DNA of 64,000 bases, from assembly GCA_965203835.1 (NCBI GenBank), contig OZ241919.1, forward strand, positions 2,359,101-2,423,100, given 5' to 3'. The notes below the pieces were generated by a model. It made no database searches. It had not been told where the DNA came from and was given only the letters and a program-made list of their open reading frames with translations. Source of the stretch: Dehalococcoidia bacterium. Its GTDB lineage: Bacteria; Chloroflexota; Dehalococcoidia; Lucifugimonadales; UBA3495. Positions 1 through 64,000 of this stretch are shown one piece after another. How positions within the stretch are numbered: the stretch's first letter is position 1; each line of letters opens with the position of its first letter. Made by a program: the position numbers and the translations under genes.

Positions 1-1332
1 CACCGGAACGAACGAGTCGTAAAACGCCCCGTTGGGTCCCCCGTGGACGTCCAGCAGCAACGGGTACTGCCGGTCGGGGGTGAAGTCCGGCGGGAACAAC
101 AAGCGGCACTCGATGTCGAATCCTTCCCGGTGAAAGCTGAATTTTTCCAGCGTAGCCGGTGGATGCTCCGCCAAGTACGTATCATTCAGACGGGTTAACT
201 GGGCGCTTTCTCCCGAGTCCACCGTTATCATGTGGAGGTCTCCCGGGGAGGTTGGAGACGAGGACAGCACCGCCGCGCGTTGGGAGTTCTTGTCCAAGGT
301 CACGGCGCTGGTCTGGCGACCCCCTCCGGCCAGGGTGCGCACCGCGCCGCCCGCTGCCGGCGCTTCGAAAAGATATGACTCACCGCAGCGGTCTCCAAGG
401 AAAAGAACCCGGTCGTCGTCCGTCCACCGCATCTCCGGAGGCTGGTTGACGGAAGGGAACGCCAGCAGCGGCTTTATCGAGTCGTCGGTCAAACGGCGTG
501 GCGTCGTGCCCGGCTCCAGGACGTACAACCAGCCTTGCCACGCCACCAAGCCGTCCGGGTCCTCGGTGCCGATGGCCGCCAAGCGCCGGCCGTCGGGCGA
601 CCAAGCCAACCCGCCGGAACTTTGCAAACCCTCCGACCAGAGGACGGGGTCGCCTCCGTCAGCCGGTACGACGTAAATCTCGGTCAAAGCCCAGAAGTCG
701 CGGTCTTCCCTGCGCCCGGAGATGAACGCTATACGGCTGCCATCTGGGGACCAGCGCGGCGAGGAATCATCCCAGTCTCCGTCGGTAATCTGCTGAACTG
801 AGCTGCCGGCCAGGTTAGCCACGAACAGGTGGGCATGAGCGTTGCCCCGCCAGCCCAAGGTGTCGTAGCGGTAGCGGACGCGTTCCACCACCGTCACTTG
901 GGGCACGGAGTTGGAAGCGCCTTCCGGCGACGATGAGTCGGGATCCACGTCGGCGCTGATAACCAAGCGTTTGCTGTCGGGCGACCAAGCAAACTCGAAA
1001 ACCTTGCCGGGCGCCCCTTCCAACGGACGGGCTTCCCCCCCGTCGGCATCCATCACCCATACCTCCCTGCCGCGCCGGTCGTCGGTCCGTAGGAAGGCCA
1101 GGGTCTTGCCGTCGGGAGAGAACTTTGCCACCGAGTCCCGGTTGCCGCGGGTGAATTCCCGCCAGGATCCGTCAACGAGATCCAACATTACGATGCACGA
1201 CCTGGCCTCTATGCCATCCCCGCAGTCCACCCAGGACCGGGTATATGCCAACCGCCGCCCGTCGGGCGATATGGACGGGTCCGCCGCGCCCTGTAATTGG
1301 TAAACGATGTCCGACGTAATGGGGTTGGTCAT
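1..1332 (-). CDS. S9 family serine peptidase (acylaminoacyl-peptidase/prolyl oligopeptidase-like), first 444 codons; stop lies left of window
   Basis: Hand translation from ATG at 1332 (RBS GAGGGAG upstream) gives MTNPITSDIVYQLQGAADPSISPDGRRLAY... There are TolB-like propeller repeats (WSPDGSRIAFIS, WSPDGRRLAA). The last in-window residues are LLLDVHGGPNGAFYDSFVPV (HGGP motif of the S9 catalytic domain). It is missing from the ORF track only because no stop lies in the window. Confidence 0.8.
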   Translation of the reverse strand, partial: MTNPITSDIVYQLQGAADPSISPDGRRLAYTRSWVDCGDGIEARSCIVMLDLVDGSWREFTRGNRDSVAKFSPDGKTLAFLRTDDRRGREVWVMDADGGEARPLEGAPGKVFEFAWSPDSKRLVISADVDPDSSSPEGASNSVPQVTVVERVRYRYDTLGWRGNAHAHLFVANLAGSSVQQITDGDWDDSSPRWSPDGSRIAFISGRREDRDFWALTEIYVVPADGGDPVLWSEGLQSSGGLAWSPDGRRLAAIGTEDPDGLVAWQGWLYVLEPGTTPRRLTDDSIKPLLAFPSVNQPPEMRWTDDDRVLFLGDRCGESYLFEAPAAGGAVRTLAGGGRQTSAVTLDKNSQRAAVLSSSPTSPGDLHMITVDSGESAQLTRLNDTYLAEHPPATLEKFSFHREGFDIECRLLFPPDFTPDRQYPLLLDVHGGPNGAFYDSFVPV

Positions 1333-1410
1333 AGCTCTCCCTCAGGCTCCCTGAACGTAGTGGTCCTTGCAAGCGCTCCCTCCTTCAGGAGAGAGCGCTA
1401 TTGTGTGTTG

Positions 1411-2070
1411 CTAAAGCTCGAAGGTCTTGTTCCAGATACCGGGCGACCCCGGTGCATGGGTCATCAGGGGCCGGATACGGGCTGTGCTGGGATCGATGTC
1501 CCTCTGCTTCAGCCACTCGTCGCTTTCCGACACCTTGTCGTGTTCCAACTCGTAGACCACGGCGTACTTGTGCTCGCCTCGCACAGATCGCCAGCGCCGT
1601 CCCCGTATGCAGCCCGGCACCTTCTCGTAGTTGGGCACGTAGATGCCGCTGTACCACTTGTTCCATTCGTCCTCGTGTTCCGGCGGAATGTCCATGCGCC
1701 CGATCTGGAGCGTGGGGGCCATGCCGGACTCGGCAATCTCGGAAGTCAGTTCGGTCGGGCGGATCATTTCGAACACGTAGTTCATGAAGTTGGTGCCGAT
1801 CAGCGACGGGCTGACCCTCTGCCCCCACTCGGTGCGAGGCCGGTTCTTGAAGGCGTCGGTGTTGATAACGTCAGGGCTTTCCAACTCGTAAAACGCCAAG
1901 TGCTTTGGGCCGCTGCTCACGGCCTCGTACCGCGCCGCGCTCAGGACGCCGGGCACGGACAAAAGCTCTGCCAAGTGTTCTTCGTTATACCAACGGTTGA
2001 AGTCGTCCTCCTTGTCGGCGGGTATGTCGGCCATAACCATCATCATTGCGGTGCCTTTCTTGTTGGCCAT
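1411..2070 (-). CDS. Tandem two-domain EthD-like / dimeric alpha-beta-barrel protein
   Basis: 219 aa ORF. Two internal repeats match the pattern DIPxExEDEFNxWYxxxHxP...YELE. It is paralogous to the single-domain ORF at 7080..7391. Confidence 0.65.
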   Translation of the reverse strand: MANKKGTAMMMVMADIPADKEDDFNRWYNEEHLAELLSVPGVLSAARYEAVSSGPKHLAFYELESPDVINTDAFKNRPRTEWGQRVSPSLIGTNFMNYVFEMIRPTELTSEIAESGMAPTLQIGRMDIPPEHEDEWNKWYSGIYVPNYEKVPGCIRGRRWRSVRGEHKYAVVYELEHDKVSESDEWLKQRDIDPSTARIRPLMTHAPGSPGIWNKTFEL

Positions 2071-2161
2071 GTGGCGCCTCCTCAGTTTGGAATGTTTGAA
2101 GCCGGATTTAGGCCATTATACCGGGAGAATCGCAGAACTTGGGCAATTGGATGCAACCCGC

Positions 2162-2953
2162 TCACTCCGGCGGATTCCCTCTGATTTCCCGTACCCTGGC
2201 CAGAATAGTTTGTACGTCGGAGTTGACTATGGACCGGTAGTCGGCGATGTTGGATATAGGGTTTTGAGTAGGGTGATAGTCTTGGGCCCCGGCGTACTGG
2301 TTGTAGATTGAGCCGTCGATGCCTTGGCTGAATTGGAAATCCGGGTCCACCCTCAGCGCATCCGATGTAAGCTGATTGATGTCGTGGATGCGCTCGTAGG
2401 CGGTATGGGTGGCGGAAATCAGGGCCTTGAGAGCATGTTCTATTGCTCCTTGGGCGTGTTGCCCGATCATATCGTCGTCCTGGCCGGCTTCGATCAGTAT
2501 GTTAAACGCGCTGAGGTGTTTTTCAGCGTGGCGGTAGCGTTCGTCAGTGACCGTCCACTCGTACTCGTAGTCATTGTCACCGTTGTCGTTATATCTACTA
2601 TCGTAGTCTCCGGTATCGCGCGGCATTATTACCCCGTCTCTTAACGCTCTGGCCACCAGGTGGTTGATGCTGCGGCGCATCTTGTTGAATTCGTCGGACG
2701 TTTTCCAGATGATCTGCACCGGCACCCGCTGCCGATACTGGTCCTGGGCGGACGTCTCGGCTTGATTGCGAGTCCGGGACTCCTGCTCTTTCGATGGCAG
2801 GTCTTCCTGCACCAGCATAATGTCTATGTCGGAACTGCCGTCATAGTCGCCCCTGGCCCGTGAGCCGAACAGTATTGTGACCTCCGGTTGTTCGGTCTGG
2901 TGCAGGCAACGGGCGACCTCCAGCGCTCTTGGGTCGCATTTTGTTGTGGTCAT
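2162..2953 (-). CDS. Fused minimal nucleotidyltransferase (MNT-like) + HEPN domain protein
   Basis: The N-terminus has LFGSRARGDYDGSSDIDIML (GSxxxG...DxD Pol-beta NTase motif). The C-terminus has AIEHALKALISATHTAYERIHDINQL (HEPN PF05168-like pattern). Confidence 0.8.
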   Translation of the reverse strand: MTTTKCDPRALEVARCLHQTEQPEVTILFGSRARGDYDGSSDIDIMLVQEDLPSKEQESRTRNQAETSAQDQYRQRVPVQIIWKTSDEFNKMRRSINHLVARALRDGVIMPRDTGDYDSRYNDNGDNDYEYEWTVTDERYRHAEKHLSAFNILIEAGQDDDMIGQHAQGAIEHALKALISATHTAYERIHDINQLTSDALRVDPDFQFSQGIDGSIYNQYAGAQDYHPTQNPISNIADYRSIVNSDVQTILARVREIRGNPPE

Positions 2954-3119
2954 TCCACATCCTCGCAGTGGATCTATCCTTGGACTGTTACAGGCGCCAA
3001 ATTATAACATCGGGCCGTTTTCGGCCTTGGCCTCGTATGGTACAATCCATCCGTCTCCCCATCGCGCCTGTCCCCGTGCAGGCGGAGAACAGACCTATTC
3101 CCGTAGTGAGGTGGTTGTA

Positions 3120-5396
3120 ATGGCCTCTAATATTGTCCTTTCCAACACCGAATACAAGGTGGTTGGCACTCGGCCCGTCAGGCATGACGGGACCGATAAA
3201 GTGACCGGTCGCGCCCAATACGGCGGCGACTATCATGCAGCCGGGCTGTTGCATGGCAAGGTGCTGCGAAGCCCTCATGCCCATGCCCGCATCAAGTCCA
3301 TCGACGTGAGCAAAGCCGCCGCCTATCCCGGCGTCAAGTCGGTCATCACCGGGGCGGATATGCCCGTCGCCAAGATGGATTCTCCCAGCCGCAGTGCCCG
3401 CTTCGCCAGCGAAAACCTGCTGGCAAACGACAAGGTCCTTTACAGGGGGCATGCCGTAGCGGCTGTAGCGGCGATCAACGCCCACGTCGCGGCCAGCGCG
3501 GTTGAGTTGATAGAAGTGGAGTACGAGGTCCTTCCGTCATACGTCGAAGTACGGGAGGCCATGAAAGATTCGGCCACCCTGTTGCACGACGACGTCACCA
3601 CCACGGAGTTGGGAGAGCGCACCGACAAGCCCAGCAACATCGCTTCCCATATAAGGCACGAGCAAGGCGACATAGACAAAGGGTTCGAAGAAGCCGACAT
3701 CATTGTGGAGCGCGCATTCAGCACCGCCACCGTCCACCAAGGCTACATCGAGCCCCACAATGCCACCGCCCTGTGGAATGCCGACGGCCAACTGACCGTG
3801 TGGACCAGCACCCAGGGAGCCTTCACCGCCAGGGATGCCTTGGCGGGGGCGTTGGACCATCCCGTATCCAAGATAACCGTGGTGCCCATGGAGATTGGAG
3901 GCGGGTTCGGAGGGAAGATTCCGATATACCTGGAGCCGCTGGCCGCTCTGCTGTCCCGGAACACCGGGCAGCCCGTGAAGATGATCATGTCCAGGGACGA
4001 GATCTTCGAGTCCACCGGCCCCACGTCCGGCACTTACATCAAGGTCAAGATGGGCGCCAAGAACGACGGCAAGCTCGTCGCCGCCTACGCCGATCTGGCT
4101 TACGAAGCCGGCGCGTTCCCCGGTTCCATGGTCTCCGCCGGGGCCCAGTGCATCTTCGCCCCCTACGACATCGAAAACATGAAGGTCGACGGCTACGACG
4201 TTCTGGTCAACAAGCCCAAGACCGCTGCGTACCGCGCCCCCGCCGCGCCCAACGCCGCTTTCGCCGGCGAGGCGGTGGTGGACGAGATTGCCCAGAAACT
4301 TGGCATGGACCCCATCGAGTTCAGGCTTCTCAACGCTTCCAAGGAAGGTACTCGCCGCGTTGACGGTCCGGTCTTCCCCGTGGTCGGGAACATTGAGTGC
4401 CTGCAAGCGGCCAGGGAGTCGGAACAGTACCAGTCCAAGCTGGAAGGCCCCTACCGGGGCCGGGGCGTCGCTTCCGGTTTCTGGTTCAACATCGGTCTAC
4501 AGTCCAGTTGCTCCATCGGCGTCAACGCCGACGGCACTATCACCTTGGTGGAGGGTTCAACCGACATCGGCGGTTCACGGGCCTCCATCGCCATGCAGGC
4601 CGCCGAAGCGCTCGGTATTGCCGCCGAGGACGTGCATCCCAGTGTCGGCGACACCGATTCCGTGGGCTACACTTTCCTGACCGGCGGAAGCCGGGTCACC
4701 TTCGCCAGCGGCTGGGCGGCCTACGAATGCGCCCAGGACATCAAGAAGCAGATGATTGAAAGGGCCGCCACCATCTGGGAAGTGGACAAGGACGATGTGG
4801 ACCTGGACGACGGCGTTTTCCACCACAAGTCCGACCCCGACCTCAGCATGAGCTTCAAAGAATTGGCGGAGCAGTTGAACAGCACCGGCGGTCCCATTTC
4901 CAGCCAAGTCAGCGTGGACCCCAGGGGCTCCGGCGGGGCCTTCAGCACCCACATCGCCGACGTTGAGGTGGACCCGGAGACTGGAAAGGTGACCATCCTT
5001 GATTACACCGCGGTGCAGGATGCCGGAAAAGCCATCCACCCCAGCTACGTCGAAGGACAGATGCAGGGCGGCGTGGTCCAAGGTATAGGCTGGGCGTTGA
5101 ACGAAGAGTACTTCTTCAACCAGGACGGCCAGATGGCTAACTCCAGCTTCCTGGACTACCGGATGCCCACCAGCCTGGACCTGCCGATGATCAGCACCAT
5201 CATCGTCGAGGTCGCCAATCCCGGGCACCCCTACGGCGTCCGCGGAGTGGGCGAAGTGCCCATAGTCCCGCCGATGGCCGCTATAGCCAACGCCATCCAG
5301 GACGCCATTGGCGTGCGGATGGAAGATCTGCCCATGTCCCCCGGCGCCATCCTGGAGGCCATCTGGAAGAAAGAGTCGGAAGAAGCCGCAGCCTAA
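3120..5396 (+). CDS. Xanthine dehydrogenase family molybdopterin-binding (large) subunit, orphan copy
   Basis: MASNIVLSNTEYKVVGTRPVRHDGTDKVTGRAQYGGD... is a typical aldehyde oxidase/XDH a/b-hammerhead plus Mo-binding domain sequence. The start is moved from 2877 to the in-frame ATG at 3120, where homology begins. Confidence 0.9.
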   Translation: MASNIVLSNTEYKVVGTRPVRHDGTDKVTGRAQYGGDYHAAGLLHGKVLRSPHAHARIKSIDVSKAAAYPGVKSVITGADMPVAKMDSPSRSARFASENLLANDKVLYRGHAVAAVAAINAHVAASAVELIEVEYEVLPSYVEVREAMKDSATLLHDDVTTTELGERTDKPSNIASHIRHEQGDIDKGFEEADIIVERAFSTATVHQGYIEPHNATALWNADGQLTVWTSTQGAFTARDALAGALDHPVSKITVVPMEIGGGFGGKIPIYLEPLAALLSRNTGQPVKMIMSRDEIFESTGPTSGTYIKVKMGAKNDGKLVAAYADLAYEAGAFPGSMVSAGAQCIFAPYDIENMKVDGYDVLVNKPKTAAYRAPAAPNAAFAGEAVVDEIAQKLGMDPIEFRLLNASKEGTRRVDGPVFPVVGNIECLQAARESEQYQSKLEGPYRGRGVASGFWFNIGLQSSCSIGVNADGTITLVEGSTDIGGSRASIAMQAAEALGIAAEDVHPSVGDTDSVGYTFLTGGSRVTFASGWAAYECAQDIKKQMIERAATIWEVDKDDVDLDDGVFHHKSDPDLSMSFKELAEQLNSTGGPISSQVSVDPRGSGGAFSTHIADVEVDPETGKVTILDYTAVQDAGKAIHPSYVEGQMQGGVVQGIGWALNEEYFFNQDGQMANSSFLDYRMPTSLDLPMISTIIVEVANPGHPYGVRGVGEVPIVPPMAAIANAIQDAIGVRMEDLPMSPGAILEAIWKKESEEAAA

Positions 5397-5412
5397 CCAA
5401 ATCCGATTCCTC

Positions 5413-5449
5413 AAGCCAGGCCCTCCCGGTGAGCGGCCTGGCTTTTTTG
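5413..5449 (+). terminator. Rho-independent terminator after XDH-family gene
   Basis: 9-bp stem AGCCAGGCC/GGCCTGGCT (5414-5422 / 5435-5443) followed by TTTTTTG. Confidence 0.6.
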
Positions 5450-5481
5450 TGCCCAAATCTTGCTGAAACGGAGGCGACCAA

Positions 5482-6036
5482 ATGACGAGAGTGCCTTTCG
5501 CTACCCGTGAAAACATGACTCAGGCCGACCAAGCAGTGTGGGACGAAATCGAGACCACCCGCGGCGGCGTGGCCCGCAACTACGCCGCCCTGCTCAACAA
5601 TGCGCAAGCGGCCGGCAACCTGGCAACCCTTGGCGGTTACGCCCGATTCGAGACGCCGTTGGACCCCAGGATAAAAGCGTTCGCCATTCTTACCGCCGCC
5701 CGCGAAGCCCGAGGCCATTATGTGTGGACGGTGAACCAGCGGCCCGCCCGCGAGGCGGGGCTGACCGACGATGAAATCAACGCAATACTGGAGTTCCGGG
5801 CGCCGGTGGGGTTGCAACAAAAGGACGCCGAAGTGGTCCAGTTCGTCCTGGAGTTGCTGCGCCAGCACCGGGTATCGGACAAGAGCTTCGAGGCGCTCCG
5901 GGCGCAGGTTGGCGACGCCGGCGTAATCGACGTCTTGGTGGTATCAGGCTACTACCACACCCTGGCCCACTGCCTGCAAGCGTTGGAGGTGGAGTTGCCC
6001 GACGGGGTAGAAACGGCGTTAACGTATTTGGGGTAA
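5482..6036 (+). CDS. Carboxymuconolactone decarboxylase (AhpD-like) family protein
   Basis: 184 aa all-helical ORF with CMD-family-like sequence (ILTAAREARGHYVWTVN...). Assignment is by resemblance only. Confidence 0.7.
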   Translation: MTRVPFATRENMTQADQAVWDEIETTRGGVARNYAALLNNAQAAGNLATLGGYARFETPLDPRIKAFAILTAAREARGHYVWTVNQRPAREAGLTDDEINAILEFRAPVGLQQKDAEVVQFVLELLRQHRVSDKSFEALRAQVGDAGVIDVLVVSGYYHTLAHCLQALEVELPDGVETALTYLG

Positions 6037-6163
6037 TACGCAGCCGGTCGTTCAAGGGAGACGGTTTACCAAAAAAGGAGCGGCCGGCCTCCGAAGAGAG
6101 GGGCCGCTGAAGGAGCGGCCCGCTGCCGGTCGCTGAGGTGTTAATCTTACCTTGTTGTAGCAG

Positions 6164-7015
6164 ATGAGGTCAATTAAGGAGGCAATAATGACTGGGCCCC
6201 TGTTGCCAGCCAGTGATTTCGCTTTGCTTGCCATGTTGCCCGACCCGTCCAAGGTAGGGGACATGAAGCGTGGTGAGATACTGGAGCAACTTTTCTCCAC
6301 TCTGTATGGACATTTCAAGCGGGAACCCGATGTCCTGGTTGGCGGGAACGGCTATCTTTGCCGGGACAACACCGATCCCTCCAGTTGGGTCAAGATGGAC
6401 TGTGTGGTTGCCTTCGGCGTCATTCCCAAAGCGATTATCCGACGCAACGGATACATGATTAACGAGGTCGGCAAACCTCCCGACTTCGTGCTGGAAATAG
6501 TTCCAACCATACTGAACGACCCGGACATGTTGGTGGCTGACGTGTTTGGGGAAATCAGGCCGGACGACGTCAGGCGGGACTACGATCACTCCCGCAACCG
6601 GGAACTTTACGCCGCGTACGGAGTGAAGGAATACTGGCGTCTTGCTGCTGCCGGGGACCCGCAGCAAGACGGGCCGTTGGTTGGATTTCGTCTGGAAAAT
6701 GGTGCTTATGAGCCTATAACCATCACCAGGCAGCAAGACGGCGAAATACGGGGTTACAGCGACGCGCTGAACCTCTACCTGTGCTGGGACGGGAGCCAAC
6801 TGCGCTGGTGGCAAGTGACAGGAGGCCGACGCCTTGAAACCTTCGCAGAAGTGGCCGATGCACGAGACACGGCCCTGAAAGAACGGGACGCCGAAAAAGC
6901 TTTGCGAGTTGAAGCTGAGTACCGGTGTTTTGTGGCTGATGAACGGGTTCGTCGATTGGAGGAAATGGTCAGGAGCCTAAGGTTGGAACAATATGGTGGC
7001 CTCCCGTTCTGCTAG
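6164..7015 (+). CDS. Uma2 (DUF820) family putative endonuclease with C-terminal coiled coil
   Basis: The PDVLVGGNGYL...KPPDFVLEI...EYWRL motifs parallel the clearer paralog at 26096..26827. The C-terminal part is Arg/Glu-rich and helical. Confidence 0.7.
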   Translation: MRSIKEAIMTGPLLPASDFALLAMLPDPSKVGDMKRGEILEQLFSTLYGHFKREPDVLVGGNGYLCRDNTDPSSWVKMDCVVAFGVIPKAIIRRNGYMINEVGKPPDFVLEIVPTILNDPDMLVADVFGEIRPDDVRRDYDHSRNRELYAAYGVKEYWRLAAAGDPQQDGPLVGFRLENGAYEPITITRQQDGEIRGYSDALNLYLCWDGSQLRWWQVTGGRRLETFAEVADARDTALKERDAEKALRVEAEYRCFVADERVRRLEEMVRSLRLEQYGGLPFC

Positions 7016-7079
7016 GGTAAACGAGTCTACATAGCGCGGGAGCCGCCCGCATCAGTTCAATATAGGAGGCACAACACAA

Positions 7080-7391
7080 ATGGCTGATTACGTTTACTTG
7101 GTGCAAATGGATATTCCGGAGGAGTTGGAGGACGACTTCAACAGGATTTACGACACCCAGCACGTGCCCAATATCCTGACGGCAAAGGGTGTGCACGGCT
7201 GCACCCGCTACAAGCTGGAGTCGGCTGACGTGGAAGGGGTTGCCCGGTACGCCGCTCTCTACGAGATTGATTCCCCGGACGTGCCCCAGTCGGACAGTTG
7301 GAAGACCGAGTCGGACAAGGGAGACTGGATAACCATGATCCGGCCCCACACACTGAACCGTTCCCACATAACGTTCAAGAAGATAATCTGA
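7080..7391 (+). CDS. Single-domain EthD-like / dimeric alpha-beta-barrel protein
   Basis: 103 aa, MDIPEELEDDFNRIYDTQHVPNIL...YEIDSPDV. The repeat unit is the same as in 1411..2070. Confidence 0.6.
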   Translation: MADYVYLVQMDIPEELEDDFNRIYDTQHVPNILTAKGVHGCTRYKLESADVEGVARYAALYEIDSPDVPQSDSWKTESDKGDWITMIRPHTLNRSHITFKKII

Positions 7392-7400
7392 CAGCAGCGG

Positions 7401-7634
7401 TCAGCCGGCGGCGACACAGGTAATGGTCCGGATCACACCCGGGACCCCTTGAACGCGGGAAGTCACGAGTTCGGCGATCGAGCTCATATCCGGGGCTTCG
7501 GCCAAGGCAATCACGTCGAAAGCGCCGGTGATGACGTCGGCGTATTGGATACGGTCGAAGGTACGCAACGTGCCGGCCACGGTGCGGGACCGTCCAACCT
7601 CCGTCTCGATTAGAATAAAGGCCCTGGTCCCCAC
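7401..7634 (-). CDS. Stand-alone Lrp/AsnC ligand-binding (RAM) domain protein
   Basis: 77 aa, RAFILIETEVGRSRTVAGTLRTFDRIQYADVITGAFDVIALAEA... is a typical AsnC_trans_reg fold sequence with no HTH. Confidence 0.7.
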   Translation of the reverse strand: MGTRAFILIETEVGRSRTVAGTLRTFDRIQYADVITGAFDVIALAEAPDMSSIAELVTSRVQGVPGVIRTITCVAAG

Positions 7635-7726
7635 CGGCTTCTCCCGCTGGTTGATTTCGCCTTGACGTATGCCGGGCGTTCAAGACCCGGCAGCGGAGCA
7701 TTACGGACTACGAACTCCTGACCTCA

Positions 7727-8113
7727 TTATTCGGGGATGCAGGCGGTCGAAGTTACTTCCACCAGGGTGTCGGCTGCGCCGAAGGTCACCACTATGGCGG
7801 TGCGCGCCGGGCGGTCGTCCGTGAAGTATTCCATGTAAACCCTGTTGAAGGCCGCCATGTCCTCGGTGTTGGCCAAGTAGCAGGTGTTGGTCATCACGTT
7901 GTCTATGGATGTGCCCGCCGCCTCCAGGATCAGCTTGATGCGGTCGAGGGTGTTGCGGGTCTGCTCTTCGATGCCGTTGCCCATCTCTCCCGTGGTCGGG
8001 TGGCGTCCGGTGCAGCCCTGGACGAACACCATGTTCCCGAACCGGGTGGCTTGGGACAGGTGCGGAGGGTTGGGAGGCAGCTTGTCGCTGGTGATGATTT
8101 CTTTATTCGCCAT
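7727..8113 (-). CDS. RidA/YjgF/L-PSP family reactive-intermediate deaminase
   Basis: 128 aa, SQATRFGNMVFVQGCTG...IEEQTRNTLDRIKLILEAAGTSIDNVMTNTCYL...PARTAIVV. Confidence 0.85.
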   Translation of the reverse strand: MANKEIITSDKLPPNPPHLSQATRFGNMVFVQGCTGRHPTTGEMGNGIEEQTRNTLDRIKLILEAAGTSIDNVMTNTCYLANTEDMAAFNRVYMEYFTDDRPARTAIVVTFGAADTLVEVTSTACIPE

Positions 8114-8377
8114 TGCTTCACATCCTCAATCAACTTCGGTGGCTCCCGCCCTCCGCACCGGGCCATGAGGTATTCCTGCCGTTATCGGGGGCCGAGGCTG
8201 CTTCATTATATCCCCACGTTTGGGGGTGTCAAACGCGGGCTTACGGCGATACGTTAGTGGGCATAGATTCCCGGCCCCGTCTCCACGAGGGCAGGCTCTG
8301 CGCGGGAGTGACTATATACTGGCGAATCAACTCCTTGGGCTTAACACAGGTCAAGGCTTGCGCCTGTGTCATGCGTG

Positions 8378-8407
8378 TTGCAAGAGGAACGGCAAAGCCG
8401 CTAAAAT
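8378..8407 (+). promoter_or_regulatory. Putative sigma70-type promoter for the EF-G paralog
   Basis: TTGCAA (8378-8383), 18-nt spacer, TAAAAT (8402-8407), about 115 nt upstream of the ATG at 8523. Confidence 0.35.
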
Positions 8408-8522
8408 GGCGCAAGAGTCGTCTTCGGTGACGGGCAGACCAGCCGAGGGCCGGAATGGCGTTGTGCGTTTTTCGCGCCGGCGCCCTGCTTGCATTGCCGT
8501 GGAAAATGGAGGGGGATACCAG

Positions 8523-10562
8523 ATGCCCAGTGTTGATGTACGGAATATCAGAAATGTCGCGCTATTGTCGCATAGCGGCGCCGGCAAAACGTCGCTCTGC
8601 GAGTCGATGTTGTTCAACGTCAAGGCCGTCACCCGCATAGGGCGGGTGGAAGACGGCAACACCTTTTCCGACTATGAGCCGGAAGAGGTGAAGCGGAACA
8701 GCAGCATCCAGACCACACTGGTGCCCTGCGCCGGAGACGGGTTCAAGGTCAACTTCCTGGATACACCAGGCTACGATGACTTTCAGGGCGAGGTTGTCGC
8801 CGCGCTGCGGGTTGTGGAAGGCGCGGTGATCCTGGTGGCTGCTCAGTCGGGAGTGGACGTGGGCACCGAGCGGTCCTGGAAGATGTGTGAACAAGCCGGG
8901 CTGCCCCGGATGTTCCTGGTCAACAAGATGGACCGCGAGAACGCCAGCTTCTCCCGGTGCGTGGCCGACATCCAAGCAACCTTCGGCAACCATTGCGTCC
9001 CTCTGCAAGTCCCGATTGGCGAAGCCCAGGACTTCAAGGGCGTCGTCAGCGTTGTCAACCCTCCCGCCGACCTTCCGGAGGACGCGGCGGCCGAGTTGGC
9101 TGCGGCTTGGGAACGGTTGATAGAGGCCGCCGCGGAGAGTGATGACGTTCTGGCCGACAAGTACCTGGAAGGGGAAGAACTGACTACCGAAGAGGTGATA
9201 GCGGGCGTACGCGCCGGCATCCTGAATGGCGACTTGGCGCCCATTCTGGCAAGCTCGGCCACTGGCAACCTGGGCGTCGACGAATGTCTGGACATGGTGC
9301 GGGAGTTCCTCCCGTCGCCGGTTGACGGGCGGACGCCGCCGGTGGCGGAAGGCGACGATTCCCTGGAACCTGACCCTGAAGGTCCATTGGCGGCCTTCGT
9401 GTTCAAGACCACGGCAGACCCATTCGTGGGCAAGCTTTCGGTCTTCCGGGTATACAGCGGCGCCATCAAGAGCAACTCCGAGGTCTGGAACCCCGTGAGG
9501 CAGCAGTCGGAGCGTATCGGCCAACTGTACCTGCCCAAAGGGAAGGCCCAGGAAAACGTTGCGGAAGTATCCGCTGGAGACATCGGCGCCATCGGCAAGC
9601 TGTCGGAGACGCTGACGGGCGACACCCTTGGCCAGCGCGACCACCAAGTCAAGATAGAGAGCATAGAATTCCCGGTGGGCTTTTACCGCGTGGCGGTTGC
9701 GCCGGCGTCCAAGGCGGACCTGGACAAAATGTCCACCTCTTTGGCCCGCATCGTCGAGGAGGACCCAAGCCTGCGGTATTCCAGGGAGCCCGACACCGGC
9801 GAGTCCTTGATCACTGGCTTGGGCGATGCCCAGATCGACGTGGCAATGGACAAAATACGCCGCAAGTTCGGCGCGGACCTCAAGGTAAGAATGCCGCGCG
9901 TTGCTTACAAGGAGACCATCACCAGGATAACCCAGACCGAGTACCGGCATAAGAAACAGTCCGGCGGCCACGGCCAGTACGGCCATGTCCTTCTCCGCTT
10001 GGAGCCTTTGGAAAGGACCGAGGGATTCCAGTTTGCCAGCGAGGTGGTGGGTGGAAGGGTCCCCAGGGAGTACTTCCCCTCGGTGGAAAAGGGCGTCTCA
10101 AAAGCCATGGACGAGGGTGTGCTGGCGGGGTTCCCGATGGTGGACATGAAAGCGGTGCTGTACGACGGCAGCTTCCACGATGTGGACTCTTCCGGCATGT
10201 CCTTCGAGATCGCTGGCAACCAAGCGATGCGGAAGGGCGTGTCCGACGCCGGGCCGATACTGCTTGAACCGATTATGAAGCTGAGCGTCACGGTGCCCGA
10301 CGCTTACACCGGCGAGGTGATGAGCGACCTGAACGGCAAGCGGGCGCGCATCCTGGGCATGAACCCTGGCGATGGTTACACCGAGATCGAGGCCGAGGTG
10401 CCCCAGGGCGAAGTGCAGCGGTACTCCCAGGACCTGCGTTCGGTGAGCCAAGGCCGTGGTTCCTATACCCTGGAGTTCGACCATTACGAGGCCCTGCCCC
10501 AGAATCTTGAGGGCAGAGTGATAGAAGAGGCCAAACGCGCCCGCGAGGAAGAGCGGGTCTAA
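8523..10562 (+). CDS. Elongation factor G paralog (EF-G2-like translational GTPase)
   Basis: MPSVDVRNIRNVALLSHSGAGKTSLCESMLF has a G1 motif of the GHxGSGKT type, as in Thermus EF-G2. EF-G domains II-V follow. The start is moved from 8220 to the ATG at 8523, which follows GGAGGGGG. Confidence 0.85.
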   Translation: MPSVDVRNIRNVALLSHSGAGKTSLCESMLFNVKAVTRIGRVEDGNTFSDYEPEEVKRNSSIQTTLVPCAGDGFKVNFLDTPGYDDFQGEVVAALRVVEGAVILVAAQSGVDVGTERSWKMCEQAGLPRMFLVNKMDRENASFSRCVADIQATFGNHCVPLQVPIGEAQDFKGVVSVVNPPADLPEDAAAELAAAWERLIEAAAESDDVLADKYLEGEELTTEEVIAGVRAGILNGDLAPILASSATGNLGVDECLDMVREFLPSPVDGRTPPVAEGDDSLEPDPEGPLAAFVFKTTADPFVGKLSVFRVYSGAIKSNSEVWNPVRQQSERIGQLYLPKGKAQENVAEVSAGDIGAIGKLSETLTGDTLGQRDHQVKIESIEFPVGFYRVAVAPASKADLDKMSTSLARIVEEDPSLRYSREPDTGESLITGLGDAQIDVAMDKIRRKFGADLKVRMPRVAYKETITRITQTEYRHKKQSGGHGQYGHVLLRLEPLERTEGFQFASEVVGGRVPREYFPSVEKGVSKAMDEGVLAGFPMVDMKAVLYDGSFHDVDSSGMSFEIAGNQAMRKGVSDAGPILLEPIMKLSVTVPDAYTGEVMSDLNGKRARILGMNPGDGYTEIEAEVPQGEVQRYSQDLRSVSQGRGSYTLEFDHYEALPQNLEGRVIEEAKRAREEERV

Positions 10563-10722
10563 TTAGTTGAGCATGACCTGCCGGGGCTGCACCCAGGCTT
10601 GGGGCGGCCCCGTAGGGCGAACCGGAAACCTCTCCTGAGTCCCTGAAGCCGGACGGCATGGGCAGGATCCAATGCGCCGGCTGGCAAGACCCGAATGGGC
10701 GCTTCCTGATTATGCGTACCGG

Positions 10723-10763
10723 CACCCGTTGGAACAAAGATGCCAACGGGTGTGTTTCGATTT
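10723..10763 (+). terminator. Strong hairpin with T-rich tail between the EF-G paralog and rtcB
   Basis: Perfect 10-bp inverted repeat CACCCGTTGG / CCAACGGGTG with a 10-nt loop, followed by TGTTTCGATTT. Confidence 0.45.
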
Positions 10764-10856
10764 ATCCCTCACTCGGCCCGGGACGGTAAGAACATCGCTC
10801 CAGGCTTGGCGCATTTCAGCCGATCTCCGGAGTCCGAATACCGCAGAGGTATTGCA

Positions 10857-12038
10857 ATGGCGCCAACCATGATTCATCAAAAAGCCCTGAGCTGGATACC
10901 GGGAGACCAGATAGAGGACGCCGCCAAAGAGCAGGTGCGCAATCTGTCGGGGCTTCCTTTTATCTTCAAATACGTAGCGGTGATGCCCGACTGCCACTTT
11001 GGGTTGGGCGCCACCGTCGGGTCCTGCATACCGACCGCAGGCGCCATTATACCGGCCGCCGTCGGCGTTGACATCGGCTGCGGCATGATCGCCGTCAGGA
11101 CGCCCTTCACCAGGGCGGACCTCCCGGAAGACCTGTCGGAGATACGGAAAGCCATAGAGGAGCAGGTCCCGCTGTCGGTCAGCAAGTACAATCACAGGAT
11201 CAAAAAGACCGCCCGCCCCCGGATAGAAGAGCTGGAGAAGAAGGCGGAAGAGACCGACCGGCTGGAGTTTTACGATCGACGGGACAAGAACTGGCGTAAG
11301 CAACTGGGATCGTTGGGTTCCGGCAATCACTTCATCGAATTGACTGTAGATGAGAGAAGCCGGGTCTGGACCTTCCTGCACTCGGGTTCACGGGGAATCG
11401 GCAACAAGATAGCCATGTTCCATATCAATGCCGCCAAGCAGTTGATGAAGAAGTGGTTCATCGACTTGCCGGACCCGGACCTGGCCTACTTGGTCCAGGA
11501 TACGCAGGAGTTCAAGGATTACCTGACCGACCTGAAGTGGGCCCAGGAGTTCGCCCTCCTGAACCGGGCGGAAATGACTGAGAGGATTCTTGGGATACTG
11601 AAATACCGGTTGGGAGACTTTGACGAGGAAGAACGGATTGAGTGTCACCACAATTTCACCCAGTGGGAGAACCACTTCGGGAAGAATATCCTGGTGTCAC
11701 GCAAGGGGGCCATTCAAGCAAGGGAAGGACAGATGGGCCTGATACCCGGTTCGATGGGCACCGCCAGCTACGTGGTGACGGGGAAGGGATGCGAGGCGTC
11801 CTTCTACACAGCGCCCCACGGGGCGGGAAGGAGGATGAGCCGCAACAACGCCAGGAAGCAATTCAGCATGGATGACTTCGACCGGGACATGGCGGGCATC
11901 GAGGTCAGGAGGTCGGAAGCGTTCTTGGACGAGCTTCCCGGCGCGTACAAGGACATCGACTTGGTCATGGAGCAGTCCCGGGACTTGGTGGAAATAGTCC
12001 ACACTTTCCGGCAGATCGTCAACGTCAAGGGTAACTGA
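10857..12038 (+). CDS. rtcB: RNA-splicing ligase RtcB
   Basis: VMPDCHFGLGATVGS, GVDIGCGM, GSGNHFIE, HSGSRGIGN and a C-terminal HHN motif. The start is set at the ATG at 10857. Confidence 0.9.
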   Translation: MAPTMIHQKALSWIPGDQIEDAAKEQVRNLSGLPFIFKYVAVMPDCHFGLGATVGSCIPTAGAIIPAAVGVDIGCGMIAVRTPFTRADLPEDLSEIRKAIEEQVPLSVSKYNHRIKKTARPRIEELEKKAEETDRLEFYDRRDKNWRKQLGSLGSGNHFIELTVDERSRVWTFLHSGSRGIGNKIAMFHINAAKQLMKKWFIDLPDPDLAYLVQDTQEFKDYLTDLKWAQEFALLNRAEMTERILGILKYRLGDFDEEERIECHHNFTQWENHFGKNILVSRKGAIQAREGQMGLIPGSMGTASYVVTGKGCEASFYTAPHGAGRRMSRNNARKQFSMDDFDRDMAGIEVRRSEAFLDELPGAYKDIDLVMEQSRDLVEIVHTFRQIVNVKGN

Positions 12039-12148
12039 CGGTCTGCAATGCTTTATTGGAGCGGCTTGGGCCGTCCGGCGCCTTTTTCATTTTTTCTTTA
12101 TGTTGTGTAATAAACTTTTATCAATCACTACATATTGTGGTTTTTGCC

Positions 12149-12180
12149 TTGACAAGCCACTAACTCAGTAGGGTTTAATA
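12149..12180 (+). promoter_or_regulatory. Putative dnaE promoter in an AT-rich spacer
   Basis: TTGACA at 12149-12154 with a TTTAAT/TTAATA -10-like element 19-20 nt downstream. This is the only AT-rich tract in the neighbourhood. Confidence 0.3.
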
Positions 12181-12199
12181 CCTCTCACCAGAGGTATGT

Positions 12200-15100
12200 A
12201 TGACGACTCCAACTAACGACAACCGATTCACGCACCTTCACATCCACACCGAATACAGCATGTTGGACGGCATCAGCCGTATCCCCCAGTTGGTGGCCCA
12301 AGCCAAGGAGATGGGCATGGACTCCTTGGCCATCACCGACCACGGGTCCATGTACGGCGTGGTGGACTTCTACATGGCCTGCAAAGAGGCGGGCATCAAG
12401 CCCATCATAGGGTGCGAGGTCTACGTCGCAAAGGGCAGCCGGTTCGACAAGAACCCCAACGAGCGCAGCCCTTATCATCTCGTGCTGCTTGCCCGCAACA
12501 ACGAGGGTTATCGCAACCTCATGCAGTTGGTCACCCGTGCTCACGTCGACGGGTTCCATTACCGTCCCCGGATTGACCGCGAGTTGTTGGAGCAGAACAG
12601 CGAAGGTCTCATCGTGCTGTCGGGGTGCGCTTCGGCGGAGGTTCCCCGCCTCATCGTCGAAGGCAACATGGATGAAGCCGCCAGGGTCGCGCAGTGGTAC
12701 AAGGACTTGTTCGGCGACGGGTATTTCTTCGAGTTGCAGCGTCACGAGCACGTGGAACAGCTTCCGGAAATCAACCGGGGGTTGGTTTCCTTGAGCGAGC
12801 AATTGGACATACCCTTGGTGGTTACCAACGACGCCCACTACGTGGAACAAGGCGAGGCGCACCTCCAGGACGTTTACATCTGCATCCAGACCAACACCAC
12901 GGTGCAGGACGAAAAGCGTCTGCACATGGAGGATGACTCTTACTACGTGAAAAGCCCCCAGGAGATGGCGGAGCTTTTCCCGGACTTTCCCGAGGCGTTG
13001 AGCAACACCAACCTTATCGCCGACATGTGCAACGTGGAGCTCAACTTCGACCAGACCCACCTGCCCAAGTTTCCCGTGCCCGGCGACGCCGGCGCCGACG
13101 AATACTTGGCCCAACTGTGCTGGGAAGGTTTCAGGCAACGCTACCCATCGGCGCCGGATGAGGCCGTTAAGCGATTGGAATATGAGCTGGAGGTCATCAA
13201 GTACACCAGCTTCGGCAATTACTTCCTCGTGGTCTGGGACATCGTCAAGTTCGTCCGCAAGAGCGAAATCCTGTACGGCGTGCGGGGCAGCGCGGCGGCC
13301 AGCGTGGCCCTCTACTGTTTGAACATCACCAACGTCGATCCCTTGGAATACCGGCTTGTTTTCGAGCGGTTCCTGAACCTCGAACGCAAGGAAATGCCCG
13401 ACATTGACATGGACTTCCAGGACGACCGCCGGGACGAGGTGCTGCACTACGTTATCGACAAATATGGCAGCGACAAGGTAGCCCAGATCATCACCTTTGG
13501 CACGATGGGAGCCAAGGCTGCGCTTCGGGACGTTGGGCGCGGCTTGGGGATGACCTACAACGAGGTGGACCGGATCGCCCGCATGGTGCCGTTCAAGGCG
13601 CGCACCATCAAGGACGCCCTTAGGATCAACCCGGAGTTCCAGGAGGTCTACGATTCCGACGACGTGGTGCACAAGTTGGTGGACACCGCCGAAGGGCTGG
13701 AAGGCATCGTCCATCACGTCAGCACCCACGCCGCCGGGGTGCTCATCGCGGAGGACCCGTTGGCGGAGACTGTGCCGTTGCAACGTCCGAGCAGGGGCGA
13801 CGAAAGCAGCCCGGTGCTGATGACCCAGTACTCCATGGACCCGGTGGCCAAGCTGGGCCTGCTGAAGATGGACTTCCTGGGTCTTACCAACCTGACCATC
13901 CTGGACCGGGCCGTTAAGCTGGTGGAGAAGAACCAGGGAATCAGGATTGATTTGGACCGGCTCCGGTTGGACGACAAGGCGACTTTCGAGTTGCTTTCCT
14001 CGGGCAACACCACCGACCTGTTCCAACTGGAAAGCGCGGGAATGCGACGGTACATCAAGGAGTTGAAGCCCTCCAATCTGGGCGACATCGCCGCGATGAT
14101 TGCCCTCTACCGTCCGGGGCCGATGGAAAACATCGACTCTTTCATTGACGCGAAGTATGGACGCATTCCCATCACCTATCCTCATCCCAGCTTAAAGGAG
14201 TTGCTGGACGAGACCTACGGCATCATCGTTTACCAGGACCAGGTGCTGCTCATCCTGCAACAGTTCGCCGGATACACCCTGGGCGAAGCCGACATTGTTC
14301 GCAAGGCCATGGGCAAGAAAATCGCCTCTTTGATGGCCGCCGAAAGAGAGCGGTTCGTGGCCGGCGCTCTTGCCAACGGCTATGACTCGGCTATGGCGGG
14401 AACTATCTTCGACCTCATCGAACCCTTCGCCGGGTATGCGTTCAACAAGGCCCACAGCATCAGCTATGCCCTGATTTCTTACTGGACGGCCTATTTCAAG
14501 GCCCACTATCCGCTGGAGTACATGGGTGCGGTGTTGAACTCCCGGATGGACCATCCCGAGAAGATGGTGAGTTCCATCAACGAGTGTTTCCAACTGGGAA
14601 TCCCGGTGTTGCTGCCCGACATCAACAAGTCCGACGAGCATTTCACCATAGACGAGGGCGACGAGGCAGGCCCGGGGCTGCGTGTAGGCTTGGCGGCAGT
14701 AAAGACCGTGGGCGAAAGCGCCGTCCGCCCCCTTCTGGAGGAGCGAGACGCCAACGGGCCGTACAAGTCCATTGACGACTTTTGCCGCAGGGCCAACGGA
14801 GGCGGGCTGAACCGGCGCACCATGGAAAGCTTGGCGAAGGCGGGCGCCTTTGACTCGCTGGCGCCCCGGGGGGCGGTGTTGGGAGCATTGGACCAGATTG
14901 TCGCCCTCGCCCAACTGGAGGCCCGCAACCGCAGTTCGGGTCAATCGAGCCTCTTCTCCGACGCCAATGGCGAGGCCAGTGGTGGGGTCCTTCCAGGCGT
15001 GGACTTGAGCCAGTCCGATGCTTCCTCCGCGCAGAAGGTCTCTTGGGAGCAGGAACTGCTGGGGATTGCTCTTTCGGAGAACCCCCGGAGGCAGTTGGCT

Positions 15101-15886
15101 GCCCTGAATACCGGCGGTGCCTACAACTCGATGGACCAGTTGGAAGACGACATGCAAGGCCAGACGCTGTCCGTTCTGGGCTTCGTGTCTTCGGTTACGG
15201 AGCGGTACACCAGGGAGCAGAAGAAGTTCCTGGTAGTAGCGATGGAGCTGTTGGGTGGCTCGCTGGAGGTGGTGGTCTGGCCCAACGTTCTGGAGCGTAC
15301 CGAGGACAACTGGGTCCAAGGGGCTATATTGAGGGTTACGGGCAGGTTGCAACTCCGCAACGACCAGTTGACCCTGGCTTGTGACGAAGTCCAGCAATAC
15401 CAGGAAGACCGGATGCCTCCCCCAAGCGTCAATGGCAACAGCAAGCCGCACTCCAACGGGAGCAACGGCGTTGCAGATGCAATATCGAATGGAGTTTCGT
15501 ACAACGGGGCGGCTTCCAACGGTCAGGGCAAGAGCGCGGCCTCCAACGGCCACAAGAACGGGACGGCGGCAGCGGAGCAGGTTGCGCCCCCGCAACCGGC
15601 GGTGGAGACGGCCTCCAACGGAGCAGGCCATCGAACCGTGTCGCTGGTGGTGAAGGAGTCAAACAACGCCACGGATGACGCTCACCTCCTCCGGGAAGTG
15701 ATCGGGGTGCTGCTGGAGTATTCCGGCCACGACCGCGTCAACCTGGACATCAACACCGGATCGGGCCGGGTGATCATGGACCTGCCGGTGGTGAACACCA
15801 GCTACTGTGAGGAACTGGACCACCGGCTGACGGCGTTGCTGGGCGCGGAGTCGGTGCGGCTGTCGGTGGAAGCGCACCAGAGCTGA
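12200..15886 (+). CDS. dnaE: DNA polymerase III alpha subunit
   Basis: N-terminal PHP domain (FTHLHIHTEYSMLDG), then polymerase core, HhH, OB fold and a C-terminal tau-binding-like domain. 1228 aa. Confidence 0.95.
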   Translation: MTTPTNDNRFTHLHIHTEYSMLDGISRIPQLVAQAKEMGMDSLAITDHGSMYGVVDFYMACKEAGIKPIIGCEVYVAKGSRFDKNPNERSPYHLVLLARNNEGYRNLMQLVTRAHVDGFHYRPRIDRELLEQNSEGLIVLSGCASAEVPRLIVEGNMDEAARVAQWYKDLFGDGYFFELQRHEHVEQLPEINRGLVSLSEQLDIPLVVTNDAHYVEQGEAHLQDVYICIQTNTTVQDEKRLHMEDDSYYVKSPQEMAELFPDFPEALSNTNLIADMCNVELNFDQTHLPKFPVPGDAGADEYLAQLCWEGFRQRYPSAPDEAVKRLEYELEVIKYTSFGNYFLVVWDIVKFVRKSEILYGVRGSAAASVALYCLNITNVDPLEYRLVFERFLNLERKEMPDIDMDFQDDRRDEVLHYVIDKYGSDKVAQIITFGTMGAKAALRDVGRGLGMTYNEVDRIARMVPFKARTIKDALRINPEFQEVYDSDDVVHKLVDTAEGLEGIVHHVSTHAAGVLIAEDPLAETVPLQRPSRGDESSPVLMTQYSMDPVAKLGLLKMDFLGLTNLTILDRAVKLVEKNQGIRIDLDRLRLDDKATFELLSSGNTTDLFQLESAGMRRYIKELKPSNLGDIAAMIALYRPGPMENIDSFIDAKYGRIPITYPHPSLKELLDETYGIIVYQDQVLLILQQFAGYTLGEADIVRKAMGKKIASLMAAERERFVAGALANGYDSAMAGTIFDLIEPFAGYAFNKAHSISYALISYWTAYFKAHYPLEYMGAVLNSRMDHPEKMVSSINECFQLGIPVLLPDINKSDEHFTIDEGDEAGPGLRVGLAAVKTVGESAVRPLLEERDANGPYKSIDDFCRRANGGGLNRRTMESLAKAGAFDSLAPRGAVLGALDQIVALAQLEARNRSSGQSSLFSDANGEASGGVLPGVDLSQSDASSAQKVSWEQELLGIALSENPRRQLAALNTGGAYNSMDQLEDDMQGQTLSVLGFVSSVTERYTREQKKFLVVAMELLGGSLEVVVWPNVLERTEDNWVQGAILRVTGRLQLRNDQLTLACDEVQQYQEDRMPPPSVNGNSKPHSNGSNGVADAISNGVSYNGAASNGQGKSAASNGHKNGTAAAEQVAPPQPAVETASNGAGHRTVSLVVKESNNATDDAHLLREVIGVLLEYSGHDRVNLDINTGSGRVIMDLPVVNTSYCEELDHRLTALLGAESVRLSVEAHQS

Positions 15887-15893
15887 GGGCAAC

Positions 15894-16766
15894 CTACCCC
15901 AGAAACTCCCGGATTACCTGCGCAAGCTCCGACGGCTTGTGGTAGCCGATGTCGTGGATGGTTTCGGGAATCCAGTGGACCCGGCCGTTCTGCAACGCTT
16001 GGGCTGCCGCCTCCACCATTTGTTCACGCCTGACTGCAAAGTCCGATCCCGCGTTTTGAGGTCTTGGACCTGCGGGCACTATCATGGCCGGGCACACGAT
16101 CTTCGGCAGGATTGAGGCCGGGGGGTGGTCCCACATGGCCCGGATTACTTGGATATGGTTCGTGGGCTTCAGGATGTCCCTTATCTGCCCCTCTTCATCC
16201 TCGTACACCATGGTCTGGACCACCCGCTCCAGGTCGTCGGACCAGCAGTCGGCCAACTGTGTTCGCAACCTGTCCAGGAACTCTTCCCGGGTGCCCGCGA
16301 CGTTGCGCGGCCTGACCCGGTGGGACCACTCCTCCCACGTAGTGTCTCCCGCGGCCTGCCCTCCCAGGAAACCTCCGTCTATCATCACGACCCTGGTGAC
16401 TCGTTCGGGCCGCAGGCCAGCCAAGTGGCTGGCCACGTTCCCTCCCCAGGAGTGGCCCAGGACCGACGCGCGCAGAATGCCCAAATGGTCCATCAGGCCC
16501 GTCACATCGTCCGCAAGGGTCTCCCAGTCGTAACCGCTGTCGGCTTGGGTGGTCTGGCCGTGGCCTCGCTGGTCCGGCGCCACTATCCGGTAGCGGTCTC
16601 GCAGCAGGGGCGCAACGATGTCGTACCAGTGGGCCGATGACGCCAAGCCGTGGAGGGCTACGACGGGTTGGCCGTCGCCTCCCCAGTCCAGGTAGCGCAT
16701 ACGCAATTCGCCCACATCCGCCCAACATTCGGCGGGTCCTTGGGAAGCGGGTTGCGGCGTGGCCAA
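15894..16766 (-). CDS. Alpha/beta-fold hydrolase
   Basis: The HGLASSAHWY oxyanion region and the GHSWGG nucleophile elbow are present. Confidence 0.8.
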   Translation of the reverse strand: MATPQPASQGPAECWADVGELRMRYLDWGGDGQPVVALHGLASSAHWYDIVAPLLRDRYRIVAPDQRGHGQTTQADSGYDWETLADDVTGLMDHLGILRASVLGHSWGGNVASHLAGLRPERVTRVVMIDGGFLGGQAAGDTTWEEWSHRVRPRNVAGTREEFLDRLRTQLADCWSDDLERVVQTMVYEDEEGQIRDILKPTNHIQVIRAMWDHPPASILPKIVCPAMIVPAGPRPQNAGSDFAVRREQMVEAAAQALQNGRVHWIPETIHDIGYHKPSELAQVIREFLG

Positions 16767-16790
16767 TTCAAACCCTCCAATGCAAAGCGG

Positions 16791-17303
16791 TCAATTCCCG
16801 CCCTCAATACTTTCAAACTCCAGCAGCCGAGCCTTCACTCCCAGCCCGCCGGCTCCGTAGCCGCGGAGGTCCCCATTGCTGCCGATTACACGGTGGCAGG
16901 GGATAATCAGGGCAAAGGGGTTCTTGGCCATTGCCTGCCCTGCCGCCCGCGCGGCCAAGGGGCGTCCCGCTTCGGCGGCAAGCCATGCGTAGGTCCGGGT
17001 CTCTCCCGGGGGAATTTGCCGGCAGGCTGTCCAGGCCGCCCCGAAGAAGGGCGGCGCGCCGCTCATATCCAGGGTGATGCTGTCCAACGCGGTGGTGTCT
17101 CCATCGAAGTACCGTTCGAAGCAGTCCCGGACGTCGAGAAAACCCTCCGGTTCTTCCACTGCATCGTCCAGAGCGCGGCCCAAGTCTTCGACCACCTCCT
17201 GAGGGGATGGTTTGAAGCTCAACCTGCGCAATCCCTTGTCCGTACCGACGAGTCCTATCCAACCCATTGGAAACTCAATCAGGCAGTACCGGTCTTCCGA
17301 CAT
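16791..17303 (-). CDS. ogt: Methylated-DNA--protein-cysteine methyltransferase
   Basis: The PCHRV active-site motif (IIPCHRVIGSNGDLRGY) is present and an N-terminal Ada-like domain precedes it. Confidence 0.85.
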   Translation of the reverse strand: MSEDRYCLIEFPMGWIGLVGTDKGLRRLSFKPSPQEVVEDLGRALDDAVEEPEGFLDVRDCFERYFDGDTTALDSITLDMSGAPPFFGAAWTACRQIPPGETRTYAWLAAEAGRPLAARAAGQAMAKNPFALIIPCHRVIGSNGDLRGYGAGGLGVKARLLEFESIEGGN

Positions 17304-17399
17304 GTTTCCCTCTCCAAATGGACTACAAATGGACTACAACGCGGGGGAGAACGCTGAGAAAATAGAGTCCATCCGCTCCCGGATCAATACAGCCGCCCG

Positions 17400-19913
17400 T
17401 TACAGCGTCCGGGGGCGGAAAATGCGCAGCAACAGGGCCAACCGGATTCGTATCCAAGCCTGGACCAACTGAAGCCGCTGGTCTGCATCCAATTCCTTGT
17501 TGCCGTAGACCCGGCGGACGTAGTGTCCGGTAATGACCGATACTTGGTCCCGGTACTCCGGGAGGGCCTCCTCCAAGCGCCGCTGGTACTGGTATGGCGT
17601 CTGGTGGGCCGCCGGACGTAGTGCCCCAAGGGTTGCCAGCAGGGCCATGCGGCGGAACGCCACCCTGGGATCTTCGGGCGCGACCATGAATCTCCGCCAC
17701 AACAGCACCAGAATTCCGGCAACTACCAGTACTGACGCCAACCCTATGGCTACCCACATGATGATGCCGGCCAACCGTGAGCTGAATGTGATAGGACCGA
17801 TGTTGCCAAACTGGTCCGGGTTGTTGGTCAACGCCGGATCGCACTCGCCAATGTCCTCCAGACACTCGTCTTCGTTATCATCATCGGGGATGAACAGGGT
17901 GGAGGTCTCCGCTTCCGCTTCCGGCGGTATGGCGGTTGGGATGGCCCGTCCCGGCGTCGCTTCATAGGGTATCCAGCCGTAATTGGGCATGTAGACTTCC
18001 AGCCACCCGTGGCTGTTGGAGTCCAGCACCACGTAAGTGTCCTGGTCTATCACCTTGTTGCCCGTGGTATAGCCGGTGACCATGCGTGCCGGGATGTCTA
18101 CCGACCGCAGCATGACGGTCATGGCAGACGCGAAATACTCGCTGTAACCCTTCTTCTGTTCGAACAGGAAGTGGTCCACTCCATCGGCGTCGAAGGGAGG
18201 CGGTTCCACCACCAGGGTGTAAGGGTACTCCGTGGTCAGGAATTTCTTGATGGCCTCGGCCTTGTCATAGGGCGTCTCGGCGTCGGCGCTGACGGAGGCG
18301 GCAAGGTCCCGTACCCGCTGCGGCACACTGTCGGGAAGTTGCAGGTACCGCTGGGTCACCCACGCGGGGTAATCGTCTCCGGCGGAACGCAACTGTGCGG
18401 GTGTGGCGTTGGAGACCAACGACGTAACCGTATAGGTTTCCCTGGCCTTGACTTCCTTCTCGCTGCGTACCGACAACACGTCGGGCTGGAGCGGGATCAC
18501 GTCGGCCACCGTCGCCTCATTGATCCGGCCTCCCTGGGACCTGGTCACGCCTACCAAGTGGAAGTTGCTGTCCAGCAAAGACGCCAGGGAGGAGAACTTT
18601 ATATCCGACCCGCGCTGGTGTACGGCTTGGTGCAGTTGCGTGGCCGCTTCCAGCACCGGCGGGGGCAAAAGATGCCTGGTCAGCGATTCAGTGAAGTCCA
18701 CTGAATAAATGGGAGACTCGTAGGTCTCTATCTCCACCGGCCGGTCGACGTCGATTACCTGGGTCCCGGCAAACAGGTTGTTCGACGCATACATGGGGGT
18801 GACGGAGTAGCTGACTTCAAACCGCCCGTCGTCGGGCTGGGGCGACGATATGGGCGGGGCCCATCCCACCGGTCTCATGACGGTGTCGTCGGACTTCCAG
18901 CCCTTGGGGGTGTAGGTGGCGTAGGTTCTTGCTTTCCAGTACATAGCCACCGGGGAGTCAACCCACAGGACCTGGGCTTGCGTGGGGTTGATCTCGCCCT
19001 GGAATGCCAGCACGTCCCCCCAGATTCTATATCCCAGCGGCTTGCGGGCGGGAAGACCGGCGAACAGCCGGTTGAAGTCGGCCTCGAAGCTCTTCAACGG
19101 GGTCCGCATGTATTCGTAAGCGTCGTTGGTGGGCCCGAATTTGCCGCCGGTCGGGATGACGAAGAATGCTATCACCATTACGATCATGGCGAGCAGGAAA
19201 GTATCGGAGATCGAAAGAACGCCCAAGTGTCCATCGTAAGCAACGTTCCTTTCGTCCCACTCCCGGCGCCGTCGCACCGACTGGACTCGCGCGATTAACA
19301 ACAACCCGGTGAACAGGTAGAAGAGCAGAAAGCGGCTTGCTTCCGGCGGCAGGTAGGTAAGGTTTGACAGCAGGCCCATGCCGCCCAGCACGAACACGCC
19401 CCAGAAGTTCCGATAACGGCAAAACAGCCAAGCCGCCAGAAAACCGGCCATCCAGGTAGCACACATTATGCCGAAAGCAAAGGGGACCGAGTCGATGTTG
19501 ATGGACCCGGTCTCGGCTGCTTCCCACCAGAGGGCCAGCCGGGTCCAGAGTTGCTCGGCGTTGGTGACCGCAACCTCCCGTGACTGGAAAGAGGTAATCT
19601 GCCAGACGGTGGCCAGCAACCCCAGAGCTACGCCAAAGGGCAACGCAAGCACACCCCACCCGGGCAGGCGGGCCAGCAGGATGCCCGCGGCCAGCGCCAT
19701 CAGCAGCAATCCTTTCAGGTCGGGCAGCGGCACCCAGTTAGCTTCCTCGACGGACCAGATGACCACCAACAAGTTCAATGCCAGGACGACGAGGGCCAGC
19801 CAGCCGTCGGAAGGCCGGAAGAACTGGACGACGGCAATCACCCCGTTCAAGGGGTTGGATGTAATGGGCCGCTCTCTGACTGCAACCGCTTCAACCAGCG
19901 CGTTGAAGTTCAT
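17400..19913 (-). CDS. Polytopic transglutaminase-like membrane protein (TgpA-like: DUF3488 + TGase core + DUF4129-like tail)
   Basis: Multiple N-terminal TM helices. The TGase core region is KKGYSEYFASAMTVMLRSVDIPARMVTGY...HGWLEVYMPNYGWIPYEATP. There is a C-terminal TM plus tail. ATGA overlap with the upstream DUF58 gene. Confidence 0.8.
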   Translation of the reverse strand: MNFNALVEAVAVRERPITSNPLNGVIAVVQFFRPSDGWLALVVLALNLLVVIWSVEEANWVPLPDLKGLLLMALAAGILLARLPGWGVLALPFGVALGLLATVWQITSFQSREVAVTNAEQLWTRLALWWEAAETGSINIDSVPFAFGIMCATWMAGFLAAWLFCRYRNFWGVFVLGGMGLLSNLTYLPPEASRFLLFYLFTGLLLIARVQSVRRRREWDERNVAYDGHLGVLSISDTFLLAMIVMVIAFFVIPTGGKFGPTNDAYEYMRTPLKSFEADFNRLFAGLPARKPLGYRIWGDVLAFQGEINPTQAQVLWVDSPVAMYWKARTYATYTPKGWKSDDTVMRPVGWAPPISSPQPDDGRFEVSYSVTPMYASNNLFAGTQVIDVDRPVEIETYESPIYSVDFTESLTRHLLPPPVLEAATQLHQAVHQRGSDIKFSSLASLLDSNFHLVGVTRSQGGRINEATVADVIPLQPDVLSVRSEKEVKARETYTVTSLVSNATPAQLRSAGDDYPAWVTQRYLQLPDSVPQRVRDLAASVSADAETPYDKAEAIKKFLTTEYPYTLVVEPPPFDADGVDHFLFEQKKGYSEYFASAMTVMLRSVDIPARMVTGYTTGNKVIDQDTYVVLDSNSHGWLEVYMPNYGWIPYEATPGRAIPTAIPPEAEAETSTLFIPDDDNEDECLEDIGECDPALTNNPDQFGNIGPITFSSRLAGIIMWVAIGLASVLVVAGILVLLWRRFMVAPEDPRVAFRRMALLATLGALRPAAHQTPYQYQRRLEEALPEYRDQVSVITGHYVRRVYGNKELDADQRLQLVQAWIRIRLALLLRIFRPRTL

Positions 19914-21181
19914 GCCACAGCCTCCACCGCCCCCGCCGGCGCCATTCCGCTTTCCAACCCTGCTTGGCGGTTGAGAGGTATCCGCAGCGCGTCGTTCAGC
20001 GATTGCCCTCTTTTGACCACGTAGGTCGCAACGTCGTTGTCGAAAAGGTAATCGACCAAGTATCTCTGTTCCCTGGACCCGCCGAAGCCCTGCGGGTCGA
20101 TCAGCACCACGGCAACATTGACCCCCTTGCGGCGCAGGTCGTTAAGGGCCGGCACCCACTCCGACCGGGTGGAAGGGGTTATCACGGTCAGGGTGTTGAT
20201 CCGGCTCAATTGGCCGCGCATGTCGTACAGGTATCGCTCCAGGGACATGGTGCCGTTGGCGCGCATCTGGGCAAGGGACTCGAACAACCTGCCTTGGTGC
20301 TCCGGGCTGCTGTCGGGCCGGAAAACATAGGTGTTGTCGCTGTTGGACGCCAAGCCCACCGGCATGGACGATTCCACCAACTGCGAAATCAGGGACGCCG
20401 CAATGGTCACGCCCAGTTCTTCGGTGTTGTCCGACTCGTCGTTGGGGGACGGGTGCGAGGTACGGTGCATGTCCAGCAACACCCAGGCTTCCGCCGATTG
20501 GCCCAGGTCGAATTCCTTCACCATGAGAGTGTTCATGCGGGCCGTGTAGGGCCAGTGAATGCGGCGAAAACTGTCTCCGTGGATATATTCCCTGACTGAG
20601 GAAACATCGGTGGTTATCTGGCTGACCGAGTGGCTCGTCCGGCTCTCGCTGGGCAGGTTGGCCAAGCGCAGGTCCATGTCCGGCAGCGGTTCGGTAGCGG
20701 GGAAGACTATGAAGGGCTCGGGATCCCCAAAGATGCGCCGGAACCGGAAAATCCCCAAGGGGTCCTGCCCGACTACCTCGACCTGCCCGACGTGGTAGAG
20801 ACCGCGCCTGCTCAGGTAGGTGTCTGTGCGCCAAGTGCGGGCTTGGTCTTTTACCATGGCAATGCCCCGGCCCGGAGTGTTACCCGGCAGATCGGTGAAT
20901 TCCGTTACCTCCAGCCAGGACTTGGGAAGGCGGTTGGTGTTGCGGATGGTGACGCGCCCTTCGAGATACTCGCCCACCTGTCCCCGGCTGGTGATGCGGC
21001 TCAATTGGACGTCGAGGCCCCGCAGATTAAGCAGCGCCCAGCCAATGCCTATAACGCCCATCAATATGAGCGTGTAAAGGAACTGGTAGAAGAACTGAAA
21101 GCCGGTGCCTATGGTATAAAACCCGATGACGAGGAACAGCACGAAGACGCCGGCAGTCCTTTTGGTCAAGAACCTTTTCAT
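19910..21181 (-). CDS. DUF58 domain protein (MoxR-associated, vWA-like)
   Basis: VREYIHGDSFRRIHWPYTARMNTLMVKEFD is the DUF58 hallmark, with two N-terminal TM helices. The start is moved to MKRFLTKR (21181) to avoid overlap with moxR. Confidence 0.8.
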   Translation of the reverse strand: MKRFLTKRTAGVFVLFLVIGFYTIGTGFQFFYQFLYTLILMGVIGIGWALLNLRGLDVQLSRITSRGQVGEYLEGRVTIRNTNRLPKSWLEVTEFTDLPGNTPGRGIAMVKDQARTWRTDTYLSRRGLYHVGQVEVVGQDPLGIFRFRRIFGDPEPFIVFPATEPLPDMDLRLANLPSESRTSHSVSQITTDVSSVREYIHGDSFRRIHWPYTARMNTLMVKEFDLGQSAEAWVLLDMHRTSHPSPNDESDNTEELGVTIAASLISQLVESSMPVGLASNSDNTYVFRPDSSPEHQGRLFESLAQMRANGTMSLERYLYDMRGQLSRINTLTVITPSTRSEWVPALNDLRRKGVNVAVVLIDPQGFGGSREQRYLVDYLFDNDVATYVVKRGQSLNDALRIPLNRQAGLESGMAPAGAVEAVA

Positions 21182-21194
21182 TGTTCGGCTCCAG

Positions 21195-22154
21195 CTAAGC
21201 CGCCCGGGTTGCTCCGGGTACGGCCACCGAGTTGAGCAGGTCGGTGACCAGATCGGCACTGCGGATCCCCCGCATTCTCGCCGAGGGAGCCAGGATTATC
21301 CGGTGGGCGGTCACCGCCGGGGCCAGGGCCTTGATGTCGTCCGGTATCACGTAGTCGCGGTCCAGGACCAGCGCCAGCGCCCTGGAAGCGCGGAACAGCC
21401 CCAGAGAGGCGCGCGGAGAAGCGCCAAGTGCCACGTCCCGGTGGTCACGGGTCGATTCGGTCAGGGTTACGATGTATTCGCGCACCGCCCTGTCTACGTA
21501 CACCTCTTTGGCCGCTTCCTGAAGTTGAATTATTTCGGCGGGGCTGGTCACCGCCGTGAGGCTCTCGATCGGGTGGACCTGTTCCTGCTGCCCGATGACC
21601 GATAGTTCCTCCTCGAAATCCGGGTATCCGAGGCTGATCCTCATCAGGAACCTGTCCAACTGGGCTTCCGGCAGGGGGAAGGTGCCTTCGTATTCGATGG
21701 GGTTCTGGGTGGCCATTACGATGAAGGGGTGTTGCAATTGGTGAGTAACGCCGTCTACTGTGACCTGCAACTCCTCCATCGCTTCCAGAAGCGCCGACTG
21801 AGTCTTGGGAGTTGCCCGGTTTATCTCGTCGGCCAGCACCACCTCGGCCATGATCGGCCCCGGGCGGAACTGGAACTCGCCGCTGGACTGGTTGTAGACG
21901 GAGATGCCGGCCACGTCGCTCGGCAGCAGGTCGGGAGTGAACTGAATGCGCTTGAAATCGCAGCCAATGGACACGGAAAGGCTTTTCGCCAGCATGGTCT
22001 TGCCCACGCCCGGCACATCTTCCACCAGGATGTGGCCCTGGGCGATCAGGGCCGCTAGGGCGTGCTCGATGACCTCGGTTTTGCCCACGATCACCTTGGA
22101 TACATTGTCTACAATATCCCGCGCAATCCGGCTTGGGGACGTGTGGTTGGTCAA
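21195..22154 (-). CDS. MoxR-family AAA+ ATPase
   Basis: Walker A EDVPGVGKT, Walker B LADEINR, and ATQNPIEYEGTFPLPEAQLDRF. Confidence 0.9.
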   Translation of the reverse strand: MTNHTSPSRIARDIVDNVSKVIVGKTEVIEHALAALIAQGHILVEDVPGVGKTMLAKSLSVSIGCDFKRIQFTPDLLPSDVAGISVYNQSSGEFQFRPGPIMAEVVLADEINRATPKTQSALLEAMEELQVTVDGVTHQLQHPFIVMATQNPIEYEGTFPLPEAQLDRFLMRISLGYPDFEEELSVIGQQEQVHPIESLTAVTSPAEIIQLQEAAKEVYVDRAVREYIVTLTESTRDHRDVALGASPRASLGLFRASRALALVLDRDYVIPDDIKALAPAVTAHRIILAPSARMRGIRSADLVTDLLNSVAVPGATRAA

Positions 22155-22402
22155 CTAAGACCTCCTGATTTCGCCAACGCAACAGCCTGCAGGAATCGAC
22201 TTCTAAAAGTCGGAATGAGTTTACCACAGGAACATAACATCGGACACTGGCTTGGTCCGTGTCGGCGCCTGTTCCGACCGGGCCCGTGGCCGGTGGTGTA
22301 GACTGGTGAAACCGCTGTTTGCATCCAAACTGTTGGCGACTGTCGTAAGTTCTATTGTCATCGGATTCAGGAATATGACTTATTATCTTGGGGTAATGTG
22401 AA

Positions 22403-24001
22403 ATGAATTTTGGAAAACATCGTTTCTGGGCTGTTGTGTGCGCCAGCATACTCTTGCTGGGTGTGGCGTTTGCCGGTTGCGCCGGGGCCGCTCCGGAACC
22501 GGCGGCTACAACTCCCGCCGCAGTCCCGACCGAAACGCCAAAAGAGCTACCAGCGGCCACGTCGGCAACCGATAAGCTCTCGGCGGAATCTCCCGTGGTG
22601 ATTATGGCACCCACCCAAGACCCGGAACGGCAGAAAAAGTTGGATGCCGCCGCAGAGACGCCAACCAAGAGGCCTGAGACCGCCATGACGGGCAGCACCC
22701 CGGAGACCAAGCCGGAAACGCCCGCCGCCGCGCCGGAGAAGGACGCACCGAAAGCGCCTGAAACCGGAGCCAAGACGGAGGTGGAGGAAAAGCTTGCCGA
22801 TACTCCCCAAGCGGATGACTCCAAGGAGTCGGCCGCTACCCCCACTGCTACCGGGGAAGCCCAGCCCACCGATGTTCCCGACACCCCTGCACCCACCGAC
22901 GCCCCACAGCCGACGGAAAAGCCTACCTACGTCCCGGGGGTCATGGTTGGAAGCAAGGTAGGCAACGTGTCACCGGAGATCGACGGGATCGTGGCGTGGA
23001 TCAACTCCGAACCCCTTGCCATGGAAGAGTTGCGCGGCAAGGTCGTGCTTGTCGACTTCTGGACCTACACTTGCATCAACTGCATTCGCACAATGCCATT
23101 CCTGAAGCAGTGGCACTCCAGGTACCAGGACGACGGACTGGTGATCCTGGGCATCCACGCCCCGGAGTTCGAGTTCGAAAAAGACTTGGGCAACGTCACC
23201 AAGGCCGTCAATGACTACGGCATAGGATGGCCTGTGGCCTTGGACAACGACTTCATGACATGGAGGAACTACTCGAACCGCTTCTGGCCGGCCAAGTACC
23301 TCATCGATAAGGCAGGGGTCGTAAGATACAGGCACTTTGGCGAAGGCAAATACGCGGAGACCGAGGAAAAGATACGGGAACTGATAGAGGAAACGGGGGT
23401 AGACCTTTCCGGCGCCATTCATGAACTCCCGAAAGACCAGACCATAGACGCAGCGTTCCTCAACAACCGCGGGGCCTACGTTACTCGCGAGCTTTACGCC
23501 GGTTACGAACGGGGCTTTGGGGACCTGCACTTCGGTCAGGGCGGTTACGTGTCCCAAGTGGACTACTACCGGAACAGGGACCAGACAGCCGACTTCATGC
23601 TTCCCGAATTCTTGTTGCCCCACCAGATATATTTCAACGGCCCCTGGCATATCGGACCCGAACACGTCAGGCACGGACGAGCTTCCGAAGACTACGAGGA
23701 CTCGATTTCGCTGGTCTATTCGGCCCGCAGCGTCAACGTGGTGCTTACGTCGGAATCGGGAGAGCCGTACAAGGTCAGGGTGACGGCGGATGGCGAGTAC
23801 TTGACCGAGGACACCAAGGGGGCCGACGTTACAATCGGCGAGGGCGGCGAAAGCTACATACTGGTGACCGAGCCCAAAATGTACAATGTCGTGGAAAACC
23901 CGTCTTACGTCGACGGTGAGACCCTGGTGATGAGTTCCATGTCCCCGGACTTCGGACTATTCGCCTTCACCTTCGGCGTCTACCAGAAAGCCGCGTCGTG
24001 A
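22403..24001 (+). CDS. DipZ C-terminal-like thioredoxin-fold lipoprotein (CxxC redoxin + C-terminal beta domain)
   Basis: Signal plus lipobox-like LGVAFAGC, a roughly 170-aa Pro/Thr/Glu/Ala linker, then VVLVDFWTYTCINCIRTMP (CxxC). Confidence 0.75.
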   Translation: MNFGKHRFWAVVCASILLLGVAFAGCAGAAPEPAATTPAAVPTETPKELPAATSATDKLSAESPVVIMAPTQDPERQKKLDAAAETPTKRPETAMTGSTPETKPETPAAAPEKDAPKAPETGAKTEVEEKLADTPQADDSKESAATPTATGEAQPTDVPDTPAPTDAPQPTEKPTYVPGVMVGSKVGNVSPEIDGIVAWINSEPLAMEELRGKVVLVDFWTYTCINCIRTMPFLKQWHSRYQDDGLVILGIHAPEFEFEKDLGNVTKAVNDYGIGWPVALDNDFMTWRNYSNRFWPAKYLIDKAGVVRYRHFGEGKYAETEEKIRELIEETGVDLSGAIHELPKDQTIDAAFLNNRGAYVTRELYAGYERGFGDLHFGQGGYVSQVDYYRNRDQTADFMLPEFLLPHQIYFNGPWHIGPEHVRHGRASEDYEDSISLVYSARSVNVVLTSESGEPYKVRVTADGEYLTEDTKGADVTIGEGGESYILVTEPKMYNVVENPSYVDGETLVMSSMSPDFGLFAFTFGVYQKAAS

Positions 24002-24075
24002 GGGAGCTTCCACATCAGGATGACACCAGACAGGCCGTCATCAAACAGGATTCATAGAAGGAGCCCACAGTACCC

Positions 24076-25023
24076 ATGCGAGGACTGCGCTTCAGGAAAT
24101 TTTTCCGCCAGGGCATTATGGCATTGTCCGCCATGCTCCTGGTGCTGGTGATGGCCTGCGGCCCTGCGGCAGCGACCCCCGACGCTGCTCCGTCTCAGGC
24201 CTCCGCGAGTACTTCCGGGAACATGCCCGGGCTGGAGGCGATAGTCGCCACCAAGGTGTTGAACACAGGGAAGCAGCGGTTTGCGTTCCTGCTGACCACG
24301 CCTACCGGGATAGTCAACGTGCCTGAGGTGGAGGTTACGTCGGTGTACTTGGGCGACGGAGATGCTGCGCAGGAGACAAAGACGGCCAGGTTTTATGTAT
24401 GGCCCTACGGGGTTCGCGGTTCCTACGTTACCGAAATAAATTTCGACCGGCAGGGACCCTGGCGATTGGACATCAGCCTTGCCTATGAAGACCTGGCCGG
24501 AACCACGCAGGCGGCAGTACAGGTGCTCGAAGGAGGACCAGTTCCCGCTATCGGCTCGGTCCCTCCGCTGAGCCGAAACAAGACCTTGGAGATCGCGGGT
24601 TCTCTGGAAAAGTTGACCACCCACTTCACTCCCGATCCGGAGTTGTACCAGTTGACCATCGAAGAGGCGGCGCAAAACGGCCGCCCCACCCTGGTCGTTT
24701 TCGCCTCGCCAGCCTTCTGCACCAGCCCAACCTGCGGGCCGCAGACCGACGCCCTGTCGACGCTGAAGGACGCCAACCCGGACCGGGCCAACTTCATCCA
24801 CGTTGAGATATACGACAACCCCGACGAGATTCAGGGCGACCTAAGCAAAGCCAGGCTGTCGCAGCCGGTGTTGGACTGGGGGATAAGCGATATACCGGAC
24901 TGGTTCAACGAGTCCTGGACCTTCGTGTTGGACACCCAAGGCAGGGTGTCTCACAGGTACGAAGGGTTCGCCTCGGTGGAAGAGTTGCAGCAAGCCTTGG
25001 ACCAATTGCTGATGTCCGGCTGA
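24076..25023 (+). CDS. Thioredoxin-fold lipoprotein (CxxxxC)
   Basis: Signal peptide ending LVLVMAC. The C-terminal part has TLVVFASPAFCTSPTCGPQ, a redoxin-like motif. Confidence 0.6.
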   Translation: MRGLRFRKFFRQGIMALSAMLLVLVMACGPAAATPDAAPSQASASTSGNMPGLEAIVATKVLNTGKQRFAFLLTTPTGIVNVPEVEVTSVYLGDGDAAQETKTARFYVWPYGVRGSYVTEINFDRQGPWRLDISLAYEDLAGTTQAAVQVLEGGPVPAIGSVPPLSRNKTLEIAGSLEKLTTHFTPDPELYQLTIEEAAQNGRPTLVVFASPAFCTSPTCGPQTDALSTLKDANPDRANFIHVEIYDNPDEIQGDLSKARLSQPVLDWGISDIPDWFNESWTFVLDTQGRVSHRYEGFASVEELQQALDQLLMSG

Positions 25024-25030
25024 ATAGTGC

Positions 25031-25456
25031 TCAGGGAGTATCGCTCGGGCTGTCACTCGGCGGTTTATTGGGCTTTCCCTCTTGCGCGTCCCTGTAACCC
25101 GATTGGTAACCCTCTTCGCGCCCTCTCCTGAGTCCCTCCTGGATTCCCTCTTGGATTGCCTCTTCGCGTACTCTTTGAAGGATTCTTTCGGTACGCGCTC
25201 TGATCAAGTCGCCGATTGCCATAATCACATCCTTTGTTTGCAGTATGGCCCAAGCCAGAAAACCGGACGATACGAAACTTGCGCTAATGCCCAAGAGTAG
25301 GTTCCGCGCTGTTTCGTTGGGCATGGTGCTGCCGTAGATAAGCTCCAAGCGTATCATTACGATGGAGCCGACTATTCCGCCTGTCAGGGTCAGCAGTTGG
25401 AACCATATGCGGTCTTTCGGGTCTATTCCCCAAATTGTTTCTCTGGAATCGTACAT
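25031..25456 (-). CDS. Small membrane protein with charged C-terminal tail, unknown function
   Basis: 141 aa with two or three hydrophobic helices, then an EEAIQEGIQEGLRRGREEG repeat-like tail. Confidence 0.5.
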   Translation of the reverse strand: MYDSRETIWGIDPKDRIWFQLLTLTGGIVGSIVMIRLELIYGSTMPNETARNLLLGISASFVSSGFLAWAILQTKDVIMAIGDLIRARTERILQRVREEAIQEGIQEGLRRGREEGYQSGYRDAQEGKPNKPPSDSPSDTP

Positions 25457-25564
25457 AACTTGGTTCGTTCATTGTATCATCGGTCACAGTGAGGTCTGCT
25501 CCCTTGTTCGAGCACAGCCCTTGGAGTAGCATAGCGCCTGTAGATAGTTGGCCCAAAGGAATAA

Positions 25565-26068
25565 ATGCTCCTTATGCCCGACTCTGACACCCCAACCTTC
25601 CACACCTCAGAACTCGTCTTGAACGTCAACCGTGTTGACCGCCGTCTGGTGGCGGCGCACCACGCAACGTTGCTGGATGTGCTGCGGGAAGACCTGGACC
25701 TTACCGGGTCCAAGCGCGGGTGCGACCGCGGAGAGTGCGGCTCGTGCACCGTGCTGTTGTCCGGCAAGCCTGTGTACGCCTGCCAACTCCTGGCCGTCCA
25801 GGTTGGAGACCAGCCCGTGCTGACCATCGAAGGCTTGGCGTCGGGAGACGAGTTGCACCCGGTGCAGCAGGCCTTTCTGGACAACGACGGCGGCCAGTGC
25901 GGATTTTGCACCCCGGGGTTCGTCCTGGCGGCCAAGGCCCTGCTGGACGTCAACCCAACCCCCACCGAACAGGAAATCCGCGAGGCATTGTCGGGCAACC
26001 TGTGCCGCTGCAACGCTTACGGGCGGATTATTGAATCGGTGCGCGCCGCCGGCAAAACGCAACCATGA
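25565..26068 (+). CDS. (2Fe-2S)-binding small subunit of the XDH/CoxS family
   Basis: CDRGECGSCTV, CGFCTPGF and GNLCRCNAY cysteine motifs. Confidence 0.9.
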   Translation: MLLMPDSDTPTFHTSELVLNVNRVDRRLVAAHHATLLDVLREDLDLTGSKRGCDRGECGSCTVLLSGKPVYACQLLAVQVGDQPVLTIEGLASGDELHPVQQAFLDNDGGQCGFCTPGFVLAAKALLDVNPTPTEQEIREALSGNLCRCNAYGRIIESVRAAGKTQP

Positions 26069-26095
26069 TCCCATCCTCATCCAGCGAGGCCGGTT

Positions 26096-26827
26096 ATGAC
26101 CCCAAGACCCATGATCCCAAAGGCGGAAGCAGGGGAAATCATTCCATTTCCCGATGCGCCGCCTGAAGAGTTGACTGCCTTCTTTAGCATTAACTTCCCC
26201 GGCTATCCGCCTTCACTGGCCGAACATTTCGGCAACCCGGACACCACCATCATCCTCAGTGAAGTCGCTGCGGCCCTTATACCTACACGAAGCTATGAAG
26301 GGGTGTTATACCCCGACCTGCTTATCGCCTTCGGTGTCCATCCTGACCTCTGGGGCGCCCGCAATGGTTACCTCATTCCTGAACAGGGCAAGCCCCCGGA
26401 CTTTGTGATGGAAGTGGCCTCGGAAAGCACCGCCCGCCGTGATGAGACTTTGAAGCGGGAAGCCTACGCGGCTATGGGCGTTCCCGAGTACTGGCGGTTC
26501 GACCCTACCGGCGGGGGCCGGTATTCGACCCACTTGGCCGGCGACCGGTTGGTGGACGGCTTGTATGTGCCTATCACCATCCACAGGACTGACGATGAGC
26601 ATCTGTGGGGCCACAGCGACTCTCTGAACCTGGACCTGTGCTGGGAAGAGGGGGACCTGCGCTTTTGGGACCCGGTGGCCCGCCGCTACCTGCACACGTT
26701 CATGGAGGAGAGCGCCGCCCGCCGTGAGGCGGAAGCCCGCGCCGTAATGGCGGAAACCCGTGCTGACGAAGCCGAAGCGCGGGTCCGGTTGTTAGAAGAG
26801 GAACTTCGCCGCCGCCAAAATTCGTAG
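26096..26827 (+). CDS. Uma2 (DUF820) family endonuclease with C-terminal coiled coil
   Basis: YPDLLIAFGV...GKPPDFVMEVASESTARRDETLKREAYAAMGVPEYWRFDP is a PD-(D/E)xK-like core. The tail is Ala/Arg/Glu-rich. Confidence 0.8.
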   Translation: MTPRPMIPKAEAGEIIPFPDAPPEELTAFFSINFPGYPPSLAEHFGNPDTTIILSEVAAALIPTRSYEGVLYPDLLIAFGVHPDLWGARNGYLIPEQGKPPDFVMEVASESTARRDETLKREAYAAMGVPEYWRFDPTGGGRYSTHLAGDRLVDGLYVPITIHRTDDEHLWGHSDSLNLDLCWEEGDLRFWDPVARRYLHTFMEESAARREAEARAVMAETRADEAEARVRLLEEELRRRQNS

Positions 26828-26948
26828 GGCTTGAAGGTGTCTCTCCGCTCTTGTCACGAGCCGGTGGAGGCGGGTTGACGGGGAAGTAGCCCGCCCATAA
26901 ACTCGAATGTGCTAACCGTATCCGCCCTTGTCTAAGGAGGGTCCCGTC

Positions 26949-27938
26949 ATGGCATCAGTCCTATCCCAGCCGCAGGCAGCAGCCCAGATGGCGGCCGCCG
27001 CCAAGAGTTTTCTGGACAGTCTGAGCGAGGCGCAAAGAACCAAGGCCACTTTCGAGTACATGGACGGGGAGCGGATGTATTGGTACTACCCGCCCATCAA
27101 CCGTCACGGCTTGGCCCTGCGCGACATGGACCAGAACCAGCGCGGCTTGGCTATGGCGCTCTTGGAAACCGGCCTTACCCCACGCTCGTTCGAGCAGGCC
27201 AAGCAGATCATTGAGCACGAGGACGTACTGGGCCCGCTGGAAAAAGAAATGGGCATGGTTACGTTCGTGCGGGACACGGAGTTGTACTACTTCACCGTTT
27301 TCGGCGAACCGGGGCCTGACGCGCCCTGGGGCTGGCGCACCGAGGGCCATCACGTTTCCCTGCACTTCAGTGTTTGGGGGGACAACATTATCTCGGTGAC
27401 GCCGTTTTTCTTCGGGGCTAACCCGGCGGAGGTGAGAAAAGGCCCCAAGACCGGCCTGCGTATCCTGGGCGACCGGGAAGACATTGCTTTCCAGTTGATG
27501 GACAGCCTGGACCAAGCCCAGCTTGGGAGGGCAGTGATTTATGAGGAAGCGCCCTTGGACATTCTGACCTACAACAGCACCAAGGTATCGTTCCCCTTCC
27601 GGCCTGAAGGACTGCCCGCCGCCGACATGACCGGCAGCCAGAAGGAGAACCTATTGAGCTTGATTGCTGAGTACGTTGGACAGGTACGCACCGACTTGGC
27701 GGAGCAGAAGCTTGCGGCGATCAGGGAAGGAGGGTTGGACCACTTCCACTTGGCTTGGGCCGGGCCGGTGTCCAAGAGTGACGCCCACTACTATCGCATT
27801 CATGGGGGTGATTTCGTCGTGGAGTTTGATAACCGTCAGGACGGAGCCAACCATATCCACTCGGTATGGCGGGACATCGAGAACGACTTCGGGGCAGACG
27901 TTCTTAGGGAGCATCTGCTGCTTTATCACGTCCTCTGA
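26949..27938 (+). CDS. DUF3500-like protein
   Basis: The YWYYPPINRHGLALRDM and WRTEGHHVSLHF motifs resemble DUF3500 as I recall it. The start is set at the ATG at 26949, which follows AAGGAGGG. Confidence 0.6.
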   Translation: MASVLSQPQAAAQMAAAAKSFLDSLSEAQRTKATFEYMDGERMYWYYPPINRHGLALRDMDQNQRGLAMALLETGLTPRSFEQAKQIIEHEDVLGPLEKEMGMVTFVRDTELYYFTVFGEPGPDAPWGWRTEGHHVSLHFSVWGDNIISVTPFFFGANPAEVRKGPKTGLRILGDREDIAFQLMDSLDQAQLGRAVIYEEAPLDILTYNSTKVSFPFRPEGLPAADMTGSQKENLLSLIAEYVGQVRTDLAEQKLAAIREGGLDHFHLAWAGPVSKSDAHYYRIHGGDFVVEFDNRQDGANHIHSVWRDIENDFGADVLREHLLLYHVL

Positions 27939-27980
27939 AATCTTTTTGAAATTGCCTCTAAGCCTTTTGGGCGGGACTGA

Positions 27981-28568
27981 TTGGTAATGGCCAAATGGAA
28001 AAAGCGCACATACAGGATGCCTCAAGACCACGAATGGAAAGCCACGCCGGGCAACAAGATATTCGTGGCGGACCGGGGTTCGATGCAGTTCGAATACCCG
28101 AAGGACTGGATTTTAAGCTTCGGCGAGAGTGGATCGATCAGGTTTTTCGACCGAGAAGAAGCCGACGCGGATATACGTCTCGAAGTCTCGTTGATTTACG
28201 TTCCGCCCATAGACTGGACCGGGTTGTCTCTGGCACGGTTACTCGAAGATGTCGCCCTCTCCGATGACCCAAGGAACTTGACTGAACGCGGCCGATTCCA
28301 CGAGATGCGGCGCGCCAACCTGGAGGCGACGTGGCTGGAGGTCGGGTTCACAGACGCTGAGGAAAACCGGAAGGCTCACTCGCGCATCTGCCTGGCCCGA
28401 GGTCCCGCGGCATATTCCTTCGTCACCATGGACTTCTGGGCGGACGACGCTGCCCGCGCTCGCAAAGTCTGGAACACTGTTCTGGACACGCTGAAACTGG
28501 ACGGACGCAATCAGGACCGGCTGACGCTCGATGGCCGCCAGCAACCGCCCAAGCTCAGCATGAATTAG
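27981..28568 (+). CDS. Hypothetical protein
   Basis: 195 aa ORF with coding-like composition and no recognisable motif. The ATG at 27987 is an alternative start. Confidence 0.5.
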   Translation: MVMAKWKKRTYRMPQDHEWKATPGNKIFVADRGSMQFEYPKDWILSFGESGSIRFFDREEADADIRLEVSLIYVPPIDWTGLSLARLLEDVALSDDPRNLTERGRFHEMRRANLEATWLEVGFTDAEENRKAHSRICLARGPAAYSFVTMDFWADDAARARKVWNTVLDTLKLDGRNQDRLTLDGRQQPPKLSMN

Positions 28569-28614
28569 CAAACCTTCCGAATTTCGAGTAGGCGCCCATC
28601 CGAGAGACCGTAAC

Positions 28615-30861
28615 ATGACCCTATCGGCCGTTGGAAAAAACTTAACGCGGACAGACCTGAGGGACAAGCTGACCGGCGAAGCCAAGTACTCCGCCGACTT
28701 GAAGTTGCCTGGTATGCTTCACGGCTTGGTGCTGCGCAGTCCGCATCCCCATGCCGAAATAACCGGCATAGACGCCGAAAGGGCGAAGCAACTGCCGGGA
28801 GTCTTCGCCGTGGTGACTCCTTTCGACGCCCCCCAGGGCCGGTTGGCCCACGACATAGCCGTGCTGGATACCCGCGTCAGGTTCGTGGGCGACGAAGTCG
28901 CTGCGGTGGCGGCGGCGGACCTGGACACGGCACGCCGCGCTCTTGACCTCATCCGGGTCGACTACCGGGTGCTGCCGTTTGTGTTGGACCCTGAAGACGC
29001 GCTGAGGGACGACGCGGTCGCTATCCATCCCGGTGGCAACCTCGCCAGCGAGCCCATTTACTTGGAACGGGGCGACGTCAAGCAGGGACTGGCTGAGGCG
29101 GACCTGGTCCTGGAAGGGGACTACGTTATCCCAACCCACTCGGCGACGCCGCTGGAGCCGCGGGTCGCATTGGCCGCGTGGGAAGGAGACTCCCTGAGCG
29201 TTTGGAAGACCAGCCGCGGCGTTCACGTAGACCGTGACGCCCTCGCTGGGGCCTTGGGTATCCCAGCGTTCCGGGTGCGCGTAGTCGGCCCCTACATGGG
29301 GGGCGGCTACGGCAACAAAGACGAGTCCCGGTTGGCCGCCTTGGCTGCGGTGCTTGCCCGGCGGGCCGGCAGGCCGGTGCGCTTGGAGTATTCGCGCGAA
29401 GAAGAATTCGTGGCCGGACGGGTTCGTCACGCCGCTCGTATCAAGATGAAGGTGGGCGTCAAGAACGACGGGAGCATAACCGCAATCCACGCCGATGCTC
29501 TCCTGGACACCGGCGCATACCTGTCCTCGGGTCCCGGCGTGGCTCGCCGCACCGGACAGGGTGCGTTGTACCTGTACCATTGCGCCAACGTAAGGTACGA
29601 AGCCCGCTTGGCGTACACCAATCGGCCATCGGCCGGCTCTTACCGGGCATTGGGTGCGCCCCAGGGCCACTTCGCCCTGGAGACCCTGATGGACGGGGCC
29701 GCGGAGGCGTTGGGCATGGACCCGCTGGAGTTCAGGCTCAAGAACCACGTTCGCCCCGAAGGGCAACCCGGAGTCCGACTGTCTCCTCCAGACCAGATAG
29801 TGGACAGCCAGCCAGTGGAGGGCGGCATTCCGTTTTCCAGCAACGCTCTGGGCGAGTGCTTGGAACTGGGAGCCACCGCCTTCGGCTGGAACTCTCCGCG
29901 AAATGGCCATGATTCCGGCGACCCTGACAGGAAGACCGGTCGCGGAATGAGCATCATGATTTACCGCGGCGGGCCGGGATCAGTGTCGGCGGCCGAGGTG
30001 TCTATCGACAAATCAGGCAGGACCACCCTGACCACTGGGCTTATCGACGTGGGAGAGGGGGCGACCACGGTGCTGGCTCAGATGGCGGCGGAAGTGCTTG
30101 GTATGGAAGCTGGGGATATCGACGTTGTCTCCGCCGATACCGGCAGCACTCCTCCGGCGCCGATAACCGCTGGCTCGGCGGCCACCTTTTCCACCGGGAC
30201 CGCGGTGGTCGAAGCCGCGACTCAAGTCCGTGAGAAGCTTCTGGAGTTGGCCTCCGTCGGTCTGGAGGTCCCGGTCCAGGAATTGGACCTGGTTGAAGAG
30301 TCCGTTTTCGTCAAGAGCGATCCGTCCCGGTGCATGTCGGTGGCCGAGGTGGCTCAAGCCACGGGAGACGAGGCGATTTCGGAATTGGCCACCATCAACC
30401 CGGGAAGCGCGGACTACATCGTCAATTCCTTCGGAGCGCACTTCGTGGAGGTGGAAGTCGACACCGTCACCGGCCGGGTGACAGTGCTCCGCTATGTAGC
30501 CGCCCATGATTCGGGCCGCATAATCAATCCCCGGATGGCGTTGAACCAAGCCGAGGGAGCCATCTCACAGATGCTGGGGTTCGCGCTGTCCGAGGAGTTG
30601 GTGACCGATGGCCCTACCGGTATCACCCTGAATGCCAGCTACCTTGAGCATAAATCGCCGACGGTCCTGGACTATCCGGATATCCAAGTAATTTTTGCCG
30701 ACGTTGTCGACCCGGTGGGTCCCTTGGGAGCGAAAGCCTTGGGAGAAGTGCCGAGCATCGGTCCGGCCCCGGCCATCGCCAACGCCATTTACGACGCCGT
30801 TGGCCTGCGTCTGACGCGGGTGCCCTTCACACCCGACCTGATGCTTCAAGCCTTGGAATGA
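28615..30861 (+). CDS. Xanthine dehydrogenase family molybdopterin-binding large subunit
   Basis: LTGEAKYSADLKLPGMLHGLVLRSPHPHA, then Mo-binding domains. Contains GSYRALGAPQG. Confidence 0.9.
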   Translation: MTLSAVGKNLTRTDLRDKLTGEAKYSADLKLPGMLHGLVLRSPHPHAEITGIDAERAKQLPGVFAVVTPFDAPQGRLAHDIAVLDTRVRFVGDEVAAVAAADLDTARRALDLIRVDYRVLPFVLDPEDALRDDAVAIHPGGNLASEPIYLERGDVKQGLAEADLVLEGDYVIPTHSATPLEPRVALAAWEGDSLSVWKTSRGVHVDRDALAGALGIPAFRVRVVGPYMGGGYGNKDESRLAALAAVLARRAGRPVRLEYSREEEFVAGRVRHAARIKMKVGVKNDGSITAIHADALLDTGAYLSSGPGVARRTGQGALYLYHCANVRYEARLAYTNRPSAGSYRALGAPQGHFALETLMDGAAEALGMDPLEFRLKNHVRPEGQPGVRLSPPDQIVDSQPVEGGIPFSSNALGECLELGATAFGWNSPRNGHDSGDPDRKTGRGMSIMIYRGGPGSVSAAEVSIDKSGRTTLTTGLIDVGEGATTVLAQMAAEVLGMEAGDIDVVSADTGSTPPAPITAGSAATFSTGTAVVEAATQVREKLLELASVGLEVPVQELDLVEESVFVKSDPSRCMSVAEVAQATGDEAISELATINPGSADYIVNSFGAHFVEVEVDTVTGRVTVLRYVAAHDSGRIINPRMALNQAEGAISQMLGFALSEELVTDGPTGITLNASYLEHKSPTVLDYPDIQVIFADVVDPVGPLGAKALGEVPSIGPAPAIANAIYDAVGLRLTRVPFTPDLMLQALE

Positions 30862-31856
30862 TGCAGGATTTCCAGTTTTTCCAGCCCAACTCCGTTGATG
30901 AGGCCGTGTCATTGCTGGCAAGTCGGCCCCACGAATCGTTGCCCATTGCCGGCGGCAGCGACCTGTTGTCTGAAATGAAAGACGGGGTGGTAAGCCCCGG
31001 GCGGCTGGTCAGCCTGGCCGGTCTGGACGAGTTGAAGGGTATCTCTCAGACGTTGAACGGGACGACGTTGGGGGCGATGACAACCATTGCCGAGATCGCT
31101 GAAAGCGAGGTTATCCGCACCGGTTATACGGCGTTGGCCCAAGCGGCGGCGGGATTGGCCACCCCGCAAATACGCAACGTGGGCACTCTTGGAGGCAACC
31201 TGAACCAGCGGCCCCGGTGCTGGTACTATCGCCATCCCCTGTCTGTCTGCTTGAAGAAGGGCGGAGACCGTTGCTTCGCCCTGGAAGGCACCAGCAAGTA
31301 CCTGTGCATAACCGGAGGGGACCGTTGCTATATAGTCCATCCGTCCGACACCGCCGTTGCGCTTGCCGCTTTCGACGCCGCCATTGAGATAGCCGGTCCT
31401 GCCGGTTTGCGTGTTGTGCCGATTGAAGAATTTTTCGCAGGGCCGGGCCGGGACATTACCCGGGAAAACGTGCTGGCTCCGGGGGAGATTGTGACCCGGG
31501 TATACCTGCCCCCGGTGGACGGCAGCGAGCAGGCCGGGCCTTCCAAAAGCCTGTACCTGAAGGCCAGGGAGCGCGAGTCGGGGGATTTTGCCTTGGTCAG
31601 CGTTGCGGCAGTGTTGCGGTTGGACGGCGCCAAGGTGCACGAAGCCAGGGTTGTTCTCGGGGGAGTCGCGCCAACGCCTTACAGGTCCGGCCGGGTGGAG
31701 GACTACTTGACCGGCGTGGATGTACAGGAGATAGACCCTGTTGCGGCTGGGGGCATGGCAGTACCCGATGCCCGGCCCATGGCGGACAACCGCTACAAAG
31801 TCTCTTTGGCATCCAACATGGTCAAGAGGGCAATCGCGCAACTGCTGGCTGCCTAG
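30858..31856 (+). CDS. FAD-binding medium subunit (CoxM/XdhB-like)
   Basis: ATGA-coupled to the large subunit. PIAGGSDLL and NVGTLGGNL FAD-binding PCMH motifs are present. Confidence 0.85.
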   Translation: MMQDFQFFQPNSVDEAVSLLASRPHESLPIAGGSDLLSEMKDGVVSPGRLVSLAGLDELKGISQTLNGTTLGAMTTIAEIAESEVIRTGYTALAQAAAGLATPQIRNVGTLGGNLNQRPRCWYYRHPLSVCLKKGGDRCFALEGTSKYLCITGGDRCYIVHPSDTAVALAAFDAAIEIAGPAGLRVVPIEEFFAGPGRDITRENVLAPGEIVTRVYLPPVDGSEQAGPSKSLYLKARERESGDFALVSVAAVLRLDGAKVHEARVVLGGVAPTPYRSGRVEDYLTGVDVQEIDPVAAGGMAVPDARPMADNRYKVSLASNMVKRAIAQLLAA

Positions 31857-32219
31857 CAACTCCACGTCCCGTCGTCGTTCCACTTGACCCACGCCTCTTA
31901 TTCCTCGCCCGGTCCCGTCGCCGGTGCAGGCGGTTGCAGACCGTCCCTTCAGCATGACCATCCTCGCCTGCGCAGCAAGTCCCCTCCAAGTCCGATCTTG
32001 TCCTGAAAGCTCCCCTGCGGCCGCATAGAGGGTCAACAAAACCGTCAAACTCCGCATTGGTGCAAAGTCTAAACATAATTTAAGCCTTTGTATAATGTTT
32101 TTGCACAGGGCGCCAGGGCCTTTCACCCGCATCAAGGTCCATGGATGCCCCGGAATTAGCGGGGTCTTGCCAAGAACATTGGGGAGACACCCAGTTACAC
32201 AATACTCAAGGAGTTCAGC

Positions 32220-33476
32220 ATGAAGCTAGTTGTAGTGGGTGCAGGCCAGGGTGGTTCAAATATAGCGGACGAGTTCGTCGCGCTGGGGAAATGGGTCTGG
32301 AAAAACAGGCGAATACGGATTTTCACGGGTTCTGACTACGATGACGTCGCCAAGGGCGTGTTCGCGGTCAACTTGGGTGCGGGAGATCTCTACAGCCTTC
32401 AGCACATCCCCCAGACCGAAGACCACACGATCCTTTTAGGAACTACCGATGAGTTCCGGGGACGTGGAGCGGGCAAGGTCAACGCCGACGGCGCCGAGCA
32501 GGCCCGCCGGGGGGCGCACAAGATCGTGTCCACCATCCGCGACCACGGGGACGTTCCCTCGGCGGACGCCATTATGGTCATCGCCACCACCGCCGGCGGC
32601 ACAGGCTCCGGCTCCGTGGGCGTCATCGTCGATCTGTTGAAAGACGCCTTCAAGAAACCCGTATATGCCTTGCTGGTCCTTCCTTTCGAGAACCAGTATG
32701 ACGATCCGGACAGCATGGTGAACACGGCCACCTGCATCAAGCGGGTGATGGACAATTCCAACGCCGACGCCGTTTTCTTCGTGGACAACCAGAAGTTCGT
32801 CCGGGGCAGTCAATCAATGTCCTACAACTACCAACAGATAAACCGCAAGATAGCCGATTCGTTCCTTGACATCCTGTGCGTTGGAGAGGAGACCGACCGG
32901 CGTTACATCGGTGAGGTACTGGACGCCAACGACGTGATACGCATCCTCCATGGGCCCACGGCCATCGGAGTCGCCCAAGCGGCGGTGCCGAAGAAGAGCA
33001 GCGGCGGACTGTTCGGACGGATACGCGGCGAGCCCAAGATCAATCACTTCTCAGTCTCCAAGCTGCAAATAGAACGGGCCCACAACGTGCTCCAGCAAGC
33101 GTTGGGCGAACTGTCCATCGACTGCGAGGTCTGGGAGAATGGGTCTTCCTACTATGACGCCCAGAATGTGTTGGGGCTCTTCAGCGGCCCACCTGAGGAA
33201 GCCAGCGAAGAGATAGTGGAAATGATGGACACTACCTTGGCGGAACGGGTCCCCGGCGCCGGACGGCGAAAGGGCACCTATCCGGGCCGCGTTTCCGATA
33301 CCATCGGTTTCACCATCCTTGTGTCCAATATCGGACGGGGCGCGGCCATGGACCGGGTTGAGAAGTTCTTTCTGGATGCCACCAGGATGCTGGGCGAGGT
33401 CCAGCACAAACGGGCGGGCAGGGAAAAACTGTGGGAAGCCACAGCCCGCACCGCATCCCAGATCCCTGACCTGTAG
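32220..33476 (+). CDS. Divergent tubulin/FtsZ-superfamily GTPase (CetZ/FtsZ-like)
   Basis: MKLVVVGAGQGGSNIADEF (G-box), AVNLGAGDL, GRGAGKVNADGAEQA (T3-like), ATTAGGTGSGS (fits the tubulin signature [SAG]GGTG[SA]G), DNQKF (T6-like), LDANDVIRIL (T7-like DxxD), then GPTAIGVAQA. Confidence 0.8.
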   Translation: MKLVVVGAGQGGSNIADEFVALGKWVWKNRRIRIFTGSDYDDVAKGVFAVNLGAGDLYSLQHIPQTEDHTILLGTTDEFRGRGAGKVNADGAEQARRGAHKIVSTIRDHGDVPSADAIMVIATTAGGTGSGSVGVIVDLLKDAFKKPVYALLVLPFENQYDDPDSMVNTATCIKRVMDNSNADAVFFVDNQKFVRGSQSMSYNYQQINRKIADSFLDILCVGEETDRRYIGEVLDANDVIRILHGPTAIGVAQAAVPKKSSGGLFGRIRGEPKINHFSVSKLQIERAHNVLQQALGELSIDCEVWENGSSYYDAQNVLGLFSGPPEEASEEIVEMMDTTLAERVPGAGRRKGTYPGRVSDTIGFTILVSNIGRGAAMDRVEKFFLDATRMLGEVQHKRAGREKLWEATARTASQIPDL

Positions 33477-33539
33477 AAAGTTACGGGCGCTTCGGCGCCC
33501 AACACCGGGGGCGAGATATATCAGAGCAGGAGGTTCACC

Positions 33540-34556
33540 ATGAGGAGCTCGAGAGCGCCTGAGCACCGGAAAAGCTCATCGAGGATCGTAATATTGTTAG
33601 GTCTGTTTGTCCTGGTCGTTGGCTTGGGCTTGGCCATTACCTACTTTACCCAGGGGTTCGGCTCACTGTCGGCGGAGACCAATGAGCCGGTCCCCGCAGT
33701 GACCGAAGCGGGAGCCTTGGTGGAGCCGGAGGTTGTCTCTGAACCTCCGGCCCCCGACCAAGCGGACATGAATGCCGAAGTGGTGGTCCCCGGGTCCCAG
33801 GGTGACGGCGCTCCCGCGGATTCAAAGATGGAGCCGCTGGCATCGGACAACGATTCTGTCGAAACCTCCGGGATTGAACAACCGGCAGACGCTGCCAAGA
33901 TCGAAGATGTGAATACCGAAGAAGTCGCACCTGGCGATGCCAAGGCCGAAGGGTTGGCCGACGAGCAGACCCCATCCGTTGCCCAAGAGACCGAAAAGGA
34001 ACGGAATCTGGAATTTTTGCCCCAAGTCAGATTTGGCGAAGTGCTCGGCGAAGGACTGATGGAACTGGCAATGCCCAATGGCGAAAGGGTCGACACTTGG
34101 TACACCTTTCAAGTGGACACCACCAGCGGGGAAATCATAGTCTACTTCGCCCTGTTCGACGAGGAGAAGCAGTCGATATTGAGCACAGTGCGGGTGGACA
34201 ACTATTCCAAAGGCAACGACTTGACCAAGGCCGAGATTACCCTTTTCTACCCGGACGGAATGCAACGGGTCATCGGATTTGACGGCGTTGCCGGCACCAT
34301 ATCTCTGACCCAACGCTCCAATCTCCCCTACGAACCCAGCGTCTTTTCACGGGAATTACGCCGCTCGATGGTGTATTCCGGAATGGAATTGCAGGACGCC
34401 GAGGCTGACGCGTCCTTGAAGCTGGACCTGGACGTAACCGGCCTGTCCAAAGGCGAAAAGATAAGCTTCACGCATTCGGCGCCTACTGAAGTAGCGACGG
34501 CGTTGGAGGAATTGAAGGAATTGGTCGGCGTCATCGAAGTGGTGAGACAAAGCTGA
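33540..34556 (+). CDS. Single-pass membrane protein: N-terminal TM, long acidic linker, C-terminal globular domain (ZipA-like architecture)
   Basis: The RBS GGAGG precedes the ATG. The TM is IVILLGLFVLVVGLGLAITYF. A roughly 120-aa Glu/Asp/Pro/Ala-rich segment follows, then a roughly 180-aa non-repetitive domain. The gene starts 63 nt after the tubulin-like gene. Confidence 0.65.
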   Translation: MRSSRAPEHRKSSSRIVILLGLFVLVVGLGLAITYFTQGFGSLSAETNEPVPAVTEAGALVEPEVVSEPPAPDQADMNAEVVVPGSQGDGAPADSKMEPLASDNDSVETSGIEQPADAAKIEDVNTEEVAPGDAKAEGLADEQTPSVAQETEKERNLEFLPQVRFGEVLGEGLMELAMPNGERVDTWYTFQVDTTSGEIIVYFALFDEEKQSILSTVRVDNYSKGNDLTKAEITLFYPDGMQRVIGFDGVAGTISLTQRSNLPYEPSVFSRELRRSMVYSGMELQDAEADASLKLDLDVTGLSKGEKISFTHSAPTEVATALEELKELVGVIEVVRQS

Positions 34557-34625
34557 ACCGGACGAGTACACACATCTCATCAACCGCCCTGGTCCCGGAG
34601 CACCGGGCGTTGCAATGGGTGACTG

Positions 34626-34666
34626 AAACCGGCAACTGTTGACGCAGAGGCCGGTTTTCTTTTTGC
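34626..34666 (+). terminator. Putative rho-independent terminator
   Basis: AAACCGGC / GCCGGTTT stem with a 16-nt loop, followed by TTCTTTTTG. Confidence 0.5.
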
Positions 34667-34908
34667 CGGCACAAGCATCAACTTGAGCTTCCGTCCGGCA
34701 TCGCGGTCTGGCTGCGCCCGGCATCCTCCATCCCGACTTGGAAAAAGCTCTGCCTTGAGCATGTCCCGCCTCACTGCTTCAAACCTTGTGCGGAGGTTAT
34801 CCCTCTGCTAAAATCGGCCCAAATTCACCAAGCCAACCTCCCAAGGGGCCCACTGGGCCGTTGATAGTCCCGCCGGGTGGGGATAGACCGTAGGTAGGAG
34901 GAAAAGAG

Positions 34909-35679
34909 ATGCCGTCATTTTGGGAAAACCTTAGATTCGCGGGCGAAAGAGAAATGGACGACCTTCATGGCTACCAGGGCTTGGATATGGTCTGTTACGT
35001 CAGCCATCCCGCGCCCTCCGCCGGCAGTTCGTGGCCTGCCATCATCGTGGTCCAGGAAGCCTTTGGTGTCACCAGGCACATTGAGAAAGTATGCGACCGG
35101 TTCGCACAAGAGGGTTACGTAGCTGTAGCCCCTGCCCTGTTCCATCGGGAGCACCCCAATCCCAAGCTGGGCTACGACGAGATGCCCCAGGTCCAGCGCT
35201 ACATGGGAATGCTGCGGGACGATGAGCTTGTTGAAGACATCAACGTTACGATCGACTACCTGCAGAACACTTACGGTCGCACCAGGGGACAGAAAATCGG
35301 TATCGTCGGCTATTGCGTCGGCGGCCGCATCACCTACTTGGCTGCGACCAGTTGCCCGGGTCTCAGCGCCGCCTCGGCCTACTACCCGGGCCGCGTTCTC
35401 ATTCCCTTCGGGGACGGACCCGCTCCCATAGACCTTACCAATCAGATCCAAATCCCTGTTATGGGCAACTTCGGTGCTTTGGACGCCAATCCAACCGTCG
35501 AAGATGTCGGGGTCATTGAAGACAAGCTCAAAGAGGCTGGCGTCACCTATGACTTCAAGATATACCCTGACGCGGACCACGGCTTCAATTGCGATGAGCG
35601 GGCCAGCTACCACCAAGCCTCGGCAGAGGATGCCCTCGCCCGCACCTTGGGTTGGTTTGATAACTACCTGAAGAACTGA
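34909..35679 (+). CDS. Dienelactone hydrolase family protein
   Basis: IIVVQEAFGV, the GIVGYCVGG nucleophile elbow (Cys) and a C-terminal DHGF motif. Confidence 0.85.
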   Translation: MPSFWENLRFAGEREMDDLHGYQGLDMVCYVSHPAPSAGSSWPAIIVVQEAFGVTRHIEKVCDRFAQEGYVAVAPALFHREHPNPKLGYDEMPQVQRYMGMLRDDELVEDINVTIDYLQNTYGRTRGQKIGIVGYCVGGRITYLAATSCPGLSAASAYYPGRVLIPFGDGPAPIDLTNQIQIPVMGNFGALDANPTVEDVGVIEDKLKEAGVTYDFKIYPDADHGFNCDERASYHQASAEDALARTLGWFDNYLKN

Positions 35680-35709
35680 CGACGCGTTTCAGGGTTTACC
35701 CTGTATAAC

Positions 35710-35738
35710 AAAAAGCGGTACAAATCGTACCGCTTTTT
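35710..35738. terminator. Bidirectional intrinsic terminator between convergent genes
   Basis: AAAAAGCGGTAC-loop-GTACCGCTTTTT. An A-tract and a T-tract flank a 7-bp GC stem. Confidence 0.65.
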
Positions 35739-35770
35739 GTTATTGCCGACGGCATCCGTGGCCCGTCAGT

Positions 35771-36028
35771 CTATTCGTCCTCGTCGTCCAGGTCTATGGG
35801 AATCTTGATTGCGATCTTTGGTGTGCCGGCGTCGCTGTCCCGGTCGTTGCGCCTGGAATCGCCCCAAGCCCCCGCTTCAACGTAGTTCTTGAACTCGCGG
35901 ACCTCACCGCAAACCTGGCACACACCTTGGCTGACCAGTCCATCGGCCGGCTGAATTACCCAGTGGTGACGGCATTGGGGCGCGGCCCCGGTCTCTTCGA
36001 TTGTCTGGATGGCCGTGTTTTGGACCAT
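35771..36028 (-). CDS. Small zinc-ribbon-like protein with acidic tail
   Basis: The start is set at the ATG at 36028, behind AAGGAGG. Contains C-x-HH...C-x2-C (PQCRHHW...GVCQVCGE). The C-terminus is DLDDEDE. Confidence 0.55.
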   Translation of the reverse strand: MVQNTAIQTIEETGAAPQCRHHWVIQPADGLVSQGVCQVCGEVREFKNYVEAGAWGDSRRNDRDSDAGTPKIAIKIPIDLDDEDE

Positions 36029-36286
36029 GGCCTCATACCTCCTTAAGATACAACGTAATGTTACCATCGGGTTGCGGTATTCGTCAATCATAGCCGATAG
36101 TTGTTAACAAATATTTAACGCAGTGTTAAGAATACGGACACGACTTGGGAATAACGAAATAGCTTTCGATGGAACCGTGGAGGTTGTAAGGCATTACAAC
36201 CGGCGCGGCGGCCTGCGGGGCCGGAATTTCGAATGGGGGATATCCGGGCGGTTATGAGCAGTGCCGGAGGTGTCGGGACCGGGGAT

Positions 36287-37366
36287 TCAGTCCGGCAGCG
36301 AGACTTTTTCAGTGCTCATCCTGGTGACGCCCCACCCGGCCAGCCACGCCGAATGGCGACCGTCGCCACCGGCGACCACCACCGCCAAGTCCTCGGCCGA
36401 CCGCACTATGGGCACCAGAGTGTCCGGGTTGGTCTCGTCTATCCAGCTTGGCCAGTTGCGGTTGGCGTAGTGGGCCACGTCCTTCAATTGGCGCAACGGC
36501 ATACGGGCGTTCTGGTAAACGAACTCCCTCACGTCGTCCTTGGAGAGTCCGGAAGCGGCTATCTCGGCGGCGTGTTCCGGGCAAAGCACCACTATTATCT
36601 GCACACCCGTGCCCAGTTGATAGTAACTGGGGATGCCCACGGCCTTCATGGTGCCGACGATTGTCTGGAGCACCTCTATGCCAGTGGAGACGGTGGTCTC
36701 CATCACCGGGTAGTTCCCCCGGATTCCGGCCACGGTGACAATGCTGTCGTCGGGACTGAAACCCAGCTCCAGGTGCCTTGGCTCCCATGGGCTGCGGGCC
36801 TCGTTTTCGGCGAAGCAGAAGGTGTACCGGTCCGATGACGCCAGCGTTGCCTTGTCCATGTCGCCCGGAATCAGCCCGCCAACGTTGCGGACCACCAACC
36901 GCAGCGCCCGGCCGATCACCGCATTGGCTTGGTGGCCGGGGCCAAAACACCCGGTGTCGCCGTTGACGCCCAACTGGCGGGCAATGGGGCCGTTCACTAT
37001 CACCACGGGAGCCGCTCCGCCAGTGGTGGAAGATACGCCGGCAAGGTTGAAGTCGTCACGCAGCACGGCCTTTACCGCGGCCACCACTACGGGGAAATGT
37101 TCCGGCCCGCAACCGGCCATGGCGGCGTTGACCGCAACCTTTTCCAGCGTGACCGGCGCATTGCGGGGCTGGATTACCCCCAGGGACTCCGAAGGGTCAC
37201 GGCCGTACAGGCCCAGAACTTCCCGCACCAAGTCCTCCGTAGCGGGGACAACGGGCAACCCGTCGGTCCAGCCTTGTTGGACATAGTAGTCCTGTATGGC
37301 GCGGGGGGAGTTGTTGACCTCCACACGGCGGGACTGGAGGGTTTGTGATTCCGTTTGCTTCCGCAT
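36287..37366 (-). CDS. Conserved hypothetical protein (GWTDGLPVVP motif)
   Basis: 359 aa ORF with clean coding composition. The family was not recognised. Confidence 0.65.
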   Translation of the reverse strand: MRKQTESQTLQSRRVEVNNSPRAIQDYYVQQGWTDGLPVVPATEDLVREVLGLYGRDPSESLGVIQPRNAPVTLEKVAVNAAMAGCGPEHFPVVVAAVKAVLRDDFNLAGVSSTTGGAAPVVIVNGPIARQLGVNGDTGCFGPGHQANAVIGRALRLVVRNVGGLIPGDMDKATLASSDRYTFCFAENEARSPWEPRHLELGFSPDDSIVTVAGIRGNYPVMETTVSTGIEVLQTIVGTMKAVGIPSYYQLGTGVQIIVVLCPEHAAEIAASGLSKDDVREFVYQNARMPLRQLKDVAHYANRNWPSWIDETNPDTLVPIVRSAEDLAVVVAGGDGRHSAWLAGWGVTRMSTEKVSLPD

Positions 37367-37492
37367 GATAGGCCCAGTATAGTAGCTTCACCCTGCCGTC
37401 TCAAGCCACGGACTTGCGGCTATTTCCGCGGAGCGCCCTCGATGCAGCCGATACGGACCATATTCGCCAAGAAGTTATCGGCGAGGTGAATT

Positions 37493-37720
37493 GTGAACTT
37501 AGAAGTCAGCTACGATAAAGAGTTTGATATCTTGAGGATGCTCATTCCCGGACGGCGCATCGCAACGTCAGGTCGGGTCAGCCCGCCTCTGATAATCGAC
37601 TTTGGCAGTGAAGAGGACGGCTTTGATGTAATAGGGTTTGAGCTCAGCCATGCTTCAGAGCACTTGGCGCCGTTCCTCGAATTGCTGACCGAGCAGGCAG
37701 CAAGCGTGGAAAACGTTTAA
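37493..37720 (+). CDS. DUF2283 domain protein
   Basis: GTG start. The pattern VSYDKEFDILRMLI...IIDFGSEEDGFDVIGFELSHAS matches the DUF2283 pattern. Confidence 0.7.
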   Translation: MNLEVSYDKEFDILRMLIPGRRIATSGRVSPPLIIDFGSEEDGFDVIGFELSHASEHLAPFLELLTEQAASVENV

Positions 37721-38023
37721 CGCCGGAATGCTTCCCATCAATTCATCCAGGGGAGGGTTTTCCTTTCCGGCTGGCAATATCCTGATTTTCTGGGCCTCCA
37801 CACGCACGGGAGACCCAACGAGGTTCCTGTGGACGGCCCCGGACACAATGACTCTCTTACCCAGTGCAGCGATAACCTCTTTCTCCAAATGGCTTGGCAA
37901 ATCGCACTGCACTACCTTGCCGGTAACGTCGCGATAAACATTGAACTTGCGGTCGCCTTCGTGCAGGGAAACCAGTTCGAGCGTTCCCTCAACCGAACCG
38001 ACGCTTATATGATGGTCCTCCAC
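37655..38023 (-). CDS. Hypothetical protein, start-coupled to the UGSC gene
   Basis: GTG at 38023 lies 1 nt after the UGSC TAG and behind GGGAGGA. 122 aa. The 3' end overlaps DUF2283 convergently by 66 nt, so the extent is uncertain. Confidence 0.4.
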   Translation of the reverse strand: MEDHHISVGSVEGTLELVSLHEGDRKFNVYRDVTGKVVQCDLPSHLEKEVIAALGKRVIVSGAVHRNLVGSPVRVEAQKIRILPAGKENPPLDELMGSIPALNVFHACCLLGQQFEERRQVL

Positions 38024-38024
38024 C

Positions 38025-38558
38025 CTATCCTCCCGTAAGCAACCCCACAATCTCCGGGGCGTAATCGTGGGCCATTTGCTGCACTTCGGCAACGCTGCGG
38101 ATTGCCAGCGGGCTGGGAAGCGTGACAATGCGGGCGCCGGGCATTCCAAGTATGGCGCAACGGGCTTGGGCGGCCCGTGTAAAGGCGCTGGTTATCACGC
38201 TGACCGACGGCACTCCCTTGGACTCGGTGGCTACTGTGTCGTGGAGACCCCACGTCGTGCAGGACCCTCAATCAGCCACGCCGTGCACCACCACGTCGCA
38301 CTCGTTTATGAGAGAGTCCAGGGTCTCGACGGCGCACGGAGCACTGTAGCTGTACTTGGTGGCGTAGACCACTTTCTTTGCGCCGTACTCACCAATCAAC
38401 ACCTGTTTAAGCTCCTGCAAAAAGGAGTCGGCGTGGTACTTCCGGTTTTCCAGCAGTCCTATGGTCTTGCCTTCCAGCCCCGGCAGGTTCGGGCTCAGAC
38501 CAAGCTCCTCGGGCACGTCCTCCGCGCGGGGGTCCAGTATTTCGATGGTGGAAACCAT
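38025..38558 (-). CDS. UGSC family selenoprotein (Sec encoded by TGA at 38268..38270)
   Basis: Track ORFs 38268..38558 and 38025..38213 share a frame. Read-through gives ...VVVHGVAD-U-GSCTTWGLHD... A SECIS-like hairpin lies directly downstream. Confidence 0.8.
38231..38262 (-). promoter_or_regulatory. Putative bacterial SECIS hairpin
   Basis: Counting from the U of UGA: lower stem +9..+12/+37..+40, upper stem CGUGG/CCACG (+17..+21/+27..+31), apical loop GGUCU at +22..+26. Confidence 0.6.
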
Positions 38559-38813
38559 GTTCGGCGCCTCCTATAACGCTTGGCCCCGGCGGGTTTCCCG
38601 CTCCCGCCTTCGTGGGAGTGACGTTCCTTCGCGGGAAGACGGGAAGGGATGAGGGCAGCCAAGTCGTTAATTAGTGGTGATACGTTATTGTAGACGGGAG
38701 AAAATGTCCAGCATGAGCAGGAGCAGACTGCGCTCTGCAATTCAGGGAAGCAAAAGTCCGGGGCCGGCCGAGGAAGCTCAGGGGTGAAAAACAGGAGCAG
38801 GGTAGGTAGTCGG

Positions 38814-39950
38814 CTACCCTGCCATCTGGAAGAACTTGCCCTCGGTCTTGATGGAGGGGGCGATCACCATTTCGGCCTTGTGGAAGTCCCGGACGGTGTA
38901 AGCGCCGCACATTCCCATGGACACGCGCAACGCGCCAACCAAATTTTGAGTGCCGTCGGTGCGGCTGCTGGGGCCGTACAGAATCTCTTGCAGGGTGCCC
39001 TTGGTGCCCACCTTGATGCGGGTGCCGCGGGGCAATTCCGGATGAGCGTTGGCCATTCCCCAGTTGTAACCGCGGCCTGGCGCCTCTTCCGCTTGGGCAA
39101 AGGGGGTGCCCAGCATCACGCCGTCGGCGCCGCTGGCTATGGCCTTGCAAACGTCCCCGCCGGTGCGCAGTCCTCCATCGGTGATGACGGTGACGTAGCG
39201 GCCGGTGCGGCGGAAATAGTCTTCCCTGGCAGCCGCGCATTCCAAGGTGGCGGTCACTTGGGGTATGCCAACCCCGGTAACCTCGCGGGTGGTGCAGGCC
39301 GCTCCGGGTCCCACGCCGACCAGAATGCCGTCGATGCCGGTCTGCATCAACTCCTGGGCTACTTTATAGGTAACGCAGTTGCCCACCACCACCGGCACCT
39401 TCAGGGCGTCTATCAGTTCGGAGAACACCAGTCCCCGGTAGCTGCGCGACATGTGCCGGGCGGTGGTGACGGTGGACTGGACGACTACGATGTCCGCGCC
39501 GGCCTCCACGGCCACCGGGGACATCCGCTTGGTTGTCTGGGGGGTGAACGAAACGGCGCACACTGCGCCGGACTTGCGGATTTCCTGAACACGCTCACCG
39601 ATCAGATTTTCCTGGATCGGCTCAGAATATACCTGTTGCAAGTGCCCGGTGACCTCCTCCTGGGGCATGGAGGTCAGTTCTTCCAGCACCGAGTAAGGGT
39701 CTTCGTAGCGGGTGTACAAGCCCTCGGCGTTCAACACGCCAAGGCCGCCCATCTGGTGCATCAAGGTTGCAAAGTGGGGTGACACCGTTCCGTCCATCGC
39801 AGACGCAACCACGGGTATATCAAATGACCTGTCACCGATGGTCATCTTGGTCGAGGTCAAGTCCGGGTTGATGGTAACCTCGCCAGGAACGATCGCAACC
39901 TCGTCAAAGCCGTAAGACCTTTCCAACTCTTTGAACAGGCGCCTCGGCAT
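38814..39950 (-). CDS. GuaB3-type IMP dehydrogenase-related protein (no CBS insert)
   Basis: 378 aa TIM-barrel sequence. FDEVAIVPG, VVASAMD, GVGPGAACTTREVTGVGIPQ and ITDGGLRTGGDV are present. Confidence 0.85.
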   Translation of the reverse strand: MPRRLFKELERSYGFDEVAIVPGEVTINPDLTSTKMTIGDRSFDIPVVASAMDGTVSPHFATLMHQMGGLGVLNAEGLYTRYEDPYSVLEELTSMPQEEVTGHLQQVYSEPIQENLIGERVQEIRKSGAVCAVSFTPQTTKRMSPVAVEAGADIVVVQSTVTTARHMSRSYRGLVFSELIDALKVPVVVGNCVTYKVAQELMQTGIDGILVGVGPGAACTTREVTGVGIPQVTATLECAAAREDYFRRTGRYVTVITDGGLRTGGDVCKAIASGADGVMLGTPFAQAEEAPGRGYNWGMANAHPELPRGTRIKVGTKGTLQEILYGPSSRTDGTQNLVGALRVSMGMCGAYTVRDFHKAEMVIAPSIKTEGKFFQMAG

Positions 39951-40107
39951 CCCCTCTTACCTCGACTGAAGTCTTATTTCGTGTTGCAGCAGACTCTATC
40001 AGTAACCCGGCCATTTAGTCAACGGAAATGGACCGGCTCAAATGGTGTGTTTCCGTTCGCCCCACGGGGACCGAATATAATTCGGCAATTCTCAAACAAG
40101 ATGGTGT

Positions 40108-40136
40108 TTGACCCTTGCCAGGTTGTGAAAAATAGT
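40108..40136 (+). promoter_or_regulatory. Putative promoter of the stand-alone 5S rRNA gene
   Basis: TTGACC (40108-40113), 17 nt, AATAGT (40131-40136), about 25 nt before the mature 5S 5' end. Confidence 0.35.
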
Positions 40137-40160
40137 GCATACTTCAATACGACGGTACTT

Positions 40161-40277
40161 CCTGGTGGTTTGAGCGTGGCGGACCCACCCGTTCCCATCC
40201 CGAACACGGTAGTGAAACGCCTCAGCGCCAACGATACTGCCTTGGTAACGGGGTGGGAAAATAGGTCACCGCCGGGG
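40161..40277 (+). rRNA. rrf: 5S ribosomal RNA, not linked to 23S
   Basis: CCTGGTGGT...CACCCGTTCCCATCCCGAACACGGTAGTGAAACGCCTCAGCGCCAACGATACTG...GGGAAAATAGGTCACCGCCGGGG. The conserved loop B/C/E sequences are present and helix I closes between the 5' and 3' ends. Confidence 0.9.
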
Positions 40278-40428
40278 GGTATGTCATAACCGCAACTGAC
40301 ATCCGCTTAAAACCACGGCCTTGGCAGGGAAGTCTACACCACAGATGGAATGCTTGGGCCGGTCTGCCGCCATTTTCCCGACTTCCAGACATTGGCGGTT
40401 ATGTAATTTTAGTAGCGGTTTTGCAACT

Positions 40429-40457
40429 TTACACAATACTTACCCGTAGCCTATAAT
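40429..40457 (+). promoter_or_regulatory. Putative clpC promoter
   Basis: TTACAC, 17 nt, TATAAT (40452-40457). This leaves a roughly 180-nt leader before the ATG at 40644. Confidence 0.4.
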
Positions 40458-40643
40458 CGGCGGATGTTTATTGGCACACCTCGGATTGTTCTGAATCGCA
40501 GGCGGCGGAGCAACAGGACTGATCGACCTTAATGAGGTGTGGAAGAGGTGAGGGCGACCCAGTAATCGTTGCCTCGCCGGGTACTCGCTAAAGACCTACT
40601 GCCGCAATAAAAGGCCCTGAGCTTCATCACCAGGAGCATTGTT

Positions 40644-43130
40644 ATGGGAAGTCGGTTCGAGAAATTCTCTGAGAGAGCCCGCCGGGTTTTATCGTTGGCG
40701 CAGGAGGAAGCCCAGCGATTCAACCACAACTATATAGGGACCGAGCATATTCTGTTGGGCTTGGTGCGAGAAACCGAAGGCGTCGCCGCCCGGGTCCTGT
40801 CCAGCCTGACCGTGGACCTCAGCAAGGTTCGCTCTGCGGTTGAGTTCATCATCGGGCGTGGTGAGAAACCTGCCCAGGGAGAGATAGGCCTGACTCCACG
40901 CGCCAAGAAAGTAGTGGAGTTGGCTGTCGACGAAGCCCGCCGGATGAACCATACCTATATAGGCACCGAACATCTGCTGATTGGCTTGCTCCGTGAAGGA
41001 GAGGGTGTCGCCGCCGGGGTACTGGAAAGCTTGGGAGTCACCCTTGACAAGGTACGAGCGGAGACCCACCGTATTTTGAGCCACAGCGCTGGCACCGGTT
41101 CTCAAGGCTCTCGCACCGCGTCCCGCACTCCCACCCTCGACCAGTTGGGCGTTGACCTGACGGTGGCCGCCAGGGCCGACAAGCTCGACCCGGTTGTGGG
41201 ACGTGACCAGGAAATCGAGCGTGTGATACAGATACTGAGCCGCCGCACCAAGAATAATCCGGTCTTGGTGGGTGAGCCGGGCGTTGGCAAGACCGCCATC
41301 GTGGAGGCCCTGGCCCAGCGCATCGGCGGCGGGGAAGTACCGGAGACCCTGCAAGGCAAGCGGCTTGTCACCTTGGACATGGGAGCCTTGGTGGCGGGGA
41401 CCAAGTACCGCGGTGAATTCGAGGAACGCCTCAAGAAGGTGATCGACGAGATCAAGACGTCCGGCAACTGCGTGTTGTTCATTGACGAAGTGCACACCAT
41501 TGTAGGCGCCGGCGCCGCCGAGGGCGCCGTCGATGCGTCCAACATCCTCAAGCCGTCGCTGGCCAGGGGTGAGCTTCAGTGCATCGGCGCCACCACCCTG
41601 GACGACTACCGCAAGTACGTGGAGAGAGACCCTGCCTTGGAGCGAAGGTTGCAGCCCGTTCGGGTGGAAGAACCCACCAGCGACGAGACCATCCAGATTC
41701 TCCAGGGCGTTAAGGGACGTTATGAAGACCACCATAAGGTGGACTTCACCGACGAAGCTATACGCAACGCTGCCGTACTGGCTGCGCGGTTCATCTCGGA
41801 CCGGTTCCTTCCCGACAAAGCCATAGACCTGATCGATGAGGCTGGCTCCCGTGTTCGCCTGCGGGGCAGCGTCACTCCGGCGTCGGTGAAAGACGCGATG
41901 CAGGTGCTGGAGGAGGTCCGGAAGGAAAAAGACGAGGCCATCGCCTCCCAGCAGTATGAAGCTGCCGCCGAGTTGCGCGACCGTGAGTTGCGCCACAACG
42001 CCGACCTGAACGATCTGGAGAAAGAGTGGCAGGAAGGCCGCGGCAAGGACCGCCCGGTGGTCACTGAAGATGACATAGCGGAAGTGGTAAGCATGTGGAC
42101 CGGCATTCCGGTGACACGGCTTGCCCAGGAAGAGACCGACCGCTTGCTCCGCATGGAGCAGGAAATCCACAAGCGCATCATAGGCCAGGACGAAGCAATC
42201 GTGGGTATCGCCAAGTCGGTGCGAAGAGCCAGGGCGGGCCTGAAGGACCCCCGGCGTCCCATTGGCGTATTCCTGTTCCTGGGCCCCACCGGCGTCGGCA
42301 AGACCGAGTTGGTAAGGGCTATGGCCGAGTTCATGTTCGGCGACGAAGACACAATGATCCGGCTGGACATGTCCGAGTTCCAGGAGCGGCACACGGTGGC
42401 CAGGCTCATCGGCGCGCCTCCGGGTTATGTTGGCTACGACGAGGGCGGCCAGTTGACCGAGGGCGTCCGCAGGAAGAACTACTGCGTGGTGCTGTTGGAC
42501 GAGATAGAGAAGGCCCATCCCGAGGTCTTCAACATCCTCTTGCAGATCTTCGACGCCGGAACTTTGACCGACGCCAGGGGCCGCAAGGTTGACTTCCGGA
42601 ACTCCATCTTGGTGATGACCAGCAACCTTGGGTCTGACCTGATCAAGCGGGAGACCAACCTGGGATTCAGCATCAAGACCGACGATGCCCAGACCGAGGA
42701 GAGTTCCTACCAGCGGATGAAGGACAAGGTCATGGACGAGGTGAGACGCTTCTTCCGTCCCGAGTTCCTCAACCGCATCGACGCTACGGTCGTGTTCCAC
42801 CAGCTTAACCGGGCGGAAATCCTTTCCATCGTCGAGCTTATGATAGGGCAGGTCAGGAAAGAGCTTGACGAGAAGAAGATCGCCCTGGAGATGACCGAGG
42901 CGGCCCAGGAGCACTTGGGAGAAAAGGGGTTCGACCCGGTGATGGGCGCCCGCCCGCTGCGCAGGTTGATCCAGAACGTGGTCGAGGACAATCTGTCGGA
43001 AGAGGTGCTCAGCGGACGCTTGAGCGCCGGAGATACTGCGTTGATCGACGTGGAAGAGGGAGAGATCGTGATTCGCAACAAGGACAAGTACGAGGTGGAG
43101 GTCCCCGCCGAGGCCGCCTCCCCGGCCTAA
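40644..43130 (+). CDS. clpC: ATP-dependent Clp protease ATP-binding subunit ClpC
   Basis: Double Clp_N repeat, two AAA+ modules ([16 protein letters not shown]) and a UVR-like motif [13 protein letters not shown]. Confidence 0.95.
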
Positions 43131-43165
43131 TCCCCCGGTTTCACCAGTTTAACCAAGGCTACTGA

Positions 43166-43200
43166 CAGAAGGCCCCGCGAGCGCGGGGCCTTCTGTTGTT
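43166..43200 (+). terminator. Rho-independent terminator after clpC
   Basis: 13-bp stem CAGAAGGCCCCGC/GCGGGGCCTTCTG followed by TTGTT. Confidence 0.65.
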
Positions 43201-43232
43201 ATAATTGAGCAACCTGATTGGGAGGTCAACGG

Positions 43233-44627
43233 TTGACGCGCCAAAGAGACCGTTCCCGCACCGTATTTTTCTGTCCAACCTGCGGCTTCGAGAGCCCCAA
43301 GTGGATGGGGTTCTGTCCCTCTCCGTCCTGTGGTTCGGGCCAACCCTTGGTTGAGGGCAACGCCCGCGTCAAGGGGGCGACCTATTCTCCTTGGGTGACT
43401 GCTTCGTCCGCGGACCTTCAGGAATTGTCCGAACTGGACTCCAGTGACGGGCAACGAATAGAGTTGCCTTGCCGGGAGCTTAACCGCGCCCTCGGCGGCG
43501 GTATCGTCCCCGGTTCGGTAGTGTTGCTGGCGGGCGAGCCGGGAGTGGGCAAGTCCACGCTCCTTCTTCAAGTTGCCCAGTACATGTCCGAAGCCGGACA
43601 AACGTCGGTATACGTCGCCGGAGAGGAGTCTCCCCAGCAGATCAAGCTGCGGTCGGAAAGGCTGGGATTTTCCGGGCGAGGCGTGTTGTTGTTGTCGGAA
43701 ACCGACGTAGATTCGGTCATCAACAGGCTCGACGAATGCCGGCCGTCCCTGGTGATCTTCGACTCCATCCAGACCATGTATTGCCCGGACGTAGCCTCCG
43801 CGCCGGGTACGGTGGGGCAGGTTCGAGAGGCGGGATTGCGCCTGATGCGCTGGTCCAAAGCCCGACAAGTGCCGGTGGTCTTGGCGGGGCATGTGACCAA
43901 GGACGGCGCGGTGGCGGGCCCCAGGACACTGGAACACATGGTGGATGTGGTCATATCACTGGAGTCCCAGGAATTCGGTTCCCTCCGCCTGCTGCGATGC
44001 AGCAAGAACCGCTTCGGTTCCACCTACGAGGTGGGCGTGTTCGAGATGTCGGGGCGCGGATTGATAGAAGTCGAGGACCCGTCAAAGGCGATACTGGAGC
44101 AGAGGTATGCTCAAGCTGTGGGCGCGGCTTTGACTCCTGTGCTGGAAGGCACACGCCCGATGGTTCTGGAAGTACAAGCATTGACCTCCCCGTCTCATCT
44201 TCCGGCTCCACGGAGAGTCGCCAACGGCTTGGACTTCAACCGGCTTCTGATGCTGATTGCAGTGGCGGGAAGGCGCGGCGGGTTGGACCTGTCGGGACAG
44301 GACATTATCGTCAACGTCGCCGGGGGATTGAAGGTCAGTGAACCAGCGGCGGACTTGGCTGTTGTTCTTGCCATAGGGTCCAGCCTGCACAATCGTGCGC
44401 TCGACCCGGGACTGGTGGCCTTTGGGGAACTGGGCCTCGGCGGAGAGGTCCGGTCGGTGCCGCAGGCCCAGCGGCGTCTACAGGAGGCCCATCGGCTGGG
44501 CCTTGGGAAAGCCGTTCTCCCGGCGTCGACGCCGGCGGAAGAGACCAACGGAGTGGGTTTGGACTTGTCTTTGGTGCGGACCCTGCGCCAAGCGCTTCAA
44601 GCGGGCCTGGGAGGTCCCCGGCCTTAA
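43233..44627 (+). CDS. radA: DNA repair protein RadA/Sms
   Basis: Zinc finger CPTCGFESPKWMGFCPSPSCGS, Walker A GEPGVGKST, the KNRFG motif and a Lon-like C-terminal domain. TTG at 43233 follows GGGAGG. The track start at 43218 is the alternative. Confidence 0.9.
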   Translation: MTRQRDRSRTVFFCPTCGFESPKWMGFCPSPSCGSGQPLVEGNARVKGATYSPWVTASSADLQELSELDSSDGQRIELPCRELNRALGGGIVPGSVVLLAGEPGVGKSTLLLQVAQYMSEAGQTSVYVAGEESPQQIKLRSERLGFSGRGVLLLSETDVDSVINRLDECRPSLVIFDSIQTMYCPDVASAPGTVGQVREAGLRLMRWSKARQVPVVLAGHVTKDGAVAGPRTLEHMVDVVISLESQEFGSLRLLRCSKNRFGSTYEVGVFEMSGRGLIEVEDPSKAILEQRYAQAVGAALTPVLEGTRPMVLEVQALTSPSHLPAPRRVANGLDFNRLLMLIAVAGRRGGLDLSGQDIIVNVAGGLKVSEPAADLAVVLAIGSSLHNRALDPGLVAFGELGLGGEVRSVPQAQRRLQEAHRLGLGKAVLPASTPAEETNGVGLDLSLVRTLRQALQAGLGGPRP

Positions 44628-45085
44628 CCCCCACCGGCCGCTGCGGTTGACCCGGCGTGGTCCGGCTCGAACTCATGGTCCTCGCACGCCACCCAGCGGG
44701 ACCCGTCCTCGTAGACCTCTTTTTTCCAGATGGGGACCGTTTCCTTCAGCCGGTCCACCGCTTGATGGCAGGCCAGGAATGCCTCTTTGCGATGGGGAGA
44801 CGCCACGGCCACCACCAAGCTGATTTCACCGATGTCCACCCGGCCAATCCGATGGGAGATGGCGATGTCTTCGATTCCGAACTCGGCCATCAACTCTTGA
44901 CGGACTTCCTCCAGCTTCTTCAGCGCCATCTCTTCGAAGGCTTCGTATTCCAGTGTAACCACTCGTTTGCCCTCGAAATTGTCGCGGGTGGTGCCGAGAA
45001 AGGTTACCACCGCGCCGTTAGTGTCCTTTTGCACCAGGGCGGTCACCCTGGCTGGGTCCAGTGGTTGATGGGTGATTTCGATCAT
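44624..45085 (-). CDS. moaE: Molybdopterin synthase catalytic subunit MoaE
   Basis: GAVVTFLGTTRD...SLVVAVASPHRKEAF...PIWKKE. Confidence 0.9.
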   Translation of the reverse strand: MIEITHQPLDPARVTALVQKDTNGAVVTFLGTTRDNFEGKRVVTLEYEAFEEMALKKLEEVRQELMAEFGIEDIAISHRIGRVDIGEISLVVAVASPHRKEAFLACHQAVDRLKETVPIWKKEVYEDGSRWVACEDHEFEPDHAGSTAAAGGG

Positions 45086-45088
45086 GGG

Positions 45089-45334
45089 TTATCCTCCGCT
45101 GACCGGTGGAATCAAACAAACGTCGTCGCCGGGGTGCAGGACAACGTCGGCCTCGGCGTAGTCGGCGTTCACTGCCACCACTATCTTGACTTGAGGCGGC
45201 GCAAGCATCGGGAATTGACGCCTGACCTCCGCGGTCAGGTCCGCGACAGTCGCGCCTTCGGGCATCTCCAGCGTGATGACGCTACGCCCGGCCCGCTCAC
45301 GGTAAAGAGCAAAGAATCTTATGGTTATGTCCAT
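45089..45334 (-). CDS. moaD: Molybdopterin synthase sulfur carrier MoaD
   Basis: 81 aa ubiquitin-like protein ending PPVSGG, immediately upstream of moaE. Confidence 0.85.
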   Translation of the reverse strand: MDITIRFFALYRERAGRSVITLEMPEGATVADLTAEVRRQFPMLAPPQVKIVVAVNADYAEADVVLHPGDDVCLIPPVSGG

Positions 45335-45515
45335 TGCAGTCCCCGGACAGGCGTTATCGGCAAGCTGACGGAGCGCCCGTAAGTCGGGGCGCCGACGGAT
45401 GATAGTGCCAAGGGCGGAAGCGCCGTGGACCTGATAGGCTTACTGGTGACCATATTATCACACAGTCGCAGTGGGATTGACAGAAATGGAGAACAGGTGC
45501 GCTGGCAAACTCGGC

Positions 45516-45544
45516 TTGATACAAGCGGGCGCAATGGATATAAT
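45516..45544 (+). promoter_or_regulatory. Putative promoter of tRNA-Ile
   Basis: TTGATA (45516-45521), 17 nt, TATAAT (45539-45544), 17 nt before the tRNA 5' end. Confidence 0.5.
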
Positions 45545-45561
45545 TCGTAGTACCCCTTCGT

Positions 45562-45638
45562 GGGCCTGTAGCTCAGGCGGCTAGAGCGCGGTCCTGATAA
45601 GACCGAGGTCGATAGTTCGAGTCTATCCAGGCCCACCA
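45562..45638 (+). tRNA. tRNA-Ile (anticodon GAU), CCA encoded
   Basis: GGGCCTG TA GCTC AGGCGGCTA GAGC G CGGTC CTGATAA GACCG AGGTC GATAG TTCGAGT CTATC CAGGCCC A CCA. The cloverleaf folds by hand. Confidence 0.9.
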
Positions 45639-47215
45639 ACCTGCACGGTAGATAGAACCGCATCGGGAAGGGCCACCTTGTCGGTGGCCTTTCCCGGCGC
45701 CAGGCTATCGCTGGGCATGGGCACGGTGTAGCGCATCAGGGCGTCGCCGGGCACCACGAGAATCTCCTTGACGAAGGTCTCGATGAAGGCCCGCCGCTCG
45801 GTAAGCTCGCTCTCCTCCAGGAAGTCCTTCATCTCCCTTGCGTAGGCGGCGACGGCGTTCACGTCGTCCAGCACCTTCCGCCGCTGGGCCAGGGCGCTCC
45901 TGGCCTCCTCCGCCGAGCATTCCAGCCGGTCCTGCCGCTCCCTGAGTTCGCGGATGCGGGGCCTGAAGTCGTCCACCTCCATGTCGGTGGTCTCCACCAG
46001 GTTGTAGAGCCTGCCCAGCCGCTGGCGCACGTCGTTCAGCTCCGCATCGATGGTCTCCAGCCGCTTGCGCTGCTCCCGGGTGACGCCGCCCATCTCCGAC
46101 TCCACCACCTTCACCAGATCGCGGATGCTGTCCTCGGTGAGGATGTTGGAGCGAATCCGGTTGACCACCAGCTCCTCGAAGCGGCGGGCGTTCAGGGTGG
46201 GAGTAGGGCAGGCGTCCCGGCCGACCTTGATGTTGGTGGGGCAGACGTAATAGGCGTACTGGCCGCTCTTGGCGAAGCGTCCGGTGAGGGGCGAGTCGCA
46301 GACCTTGCACCGGGCCAGGCCGCTGAGCAGGTAGGAGCTTCCGACCCGGCGGGGGTTCCTGACCTTGGGGGCGCGGGAGCGCATCTGCCGGTTCACCTTG
46401 CGGAACTGGGTCTTCGTCACGATGGAGGGAAAGGCCTTCTCCACCCTGACCGGCTCGCCCTTGTCCTTGGCGCCTTCGCCCCATACCAAAGTGCCGGTGT
46501 AAGCCTCGTTGGTGAGGATGCCGTGGACGCTGGTCTTGCCCCAGAGCTTTCCCCTGGGGCTGGCTATGCCCTCGCCGTTGAGGATGCGGGTGATTTCCTG
46601 GGTGCCCCTGGCAGCCTCGGCCAGGTCGAAGATGCGCTTCACGATGCGGGAGGAGTCCGGGTTGACCTCCAGGGTGGGGCGCTTCTTGGGGCCGTCCTGG
46701 ACCATGACCCGGTTGTAGCCGAAGGGGGCGTGGCTGGAGACCCAGAAGCCACGGGAGGCGGCCTCGCGCATTCCCCGCAAAACTTCGGTGGCAAGATTTT
46801 CGCTATAAAACTCGTCCACGGACTCGATGATGGCCTCCATCAGCTTGCCGGTGGGGGTGTCGTCGGCGTGCTCGGTGATGGAGACCACGCGAATGCCCTT
46901 CCTGCGGAGCATGGACTTGAAGGCCACGGCGTGCTCCCGCTTGCGGGTGAAGCGGGAAAATTTCCAGACCAAAATCTCGCGGAAAGGGGCCTGGGACCTG
47001 CTGGCCTCGTCGATCATCCTGCGGAACTCGGGCCTATCGGCGACCCTGCCGCTCTCGGCCTCGTCCACGAACTCGCGGACCACGGTGTAGCCGTTCCTGG
47101 CGGCGTGCTCACGCAGAGCGCGTAGCTGGGCGGCGACGGAGAGGTCCACGTCCTGGCGGTCACTGGACACCCGGGCGTAGAGGGCCACGGGAGTGTTGTC
47201 GTATCGTTCATTCAT
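45623..47215 (-). CDS. Large serine recombinase (integrase)
   Basis: The N-terminal resolvase domain ALYARVSSDRQ has the catalytic Ser motif. A recombinase domain, a Cys-containing zinc ribbon (CKVCDSP...YYVCP) and a long coiled coil follow. Confidence 0.9.
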   Translation of the reverse strand: MNERYDNTPVALYARVSSDRQDVDLSVAAQLRALREHAARNGYTVVREFVDEAESGRVADRPEFRRMIDEASRSQAPFREILVWKFSRFTRKREHAVAFKSMLRRKGIRVVSITEHADDTPTGKLMEAIIESVDEFYSENLATEVLRGMREAASRGFWVSSHAPFGYNRVMVQDGPKKRPTLEVNPDSSRIVKRIFDLAEAARGTQEITRILNGEGIASPRGKLWGKTSVHGILTNEAYTGTLVWGEGAKDKGEPVRVEKAFPSIVTKTQFRKVNRQMRSRAPKVRNPRRVGSSYLLSGLARCKVCDSPLTGRFAKSGQYAYYVCPTNIKVGRDACPTPTLNARRFEELVVNRIRSNILTEDSIRDLVKVVESEMGGVTREQRKRLETIDAELNDVRQRLGRLYNLVETTDMEVDDFRPRIRELRERQDRLECSAEEARSALAQRRKVLDDVNAVAAYAREMKDFLEESELTERRAFIETFVKEILVVPGDALMRYTVPMPSDSLAPGKATDKVALPDAVLSTVQVGGPG

Positions 47216-47489
47216 CTGTGTTTCCTCCTGTCGTTTCGTCCTGCCCTGTCAACCGGGAGCGCAGCCGCTCCAAACGGGCCTGGCGGCGAAGCTCCCTATC
47301 TTCCATGTACAATCGGAGGGCCTCGCGCACCAATTCGCTCATGTCGCGGCCCTCTTCCTCCCTGACCCGCTGCACCTGCTCGAACATATCGGGAGGGAGC
47401 GAGAAGGTAATGGTCCTGGAAATGCGTCGTGGGGGCATGGCGTCTCTTTTTTGCCTGTCAATGTATGGGGTTGTCTTACTATCTATCAT
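47208..47489 (-). CDS. Ribbon-helix-helix (CopG/MetJ-like) protein, overlaps the recombinase start by 8 nt
   Basis: ITFSLPPDMFEQVQRVREEEGRDMSELVREALRLYM is a classic RHH sequence. Confidence 0.75.
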   Translation of the reverse strand: MIDSKTTPYIDRQKRDAMPPRRISRTITFSLPPDMFEQVQRVREEEGRDMSELVREALRLYMEDRELRRQARLERLRSRLTGQDETTGGNTDE

Positions 47490-47545
47490 CGGACATCCGG
47501 CCTTCCCTTGTCAAGAGACGGCGCGTCTCGATGGGGTGAAGAACT

Positions 47546-47569
47546 GCGGCCCAGCAAAGGCTGGGCCGC
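47546..47569 (-). terminator. Stable hairpin between the small ORF and the RHH gene (possible terminator)
   Basis: Perfect 10-bp stem GCGGCCCAGC/GCTGGGCCGC with a 4-nt loop. The T-tract is weak. Confidence 0.3.
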
Positions 47570-47617
47570 CTATGGTTGTGGTGTTCATCGCTCCTGCTGC
47601 CGGGTTCGGGAAAGGCA

Positions 47618-47836
47618 TCAGCCCTCCGCCTCCGGCCCCTTTTCGGCCGGGACTTGTCCGCCCTGCTGGCGCAGGTAGGAGCGGATGGCGACCCTGGCCC
47701 AGATGCGCAGCCCGTTGCGCAGCAACCGCCGCTGCTCCGGCGTGTAGGACACCTCCGGGTTGTCGGGGTAGGGTTCGTTGTCCTGATTGTCGGGTATCTC
47801 CGGTATCTTCTTTCCTTTGTCGTCTTTCATTGGCAT
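47618..47836 (-). CDS. Small hypothetical protein
   Basis: 72 aa ORF with no motif. The coding call is weak. Confidence 0.3.
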   Translation of the reverse strand: MPMKDDKGKKIPEIPDNQDNEPYPDNPEVSYTPEQRRLLRNGLRIWARVAIRSYLRQQGGQVPAEKGPEAEG

Positions 47837-47954
47837 AATCGCAGCGGCCTTTCCCGGCTATCGGCCACGGGCCGCTGGCCTCTCGTCAGTGGTCTGGGGA
47901 CGGGCCGCCGGCGCGTGCGGACAGGGCGGGCGCCGGCGGTTCGTCTACCGGGGT

Positions 47955-48263
47955 CTATTCCTCCTTTTGCTCATCGTTGGGATTGGCCTGCCGGTCCTCG
48001 CCGGTGAGGATGTCCAGACCGCCCTTGACGCGGCGGGCGAAGCGGACCAGGGCCAGCATGGCGCCGCCGCAGGGCTCCACGCCCTGGCGCCAGCGGCGCA
48101 GCTGCTTGCGGTCCACGCCCAGGGCCCGGGCCATGCCGCTCCAGGTGAGGCCGCTGGCCTCCTTGAGCCGGACGATGCGGTCGGCGAAGTCCCGGGGGAG
48201 CACGCCGCTCTCGTGGTAAAACGGGCACCCCCGGCAGGGGTGCTCTTGGTCATGGGTCGTCAT
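47955..48263 (-). CDS. HTH domain protein with N-terminal Cys/His cluster
   Basis: The start is set at MTTHDQEHPCRGCPFYH (48263). The HTH is GLTWSGMARALGVDRKQLRRWRQG. Confidence 0.6.
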   Translation of the reverse strand: MTTHDQEHPCRGCPFYHESGVLPRDFADRIVRLKEASGLTWSGMARALGVDRKQLRRWRQGVEPCGGAMLALVRFARRVKGGLDILTGEDRQANPNDEQKEE

Positions 48264-48528
48264 CTTTGTCCTCCAATCGGAAAAGTTGGTGAAACTCATC
48301 CAGACCGAGGGCCCGGAGCATCCGGCTGCGGATGCGACCCGACGGCGCCCGCTCCCCGTTGACCAGCATGGATATGTAGCCTGGGCTGACGCCGATCTCC
48401 CGTGCCAGCCATTTCTGGGAGCGGTCGAGCAGGCCCAGCCGGTCCCAGAAAGCCGCCGCGTTGAGCCGGACAACGGTCCGCCCCCCGCGCCCCGAGGGGC
48501 CTCCCGGTGTCTTGAAGTTTGGGCACAT
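48250..48528 (-). CDS. XRE-family HTH regulator
   Basis: ATG at 48528 behind GGGAGGTG. The HTH is SQKWLAREIGVSPGYISMLVNGERAPS. Confidence 0.7.
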   Translation of the reverse strand: MCPNFKTPGGPSGRGGRTVVRLNAAAFWDRLGLLDRSQKWLAREIGVSPGYISMLVNGERAPSGRIRSRMLRALGLDEFHQLFRLEDKDDDP

Positions 48529-48565
48529 GGCGTTGCACCTCCCTATGGGATTCGGATGCCTTTCG

Positions 48566-50194
48566 TTACGGGAATGGATGGGCGGTTTCCCAACTGCCCG
48601 GCGTGCGCCAGGCACAGCCCAGCGGCCCAAGTTCTGCCACTGCCGCCCGGTGGGATACCCGCAGGGGGACCGCCACGCGGGCGCGTTCCATCTCCTCCAT
48701 TGCCACCCGCAGGAAGTGGCCGGCGGCGATGTCGTCGTCGAAGACCACCAGGACCTGGGGCCGGACGCCGTGGTCGTCGGCGGGACGGTGGGAGGAGTAG
48801 TAGCGCAGGTAGGGGGCGAGACGCTGGGCCATGGTCCCCGGCCTGACGGCGCGGCGCTCCCACTCCAGGAAGAAGGGCCGGGCGGCACCGTCCCGGCGCA
48901 GGAGGCCGAAGGCGTCGGGGTTGACCGAGCGCCAGCCGCCACCGTGACGGAAGCTGCGGGCGGCCCGGTGGGGCGGGTCCAGCAGGCAGACCTCCCAGCC
49001 CAACACTCGCGATTGCCGGACCAACGCGGCGAGAAAGGAATGGACGGCGGCGGTGTGCTCCAGGTTGCGGAACAGCTGCCGTACCCGCCTGCCGGAGACG
49101 TTGCGCCACGATGGGGGTTGCCCGGAGTTGACGGGTTCCACGCTCCACCGCTTCCTGGCGACGCCCACGGAGGTACGGTCCCTGCGGGCCAGCAGCGCCA
49201 ACCCCCGGTCGGCGAGGGCCTGGCGGCCCCCGCCGGCGGGAACGCGGGCCGCCAGGCCCAGGCTCTCCAGCGGTTCCATCAGACGGGAGGCGCGGGTCTC
49301 GGAGACGCCCATCAGCCCGGCCAGGTCCTTCTGCAGGATCCCGGGCCAGTCGGCCAGCAGGTCCAGGGCGCGCTTCTCGGCGGGCTTCAGCAGGGCAGGC
49401 AGTGCGGTTGCATCGTCCGGTGAGACGTCACTAGGCAGGTCAAGTTTCGACGGGGGCGGCTCGGTGGGAAGCTGACCGCCGGGGTGCAGCCTCTCCAGGG
49501 CCGACGGCAGGTCCAGGGCGGCGTTGGCCGAGGGGAGACGCCAGATGCGGTGTCCGGGTCCCGCCAGCGCCGCGTCGCGCTCCAGGGCCAGCAGGGCCGG
49601 CACGGGGTAGCGGGACAACAGCAGCCGCAGGTGGCGCAGCCGCACCTCGTCGGGGGCCAGCACCATGACAACACCGGGCAGCGGTCCCTGGCCCAGCCGC
49701 CACAGCCGCTTGGCGAAGCCGGTGCGGTCGGCGGTGCGTCCCTGCCGGAGGATTCCGATATAGCGTCCCCCGGGCAGGGCGATTCCGGCGTCCAGCGGAT
49801 GCGCCCGGTACCAGTTGAAACCCAGTGTCCGCCGTAGAGCCGCTATGGACGACGCCAGGGGGTAGATGACGGCCACGGAGTCCAGCCGTTCCAGCAGGCT
49901 GCGCTGCCATCGGGCGGACACGGGGTAGTTCCGGAGGATGTCGTCCGTCCCAGCGCCCTCCTGCTCGGCCAGCCGTCGCAGCCCGTCGGCGTTCAGGTGG
50001 AACCGGCGCGTAGGCGGCAACAGATCGGTGGCGTGGGAGATTGAATCGACAAAGCCGGCCTTCTCCATCCGGTCCACGGCCTCGTAGACTGCGCCCCGGG
50101 ACCGTCCGGCGACGGCGGCCAGCTCCAGCCGGCCCAGGAAGGGCATGCCCGCCAGCGCCCGCATCAGTTCCTGCTCGCTGGCTGCGGGCCTCAT
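48566..50194 (-). CDS. Two winged-helix domains + C-terminal replication-relaxation (Replic_Relax, PF13814-like) domain; candidate relaxase/initiator
   Basis: The start ATG at 50194 overlaps the T4CP stop (ATGA). wHTH segments are GRLELAAVAGRSRGAVYEAVDRMEKAGFV and ILQKDLAGLMGVSETRASRLMEPLESLGL. The C-terminal part has HTAAVHSFL...NPDAFGLL...FFLEWERRAV. Confidence 0.65.
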   Translation of the reverse strand: MRPAASEQELMRALAGMPFLGRLELAAVAGRSRGAVYEAVDRMEKAGFVDSISHATDLLPPTRRFHLNADGLRRLAEQEGAGTDDILRNYPVSARWQRSLLERLDSVAVIYPLASSIAALRRTLGFNWYRAHPLDAGIALPGGRYIGILRQGRTADRTGFAKRLWRLGQGPLPGVVMVLAPDEVRLRHLRLLLSRYPVPALLALERDAALAGPGHRIWRLPSANAALDLPSALERLHPGGQLPTEPPPSKLDLPSDVSPDDATALPALLKPAEKRALDLLADWPGILQKDLAGLMGVSETRASRLMEPLESLGLAARVPAGGGRQALADRGLALLARRDRTSVGVARKRWSVEPVNSGQPPSWRNVSGRRVRQLFRNLEHTAAVHSFLAALVRQSRVLGWEVCLLDPPHRAARSFRHGGGWRSVNPDAFGLLRRDGAARPFFLEWERRAVRPGTMAQRLAPYLRYYSSHRPADDHGVRPQVLVVFDDDIAAGHFLRVAMEEMERARVAVPLRVSHRAAVAELGPLGCAWRTPGSWETAHPFP

Positions 50195-52683
50195 GATTCG
50201 GACTCCTGGCCAGCGCCGTTCCGCCTCTCCGCCAGCAACTGCCGGTAGGCGCTCACCCGGCGTTCCCCCTCGGCCTCCCCGGGGGTGTTCCCGGCCGGGG
50301 GCGTGTAGGCGGCGACGGCGGCGCGGATGCGCTCGGCCACGGCCGGGTCGCCTCCCTCGGGCCGGCGCACCATCATGGAGAAGGCGGGCATCCGCTCCAC
50401 GCCCACGGTGGCCCGGACGTAGCAGTGGTGCACGTCCAGGGACGTGATGTCGTCCTCGGTCACCCGCTCCTTGCCCAGCTCCCACACCAGTTGCCTTGCG
50501 TCGCCGCCAGACACCTGGAAGACCGCCAGGCAGCCGACGTTGGCCAGGATGGTGTCCCGCATGGTGGGGGACAGGTCGTCCAGCTTGGCCAGGCTCTGGG
50601 TCGCCAGGATGAAACTGGCCCCGAACTTGCCCAGCTCGCTGAGCATGGACTCGTAGTCCACGCCGGGCATGGACTGCATCTCGTCCACGACGACGAGAGC
50701 GCCCCGGCGCTTGGAGAATGGCAGGCCGCCCTGCTCCCGGATCACCGCGTCCACCAGGTTGAGCAAAGACGCCCCCACCAGAGCGGCCACGTCCCGGCCC
50801 GCGGTTCCCTGGGCGGTGGACACCAGCAGGATGCCGCCGTCGAGAATCGTTTCCCGCAGGTCGATGGTGGAACGGGGCTGGCCCAGGATGGCCCGCGCCC
50901 GCTTGGACGATGCGTAGTAGGACAGCCTGGTCTGCACCGGGGCAAGGGCCTCGGCCCGGTACTGGCGGTGCCAGTTGCCGAAGTCCCGGGCCCACCACTC
51001 CAGCAGGTAGGGGTCGCTCACCTTCGCCAGCACCGAGTCGCGGAAGGCTGGGTCAGACAGAAGCCTGAGTCCGTCCAGGATGGTGTGCTGCTCCTCGGCG
51101 GCGGTGTCCGGGTGCTCGTTGGCCTCGTGCAGGGTCTTGACGGTGTGTTCCAGGATGGACTGCATCCTGGGCCCCCACTGGTCCCACAGGCCCCTTGCCA
51201 CCCGCACCACCGAGTCGGCGGTCCTGTCCCTATCGGCGAAGACCCGGGTGTCCAGCAGGTTGATGCCCGGGGCGCGGGTCTCGTCGGCCAGGTCGATGAG
51301 CCTAACCTTGTCCACAAGGGACTCCGGCACCTGCTCCAGGATGGCGGCCACCAGGTCGGCGTGGGGGTCCACGACGACAATGGCGTCGCCGTCCCTGCCT
51401 TCGGCTTTCTCCCGCAGCTTGTGGCTGACCACGTGGTGCATCAGGGTGGACTTGCCCATGCGGGTGCGGGCCACGTAGAGGTGGTGGCGCCGCAGCAGGT
51501 CCTCGGGGAAACGGACCTCCCTTTTCGCCCCGGCGGTGGTGTCGCCCACCAGGGCGCCGCCCCGGACGCCCCGGGCCGTGGGCAGCAGGCCCCTGGCCCC
51601 GGACCGCTCCACCAGCGGCGTCTCGTCTCCCGCCCCCGGCGGGTGCCAGAGGCAGGCGACCTCGCGTACGCCCAGGACGCTGCGCCTGCCAAACAAACCG
51701 GGGCCAGTTGGATGCAGGCTGGCGGCGGGCAGCGGGTCCCTCACGTCCCCCACCCGGAACCCCGCCCCGGCCGGGTGGTCGTAGTGGCGGTAGGCGGCGG
51801 CCACCGGGGTCAAGAGCTCGCCGGCCCTGGGGAGGCGGGTGGTCCCGGGGATGATGGCGGTGACCTGAAGCTCGGCGTCGAAGGCCACGCGGGATACCTT
51901 CTCCCGGATCAGCATGGGGTCGTAGACCCGGTTCCTGGCCTGCTTCCAGCGCCACCAGCCCCAGCCCGCCACGGTGAGACCCGCCGCAGTTCCGACCCCC
52001 AGCAGCGCCGCCTTCCAGGTCTCGCCGTCCTGCACCCACAGGTAGCCCTTGAGGGCCGCCAGGGCGCCCACGCCCAGCACGGCCATGGTAACGCCGTCCA
52101 GTTGCAGGGGCCTGGTCTGGTAGGTGTAGGAGGGTTCCCGGTTGTCGGCTACTGCGGGCCGGTGGGCGCGGGCCTGGTGGCGCTGGGACCAGTCGGGGCC
52201 CAGGGAGCGCAGCAGCAACCGGGCCACGACGCGCTCCCCCTCTCTCAGGTTGGACAGGGCGCCGATGACCGCCAGCAGGGGGTCGGAGCCCGGGTCCAGC
52301 AGGTCGTCGTCCCGGAAGGTGCGCAGGGGGACGTACTCCGGGCCGTCCACCCGCAGGGTCAGAGCTCCGGCCTGCTCGTCCTCCCGCACGGTCAGGGGGT
52401 CTTCCTCGGGCGGGACCTCCCGGATGCGGGCCTGGGGGTAGTGGGCGGCCACCTGGCTGCGCACCACCTGGTCGTCCCGGCAGCGGACCAGCAGGGTCAC
52501 GCCGTCCATGTCCCCGGCCAGCTCCAGGGAGAAGGGTTCGGGAACGGCGATGGACTGGAGCAGGTTCTCCACGCCCAAAAGGGTGCGTTCGCCGGTGCGG
52601 GGCGGCGTCACCGCCAGCAGTACCGGGTCGCCTTGACGGCGGTTGCCGAAGAGTATGTTTTTCGGGTTCAGATTCAGTCTCAT
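50191..52683 (-). CDS. Type IV coupling protein-like ATPase (VirD4/TraD/HerA-like) with N-terminal extension
   Basis: Walker A ARTRMGKST, Walker B LVVVDEMQ and FILATQSLAKL. Two TM helices lie around aa 205-250, preceded by a roughly 200-aa soluble region. Confidence 0.8.
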   Translation of the reverse strand: MRLNLNPKNILFGNRRQGDPVLLAVTPPRTGERTLLGVENLLQSIAVPEPFSLELAGDMDGVTLLVRCRDDQVVRSQVAAHYPQARIREVPPEEDPLTVREDEQAGALTLRVDGPEYVPLRTFRDDDLLDPGSDPLLAVIGALSNLREGERVVARLLLRSLGPDWSQRHQARAHRPAVADNREPSYTYQTRPLQLDGVTMAVLGVGALAALKGYLWVQDGETWKAALLGVGTAAGLTVAGWGWWRWKQARNRVYDPMLIREKVSRVAFDAELQVTAIIPGTTRLPRAGELLTPVAAAYRHYDHPAGAGFRVGDVRDPLPAASLHPTGPGLFGRRSVLGVREVACLWHPPGAGDETPLVERSGARGLLPTARGVRGGALVGDTTAGAKREVRFPEDLLRRHHLYVARTRMGKSTLMHHVVSHKLREKAEGRDGDAIVVVDPHADLVAAILEQVPESLVDKVRLIDLADETRAPGINLLDTRVFADRDRTADSVVRVARGLWDQWGPRMQSILEHTVKTLHEANEHPDTAAEEQHTILDGLRLLSDPAFRDSVLAKVSDPYLLEWWARDFGNWHRQYRAEALAPVQTRLSYYASSKRARAILGQPRSTIDLRETILDGGILLVSTAQGTAGRDVAALVGASLLNLVDAVIREQGGLPFSKRRGALVVVDEMQSMPGVDYESMLSELGKFGASFILATQSLAKLDDLSPTMRDTILANVGCLAVFQVSGGDARQLVWELGKERVTEDDITSLDVHHCYVRATVGVERMPAFSMMVRRPEGGDPAVAERIRAAVAAYTPPAGNTPGEAEGERRVSAYRQLLAERRNGAGQESES

Positions 52684-52767
52684 ATCGTGCTTCCTTTCAA
52701 CTCCTATCGGGTTGGTTGTTGGTATGGGTGTTTCCGTCCGCTGCGGGTGTCCGCCGCTGCTTGTCGG

Positions 52768-54987
52768 CTAGTGCCTGGGTCCGGGCCGCCACTCGATGAC
52801 CTCGGTCTCCTCGGGGGTGGCCTCGATGCGGATGGGAAAGCGGTTGCCCCGGGCCAGCAGCAGCCCGTCGCCCCGGGGACATGACAGGAGCCAGCGCTGC
52901 AGCTCCACCGGCAGGTCGAAGGCTTCGCCCACGGTGCTGACGGCGGCGGCGTCCTGCTGGAGCAGGAGCTTGAAGGCGGCATTCTGCAAGAGCGCCCGCC
53001 CGGAATGGCCGGTGATGGTGCGGGAACTGTCCTCGGAGAGGAGGTCCTGCACGTCCTGGGTGATGAACTGGAGTCCCAGCCGGTGCTTGCGGGCGCGCTT
53101 GGCCATGCTGACCATGAAGGCCGCGCCCTCGGGGTGCTGCATGATGCTCCACACCTCGTCCACCACCAGCAGGCGGGGCCGGGGATTCTGGGCGGCGGCG
53201 GCCCACACCGTCTCGGTGCATACCATCGCCGCCGCCGGTCTCAGTTCCGGTTCCAGCAAGTGCAGGTCGAACACCGTCACCAACGCTTCGTGGGCCAGCA
53301 GGTCGTCGCCCTCGTCGGAAAGCAGGTGGCGCAGGCTTCCCGTGGCGAAGGGCCTGAGCAGATGGGCGATGTCTGCCGCCTCTCCTTCCAGGTAGGCGTA
53401 GAAGTCGCGGAATCCGGTGCGCTCCCGTTTCTCGGCGTAGTAGGTGGCCAGGGCCGCGTCCAGGCTAGATCTCCGCTCGGCGCCGAGGCGTTCCCCCACC
53501 ATCACCTCGATGAGGCGGCGCAGGCTGCCGATGCGCTGCAACAGTTCCTCGCTGTCGCCCCGGTCGATGACAAAGGGGTTCATCCCCTGGCCGGGCACGC
53601 CGGGCGACAGTACCCTGCCGCCCGCCGCCCTTGCCATGTCGGCATACTCGCCCTCCGGATCGATTACGTAGGCCCGCACGCCCCGGCACAGGCCCCGCAG
53701 CACGCCCAGCTTGGTGGCGAAGGACTTGCCGGAGCCGGAGCGGGCCAATACTGCCGTATTGGCATTGAGGTGGGTGCCGTCGAAGGGGTCGTATACCACC
53801 GGGGCGCAGGCCCTGAGATCAATGCCGTAGAGGGTGCCGGAACGGGTGTCCAGGTCCGGTGGCGAGAAGGGGAACAGCCTTGCCAATGACGACGTATCCA
53901 GGGTCCGCCACACCGCCACGGCGTTCAGGCCCAGGGGCAACGTGGAAAGCAGACCCTCCCGCTGGCGGAAGGACAGGTTGTCCAACTTGCCCAACGTGGC
54001 GGCGAAGTGGGCGCGGGCTTTTTGCGTGAGGTCCCTGAGCGTTTCGGAGTCGGCGGCGTGCAATGTAACGGACAGAGAGGCGTGGAACAGGCGCTCCCGG
54101 CCCCGCTGCACCTCGTCCCTGAGGCGGCTCACGTCCTCCAGGGCGATCTCCGCCTCCGGCGACAGGGAGCGGCCCCGCTTGAAGGACAGGGATTGCGCCG
54201 ACTCGAACCGGACCTTCTGCCACTCCAGGGTACGGGCCGCCTGCTCCGCCGGGATGGCGCCCAAATGCACCGACAGGTCCATGGGCGCCCCGGTGGCCAT
54301 CAGCCCTTGCAGGAAGCCCGGCGCCAAAGAACGGGGCCACTTGCCCAGGTGCAGGGAGCGGACCAGCCGGTTGCCGATGCGGATGTCGCGGCGGTTGACC
54401 TCGACTTCCAGTTCGGCGTCCTCGTCCCTTTCCACCGGCGAGCCGCCCAGGGTTGCCGACAGCCAGAACTGGCGCAGGGGTTCTCCCACCAGGGGAAACA
54501 CCCCCAGCCCGCCCCGGGCCAGCAGCCCGTGCAGCTCGTCCATCCGGCTGTGCTCGCACACGGCGTAGAACCGCCGGTCCAGGATGCCTTCGCGGGTCTC
54601 CAATGTGGTCAGGAGCCTGCCCAGGCTATCGGCGGCCTGCCTGGTCTGTTCCGGCAGGTCGTCCGGCTGGGCCGCCATCAGGTTGTTGCGCAGGGTTGAA
54701 AGCACCGGCGGGTGCTGGCGCACCAGCAGTTGCACCGGAAAGTCCAGGGCGTTCAGGGAACCGGCGAAGGCGCCCAGCTTGGGCTCGTCCATCTCCAGCC
54801 CCATCACCTCGCTGACCGCCAGCTTCACCCCGTCCAGCCGCACCGGCCCGTCGTCTTCCAGGTGGGACAGCATGAAGAGCAGGGTCAGGTCCGGCGGCGG
54901 CTTGGGCGGTTCGGGGACAGCATCCGTCGCATCCACGGGTGGGCTGCGCTTGATAATCCCCTTGATGTTGGGTAGTGGTGTTTTCAT
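52768..54987 (-). CDS. VirB4/TrsE-family conjugation ATPase
   Basis: Walker A ARSGSGKSF, Walker B LLVVDEVW and ITQDVQDLL. The N-terminal domain is typical of VirB4-type proteins. Confidence 0.85.
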   Translation of the reverse strand: MKTPLPNIKGIIKRSPPVDATDAVPEPPKPPPDLTLLFMLSHLEDDGPVRLDGVKLAVSEVMGLEMDEPKLGAFAGSLNALDFPVQLLVRQHPPVLSTLRNNLMAAQPDDLPEQTRQAADSLGRLLTTLETREGILDRRFYAVCEHSRMDELHGLLARGGLGVFPLVGEPLRQFWLSATLGGSPVERDEDAELEVEVNRRDIRIGNRLVRSLHLGKWPRSLAPGFLQGLMATGAPMDLSVHLGAIPAEQAARTLEWQKVRFESAQSLSFKRGRSLSPEAEIALEDVSRLRDEVQRGRERLFHASLSVTLHAADSETLRDLTQKARAHFAATLGKLDNLSFRQREGLLSTLPLGLNAVAVWRTLDTSSLARLFPFSPPDLDTRSGTLYGIDLRACAPVVYDPFDGTHLNANTAVLARSGSGKSFATKLGVLRGLCRGVRAYVIDPEGEYADMARAAGGRVLSPGVPGQGMNPFVIDRGDSEELLQRIGSLRRLIEVMVGERLGAERRSSLDAALATYYAEKRERTGFRDFYAYLEGEAADIAHLLRPFATGSLRHLLSDEGDDLLAHEALVTVFDLHLLEPELRPAAAMVCTETVWAAAAQNPRPRLLVVDEVWSIMQHPEGAAFMVSMAKRARKHRLGLQFITQDVQDLLSEDSSRTITGHSGRALLQNAAFKLLLQQDAAAVSTVGEAFDLPVELQRWLLSCPRGDGLLLARGNRFPIRIEATPEETEVIEWRPGPRH

Positions 54988-55009
54988 TTCTCTTATCTCC
55001 TTGTTTCTC

Positions 55010-55345
55010 TTATGGGCCGGGCAGGATGGGAGCGATGCCGCTGCTGATCACCAGGGCGATGGCCTTGGCCAGCAGCACCACCACCAGGCCGACGACGGCC
55101 ATGACCACGGCGTTCCTGGCCCGGCCCCGTCGTCCCTCCCCCTCGGCGCCCTCGGCCATCAGCACAAAACCCGCCCAGACGACGGCGAAGAGGCACAGGC
55201 CCACCCCGGCGTAGGCCATCCCCGTCAGCACCGCGTCGAAGGCCCGGAGCATCGCCTCCCGCTCCTCTTCGGAGAAGGCGAGAGCCAGAAAGGCCACCTT
55301 CCCGCCGTAGCCAGCAAGCAGGACCGCTCCTGCGCGCCCTACCAT
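55010..55345 (-). CDS. Small two/three-TM protein (VirB2/TrbC-like candidate)
   Basis: ATG at 55345 overlaps the upstream stop (ATGGTAG). 111 aa and hydrophobic. Only this C-terminal part of the 324-aa track ORF looks coding. Confidence 0.5.
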   Translation of the reverse strand: MVGRAGAVLLAGYGGKVAFLALAFSEEEREAMLRAFDAVLTGMAYAGVGLCLFAVVWAGFVLMAEGAEGEGRRGRARNAVVMAVVGLVVVLLAKAIALVISSGIAPILPGP

Positions 55346-56943
55346 GGCCACCAACTCCACCAGGACGAGGAATCGCCCGCCTCGGTCTGCTCCGCCTGCG
55401 GTGGCGGCGGCGTGGGCGGTGGCACCGTGAGGTACCGGAAGGGGTTGTCGGCCCCCACGCCCAGCCCACCCGCCAGGGGCAATGATTCCGGTCGGGTGCG
55501 GGTCACGGGACCGCGCCGGTTCTCCACGGCCCGCACGTGCTCCGGGTGATGGACGCGAATGGTGACCGTCCGGGACACCGAGCACTTTCCGCAGGAGAGG
55601 CGCACGGTGCGCCGGTACACATCGGTGCGGGCCGGGTGGTGGGTGGTCTGCAACATGGGCGGCAGGGGCACGTCCAGCGTGGCCGTAAGCTCCGCCGTGA
55701 TCTCCAGCCGGTGGTCCGCCTTCTCGTTGGCCACCGGCAGCCGGAAACGGGTCTCGCCGCCCTGGACAAAGGGCGCGCTGGTTTGGCGGGAACCCGCCGC
55801 CACGGTCACCGTGCCGGCGATGCCGGTGACGCTGGCGTCCAGCAGGGCGGGCACCGACTGGCTGAAGTGGCCGCCGTAGACCGGCAGGTCCACCTCCTGC
55901 CGGGTGTCGGCGATGCACTGCGAGGCGATGACGCCGTTGATTTGCCCCGGCGTCCACTCCAGGGATGTCAACTCCAGGTCGCACAGCTCCCCGTCATATT
56001 TGGGCAGCGGGTAGGGAATCTGGTGGCTCTTCAGCGACGCCGCCCCGGCGAAGCCCAGGGAGTCCGTCCAGGAAAAGGTGAACGACGGCTTGGGGCCGTC
56101 CAGGGTTAGGTTGTAGGTCTTCCTCTCACCGGAGTGGACGGTGGCGTTGGCGCCCATCTTCAGGGTCTTACCGGTCCTGCCGCCGAAGACCCGCACCTTC
56201 AGGTCCAGGTCGTGGGCGGCGCGGAGTGTGACGGCGGCGGTGTTGCCGGTGACGCTCACCTTCTCGATATAGATGCGGCGTCCGGGCACCGGCTCCGGCG
56301 GCTCGAAGTAGATCTCGCCCAGCCGCCAGGCGTCGCCGTAGGGAGGATCGTCGGGGTCGTCGGCCAGGGCCGGGGATGGAATGGCGATGACGGTCAGCAC
56401 CAGCAGCCCCGCCACCGCCAGCAGCCGGTACCAGGGTTTTCTATCCTGGGTCTCCCGGATGTTGGGCTTGTTCTGGTTGCCCTGTCTGGCGTGTCTCCGC
56501 TTGCCGAACCAGCTATGGGGCCGGAAGGGAGAGCGCCCCTTGTTCCTGGCTGCCTTCACCGCCCTGCCGATGCCACCGGCGGCCTTCTTCACCAGCAGCC
56601 GCAGCGGGTCGGGCTTCTTTTCCGGCACAGGCGGGGCCTCACTGCGGGCCAGTTGGGTGGGGGAACCGGCGTAGCGCCTGGCCCCCAGGTTGAACTTCAG
56701 CAGGTCGGCGGCCACCAGCGGCAGCCCCCGCCCTCCCACCTTCCCCACCGTCATGGCGATGCCGGTGATGCCAAAGACTATGGCGATGCCCAGCCGGAAC
56801 TCCGGTGGTCCAAAGGGGAAGTAGCGGTAGACGCCGTAGGCCAGGGCGCAGGTCGCCACCACCGCCACGATCTGGGGGAAGGTGAACCACAGCAGCACCT
56901 TGTCCTCGGCCTGCACGTGGGTCGGTACTTCATGCTCTCTCAT
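55339..56943 (-). CDS. PrgI/VirB3-like N-terminal domain fused to a large extracytoplasmic domain
   Basis: MREHEVPTHVQAEDKVLLWFTFPQIVAVV plus two TM helices (PrgI-family pattern), a basic linker, a third TM, then a roughly 330-aa beta-rich region and a Pro-rich tail. Confidence 0.65.
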   Translation of the reverse strand: MREHEVPTHVQAEDKVLLWFTFPQIVAVVATCALAYGVYRYFPFGPPEFRLGIAIVFGITGIAMTVGKVGGRGLPLVAADLLKFNLGARRYAGSPTQLARSEAPPVPEKKPDPLRLLVKKAAGGIGRAVKAARNKGRSPFRPHSWFGKRRHARQGNQNKPNIRETQDRKPWYRLLAVAGLLVLTVIAIPSPALADDPDDPPYGDAWRLGEIYFEPPEPVPGRRIYIEKVSVTGNTAAVTLRAAHDLDLKVRVFGGRTGKTLKMGANATVHSGERKTYNLTLDGPKPSFTFSWTDSLGFAGAASLKSHQIPYPLPKYDGELCDLELTSLEWTPGQINGVIASQCIADTRQEVDLPVYGGHFSQSVPALLDASVTGIAGTVTVAAGSRQTSAPFVQGGETRFRLPVANEKADHRLEITAELTATLDVPLPPMLQTTHHPARTDVYRRTVRLSCGKCSVSRTVTIRVHHPEHVRAVENRRGPVTRTRPESLPLAGGLGVGADNPFRYLTVPPPTPPPPQAEQTEAGDSSSWWSWWPW

Positions 56944-56953
56944 TCGTCACCTC

Positions 56954-57247
56954 CTAACCGCCGTCGCCGGTGTCGCCGCCGGTGGTGGGGTCGGGCACGC
57001 TGGGGTCCACCGGGTTGCCGACCACCGCGTTCATCACCAGCTCCACCACGCCGTAGGCCACCAGGGCCAGCACGATGCCGGCCAGGGCGGTCATCATGGC
57101 CGCCTTGCCCCGCTCCATCTGGTTGGGGGCGCCGCTGGCGGTGAGATACATGTAGGCTCCGTAGATGAAATAGCCCACTCCCACCACGCCGACGAGGCCC
57201 AGCAGGATGCCCACCAGGTTCGATACGGTCTGTGTCAGGTCGTCCAT
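56954..57247 (-). CDS. VirB2/TrbC-like pilin candidate
   Basis: ATG at 57247 behind AAGGAGAA. 97 aa with two hydrophobic helices flanking GAYMYLTASGAPNQMERGK. Confidence 0.55.
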   Translation of the reverse strand: MDDLTQTVSNLVGILLGLVGVVGVGYFIYGAYMYLTASGAPNQMERGKAAMMTALAGIVLALVAYGVVELVMNAVVGNPVDPSVPDPTTGGDTGDGG

Positions 57248-57417
57248 AGGGTGTTCTCCTTGTGAATCGAATTTGTCGTTCTTGTTCTGTTTCCGCCGGT
57301 TGCGGGTCAGCCCCGTTGCTCTACTGGCACATCTCTCCACCTCCTGGGGTGGTTAGCTGGGGTGGATAGCGCGGGTCCTTGCCGCGCCGGTAGTTGTCGT
57401 TCTTGGTCGCCATCCGG

Positions 57418-58389
57418 TTACGGCCCCTGGCTCCTCGGCGTAGGACCGCCCTGGGACGTTGGCGTGGAGTTCTGGGCCGCCGAGTTCACCGCGCCCGTGG
57501 CGGCGCTGGTTGCCGTGCTGGTAGCGGCTGCCGCAGCCGCAGCTCCCGCAGGTCCACCGGCGGCGCCGCCCGCCAGCAGCCCCAGGGCGCGCCCCGAGCG
57601 CACCATCGAGCCGGGCAGGGACATGCCGAAGTACAGGGTGTGCAGCCAGGCGTCGAAGGTGCCGTGGTGTCCCAGCATCGAGGGGATGCGGCCCGCCAGG
57701 TACATGAAGGCGATGGCCATCAGCAGCTTCCACACCAGGTCCTGGGCCGCCTCGCCACCGCCGATGGCGGCGAACTGGTCCAGGAAGCCGAAGGCCAGGG
57801 CGATGGCGATGAGCTGCACCGCCTGCTGGAACACGGCGGTCATGAACAGCCGCAGCCAGTGCTTGCCCCAGCCCGCCGTGTGGGGCAGAATCCACAGCCC
57901 CAGCGCCACGGGAGCCAGGCAGAGCAGGATGTCGATCAACGCCAGGCGCAGGATCATCTGCACCAGCAGGTAGAGGATGAAAAACCCGAAGACCAGGTAG
58001 AGCAGGGCGATGAACACCGCCAGGCCGGTACTGGCGGCCTGCGCGGCGTTGAGCAAAGGGTCCAGGGGCGCCCGCAGCAGGTCGCCGGGAGTGACGTTGA
58101 GGGAGGCCGCGATGAACTGGGAGACGGCGTGGGCCACGTCGATGACCAGGGCGCACCACCACAGCGAGGACGCGGCGGCGGTCAGGCCCAGCACCAGGCG
58201 GGGCACCATCTCCCGCCAGCCCGACTGGTGGTGTCCCAGGTGCTCCTGGACGATGAAGCTCAGCCCCATCCAGCCCAGGATGATCACCAGCATTCCCGAG
58301 GCCACCGCCCATACCGCCATCCAGGCAGCCTGGACCACGGGGTTCAGGTAGGTGAGTTCGGGAGGGGTCCCGGTGAGGATGTCGCTCAT
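57418..58389 (-). CDS. VirB6/TrbL-like polytopic membrane protein
   Basis: ATG at 58389 behind GGAGGG. Six or more TM helices and an Ala/Gly/Ser/Thr-rich C-terminal tail. Confidence 0.6.
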   Translation of the reverse strand: MSDILTGTPPELTYLNPVVQAAWMAVWAVASGMLVIILGWMGLSFIVQEHLGHHQSGWREMVPRLVLGLTAAASSLWWCALVIDVAHAVSQFIAASLNVTPGDLLRAPLDPLLNAAQAASTGLAVFIALLYLVFGFFILYLLVQMILRLALIDILLCLAPVALGLWILPHTAGWGKHWLRLFMTAVFQQAVQLIAIALAFGFLDQFAAIGGGEAAQDLVWKLLMAIAFMYLAGRIPSMLGHHGTFDAWLHTLYFGMSLPGSMVRSGRALGLLAGGAAGGPAGAAAAAAATSTATSAATGAVNSAAQNSTPTSQGGPTPRSQGP

Positions 58390-58393
58390 ACCG

Positions 58394-58999
58394 CTACCCT
58401 CCACACTCGGAAATGTCAGTCTCCGTGGCCCGCTCCACCACGCCGCAGAGGGTCCCGTGGACGCCCTGGATCACCCACCTGGCCCCGGCCCGGGCCCAGC
58501 GGTCCGGGTCGAGGGCGCCCAGCACCTTGTCCCACAACCCCTTGGGCTGGTGGACGGGCACCAACGCGTGGAAGACGTGGTGGTCGCCGCCGCCCTGCCT
58601 GGGCACCGACATCACCATCAGGAACGCCTGCTCCGGGTGCAGTTCCGGCTGGCCGTCCAGGACCGGGTACTCGAAGGTGTACTCCCAGCCCTCGGATAGC
58701 TGCTTCTCCCCGCCCTGCACCCGGTAGGTGTTGGTGACCCACTCGCCGGTGTCGGGGTGGCGCAGGGCGTAGAAGAGGACGCTGACCTTCCGGCTGAAGA
58801 CGGGGCGGGCGACGAACTCGCCGTCCTTCTTGCGCTCCACCATCTGCCGGTCCCGGTTGACCAGGCTCAGGTCGTCGGTAGGCGGGGACTGGGCCAGGGC
58901 CGTGCCACAGACGGGGATGGCGGTGATGGCCGTGATAATCAGCGCGGCGGCCAGGAGGGTCAGCCGCCTGGCGGTCAGGGGTATCGGTTGCAGCGTCAA
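58394..58999 (-). CDS. Secreted protein of unknown function, first gene of the transfer operon
   Basis: The preferred start is TTG at 58999 behind GAGAGGTG. The signal-like N-terminus is RRLTLLAAALIITAITAIPVCGTALAQ. The track start at 59065 lies inside a terminator T-tract. Confidence 0.5.
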   Translation of the reverse strand: MTLQPIPLTARRLTLLAAALIITAITAIPVCGTALAQSPPTDDLSLVNRDRQMVERKKDGEFVARPVFSRKVSVLFYALRHPDTGEWVTNTYRVQGGEKQLSEGWEYTFEYPVLDGQPELHPEQAFLMVMSVPRQGGGDHHVFHALVPVHQPKGLWDKVLGALDPDRWARAGARWVIQGVHGTLCGVVERATETDISECGG

Positions 59000-59060
59000 G
59001 TCGTTCACCTCTCTCTGGTATCGGCGGTTGGCGTGTTCGCCAGCGCCGCAGCAGAGTGTG

Positions 59061-59100
59061 AACAACGAAAAGGCCCCGCATAACCTCTCGTAGGGGCCTT
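59061..59100 (-). terminator. Intrinsic terminator-like hairpin immediately upstream of the transfer operon
   Basis: The minus-strand RNA is AAGGCCCC-15 nt-GGGGCCUU followed by UUCGUUGUU. Confidence 0.45.
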
Positions 59101-59131
59101 CAGCGGTGAACGCCCTTACGGGCCCACCCCC

Positions 59132-59287
59132 GTGGGGGCGTTCATCCGTGAGGGGTCTTTCAGGACCGCCCTTGTGGGGGCGTTCATCCGTGAGGGGTCT
59201 TTCAGGACCGCCCCTGTGGGGGCGTTCATCTGTGAGGGGTCTTTCAAGACCGCCCTTGTGAGGGCGTTCATCCGTGAACGCCCCTCC
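59132..59287. repeat. 42-nt tandem repeat, about 3.7 copies
   Basis: Units start at 59132, 59174, 59216 and 59258 (GTGGGGGCGTTCATCCGTGAGGGGTCTTTCAGGACCGCCCTT with a few substitutions). An inverted GTGAACGCCC arm lies at 59106-59115 and again at 59274-59283. Confidence 0.9.
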
Positions 59288-59348
59288 AGGGCCTTACGCA
59301 AACGGCCTGCCCAGTGATGTCATTGGGGTGTACAGGGATTTGGACCTG

Positions 59349-59365
59349 CGTACATTTTTGTACCC
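59349..59365. promoter_or_regulatory. Operator-like palindrome, copy 1
   Basis: CGTACATTTTTGTACCC (GTACA-TTTT-TGTAC inverted repeat). Confidence 0.6.
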
Positions 59366-59500
59366 CCTCCCGTTTCAGGGCTGTTCCAAAGCTGAAATGG
59401 CCCTGAATCGGGGGAAATCGGCCCCCTACAGGAGGGGAACAGTGAACACTTTGACTTGCGGGCGGGTTCCGGCGGGGGTGTGCAAGTCTCCTAGCTGAAA

Positions 59501-59517
59501 CGTACATTTTTGTACCC
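59501..59517. promoter_or_regulatory. Operator-like palindrome, copy 2, within a promoter-like unit
   Basis: Identical 17-mer. GTGCAA lies 17 nt upstream of the TACATT that forms part of the palindrome. Confidence 0.6.
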
Positions 59518-59556
59518 CCGCAAATCGGCGGGGACGTGCAAAAGCCCAAGGTAAAA

Positions 59557-59573
59557 CGTACATTTTTGTACCC
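59557..59573. promoter_or_regulatory. Operator-like palindrome, copy 3, adjacent to the RBS of the 59586 gene
   Basis: Identical 17-mer with the same GTGCAA-17-TACATT arrangement. GGAGGG and the ATG follow within 13 nt. Confidence 0.6.
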
Positions 59574-59585
59574 GGAGGGAAAATC

Positions 59586-60491
59586 ATGGCATCGGAGCGG
59601 CCGGGGCCGGAGCAGCCGGGGATCGATGGGAGCCGGGACATCGAGGACCTGCACCACCTGCAACTGATGACCCTGTTGCGGGAGCAGGTGCGGGACCACG
59701 GGGTGAGAAAGGCGGCACAGAAGCTGGACGTGGACCACCGGACCCTGAGCTCCGGTCTCCAGAGCGGGCGGCTGTCCCGGCGGCTGCGGCTGTCCTTGGA
59801 GAAGGCGCTGCTGGCGGGGGGCGGGTCCCCGGCCCAGGAACAGCGGCAGCGCAACGACGAGCTGGCCGGGCGGCTGGAGGTGTTGGAAAAGGGAATGGAC
59901 GCGTTGGGCCGGGAAATGCGCGACGGCCTTGGCGCCGTCCAGGGGGAGGTCGAGGCGGTGAGGAATCAGCAGGCCGAGGGAATGCAAAGGCTGGCGCGGT
60001 TGGAAGCGGGCGGAGATGCTGGCGGAAGTGTGGGCGAGGGTGTTGGCGGAGACGATGGGCAGGGCGAAGGGGAGTCAGACAATGGCGTGCGGCAAAGGGG
60101 GAAACCCGCGCCGCGACGAGAGTACCTCGACCTGGCGACGCTGGAGCCCGCCGAGGACGACGCGCAGGTCTTCGGCGCCGCCTGGCCTTTGATTCAGGAG
60201 TGGCGGGAGTTGAAGGAGACCCATCCCGACCGGGGCAAGGGCCTGGACTGGCTGGTGGTGGAGGAACGGTTCCTCACGGTGGAACTGGCGTTGCTGGAGG
60301 AGCACGGGCTGACCCTGCCGCCGGAAACGTATCCGCTGCGGGGCCTGGACCGGGGCGCCCAGGTCAACTGGCGCCGCAAGGCGCTCCACGACACGCGCAA
60401 GGCAATACGGAGGCTGGAACTATTGCGCCGGCTCCGATTGGTGTTTACGTGGGCATTCTGGCGGCGCCTGGTGAAACGGCGGGAATTGTGA
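59586..60491 (+). CDS. HTH + coiled-coil protein, divergent from the transfer operon (candidate element regulator)
   Basis: The HTH is GVRKAAQKLDVDHRTLSSGLQSG. A heptad-like central region and a Gly/Asp-rich linker follow. 301 aa. Confidence 0.6.
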   Translation: MASERPGPEQPGIDGSRDIEDLHHLQLMTLLREQVRDHGVRKAAQKLDVDHRTLSSGLQSGRLSRRLRLSLEKALLAGGGSPAQEQRQRNDELAGRLEVLEKGMDALGREMRDGLGAVQGEVEAVRNQQAEGMQRLARLEAGGDAGGSVGEGVGGDDGQGEGESDNGVRQRGKPAPRREYLDLATLEPAEDDAQVFGAAWPLIQEWRELKETHPDRGKGLDWLVVEERFLTVELALLEEHGLTLPPETYPLRGLDRGAQVNWRRKALHDTRKAIRRLELLRRLRLVFTWAFWRRLVKRREL

Positions 60492-60667
60492 ATTTTGTGA
60501 ACTCTTGCCGGGGGGGTCTTGTAAGACCTACCCAGGAGCCTTGAAACGGGCGACAATATCTGTGTTGTCAGGCTTTTCCAGCGTTTCCCGCCATAGAAAC
60601 CTGGGGGTCCATCCCTCAGCCCGGGTCTGTACCGAAAGGTTGGCCCACGAGGGAACGCTGCCGACGC

Positions 60668-60851
60668 GGAGTGTTCAAGTCCCTCGCAGGCAGCGCGGGC
60701 CGGGGTCACGGGGTGTTTAAGTCCCTCGTTCCCGGCCAGTCCGGCGGCTGGAGTGTTTAAGTCCTTCTTCCCCGGACACCGTTCAGCGGCTCGGAGCTGA
60801 TCCCTCCGGCTGCTGGGCACCCGCCAGATGGCTGGGGTTGATCCCTCCGGC
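60668..60851. repeat. Five phased sites sharing a TCCCTC/TCCTTC core on a 39-42 nt period
   Basis: GGAGTGTTCAAGTCCCTCG (60668), GGGGTGTTTAAGTCCCTCG (60710), GGAGTGTTTAAGTCCTTC (60750), GCTGATCCCTCCGGC (60796), GTTGATCCCTCCGGC (60837). Confidence 0.75.
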
Positions 60852-61385
60852 CACCGGGCGGAGGGGACGGAGCGTTTAGCGGCGCTTCAAGTTCTCACCC
60901 AGGCTGAGGCGTTCGCGGGTTCTGCTCGCGGCGCCCCAGCCGGAAACCAATACCCACCGGAGCGCACGGTCGCGTTTCACCAGGCAACCCATTCCACGGC
61001 GCGGAATCTCTATCCCAGGCCCATTACCATCACAGCGGAGGTGGCAGACAGAAACAGCACGGCATCCCGGATTTCCCTAAACCCATCGGGTTCACCTGGC
61101 GGAGCGGTCCAACCTGCTTCGCAATCCTCATCCTGCGGCTGGAGCGGAAGGCAACAGGCTCCGGCCGCTTCCCCACGCCTGCGGCATAGGCTGTTGAACA
61201 TCAGCAACGGCGCCGCAGGTTCCACACGCTCCGGCAGTCCGTCGGCAACGGCGACAGGCCGGACGCTTGACGTTGCAACGCGGTTGCCACCGGGCCGGTA
61301 GCTGAAAACCTGGCCGCTGGCCGGACTGCGTTACGCACCCGTATCTCCCGTCCCTCCAGCCCTCAGCAGTAGCCCCGGAATAACA

Positions 61386-61650
61386 CCCTGGGCGAGCTGC
61401 GTCCTTCGCCAACCCCCCATCCGGCTTTTCCCGTTGCGCTGCCCGGCCCTGGGCGAAGTGCGTCTTGCACCGGGGCGTTGGATTGCACTCCACAACCTGA
61501 CCCTGGGCGACGTGCGCCCGGCGTCAGCCCACACTGCGCCGTTCTCCGTTGCAATTCCTACCCTGGGCGACGTGCGCCCGGCGTCAGCCCACAACCGGCG
61601 TTCCCCGCATTGCGTTTCCTGGACCCTGGGAGACGTGCGCCTGGCACGAG
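61386..61650. repeat. Five degenerate direct repeats, period 54-63 nt
   Basis: Units begin with CCCTGGG(C/A)GA at 61386, 61447, 61501, 61561 and 61624. Units 3 and 4 share an identical 33-mer, CCCTGGGCGACGTGCGCCCGGCGTCAGCCCACA. Confidence 0.85.
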
Positions 61651-62003
61651 GCGGTAACCGGGGTTACGTCGGCGTTCAAGCGACAGCAACCAGGGCCACG
61701 GTATCCACATCAACGGGCGGCAAATCAACGACCATCAACGACAACGACGACCAGGAGGTGAACGACACGAACACTGACCCGGTTTGCCCCTCCCCTACCA
61801 TTGGAATGCTGGCGGAAGGGGTGAACCGGCGCTAAACCCAGGCCCGCCTCTCGTTCAGCGTTGAGCGAGGCGGCGGAAACCAACAGGCGGCCGGTTGAGC
61901 CGCCACTGACAACCGAAAAAAACACACAGCTTACAGCAAAGCGGGGGTCGGCCTCTTTCGAAAGAGGACCGGCCCCCGCTTTCTGCGTTTCGGAGGAAGC
62001 GAC

Positions 62004-62444
62004 ATGAAGGCGACTACCAACACCAGCATCGACACCAGGATCACGACCAACGGCAACGACAACCCCGCCAACTCTGCGGAGCAGGAACCGGACAGGAAAA
62101 CGACGGTGACGGCGGAACAGGCGCACGGCAAGGGCAAGCCGGAGAGCGAACTCCGCGCGGCCGCCCGGCGCAAGGGCCTCACCCTCAAGCAACTGGCCGG
62201 CCTGATGGGCGTGAGCTACGGGTACGTGTCCCAGGTCAGCAGCGGCAGCAGGCCCTGGACTCCCATGCTGCGGGAACGGGCCATGGCGGTCCTGGGCGAG
62301 GTGCCCGGCCAGGGCGTGGTCTACCGCCAGGGCGGCGTGGTGAACCGCCGAGACCACCTGCATCCGGGAGCGGGCCCGGGAGGTGGGATTGAGCATCAAG
62401 AGCCCTGGCGGAACACTGGTGGGGGTGTCTTCGCAGCTACATGA
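62004..62444 (+). CDS. XRE-like HTH protein
   Basis: The HTH is GLTLKQLAGLMGVSYGYVSQVSSGSRPW. The N-terminus is low-complexity and the tail past about aa 115 is of doubtful quality. Confidence 0.55.
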   Translation: MKATTNTSIDTRITTNGNDNPANSAEQEPDRKTTVTAEQAHGKGKPESELRAAARRKGLTLKQLAGLMGVSYGYVSQVSSGSRPWTPMLRERAMAVLGEVPGQGVVYRQGGVVNRRDHLHPGAGPGGGIEHQEPWRNTGGGVFAAT

Positions 62445-62577
62445 CCCATGGCGTGCCGGGGCCAGAGAAACATGAGCCCTGGGGTCCAGGCCAAGGTGGA
62501 GGCGGTGCTGGAGGCCCCGGTGAAAGTGGAAGCCGCCCGGTGTCCCACCGTGGACACCCAGGACCCTGTGGGACCGG

Positions 62578-63001
62578 ATGGACGCCCACGGCTTTTCGCA
62601 GAACCAGGTGGCCCGGCTGGCGGGCATCAGCACCGGCCATCTCTCCCTGATCATGAACGGCCAGCGCACTCCCTCGGGGGACGTGCTGCGCCGGCTGCAC
62701 CAGGTCCTGTTCGCGCCCACGGCAAGCGGAACTGGTGGTCCCGGTGGAGTTAAAGGTCATGGGCTGGAAGAAGGACGACCGCCAGGGTGTGGTGGTCAAG
62801 GGCGCCGGCGGGCCGGGGCCTGGCGGCAACCATCCGGGCGGCGGCACGGTGCGCATCGGCGGGCGGGTGCCCTGGGGCGCCCAGGTGGAATATGCCTACA
62901 CGAGCGGCTACGACAGCCGGGGCCGGCTGTCGGTAAACCACATCGTTGACGAGCGGGGCTACGGCGTGATGCTGAACAAGCCGAAGCCGGAGGGCGATTA
63001 G
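62578..63001 (+). pseudogene. XRE-like HTH module whose plausible C-terminal domain continues in the +1 frame (frameshifted gene, two overlapping genes, or assembly indel)
   Basis: Frame 1 reads MDAHGFSQNQVARLAGISTGHLSLIMNGQRTPSGDVLRRLHQVLF and then becomes junk-like. The frame of ORF 62735..63001 gives the protein-like VELKVMGWKKDDRQGVVVKG...VEYAYTSGYDSRGRLSVNHIVDERGYGVML. Confidence 0.35.
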
Positions 63002-63187
63002 GGCAGCGGAGCCACTCCGACAGTCCGTCATCTACCGGATGCCGGAGGGATGGCCCGTGGCCGGGGCGGTCAGTGGGAACGACGGCCGCCTCGCCCTCTT
63101 CACTCCCTTGAACGGAGCGGACGGCGGCCGAAACTGGCGGGAGACCACCTGGTAGAGAGCGTCCGCCCCCTGCACCGAAGGCGCCGG

Positions 63188-64000
63188 TTACGTTTGGCTA
63201 CCGTCCGCCAGGCCGATGCGCACCGCCCATCCCACCAGCTGCTGCCTGCTCCTGAACCCCAGGTTCCGCTGTATGCCCGACACCGCGTTGCTCACCGTCT
63301 GGGCGCTGATGTTGAGTTTCTTCCCGATCTCTTGGTAGCTCGACCCCTGGGCGTACAGTTTCAGGATCTCCTCCTCCCTTTCCGTCAGGGCCTTCAACGG
63401 CTCCGGGATATCTTCGGACAGGCCGATGCGCCCGGCCCATACCGCCAGTTCCTGCCTGTTCCTGACCCCCAGCTTCCTCTGTATCTTGGCCATGGCGTTG
63501 AGCACCGTCAGAGCCTTGATGTTGCGTTTCTCCCCGATCTCGTGGTGGGTCAGCCCTCCAGCGAACAGCTTCAGGATCTCCCTCTCCCATTGCGTCAGGG
63601 CCTTCAAAGGCTCCGGGACATCTTCGGACAGGCCGCTGCGCACCGCTTGGGTCAACCCCCTGGCCGCGCTGCCCGGGATGCGGAACTCCCCTTCGGCCAC
63701 CTCTCGCAGGGCGGCGAGCAACTCCTCCTTGCCCGAATGCTTCTGCAGGTACCCGGTGGCCCCGGCGGCGATGGACCGGACCACGGCCTCCTGCTCGTTG
63801 GAGGCGGTCAGCATCAGCACCCTGGTGTCGGGCAGCCGGTCCGTGATCTCCCTACAGGCCCCGATGCCGTCCATCACCGGCATGACCAGGTCCATGACGA
63901 TCACGTGCGGGGCGATTTCCTCCACCATCTTCACCGCCTCCGCCCCGTCCGCCGCCTGGGCGACCACCTGAAATTCCCCGGTGTTCTCCAGGGCGTCCCG
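63188..64000 (-). CDS. NarL/FixJ-type response regulator with two tandem LuxR-type HTH domains; 5' end beyond window
   Basis: REC domain (VIVMDLVMPVMDG, VLMLTAS) followed by two 70-aa repeats, GLSED(V/I)PEPLKALT...EILKL...EIG.K.NI...TV.N......Q.LG.R.RQ.L..WA.RI. The ORF stays open to the window edge (RDALENTGEFQVVAQAADG). Confidence 0.85.
   Translation of the reverse strand, partial: RDALENTGEFQVVAQAADGAEAVKMVEEIAPHVIVMDLVMPVMDGIGACREITDRLPDTRVLMLTASNEQEAVVRSIAAGATGYLQKHSGKEELLAALREVAEGEFRIPGSAARGLTQAVRSGLSEDVPEPLKALTQWEREILKLFAGGLTHHEIGEKRNIKALTVLNAMAKIQRKLGVRNRQELAVWAGRIGLSEDIPEPLKALTEREEEILKLYAQGSSYQEIGKKLNISAQTVSNAVSGIQRNLGFRSRQQLVGWAVRIGLADGSQT

What the first reader, a model, noticed from the sequence alone, without database searches (positions are those of the whole stretch)
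32220..34556. Divergent tubulin/FtsZ-superfamily GTPase paired with a ZipA-architecture membrane protein, outside any division cluster
The 418-aa protein carries, in the correct order, the tubulin/FtsZ GTPase motifs. These are a G-box GAGQGGSN in an MKLVVVGAGQGGSNIADEF N-terminus that resembles archaeal CetZ more than bacterial FtsZ, AVNLGAGDL, a T3-like GRGAGKVNADGAEQA, ATTAGGTGSGS (fits the tubulin signature [SAG]GGTG[SA]G rather than the FtsZ GGGTGTG), and a T7-like LDANDV with both acidic residues. It therefore appears polymerisation-competent, not just a GTP-binding remnant. It sits between an XDH-family operon and a dienelactone hydrolase, with no ftsA, ftsQ, mur or sepF neighbours. 63 nt downstream, behind its own GGAGG, lies a protein built like ZipA: an N-terminal TM anchor, a roughly 120-aa acidic/Pro-rich disordered linker and a C-terminal globular domain. 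The GTPase ends in a short tail (...ASQIPDL) that could serve as a tether-binding peptide. I infer a two-gene membrane-anchored cytoskeletal module distinct from the canonical divisome. Non-canonical FtsZ/tubulin families with conserved partners have been proposed before (FtsZl families, Makarova and Koonin 2010; CetZ; TubZ). I cannot place this protein in any of them by eye.
Basis: partly seen in the sequence, partly recalled or inferred. Interest (0 to 1): 0.8.

Follow-up and report, generated by a model that had tools for sequence, protein, structure and literature searches.

The report
Bacterial CetZ-like tubulin with membrane partner
A wall-less marine-type Chloroflexota bacterium (Dehalococcoidia/SAR202 group) encodes, besides its normal division protein FtsZ, a tubulin-like GTPase of the otherwise archaeal CetZ type that is always followed by one unknown membrane protein whose bulk probably lies outside the cell, which suggests a cytoskeleton-to-envelope link rather than a ZipA-style tether.

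Summary
In detail: both ORFs, every quoted motif, the 63-nt gap and the RBS are there. The GTPase is a CetZ-like tubulin-superfamily protein, not FtsZ. It has Pfam Tubulin + CetZ_C. Its family profile matches the CetZ1/CetZ2 structures at 1e-65/5e-47, against 5e-14 for TubZ and 7e-11 for FtsZ. The FtsZ equivalog scores 37 bits against a 295 cutoff. The host is bacterial (Dehalococcoidia, SAR202-type), a lineage reported to lack peptidoglycan and to keep ftsA-ftsZ elsewhere. Santana-Molina et al. 2023 mention CetZ-like proteins in Dehalococcoidia in passing.

New here: two clades exist. Clade A, which includes the window gene, is followed by the same orphan gene in all 17 species genomes with downstream sequence, and still at 29% GTPase identity. 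Clade B is never followed by it.

The ZipA analogy fails. The partner has 4.9 Lys/Arg before the TM and 0.9 after it, which predicts N-in/C-out, so the linker and β-rich domain would lie outside the cell. No ZipA domain or fold is detected. Only an invariant ~15-residue N-tail (MRxSRxPExRG) can reach the filament. The GTPase ends in an FtsZ-CTP-like (L/I)PxL motif (118/118), which hints at an FtsA/SepF-type receptor.

Verdict: a new variant of a known kind, and moderately to highly interesting.

The parts
32091..32096 (+). Possible -10 box (TATAAT) in an AT-rich patch of the 363-nt spacer upstream of the GTPase gene
   Evidence: Read directly from the sequence. The consensus scan did not call a full promoter because the -35 match is poor. 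Weak evidence.
32208..32213 (+). Ribosome-binding site AAGGAG, 6 nt before the GTPase ATG
   Evidence: Sequence.
32220..33476 (+). CetZ-like tubulin-superfamily GTPase, 418 aa (clade A of the Dehalococcoidia CetZ-like proteins)
   Evidence: ORF. Pfam Tubulin + CetZ_C. Best PDB matches are CetZ1, CetZ2 and M. thermophila CetZ. FtsZ equivalog scores 37 bits against a 295 cutoff. 815 homologs, named ones from Dehalococcoidia/SAR202/Chloroflexi.
32226..32801 (+). N-terminal GTPase domain (residues 3-194): T1 GAGQGG, T2 N51, T3 GRGAGK, T4 GGTGSG, N168-TATC, N190
   Evidence: Pfam PF00091 at 3-194. Invariant columns in A3. AF2 pLDDT about 75-89. Foldseek top hits are CetZ structures.
32811..33371 (+). 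CetZ_C domain (residues 198-384), including H7 N208 and the T7 acidic pair D235/D238
   Evidence: Pfam PF21011, 52.7 bits against a 21.6 cutoff. D235 invariant and D238 nearly invariant. D238 aligns with CetZ1 E218 in the 4b46 alignment. The AF2 model is poor here.
33462..33473 (+). Extreme C-terminal motif IPDL (family consensus [LIVM]-P-x-[LFIM]), resembling the FtsZ C-terminal peptide
   Evidence: 118/118 clade A proteins end in it. 77/78 clade B proteins carry it, typically KDIPSLL. 4/66 other CetZ-like representatives have it. For comparison, FtsZ from L026 ends DIPAFIRK, L031 DVPSFLRK, E. coli DIPAFLRK.
33485..33500 (+). GC hairpin GGGCGC-TTCG-GCGCCC just after the stop codon, with no T-tract
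   Evidence: Sequence and fold. Not called a terminator. Comparable GC hairpins occur in about half of the clade A spacers and are not conserved in sequence. A role in mRNA stability or stoichiometry is inference only.
33528..33533 (+). Ribosome-binding site AGGAGG, 6 nt before the partner ATG
   Evidence: Sequence.
33540..34556 (+). Partner: orphan single-pass membrane protein, 338 aa, predicted type II (N-in/C-out)
   Evidence: ORF. No Pfam, NCBIfam, PADLOC or PHROG family. Homologs occur only downstream of clade A GTPases.
33540..33584 (+). Predicted cytoplasmic N-tail (residues 1-15) with the invariant motif M-R-x-S-R-x-P-E-x-R-(G/K); the only part that can reach a cytoplasmic filament
   Evidence: M1, S4, R5, P7, E8 and R10 are invariant in A1 and nearly invariant in A2. 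Mean 4.9 Lys+Arg in this flank.
33585..33650 (+). Transmembrane helix / signal anchor (residues ~16-37)
   Evidence: Hydrophobic window 16-36. AF2 helix 15-37.
33654..34001 (+). Acidic, Pro/Ala-rich disordered linker (residues 39-154), predicted extracytoplasmic; length varies between relatives
   Evidence: pLDDT<50 over 39-154. 28 Asp+Glu, 4 Lys+Arg and 12 Pro in 116 aa. Partner length ranges 254-338 aa, and most of the difference is in the linker.
34002..34553 (+). Conserved β-rich globular domain ending in a helix (residues 155-338), predicted extracytoplasmic, fold unassigned
   Evidence: AF2: ten β-strands plus helix 315-337, pLDDT 85-94. No significant PDB fold or sequence match. The profile finds only this family, 87 proteins.

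Best explanation
Shown: this is a two-gene unit of a Dehalococcoidia (SAR202-type) bacterium. Gene 1 encodes a CetZ-like tubulin-superfamily GTPase with intact nucleotide-binding loops and the T7 acidic pair. It is an extra paralog and not the cell's FtsZ. Gene 2 encodes an orphan single-pass membrane protein that accompanies gene 1 throughout clade A and beyond.

Inferred: the GTPase forms GTP-dependent filaments under the membrane, as archaeal CetZ1 does. The partner is a type II (N-in/C-out) membrane protein. Its invariant ~15-residue basic cytoplasmic tail (MRxSRxPExRG) contacts the filament or an adaptor on it. Its acidic linker and β-rich domain project outward into the peptidoglycan-free, S-layer-type envelope. 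The pair would therefore couple a cytoplasmic cytoskeleton to the envelope, with a role in cell shape or envelope organisation rather than as the Z-ring. In layout it resembles FtsN or RodZ more than ZipA.

The GTPase's conserved FtsZ-CTP-like terminus ((L/I)PxL) probably docks on a separate cytoplasmic receptor such as FtsA or SepF, because clade B keeps the motif without having the partner.
For: CetZ identity: Pfam Tubulin 2.6e-21 plus CetZ_C 4.7e-14. Single-sequence match to CetZ1 4b46 at 3.4e-27 over residues 1-396. Family profile against CetZ1 1.8e-65 and CetZ2 5e-47, versus TubZ 5e-14, FtsZ 7e-11 and gamma-tubulin 6e-10. Foldseek ranks 1-4 are all CetZ structures.
Not FtsZ: TIGR00065 gives 37 bits against a 295 cutoff. 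100/100 NJ bootstraps separate the family from canonical FtsZ, including FtsZ from the same genomes.
Active site: G7, G9, G12, N51, G83, G85, N88, GGTGSG, N190, N208 and D235 are invariant and D238 nearly so.
Bacterial host: DnaE, EF-G, ClpC and RadA in the window. Named homologs are Dehalococcoidia/SAR202.
Canonical ftsA-ftsZ elsewhere and no peptidoglycan in these lineages: PMC10608941 and PMC11994032. FtsZ was also found in L026 and L031.
Module: the partner lies immediately downstream on the same strand in 17/17 clade A species genomes and 9/9 metagenome loci, while other neighbours differ. It is also present after P0147 at 29% GTPase identity. It is absent from 62 clade B loci. The partner domain is found nowhere else.
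Topology: 4.9 versus 0.9 Lys+Arg on the two TM flanks across 76 sequences, with an acidic C-flank.
Tail motifs.
Against: Topology rests on the positive-inside rule alone. The N-tail motif and the (L/I)PxL terminus are both lost in the deepest pair-bearing lineage (P0147/L095), so neither is strictly required for the pairing. In L023 and L024 the partner is shorter and its C-domain does not match the profile. The C-domain of the GTPase model is of low confidence. The role in shape or envelope is an analogy with Haloferax CetZ1 plus the wall-less biology of the hosts. No shape, S-layer or motility genes are linked in the loci examined.
Confidence: 0.5

Rival explanations
1. Accessory division system. 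The CetZ-like protein co-assembles at or near the Z-ring, recruited through its FtsZ-CTP-like tail by the same anchor as FtsZ (FtsA or SepF). The partner acts as a late-divisome-type bitopic protein, with an FtsN/FtsQ-like layout, that compensates for the lost peptidoglycan septal machinery.
For: The tail motif resembles the FtsZ CTP. ftsA-ftsZ are retained while ftsW/ftsI and the dcw genes are lost in these lineages. In L031 a clade B gene lies 184 nt downstream of ftsZ, and in L026 the pair is 4.6 kb from ftsZ. The type II layout with a short basic tail and long linker recalls FtsN (FtsN layout from my own knowledge).
Against: The pair is not linked to ftsA/ftsZ in the window or in most loci: only 2 of 89 loci contain FtsZ within ±6-10 kb. 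The genes between ftsZ and the pair in L026 are RNR and ComEC. The characterised archaeal CetZ proteins act in shape and motility, not division (abstracts listed). The partner has no SPOR or POTRA domain.
Confidence: 0.25
2. The partner is a ZipA-like tether: N-terminus outside, linker and globular domain in the cytoplasm, with the globular domain capturing the GTPase's C-terminal peptide.
For: The linear order TM - disordered acidic/Pro linker - globular domain is real. The conserved C-terminal peptide on the GTPase is real. Co-occurrence is strict.
Against: The charge distribution is the reverse of ZipA: 4.9 Lys+Arg before the TM against 0.9 after it, in 76 sequences. There is no ZipA Pfam or NCBIfam match, no ZipA among the PDB fold or profile hits, and the domain is all-β with a terminal helix. 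Clade B keeps the peptide without any partner. The deepest pair (P0147) lacks the peptide but keeps the partner.
Confidence: 0.07
3. Co-transcribed but not physically coupled. The downstream gene is an envelope or surface protein that merely shares a promoter with the GTPase gene.
For: No interaction data exist. A GC hairpin sits between the genes in about half the loci. The partner's bulk is extracellular. The partner evolves much faster than the GTPase (31-46% against 72-83% identity in the same genomes).
Against: Adjacency is kept in every clade A genome while all other neighbours change, and it persists to 29% GTPase identity. The partner family occurs nowhere else. The only sequence-invariant part outside the C-domain is the short cytoplasmic tail, which is hard to explain without a cytoplasmic ligand.
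Confidence: 0.1
4. A TubZ/PhuZ-like DNA-segregation system of a mobile element.
For: TubZ is the next-best PDB family. A 46%-identical relative (P0122) lies on a phage-like contig directly after a ParB-like gene. The window also carries an ICE-like region.
Against: The window pair sits among chromosomal housekeeping and metabolic genes. It is 11 kb from the ICE-like region, separated from it by ClpC, RadA, 5S rRNA and tRNA-Ile, and lies in host-like GC. There is no DNA-binding adaptor next to it: the partner is a membrane protein. No match in the phage collection, and only haloarchaeal megaplasmid CetZ paralogs among plasmids. Conservation across many Dehalococcoidia chromosomes looks vertical.
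Confidence: 0.05

Closest known systems
Archaeal CetZ (Haloferax volcanii CetZ1/CetZ2, PDB 4b46/4b45; Methanosaeta thermophila CetZ, 3zid)
   Same: Tubulin GTPase domain plus CetZ_C domain over the full length, a tubulin-type GGTGSG signature, and a T7 acidic residue aligned with CetZ1 E218. These are the best sequence, profile and fold matches by tens of orders of magnitude. It is an additional paralog beside FtsZ, in cells with an S-layer and no peptidoglycan.
   Different: The host is bacterial (Dehalococcoidia). Identity to CetZ1 is only about 27%. The proteins form their own clades A and B (77% and 71% NJ bootstrap). The terminus is an FtsZ-CTP-like (L/I)PxL, rare in other CetZ-like proteins (4/66). 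The dedicated membrane partner was not found in archaea. Function is untested.
CetZ-like sequences of Chloroflexota-Dehalococcoidia mentioned by Santana-Molina et al. 2023 (PMC9871819)
   Same: Almost certainly the same proteins. The paper describes them as CetZ-like, in 'sparse paraphyletic groups', with C-termini hit by a CetZ_C HMM at about 1e-10.
   Different: In the section I read, the paper gives one sentence and does not mention a partner gene, tail motif, clade structure, abundance or functional hypothesis. I did not read its figures or supplements. Here the family is large (815 clusters at 90% identity, at least 140 species genomes) and splits into a partner-linked clade and a partner-less clade.
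Bacterial FtsZ
   Same: Same superfamily and GTPase loops. The C-terminal hydrophobic-Pro-x-hydrophobic peptide resembles the FtsZ CTP.
   Different: TIGR00065 scores 37 bits against a 295 cutoff. There is no FtsZ_C domain, no GGGTGTG motif and no ftsA/dcw context. Genuine FtsZ exists separately in these lineages.
ZipA (γ-proteobacterial FtsZ tether)
   Same: The linear order: N-terminal TM, long disordered Pro-containing linker, C-terminal globular domain.
   Different: Opposite predicted orientation. No ZipA_C domain or fold. The linker is acidic. The taxon is different.
FtsN / RodZ-type bitopic linkers (layout comparison only; FtsN and RodZ features are from my own knowledge)
   Same: Type II orientation. 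A short conserved basic cytoplasmic tail (FtsN) or cytoplasmic module (RodZ) contacts a cytoskeletal protein. Then a single TM, a long disordered extracytoplasmic linker and a C-terminal extracytoplasmic globular domain.
   Different: No SPOR domain or HTH, and no sequence or fold similarity. These hosts have no peptidoglycan for such a domain to bind.
TubZ / PhuZ segregation tubulins
   Same: Second-closest solved family. One relative (P0122) is in a phage-like, ParB-linked context.
   Different: The window locus is chromosomal, has no DNA-binding adaptor, and its partner is a membrane protein.

Membership tests
Tubulin/FtsZ superfamily | GTPase domain with T1-T6 loops, including the glycine-rich T4 signature | tested here: met
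   PF00091 2.6e-21 over residues 3-194. GGTGSG and the other loop residues are invariant.
Tubulin/FtsZ superfamily | T7 loop acidic residue(s) that complete the neighbouring subunit's active site | tested here: met
   D235 invariant and D238 nearly invariant. D238 aligns with CetZ1 E218 (that E218 is the catalytic residue is my own knowledge of Duggin et al. 2015).
Tubulin/FtsZ superfamily | Tubulin/FtsZ fold | tested here: met
   The AF2 N-domain is confident. Foldseek gives 666 PDB hits at E<=1e-3, and all 50 listed are tubulin/FtsZ-superfamily proteins. The C-domain of the model is of low confidence.
Tubulin/FtsZ superfamily | GTP-dependent polymerisation | not testable with these tools
   Needs biochemistry.
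CetZ | CetZ-type C-terminal domain (Pfam CetZ_C) | tested here: met
   PF21011, 52.7 bits against a 21.6 cutoff, residues 198-384. All 120 listed homologs carry it.
CetZ | Closest solved relatives are CetZ structures, over the full length | tested here: met
   4b46 at 1.8e-65 and 4b45 at 5e-47 match over the full length (profile positions 1-399 and 1-388); 3zid at 5.6e-27 matches positions 2-242 only. The next family scores 5e-14. Foldseek ranks 1-4 are CetZ.
CetZ | Branches inside the clade bounded by Thermococcales CetZ (Brown & Duggin 2023 boundary) | tested here: inconclusive
   Inside MRCA(Thermococcus CetZ P0263, HvCetZ1) in 67/100 NJ bootstraps. No ML tree was possible.
CetZ | CetZ-specific residues around the GTP pocket (Brown & Duggin 2023, Fig. 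2) | not tested
   The residue list is in a figure that is not held.
CetZ | Archaeal host ('archaea-specific' in the CetZ literature) | tested here: not met
   Bacterial chromosome with DnaE and other bacterial housekeeping genes. Nearly all relatives are labelled Dehalococcoidia/Chloroflexota; two loci carry other bacterial labels.
Canonical FtsZ | Scores above the FtsZ equivalog cutoff (TIGR00065) | tested here: not met
   37.4 bits against 295.2. True FtsZ from L026 and L031 score 427 and 414.
Canonical FtsZ | ftsA/dcw neighbourhood, or being the only tubulin homolog in the genome | tested here: not met
   Neighbours are XDH and DLH genes. ftsA-ftsZ are reported elsewhere in SAR202/Dehalococcoidales genomes. 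The window's own genome beyond 64 kb could not be read.
TubZ/PhuZ | Plasmid or phage context with a DNA-binding adaptor (TubR) and centromere | tested here: not met
   Chromosomal context with a membrane-protein partner. No phage hits.
FtsZl1/FtsZ-like (Tubulin_2) families of Makarova & Koonin 2010 | Tubulin_2 (PF13809) domain | tested here: not met
   17 bits against a 27 cutoff, over residues 113-155 only.
ZipA (partner protein) | N-out/C-in bitopic topology, with the basic region after the TM | tested here: not met
   4.9 Lys+Arg before the TM and 0.9 after it, with an acidic C-flank, in 76 sequences. This is a prediction only.
ZipA (partner protein) | C-terminal FtsZ-binding ZipA domain | tested here: not met
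   No Pfam or NCBIfam match. No ZipA in the PDB profile search or among the 50 fold matches listed.
ZipA (partner protein) | Long flexible linker between the TM and the globular domain | tested here: met
   Residues 39-154 are disordered in the model. The linker is acidic rather than P/Q-rich.

The most novel reading that the evidence does not exclude
Around the time it lost peptidoglycan, the common ancestor of SAR202 and Dehalococcoidales acquired an archaeal CetZ cytoskeleton. In the SAR202-type lineage this evolved a dedicated trans-membrane coupler, the partner protein, linking filaments inside the cell to the S-layer-type envelope outside. That would be an archaeal-style morphogenetic system operating in abundant ocean bacteria. 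It would also borrow the FtsZ C-terminal peptide to share FtsA or SepF as an anchor.
Probability: 0.2. Interest if true: 0.85.

Novelty: new variant of a known kind. Interest (0 to 1): 0.62.

Why it matters
CetZ proteins are still described as archaea-specific, yet a large and tightly conserved CetZ-like family exists in Dehalococcoidia. That class includes SAR202, one of the most abundant bacterial groups of the dark ocean, and the organohalide-respiring Dehalococcoidales. These bacteria have lost peptidoglycan and carry S-layer-type walls, so how they control shape and envelope growth is an open question.

A CetZ-like filament with a strictly co-inherited membrane-spanning partner is a concrete, testable candidate for that job. 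It also bears on the evolution of the tubulin superfamily, through possible archaea-to-bacteria transfer and convergent or retained use of an FtsZ-like C-terminal docking peptide. The partner itself is an uncharacterised protein family with an unassigned fold.

Tried and rejected
- **Tethered-peptide AF2 model.** I built chimeras of partner residues 1-16, a Gly/Ser tether and the cognate GTPase, paired across 12 loci (A4), to test tail-filament docking.
- **Direct search for ftsZ in the window's own genome.** Only 64 kb is readable and it contains no FtsZ. I relied instead on FtsZ found in two family-bearing loci and on published surveys.
- **AF2 of the GTPase.** Only relatives above 71% identity could be used, which gave a poor C-domain. 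The fold search is therefore informative mainly for the N-domain.
- **Fold search of the partner.** It gave only weak β-barrel look-alikes (nitrobindin, GFP) with TM-scores ≤0.26. I rejected these as assignments.
- **Intergenic hairpin as a conserved regulatory element.** It is present in only about half the loci and is not conserved in sequence, so I demoted it to a passing note.
- **Sigma-70 promoter and terminator scan.** No more hits than in shuffled sequence.
- **Defence-system and phage-family scans.** Negative or uninformative for both proteins.
- **Cavalier-Smith 2020 (PMC7203096).** It co-mentions CetZ and Chloroflexi, but the held text has no CetZ passage.


Full report
**1. Checking the observation**

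The two ORFs are exactly as described: 32220..33476 (+, 418 aa) and 33540..34556 (+, 338 aa).

The genes are 63 nt apart, and AGGAGG lies 6 nt before the second ATG. AAGGAG lies 6 nt before the first ATG, and a TATAAT box sits in an AT-rich patch of the 363-nt upstream spacer. The consensus promoter/terminator scan found no more than chance would give.

The neighbours are an XDH-family molybdopterin subunit and its FAD subunit upstream, and a dienelactone hydrolase downstream. No FtsZ is encoded anywhere in the 64 kb.

**2. What the GTPase is**

- Pfam gives Tubulin (2.6e-21, residues 3-194) plus CetZ_C (4.7e-14, residues 198-384). Both are above their gathering scores.
- NCBI's FtsZ equivalog scores 37 bits against a cutoff of 295.
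- Against PDB sequences the best match is H. volcanii CetZ1 (4b46) at 3.4e-27 over residues 1-396, followed by CetZ2 (4b45) and the Methanosaeta CetZ (3zid). TubZ, gamma-tubulin and FtsZ follow at 1e-5 or worse.
- With a family profile the gap widens: CetZ1 1.8e-65, CetZ2 5e-47 and 3zid 5.6e-27, against TubZ 5e-14, FtsZ 7e-11 and gamma-tubulin 6e-10.
- An AF2 model is confident only in the N-domain, because only relatives above 71% identity could be used in the alignment. Its four best PDB fold matches are all CetZ structures.

In an alignment spanning the family, G7, G9, G12, N51, G83, G85, N88, GGTGSG, N168-TATC, N190, N208 and D235 are invariant, and D238 is nearly so. In the CetZ1 alignment D238 falls on CetZ1 E218. 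From my own knowledge of Duggin et al. 2015, that is the T7 residue mutated to make GTPase-dead CetZ1. The protein therefore has everything expected of an active, polymerising family member. Polymerisation itself cannot be tested here.

**3. Whose gene it is**

The window is a bacterial chromosome: it encodes bacterial Pol III alpha, EF-G, RtcB, ClpC and RadA.

The GTPase has 815 homolog clusters. The 120 listed are all at least 71% identical and 393-437 aa long. The named ones come from Dehalococcoidia, SAR202 or Chloroflexi MAGs and are called 'hypothetical', 'FtsZ' or 'CetZ'.

A scan of one genome per GTDB species found at least 140 relatives. Of the 80 kept, 78 are titled Dehalococcoidia or Chloroflexota. 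One is labelled Spechtbacteria and one Deltaproteobacteria. They split into two clades:

- **Clade A:** 59-82% identity, 417-426 aa, includes SAR202. The window gene belongs here.
- **Clade B:** 32-38% identity, about 390 aa, Dehalococcoidales, often with 2-3 paralogs per genome.

In the 50%-clustered library only 32 clusters score better than 1e-30. In plasmids the only hits are haloarchaeal megaplasmid CetZ paralogs at 26-29% identity, and in phages there are none.

A neighbour-joining tree with 100 bootstraps gives the following:

| Question | Support |
|---|---|
| All CetZ-like sequences separate from canonical FtsZ, including FtsZ from the same genomes | 100% |
| Extended clade A | 77% |
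| Clades A + B together | 71% |
| Window protein inside the clade spanned by Thermococcus CetZ (Brown & Duggin's family boundary) and CetZ1 | 67% |

I therefore call it CetZ-like and leave strict family membership open.

**4. Is it the cell's FtsZ?**

No. Genuine FtsZ (427 and 414 bits on TIGR00065, with classic DIPAFIRK and DVPSFLRK termini) occurs in a clade A locus (L026) and in a clade B locus (L031).

Published surveys agree. They report that mraZ-mraW-ftsA-ftsZ are present and adjacent in all examined high-quality SAR202 and Dehalococcoidales genomes. The rest of the dcw cluster and peptidoglycan synthesis were lost in the common ancestor of those two groups. SAR202 have S-layer-type walls, and some carry archaeal flagellar genes (PMC10608941 and PMC11994032). 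The two clades found here lie in just those wall-less lineages. Whether they are absent from the peptidoglycan-bearing basal orders could not be tested.

**5. The partner and the module**

The downstream protein matches no Pfam, NCBIfam, PADLOC or PHROG family.

Its homologs share four features:
- an invariant N-terminal M-R-x-S-R-x-P-E-x-R-G motif;
- one TM segment;
- a linker of variable length;
- a conserved C-domain of about 180 aa.

A profile of the family hits the ORF immediately downstream, on the same strand, in all 17 clade A species genomes that have downstream sequence, and in all 9 metagenome loci. It hits in none of the 62 clade B loci. The other neighbours differ between loci.

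The pair persists in a lineage whose GTPase is only 29% identical to the window's. In P0147/L095 the downstream gene matches the partner profile at 3e-15. A profile of the C-domain alone finds only 87 proteins in 5.8 billion. Nearly all have this same length and architecture, apart from a few shorter, apparently truncated entries. All the named ones come from these bacteria. The two-gene module is real, and as far as I could find it is undescribed.

**6. Why it is not ZipA-like**

AF2 models a TM helix at 15-37, a disordered stretch at 39-154, and a confident domain (pLDDT 85-94) of ten β-strands ending in a helix. That domain has no significant fold match in the PDB: the best hits are nitrobindin and GFP barrels at E=3e-3 with TM-scores ≤0.26. 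It has no profile match either. No ZipA entry appears in the matches returned by either search.

More importantly, in 76 distinct partner sequences the ~16-residue N-flank carries a mean of 4.9 Lys+Arg. The 25 residues after the TM carry 0.9 and are net acidic. By the positive-inside rule the N-terminus is cytoplasmic, and the linker and globular domain are outside the cell. In ZipA the basic stretch follows the TM and the globular domain is cytoplasmic (my own knowledge).

The globular domain therefore cannot capture the GTPase's tail. The only part of the partner that can reach a cytoplasmic filament is the short invariant N-tail. The layout is closer to FtsN or RodZ-type linkers (my own knowledge), though without any homology to them.

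**7. The GTPase tail**

All 118 full-length clade A proteins end in [LIVM]-P-x-[LFIM]. In clade B, 77 of 78 carry the motif in the last 15 residues, typically as KDIPSLL. Only 4 of 66 other CetZ-like representatives do. Those other representatives are archaeal wherever a name is available, and many end instead in a Pro-less D-I-D-S-L-L/F.

The motif resembles the core of the bacterial FtsZ C-terminal peptide (DIPAFL, DVPSFL), which binds FtsA, ZipA and SepF (my own knowledge). Clade B keeps it without having a partner. Its receptor is therefore more likely a shared cytoplasmic protein such as FtsA or SepF than the partner. This is inference from motif similarity only.

**8. Best explanation and rivals**

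I think the most likely reading (about 0.5) is a cytoskeleton-to-envelope module. A CetZ-like filament lies under the membrane. It is coupled through the partner's cytoplasmic tail to an extracytoplasmic domain sitting in a peptidoglycan-free, S-layer-type envelope. The module would act in shape or envelope organisation.

The rivals are:
- an accessory division role sharing FtsZ's anchor (about 0.25);
- co-transcription without physical coupling (about 0.1);
- a TubZ-like segregation system (about 0.05).

Weak points of the main model:
- Topology is predicted from charge alone.
- Both short motifs are lost in the deepest pair-bearing lineage.
- The partners in L023 and L024 are shorter and lack the C-domain match.

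**9. Novelty**

Santana-Molina et al. [quoted passage not shown] The CetZ literature otherwise calls the family archaea-specific. I found no paper that discusses function, abundance, the partner gene or the tail motif. This is a new variant of a known kind: a bacterial CetZ-like protein with a dedicated, uncharacterised membrane partner.

Noticed in passing
window 45562-64000: tRNA-Ile(GAT) at 45562-45638 is followed at once by a large serine recombinase (45623-47215, -). After that GC rises from about 0.60 to 0.67-0.72. The high-GC block encodes a Replic_Relax/MarR protein (48566-50998, -), a TrwB-like coupling protein (50191-52683, -) and a TraG/TraC-type ATPase (52768-54987, -). This is probably an integrative conjugative element inserted at the tRNA.
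   Followed up: partly
window 40161-40277: A 5S rRNA gene stands alone, with no 16S or 23S in the window, between an FMN-dehydrogenase-like gene and clpC.
   Followed up: no
L093 4229-5491 and L094 (protein P0122): A 46%-identical relative of the GTPase lies on a phage-like contig. A ParB-like gene is directly upstream, and Acb1 (anti-CBASS), nucleoside deoxyribosyltransferase and radical-SAM PHROG matches are nearby. There is no membrane partner. This may be a mobile-element partition system built on a CetZ-like tubulin.
   Followed up: partly
L028-L089 (clade B loci): Dehalococcoidales carry 2-3 CetZ-like paralogs of about 390 aa, some in tandem (L030, L054, L067). One paralog is usually just upstream of dnaX. 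They have no partner gene but end in KDIPSLL-type, FtsZ-CTP-like tails.
   Followed up: partly
L031 4686-7176: Canonical ftsZ (414 bits) lies 184 nt upstream of a clade B CetZ-like gene. This adjacency was not seen in the other clade B loci.
   Followed up: no
L026 and L030: The clade A pair, with ftsZ 4.6 kb upstream, occurs in a 44% GC MAG labelled Candidatus Spechtbacteria (CPR). A clade B tandem occurs in a MAG labelled Deltaproteobacteria. The cause could be mis-binning, mislabelling or horizontal transfer.
   Followed up: no
L023 1742-2425 and L024 2374-3063: In two clade A genomes (GTPase 63-65% identical) the partner is only 227-229 aa. It keeps the N-tail and TM, but its C-terminal part does not match the C-domain profile, so the domain may have been replaced or lost.
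   Followed up: no
window 33485-33500: A GGGCGC-TTCG-GCGCCC hairpin with no T-tract sits between the two genes. GC-rich hairpins recur in about half of the clade A spacers but are not conserved in sequence. It may set the ratio of the two products.
   Followed up: partly
L095 1926-2921: The divergent partner in the P0147 lineage has a linker built of KEVIVEVIKEVIVEKEVI-type repeats flanked by Pro/Thr-rich stretches. In L096 the same gene appears truncated (212 aa) after a 485-nt gap, which may be a collapsed repeat or a frameshift.
   Followed up: no
window 17400-22154 and L006/L007 1-1946: A MoxR-type AAA/DUF58/transglutaminase gene set, and an AhpC-TSA/DUF3500 set, recur upstream of the pair in the closer relatives but not in the distant ones. 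This is local synteny only.
   Followed up: no

What the first reader, a model, noticed from the sequence alone, without database searches (positions are those of the whole stretch)
45562..63001. tRNA-Ile-adjacent, GC-shifted integrative conjugative element with a minimal FATA-like type IV secretion set
Immediately after tRNA-Ile the sequence becomes noticeably more GC-rich than the preceding 45 kb, with near-saturated G/C third positions and long antisense shadow ORFs. One strand then carries, in order, a large serine recombinase, an RHH protein, two HTH proteins, a wHTH/Replic_Relax protein, T4CP, VirB4, a small TM protein, a PrgI/VirB3-like fusion, a VirB2-like protein, a VirB6-like protein and a secreted protein. 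Many of these are start/stop-coupled (ATGA, ATGGTAG). No outer-membrane components (VirB7/9/10) are present, and I recognise no peptidoglycan hydrolase. This resembles the monoderm/archaeal MPF-FATA class. Conjugative elements in this kind of host (apparently Chloroflexota-like) are poorly characterised, and several components here are only recognisable by architecture.
Basis: partly seen in the sequence, partly recalled or inferred. Interest (0 to 1): 0.75.

Follow-up and report, generated by a model that had tools for sequence, protein, structure and literature searches.

The report
Compact conjugative element in Dehalococcoidia
This is a real, roughly 17-kb self-transmissible DNA element inserted at the very end of a tRNA-Ile gene of a Dehalococcoidia (Chloroflexota) bacterium, and it belongs to a large, apparently undescribed family found in several copies per genome in related uncultured bacteria.

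Summary
tRNA-Ile(GAT) lies at 45562-45638. G+C rises from 0.60 to 0.68 and GC3 from 0.74 to 0.87. One strand carries a large serine recombinase, RHH, two HTH proteins, a Replic_Relax (MOB_C) relaxase, T4CP, VirB4, two VirB2-like pilins, a PrgI fusion, VirB6/TrbL and a secreted protein.

The ICE reading is supported. At least 580 relatives of this VirB4 matched, and the 80 examined (84-95% identity) all lie in Dehalococcoidia/Chloroflexota MAGs, often 3-8 per genome, with the same core order. A relative about 91% identical in the flank loses colinearity 5 nt after the same tRNA-Ile.

The left junction is precise: ...GCCCACCA|ACCTGCACGGTAGATAG. The same recombinase type sits beside tRNA-Val, Ile and non-tRNA sites that keep CCACCA, and its reading frame runs across the junction.

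The right end is unresolved. The conserved backbone stops at 63001, but the flank is also compositionally foreign.

No peptidoglycan hydrolase or outer-membrane part was found. The nearest plasmid system, in Embleya, has the same gene order plus an NlpC/P60 hydrolase.

A conserved, non-coding, probably structured region of about 1 kb lies at 60.5-61.5 kb. The multi-HTH regulator gene is disrupted in this copy. I found no paper describing the family.

The parts
45562..45638 (+). tRNA-Ile(GAT), intact. Its 3' end forms the B arm of attL.
   Evidence: ARAGORN and Rfam. It is 77/77 identical to the tRNA-Ile of relative L084, which lacks this element.
45631..45660 (+). Left junction (attL): tRNA 3' end GCCCACCA followed by the element arm ACCTGCACGGTAGATAGAAC.
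   Evidence: Identity between the window and L002 (integrated beside tRNA-Val) begins exactly at GCCCACCA. The same arm lies beside tRNA-Val(TAC), tRNA-Ile and non-tRNA flanks that keep CCACCA. Colinearity with L084 ends at 45643.
45623..47215 (-). Large serine recombinase, 530 aa. Its stop codon lies inside the tRNA gene.
   Evidence: Pfam Resolvase 2e-33, Recombinase 6e-21, Zn_ribbon_recom 5e-13. The best NCBIfam match is CcrB, below its cut-off. The motif YARVSSDRQ is visible in the translation. The reading frame crosses the junction in the window, L002 and L010.
47208..47489 (-). RHH (CopG-type) protein, 93 aa, overlapping the recombinase start. Candidate directionality factor or int regulator.
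   Evidence: Pfam RHH_1 1.6e-8. It accompanies 27 of 33 recombinases of this type and 0 of 14 of the other type.
47618..47836 (-). Small conserved protein, 72 aa, function unknown.
   Evidence: Translation. DNA similarity to L002 17248-17514. Genes of 71-79 aa are called at the same place in L001 and L002.
47955..48263 (-). HTH protein a, 102 aa.
   Evidence: Pfam HTH_Tnp_1 scores 3.9e-5 (24.2 bits, cut-off 24.1). HTH_23 and the other HTH models fall below their cut-offs. Coordinates.
48250..48528 (-). HTH_3 (Xre-type) protein b, 92 aa.
   Evidence: Pfam HTH_3 4e-9. Coordinates.
48566..50194 (-). Putative relaxase, 542 aa: two winged-helix (MarR-like) domains plus Replic_Relax (MOB_C, PD-(D/E)XK fold).
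   Evidence: Pfam Replic_Relax 37 bits (cut-off 25.3) and MarR_2 37.7 bits. PF13814 equals CONJscan MobC (PMC5357655) and has a PD-(D/E)XK fold (PMC3424549). H380, H385, D427, E444, E446 and R447 are invariant in 21 family members. dN/dS is 0.41-0.57.
50191..52683 (-). Type IV coupling protein, 830 aa, VirD4/TraG-like.
   Evidence: TrwB_AAD_bind scores above its cut-off. 19 of 19 family members hit TrwB_AAD_bind and TraG-D_C. It is 29% identical (E 3e-35) to the annotated T4CP of an Embleya plasmid. Walker A (RMGKST) and Walker B (VVVDE) motifs are visible in the translation.
52768..54987 (-). VirB4-type ATPase, 739 aa.
   Evidence: NCBIfam CD1110-family VirB4 scores 1.2e-68. Pfam P-loop_TraG, AAA_10 and TraC_F_IV exceed their cut-offs. 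dN/dS is 0.11-0.17.
55010..55345 (-). VirB2-like pilin, small copy, 111 aa.
   Evidence: Pfam T4SS_pilin 9.6e-8, above its cut-off.
55339..56943 (-). PrgI/VirB3-like membrane N-terminus fused to an extracellular domain of about 340 aa and unknown fold (p534).
   Evidence: PrgI is weak in this copy (E 0.024) but above its cut-off in a distant homologue (P0412, 29.9 bits). Only 295 cluster representatives among 1.84 billion match. dN/dS is 0.28-0.57. No PDB relative was found.
56954..57340 (-). VirB2-like pilin, second copy.
   Evidence: Pfam T4SS_pilin 4.7e-9. The NCBIfam Mbov_0395 pilin-like family scores 3.8e-10, 39.3 bits against a cut-off of 40.
57418..58404 (-). VirB6/TrbL-like polytopic membrane protein, 328 aa.
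   Evidence: Pfam TrbL 28.6 bits against a cut-off of 25.9. dN/dS is 0.13-0.35.
58394..59065 (-). First gene of the T4SS operon: a protein with an N-terminal signal or anchor segment, about 200 aa, family unknown.
   Evidence: No Pfam or NCBIfam hit. It is conserved in 73 loci. dN/dS is 0.16-0.42.
59087..59296 (.). Four tandem 42-bp repeats upstream of the T4SS operon.
   Evidence: TRF score 264, 94% matches; the repeat finder family D1. Poorly conserved among loci.
59350..59571 (.). Three copies of the palindrome GTACA-N4-TGTAC (59350, 59502, 59558). Candidate operators upstream of p301.
   Evidence: Three matches against 0.00 expected in shuffles. The same palindrome lies at the same place in L008, L013, L017, L025, L057 and L067.
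59586..60491 (+). Divergently transcribed conserved gene (p301), 301 aa, no family match.
   Evidence: Substitutions show strong 3-periodicity, p=2e-28. It is present in 71 loci. No Pfam hit.
60540..61500 (+). Conserved non-coding block with repeated hairpins (loop GUGUUYAAGUC). Candidate structured RNA and/or oriT.
   Evidence: 39 loci keep a gene-free spacer of 1.2-2.2 kb here. There is no codon periodicity (p=0.27). Per-column identity is 0.5-0.77. Alifold z-scores of -2.8 to -11 on the + strand are weaker on the - strand. 94.7% of cells pair against at most 53% when slid, and 25 double changes occur against 7.4 in shuffles. No Rfam match.
62004..63001 (+). Regulator with three Xre-type HTH domains, disrupted in this copy. 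The conserved backbone ends at its stop codon.
   Evidence: Homologues of 316-405 aa are intact in L001, L002, L006 and L017. The window copy aligns in three reading frames and has a 1-nt insertion near 62727. The L008 homologue hits HTH_3 three times, E 1.6e-24. Similarity to all 80 loci stops at 62983-63001.
63030..63043 (.). Candidate right-end (P) arm ATCTACCGGATGCC. It holds an inverted copy of the left-arm motif CGGTAGAT.
   Evidence: Read from the sequence. A shared CC dinucleotide fits only with 4-nt inner spacers (45640-41 and 63042-43). It was not corroborated in other loci, so it remains tentative.

Best explanation
The block 45639 to about 63040 is the backbone of an integrative conjugative element (ICE) in a Dehalococcoidia chromosome.

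Shown:
- It carries a complete set of conjugation hallmarks for a single-membrane cell: large serine recombinase, MOB_C-type relaxase, VirD4-type coupling protein, VirB4, two VirB2-like pilins, a PrgI/VirB3-like fusion and VirB6/TrbL.
- The genes are under purifying selection.
- The element is absent from this site in a close relative.
- Near-identical recombinase modules lie beside different tRNA genes and beside non-tRNA sites that all keep ...(G)CCACCA.

Inferred mechanism:
1. The divergent regulatory module controls the T4SS operon. It comprises the palindromic operators, p301, the 1-kb structured non-coding region and the triple-HTH protein.
2. On induction, the serine recombinase excises the element as a circle. 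The co-inherited RHH protein probably acts as directionality factor or regulator.
3. The PD-(D/E)XK relaxase, guided by its two winged-helix domains, nicks an oriT that has not been mapped.
4. The coupling protein hands the DNA to a minimal VirB4/VirB6/PrgI/pilin channel.
5. In the recipient, the recombinase inserts the element at or just after the CCA end of a tRNA gene with a GGGC...GCCC acceptor stem. The tRNA stays intact.

Loose target choice would explain the several copies per genome. The missing cell-wall hydrolase would fit an envelope without a thick peptidoglycan layer; this last point is inference from what is known of cultured Dehalococcoides.
For: - Domain assignments.
- Family and host range: at least 580 VirB4 relatives matched. 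The 80 kept all lie in Dehalococcoidia/Chloroflexota MAGs, with up to 8 loci per MAG. The core order p301-Sec-TrbL-pilin-p534-pilin-VirB4-T4CP-relaxase holds throughout.
- Mobility: 6 of the 7 tRNA genes found in the related VirB4 loci (Val-GAC, Val-TAC, Met, Lys x2, Ile) abut the recombinase end. The seventh (tRNA-Asn, L034) lies about 1 kb away, and L034's own junction is a tRNA-Ile 3' fragment. Other junctions are non-tRNA but keep CCACCA.
- Left junction: the window and L002 become identical exactly at GCCCACCA. Relative L084 is colinear up to 5 nt past the identical tRNA-Ile and then differs.
- Composition is foreign.
- dN/dS is 0.11-0.57 for all six genes tested.
- RHH and recombinase are co-inherited in 27 of 33 cases, against 0 of 14 for the other recombinase type.
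- An Embleya plasmid has TrbL-like, PrgI, VirB4, T4CP, Replic_Relax and NlpC/P60 in the same order.
- FATA-type systems are known to pair with VirD4 and with MobP, MobQ or MobC relaxases. A compact VirD4-MobC-serine integrase module is known in streptococci (PMC5357655).
Against: - No attR and no clean empty site were found, so the element's length is not proven.
- The flank after 63001 is also compositionally foreign. The true end may therefore lie beyond the window, or the flank may be an older island.
- The triple-HTH regulator is disrupted in this copy, so this copy may be deregulated or decaying.
- No oriT has been mapped.
- No VirB8-like protein or hydrolase was recognised.
- Structure predictions for p534 and Sec were unusable, with pLDDT 45 and 40.
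- The T4CP and p534 have no detectable PDB relative by sequence profile.
- There is no read-level evidence for excision.
Confidence: 0.8

Rival explanations
1. This copy is an immobile remnant. It is an ICE-derived island that has lost its right end and its regulator and can no longer excise or transfer, even though the family as a whole is active.
For: - The multi-HTH gene is disrupted.
- Similarity to every other copy stops abruptly at its stop codon. Many relatives carry a terminator hairpin and further genes there.
- No att repeat was found.
- The next gene (LuxR-type) is also foreign in composition.
Against: - All eleven backbone genes from the recombinase to p301 are full length.
- Eleven other loci also lose similarity within a few hundred bases of this gene's end, so a short right end is a normal variant.
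- An inverted copy of the left-arm motif lies 30 nt after the stop codon.
- L008 has an independent nonsense mutation at the same spot. Loss of the C-terminal part may therefore be tolerated or even favoured.
Confidence: 0.3
2. The T4SS is not used for conjugation of the element but for another task such as protein secretion, DNA release or uptake, or cell-cell adhesion within the sponge-associated community.
For: - Two pilin genes and a large lineage-specific extracellular domain (p534) are conserved.
- There is a very weak NCBIfam match of VirB4 to the archaeal DNA importer CedB, E 0.008.
- Multi-copy presence is unusual for ICEs.
Against: - A relaxase and a coupling protein are translationally coupled to the channel genes in every copy.
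- The block is always linked to a site-specific recombinase and occupies many different sites. That is the signature of a self-mobile element.
Confidence: 0.07
3. It is an integrated conjugative plasmid or a prophage-like island, not an ICE.
For: - Iteron-like tandem repeats occur at 59087-59296 and 61385-61665. They could serve replication of an extrachromosomal form.
- The nearest homologues in the plasmid collection are on Actinomycetota, Bacillota and Chloroflexota plasmids.
Against: - No replication initiator, partition, capsid, terminase or tail gene was found by Pfam or NCBIfam.
- 66 of the 80 kept loci lie on contigs longer than 40 kb, 56 of them on contigs of 0.3-5 Mb.
- Plasmid homologues are at most 35% identical.
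Confidence: 0.05

Closest known systems
T4SS-type conjugative elements of Actinomycetota, for example the region 274-286 kb of Embleya sp. NBC_00896 plasmid NZ_CP108778.1
   Same: - Same gene order: TrbL-like, PrgI family protein, small protein, VirB4-like ATPase, coupling protein, replication-relaxation family protein.
- VirB4 is 34.5% identical and the T4CP 29%.
   Different: - The actinobacterial system has an NlpC/P60 hydrolase directly after the relaxase. None is present here.
- It is plasmid-borne, with no serine recombinase or tRNA junction in the stretch examined.
- Identities are low.
- The Dehalococcoidia p534 extracellular domain, Sec and p301 have no counterpart detected.
MPF-FATA ICEs, conjugative transposons and IMEs of Bacillota, including the CD1110-type VirB4 family and streptococcal IME_Class_8 (VirD4 + MobC relaxase + serine integrase; PMC5357655)
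   Same: - The best curated VirB4 family match is CD1110, E 1e-68.
- It is a monoderm-type set without VirB7/9/10.
- It has the compact T4CP-MobC relaxase-small protein-serine integrase module.
   Different: - The VirB4 score (232) is below the family cut-off (325).
- Serine-integrase ICEs of streptococci are, to my knowledge, reported to insert in protein-coding genes. Here the target is the CCA end of tRNA genes.
- No VirB8-like or hydrolase component was recognised.
- The host phylum is different.
Dehalococcoides ssrA genomic islands with the CcrB-like serine recombinase DsiB (PMC3146451)
   Same: - Same bacterial class.
- A serine recombinase of about 540 aa lies on the reverse strand directly next to attL, which is formed by the 3' end of a tRNA-like RNA gene.
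- Foreign DNA accumulates downstream of the target gene.
   Different: - Those islands target ssrA and leave a 20-bp direct repeat. They also carry DsiA, RecF-like, ParB and Mom-like genes and encode no conjugation machinery.
- Here the targets are several tRNAs and CCACCA-containing sites.
- No repeat of 16 nt or more exists in the window.
- A full T4SS, relaxase and T4CP are present.
Mycoplasma ICEs (Mbov_0395 pilin-like and Mbov_0397 VirB4 families)
   Same: - The host has no cell wall, or a reduced one.
- It is a minimal T4SS.
- The pilin-like protein scores 3.8e-10 and VirB4 1.5e-42 against these NCBIfam models.
   Different: - Scores are below the family cut-offs.
- Mycoplasma ICEs use a DDE transposase and insert almost randomly (from memory).
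- They have no MOB_C relaxase.

Membership tests
Integrative conjugative element (ICE) | Site-specific recombinase at one end of the element | tested here: met
   Large serine recombinase at 45623-47215 with all three Pfam domains above their cut-offs.
Integrative conjugative element (ICE) | Relaxase, coupling protein and VirB4 with further mating-pair-formation genes in one block | tested here: met
   Replic_Relax, TrwB_AAD_bind, P-loop_TraG/AAA_10, TrbL and T4SS_pilin (twice) all exceed their Pfam cut-offs.
Integrative conjugative element (ICE) | Both junctions defined and an empty site found in relatives | tested here: inconclusive
   attL is defined to within 8 nt. Relative L084 lacks the element at the identical tRNA-Ile, but that site holds other inserted DNA. 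attR was not found.
Integrative conjugative element (ICE) | Excision as a circle and transfer between cells | not testable with these tools
   This needs reads or experiments. There is only indirect support from occupancy of many different sites.
MPF-FATA class of type IV secretion systems | VirB4 belongs to the FATA clade | tested here: inconclusive
   The best curated match is the CD1110 family (232 bits, cut-off 325), followed by Mycoplasma ICE VirB4. The nearest plasmid homologues are in Actinomycetota, Bacillota and Chloroflexota. No phylogeny or CONJscan run was possible.
MPF-FATA class of type IV secretion systems | No outer-membrane core (VirB7/9/10) | tested here: met
   No such Pfam or NCBIfam hit in any of the 14 reading frames scanned, out of the 15 in the block.
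MPF-FATA class of type IV secretion systems | Class-typical accessory proteins: PrgI/TrsC-like, VirB6-like, VirB8-like and a cell-wall hydrolase | tested here: inconclusive
   PrgI-like is present through homologues and VirB6/TrbL is present. No VirB8-like protein or hydrolase was found by sequence. Structure models were too poor to test by fold.
MOB_C relaxases (Pfam Replic_Relax, PD-(D/E)XK fold) | Match to PF13814 and conserved acidic or histidine active-site residues | tested here: met
   37.0 bits against a cut-off of 25.3. H380, H385, D427, E444 and E446 are invariant in 21 sequences. The equivalence PF13814 = MobC comes from PMC5357655.
MOB_C relaxases (Pfam Replic_Relax, PD-(D/E)XK fold) | Site-specific nicking at an oriT | not testable with these tools
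   No oriT has been mapped. Candidates are the intergenic repeats and the 60.5-61.5 kb block.
Large serine recombinases (phage- and ICE-type integrases) | Resolvase catalytic domain with the active-site serine, plus recombinase domain and zinc ribbon | tested here: met
   Three Pfam domains match. The motif YARVSSDRQ is visible in the translation.
Dehalococcoides ssrA genomic islands (DsiB family) | Integration in ssrA with a 20-bp direct repeat, and an integration module DsiB-DsiA-RecF-ParB-Mom | tested here: not met
   The target is tRNA-Ile. There is no repeat of the tRNA 3' end in the window. The neighbours of the recombinase are RHH and HTH proteins. The family's features are taken from PMC3146451.

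The most novel reading that the evidence does not exclude
This may be a previously undescribed and very successful family of minimal ICEs that multiplies inside the genomes of uncultured, probably sponge-associated, Dehalococcoidia. Three features would set it apart:
- a large serine recombinase with relaxed specificity for the ...GCCCACCA end of tRNA genes, whose own reading frame spans the attachment site;
- a hydrolase-free, two-pilin type IV channel adapted to a wall-poor single-membrane envelope;
- a 1-kb structured RNA as part of its control or transfer region.
Probability: 0.45. Interest if true: 0.72.

Novelty: new variant of a known kind. Interest (0 to 1): 0.6.

Why it matters
Four searches of the open literature found no paper describing conjugative elements in Dehalococcoidia. 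The mobile islands described in Dehalococcoides have no known transfer machinery (PMC3146451).

- A widespread, compact and self-contained ICE would give a concrete route for gene flow in this class, including among sponge symbionts.
- It would offer a natural vehicle and an integrase for genetics in organisms that, to my knowledge, still lack genetic tools.
- A serine integrase that inserts just after the CCA end of several tRNA genes without damaging them would interest those who use such enzymes as tools.
- A T4SS that has shed its wall hydrolase and keeps two pilins helps define the minimal monoderm conjugation machine.
- The conserved 1-kb structured non-coding region is a new candidate regulatory RNA or transfer origin.

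Tried and rejected
**Empty site**
- The RadA neighbours of two close relatives were fetched. L083 lacks the tRNA-Ile locus altogether. L084 has the identical tRNA-Ile followed by a different element-end-like sequence and an IS21. Absence of this element is therefore shown, but not a clean attB.
- No similarity exists between L084's downstream DNA and any part of the window or the other loci.

**Sequence beyond 64 kb**
- The window's own proteins are not retrievable (VirB4, the 352-aa LuxR-type P0241 and its paralogue P0244).

**Direct repeats of the tRNA 3' end**
- None was found with up to 3 mismatches.

**Right-arm motif**
- ATCTACCG at 63030 is an inverted copy of the left-arm motif. Searches for the same arm in related loci gave only chance-level hits.
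- A second candidate, CCACC-TGGTAGAGAG at 63145-63159, resembles a shortened left junction but could not be corroborated either.

**Other searches**
- The flank shared by L010 and L052 was tested as an RNA gene: no Rfam match.
- PDB searches by sequence and by family profile gave nothing for the T4CP or p534, and only winged-helix regulators for the relaxase.
Single-sequence models of p534 and Sec had pLDDT 45 and 40, so no fold search was run.
- A protein-coding reading of 60.5-62.0 kb was rejected: there is no codon periodicity and both strands give fragmented 'hits'.
- The prophage reading was rejected for lack of any structural gene.

Full report
**1.

ARAGORN finds a single tRNA in the window, tRNA-Ile(GAT), at 45562-45638 on the + strand. 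Rfam agrees. G+C is 0.600 upstream, 0.680 from 45639 to 63043 and 0.664 in the last kilobase. Mean GC3 is 0.743 for ten upstream genes and 0.865 for ten genes of the block (p=0.003).

The upstream genes are ordinary chromosomal ones, including ClpC, RadA, MoaE, an IMP-dehydrogenase-like gene and a 5S rRNA.

From 45623 to 59065 all real genes lie on the - strand. Several are translationally coupled, with ATGA at T4CP/relaxase and ATGGTAG at p534/pilin.

**2. What the genes are**

Pfam and NCBIfam give these assignments:
- A large serine recombinase with all three domains (Resolvase 2e-33, Recombinase 6e-21, zinc ribbon 5e-13). Its best curated relative is CcrB.
- A CopG-type RHH protein.
- Two small HTH proteins.
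- A 542-aa protein with two MarR-like winged helices and a Replic_Relax domain (37 bits, cut-off 25.3).
- An 830-aa protein matching TrwB_AAD_bind above its cut-off.
- A 739-aa VirB4 (CD1110 family 1e-68, plus P-loop_TraG, AAA_10 and TraC_F_IV).
- A TrbL/VirB6 protein.

Both small membrane proteins that flank the 534-aa gene match T4SS_pilin above its cut-off.

The 534-aa protein matches PrgI only weakly in this copy (E 0.024). Distant homologues found in the 1.84-billion-protein library reach the PrgI cut-off. Its family is small, with 295 cluster representatives, and its C-terminal domain of about 340 aa has no known family.

All 19 family members of the T4CP match TrwB_AAD_bind and TraG-D_C. 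The protein is 29% identical (E 3e-35) to a PGAP-annotated conjugative coupling protein on an Embleya plasmid.

Replic_Relax is the CONJscan MobC relaxase superfamily (PMC5357655) and has a PD-(D/E)XK nuclease fold (PMC3424549). H380, H385, D427, E444, E446 and R447 are invariant across 21 family members.

No VirB7/9/10, VirB8-like, VirB11 or cell-wall hydrolase family was detected.

**3. It belongs to a large family confined, as far as sampled, to Dehalococcoidia**

The VirB4 has more than 120 protein clusters at 83-94% identity in public data. Against one genome per GTDB species, at least 580 stretches matched, and the 80 kept (84-95% identical) are all in MAGs labelled Dehalococcoidia or Chloroflexota. 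Some carry names (RHO1, IRC4) that I recall as sponge samples. That recollection is unverified.

Many genomes hold several copies:
- 8 loci in MAG S32_232;
- 5 each in CBDBDE, CBDBMH and CBDCMJ;
- 4 each in OY763410 and CBDCRJ;
- 3 in OZ242009 in this scan, plus a fourth (L002) found.

The order p301(-)/Sec/TrbL/pilin/p534/pilin/VirB4/T4CP/relaxase is the same in all loci that are long enough. The HTH genes, cargo and recombinase module vary. dN/dS between copies is 0.11-0.17 for VirB4, 0.13-0.35 for TrbL and 0.16-0.57 for the T4CP, relaxase, p534 and Sec. These are working genes, not shadow ORFs.

In the plasmid collection nothing exceeds 35% identity. The best hits are on Actinomycetota, Bacillota and one Chloroflexota plasmid.

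**4. The left junction and the integration rule**

The window and locus L002 share a recombinase gene that is 94% identical in DNA. L002 sits next to tRNA-Val(GAC). Their alignment is perfect from the element inward and breaks exactly at the last eight bases of the tRNA, GCCCACCA.

Among the related VirB4 loci there are seven tRNA genes. Six of them abut the recombinase end in the same geometry: Val-GAC, Val-TAC, Met, Lys twice and Ile. All six end in GCCCACCA. The seventh, a tRNA-Asn in L034, lies about 1 kb away and is not a junction.

Copies with the same element arm (ACCTGCACGGTAGATAG) also lie beside non-tRNA DNA that still reads (G)CCACCA, and in L034 beside a tRNA-Ile 3' fragment. The recombinase therefore recognises a short motif at the CCA end and is not restricted to one gene. 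That fits the multi-copy state.

The tRNA-Ile in the window is intact and identical to that of a relative without the element.

The recombinase reading frame always runs across the junction and stops in the flank. It ends ...VQVGGPG* here...VGGR* beside tRNA-Val, and carries 17 more residues in L010. The differences are a few residues, so I regard this as a consequence of compaction and not as a proven regulatory device.

**5. Absence in a relative**

RadA of the window is 96% identical to proteins on two contigs. L084 is about 91% identical in DNA to window 33114-45643. Colinearity stops 5 nt past the tRNA-Ile. Downstream it carries a different element-end-like sequence (AACTGGATAAAATCAAGAAC, also seen next to a second recombinase in L032 and L038) and an IS21. 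This tRNA is therefore a repeated landing site, and the 17-kb block is not part of the conserved chromosome. L083 lacks the tRNA locus.

**6. The right end is not settled**

Similarity to all 80 loci ends at 62983-63001, the stop codon of the triple-HTH gene.

About half of the relatives continue with further genes: a protein of 474-480 aa, DUF6226 or a small gene. In eleven the similarity ends within a few hundred bases of this gene.

Thirty bases after the stop codon lies ATCTACCG (63030-63037), the exact inverse of CGGTAGAT in the left arm. CCGA lies at the same outer offset. A shared CC dinucleotide (45640-41 and 63042-43) would fit a 2-bp crossover.

I could not find the same arm in related loci. 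A second candidate, CCACC-TGGTAGAGAG at 63145-63159, looks like a shortened left junction.

The LuxR-type gene that follows has element-like GC3 (0.89). It has no homologue above 81% identity, even though close relatives of the host are in the database. It is therefore accessory too: either cargo, with attR beyond the window, or an older island pushed downstream. Tandem islands of that kind occur behind ssrA in Dehalococcoides (PMC3146451).

**7. Regulatory side and a conserved non-coding block**

Between the T4SS operon and the divergent gene p301 lie four 42-bp tandem repeats, which are poorly conserved among loci. There are also three copies of the palindrome GTACA-N4-TGTAC, where none is expected by chance. 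The palindrome recurs at the same place in six of the related loci, among them the three whose p301 is most similar to the window's (L008, L017, L025).

Downstream of p301, 39 loci keep a gene-free spacer of 1.2-2.2 kb. In the window, about 60540-61500 is as conserved as the coding parts. Its 2,504 substitutions show no three-base periodicity (p=0.27), against p=2e-28 in p301.

Consensus folding beats column shuffles strongly on the + strand (z down to -11) and much less on the - strand. For 60680-60900, 57 predicted pairs are 94.7% paired, against at most 53% when slid. They carry 25 double substitutions against 7.4 in shuffles.

A hairpin with the loop GUGUUYAAGUC is repeated three or four times. 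Many G-U pairs point to RNA on the + strand, but an ssDNA or oriT role is not excluded. Rfam has no match.

The triple-HTH gene is disrupted in the window. Homologues align to it in three reading frames, there is an in-frame TGA at 62442, and there is a 1-nt insertion near 62727. L008 has a nonsense codon at the same spot.

**8. Comparison with known systems**

- The closest architecture is the actinobacterial T4SS-type plasmid module. It has the same order plus an NlpC/P60 hydrolase that is missing here.
- The Bacillota FATA elements share the VirB4 family and the T4CP-MobC-serine integrase module (PMC5357655).
- The Dehalococcoides ssrA islands share the class, the CcrB-like recombinase and its position next to an RNA gene's 3' end. 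They have no conjugation genes, use another target and leave a 20-bp repeat (PMC3146451).
- Four literature searches found no paper describing a conjugative element in Dehalococcoidia, and a fifth broader search on conjugation systems of single-membrane bacteria found none either.

**9. Verdict**

It is an ICE of the monoderm (FATA-like) kind with a MOB_C relaxase and a large serine recombinase. It is a member of a new, abundant Dehalococcoidia family with several unusual traits.

What remains open:
- the right end;
- whether this particular copy is still mobile;
- the roles of p534, Sec, p301 and the structured non-coding block.

Noticed in passing
window 60540-61500 (+): A conserved non-coding block of about 1 kb inside the element. 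It shows no codon periodicity, has strand-specific conserved secondary structure and carries a repeated hairpin with the loop GUGUUYAAGUC. No Rfam family matches. It is a candidate structured RNA or transfer origin.
   Followed up: partly
window 59350-59571: Three exact copies of the palindrome GTACATTTTTGTAC lie upstream of p301, where none is expected by chance. The same palindrome is found at the same place in six related loci, among them the three with the most similar p301. It is probably an operator.
   Followed up: partly
window 62004-63001; L008 about 2388-3400: The triple-HTH regulator is disrupted in the window by an in-frame TGA at 62442 and a 1-nt insertion near 62727. L008 has an independent nonsense codon at the same position as that insertion. 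This may be recurrent loss of the C-terminal domain.
   Followed up: partly
window 63188-64000 (-): A LuxR/NarL-type response regulator carries a 210-bp tandem duplication that doubles its HTH domain (63196-63615). The gene runs off the window; its product is listed as 352 aa. Its composition is foreign like the element's, and its nearest homologue is only 81% identical.
   Followed up: partly
window 32220-33476 (+): A 418-aa gene whose orthologue in L084 is recorded with Pfam Tubulin and CetZ_C. This is a CetZ-like tubulin, a family mainly known from archaea, in a Chloroflexota chromosome.
   Followed up: no
window 40161-40277 (+): A 5S rRNA gene (87 bits) stands alone upstream of clpC. No 16S or 23S rRNA gene is present anywhere in the window.
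   Followed up: no
L084 12402-12420; L032 about 19550; L038 about 19800: A second kind of element end (ACTGGAYAAAATCAAGAAC) follows the tRNA-Ile in relative L084. In L032 and L038 it belongs to a second, oppositely oriented recombinase abutting the first element. This suggests head-to-head or successive insertions at the same hot spot.
   Followed up: partly
L008 1600-1782: A partial second copy of the 3' end of the triple-HTH gene lies a few hundred bases beyond the end of the resident element. This suggests remnants of an earlier element at the same site.
   Followed up: no
L001 20153-22117: Next to another family member lie genes with Prok_Ub and Prok-E2_D domains (a bacterial ubiquitin-like system), downstream of a different type of serine recombinase.
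   Followed up: no
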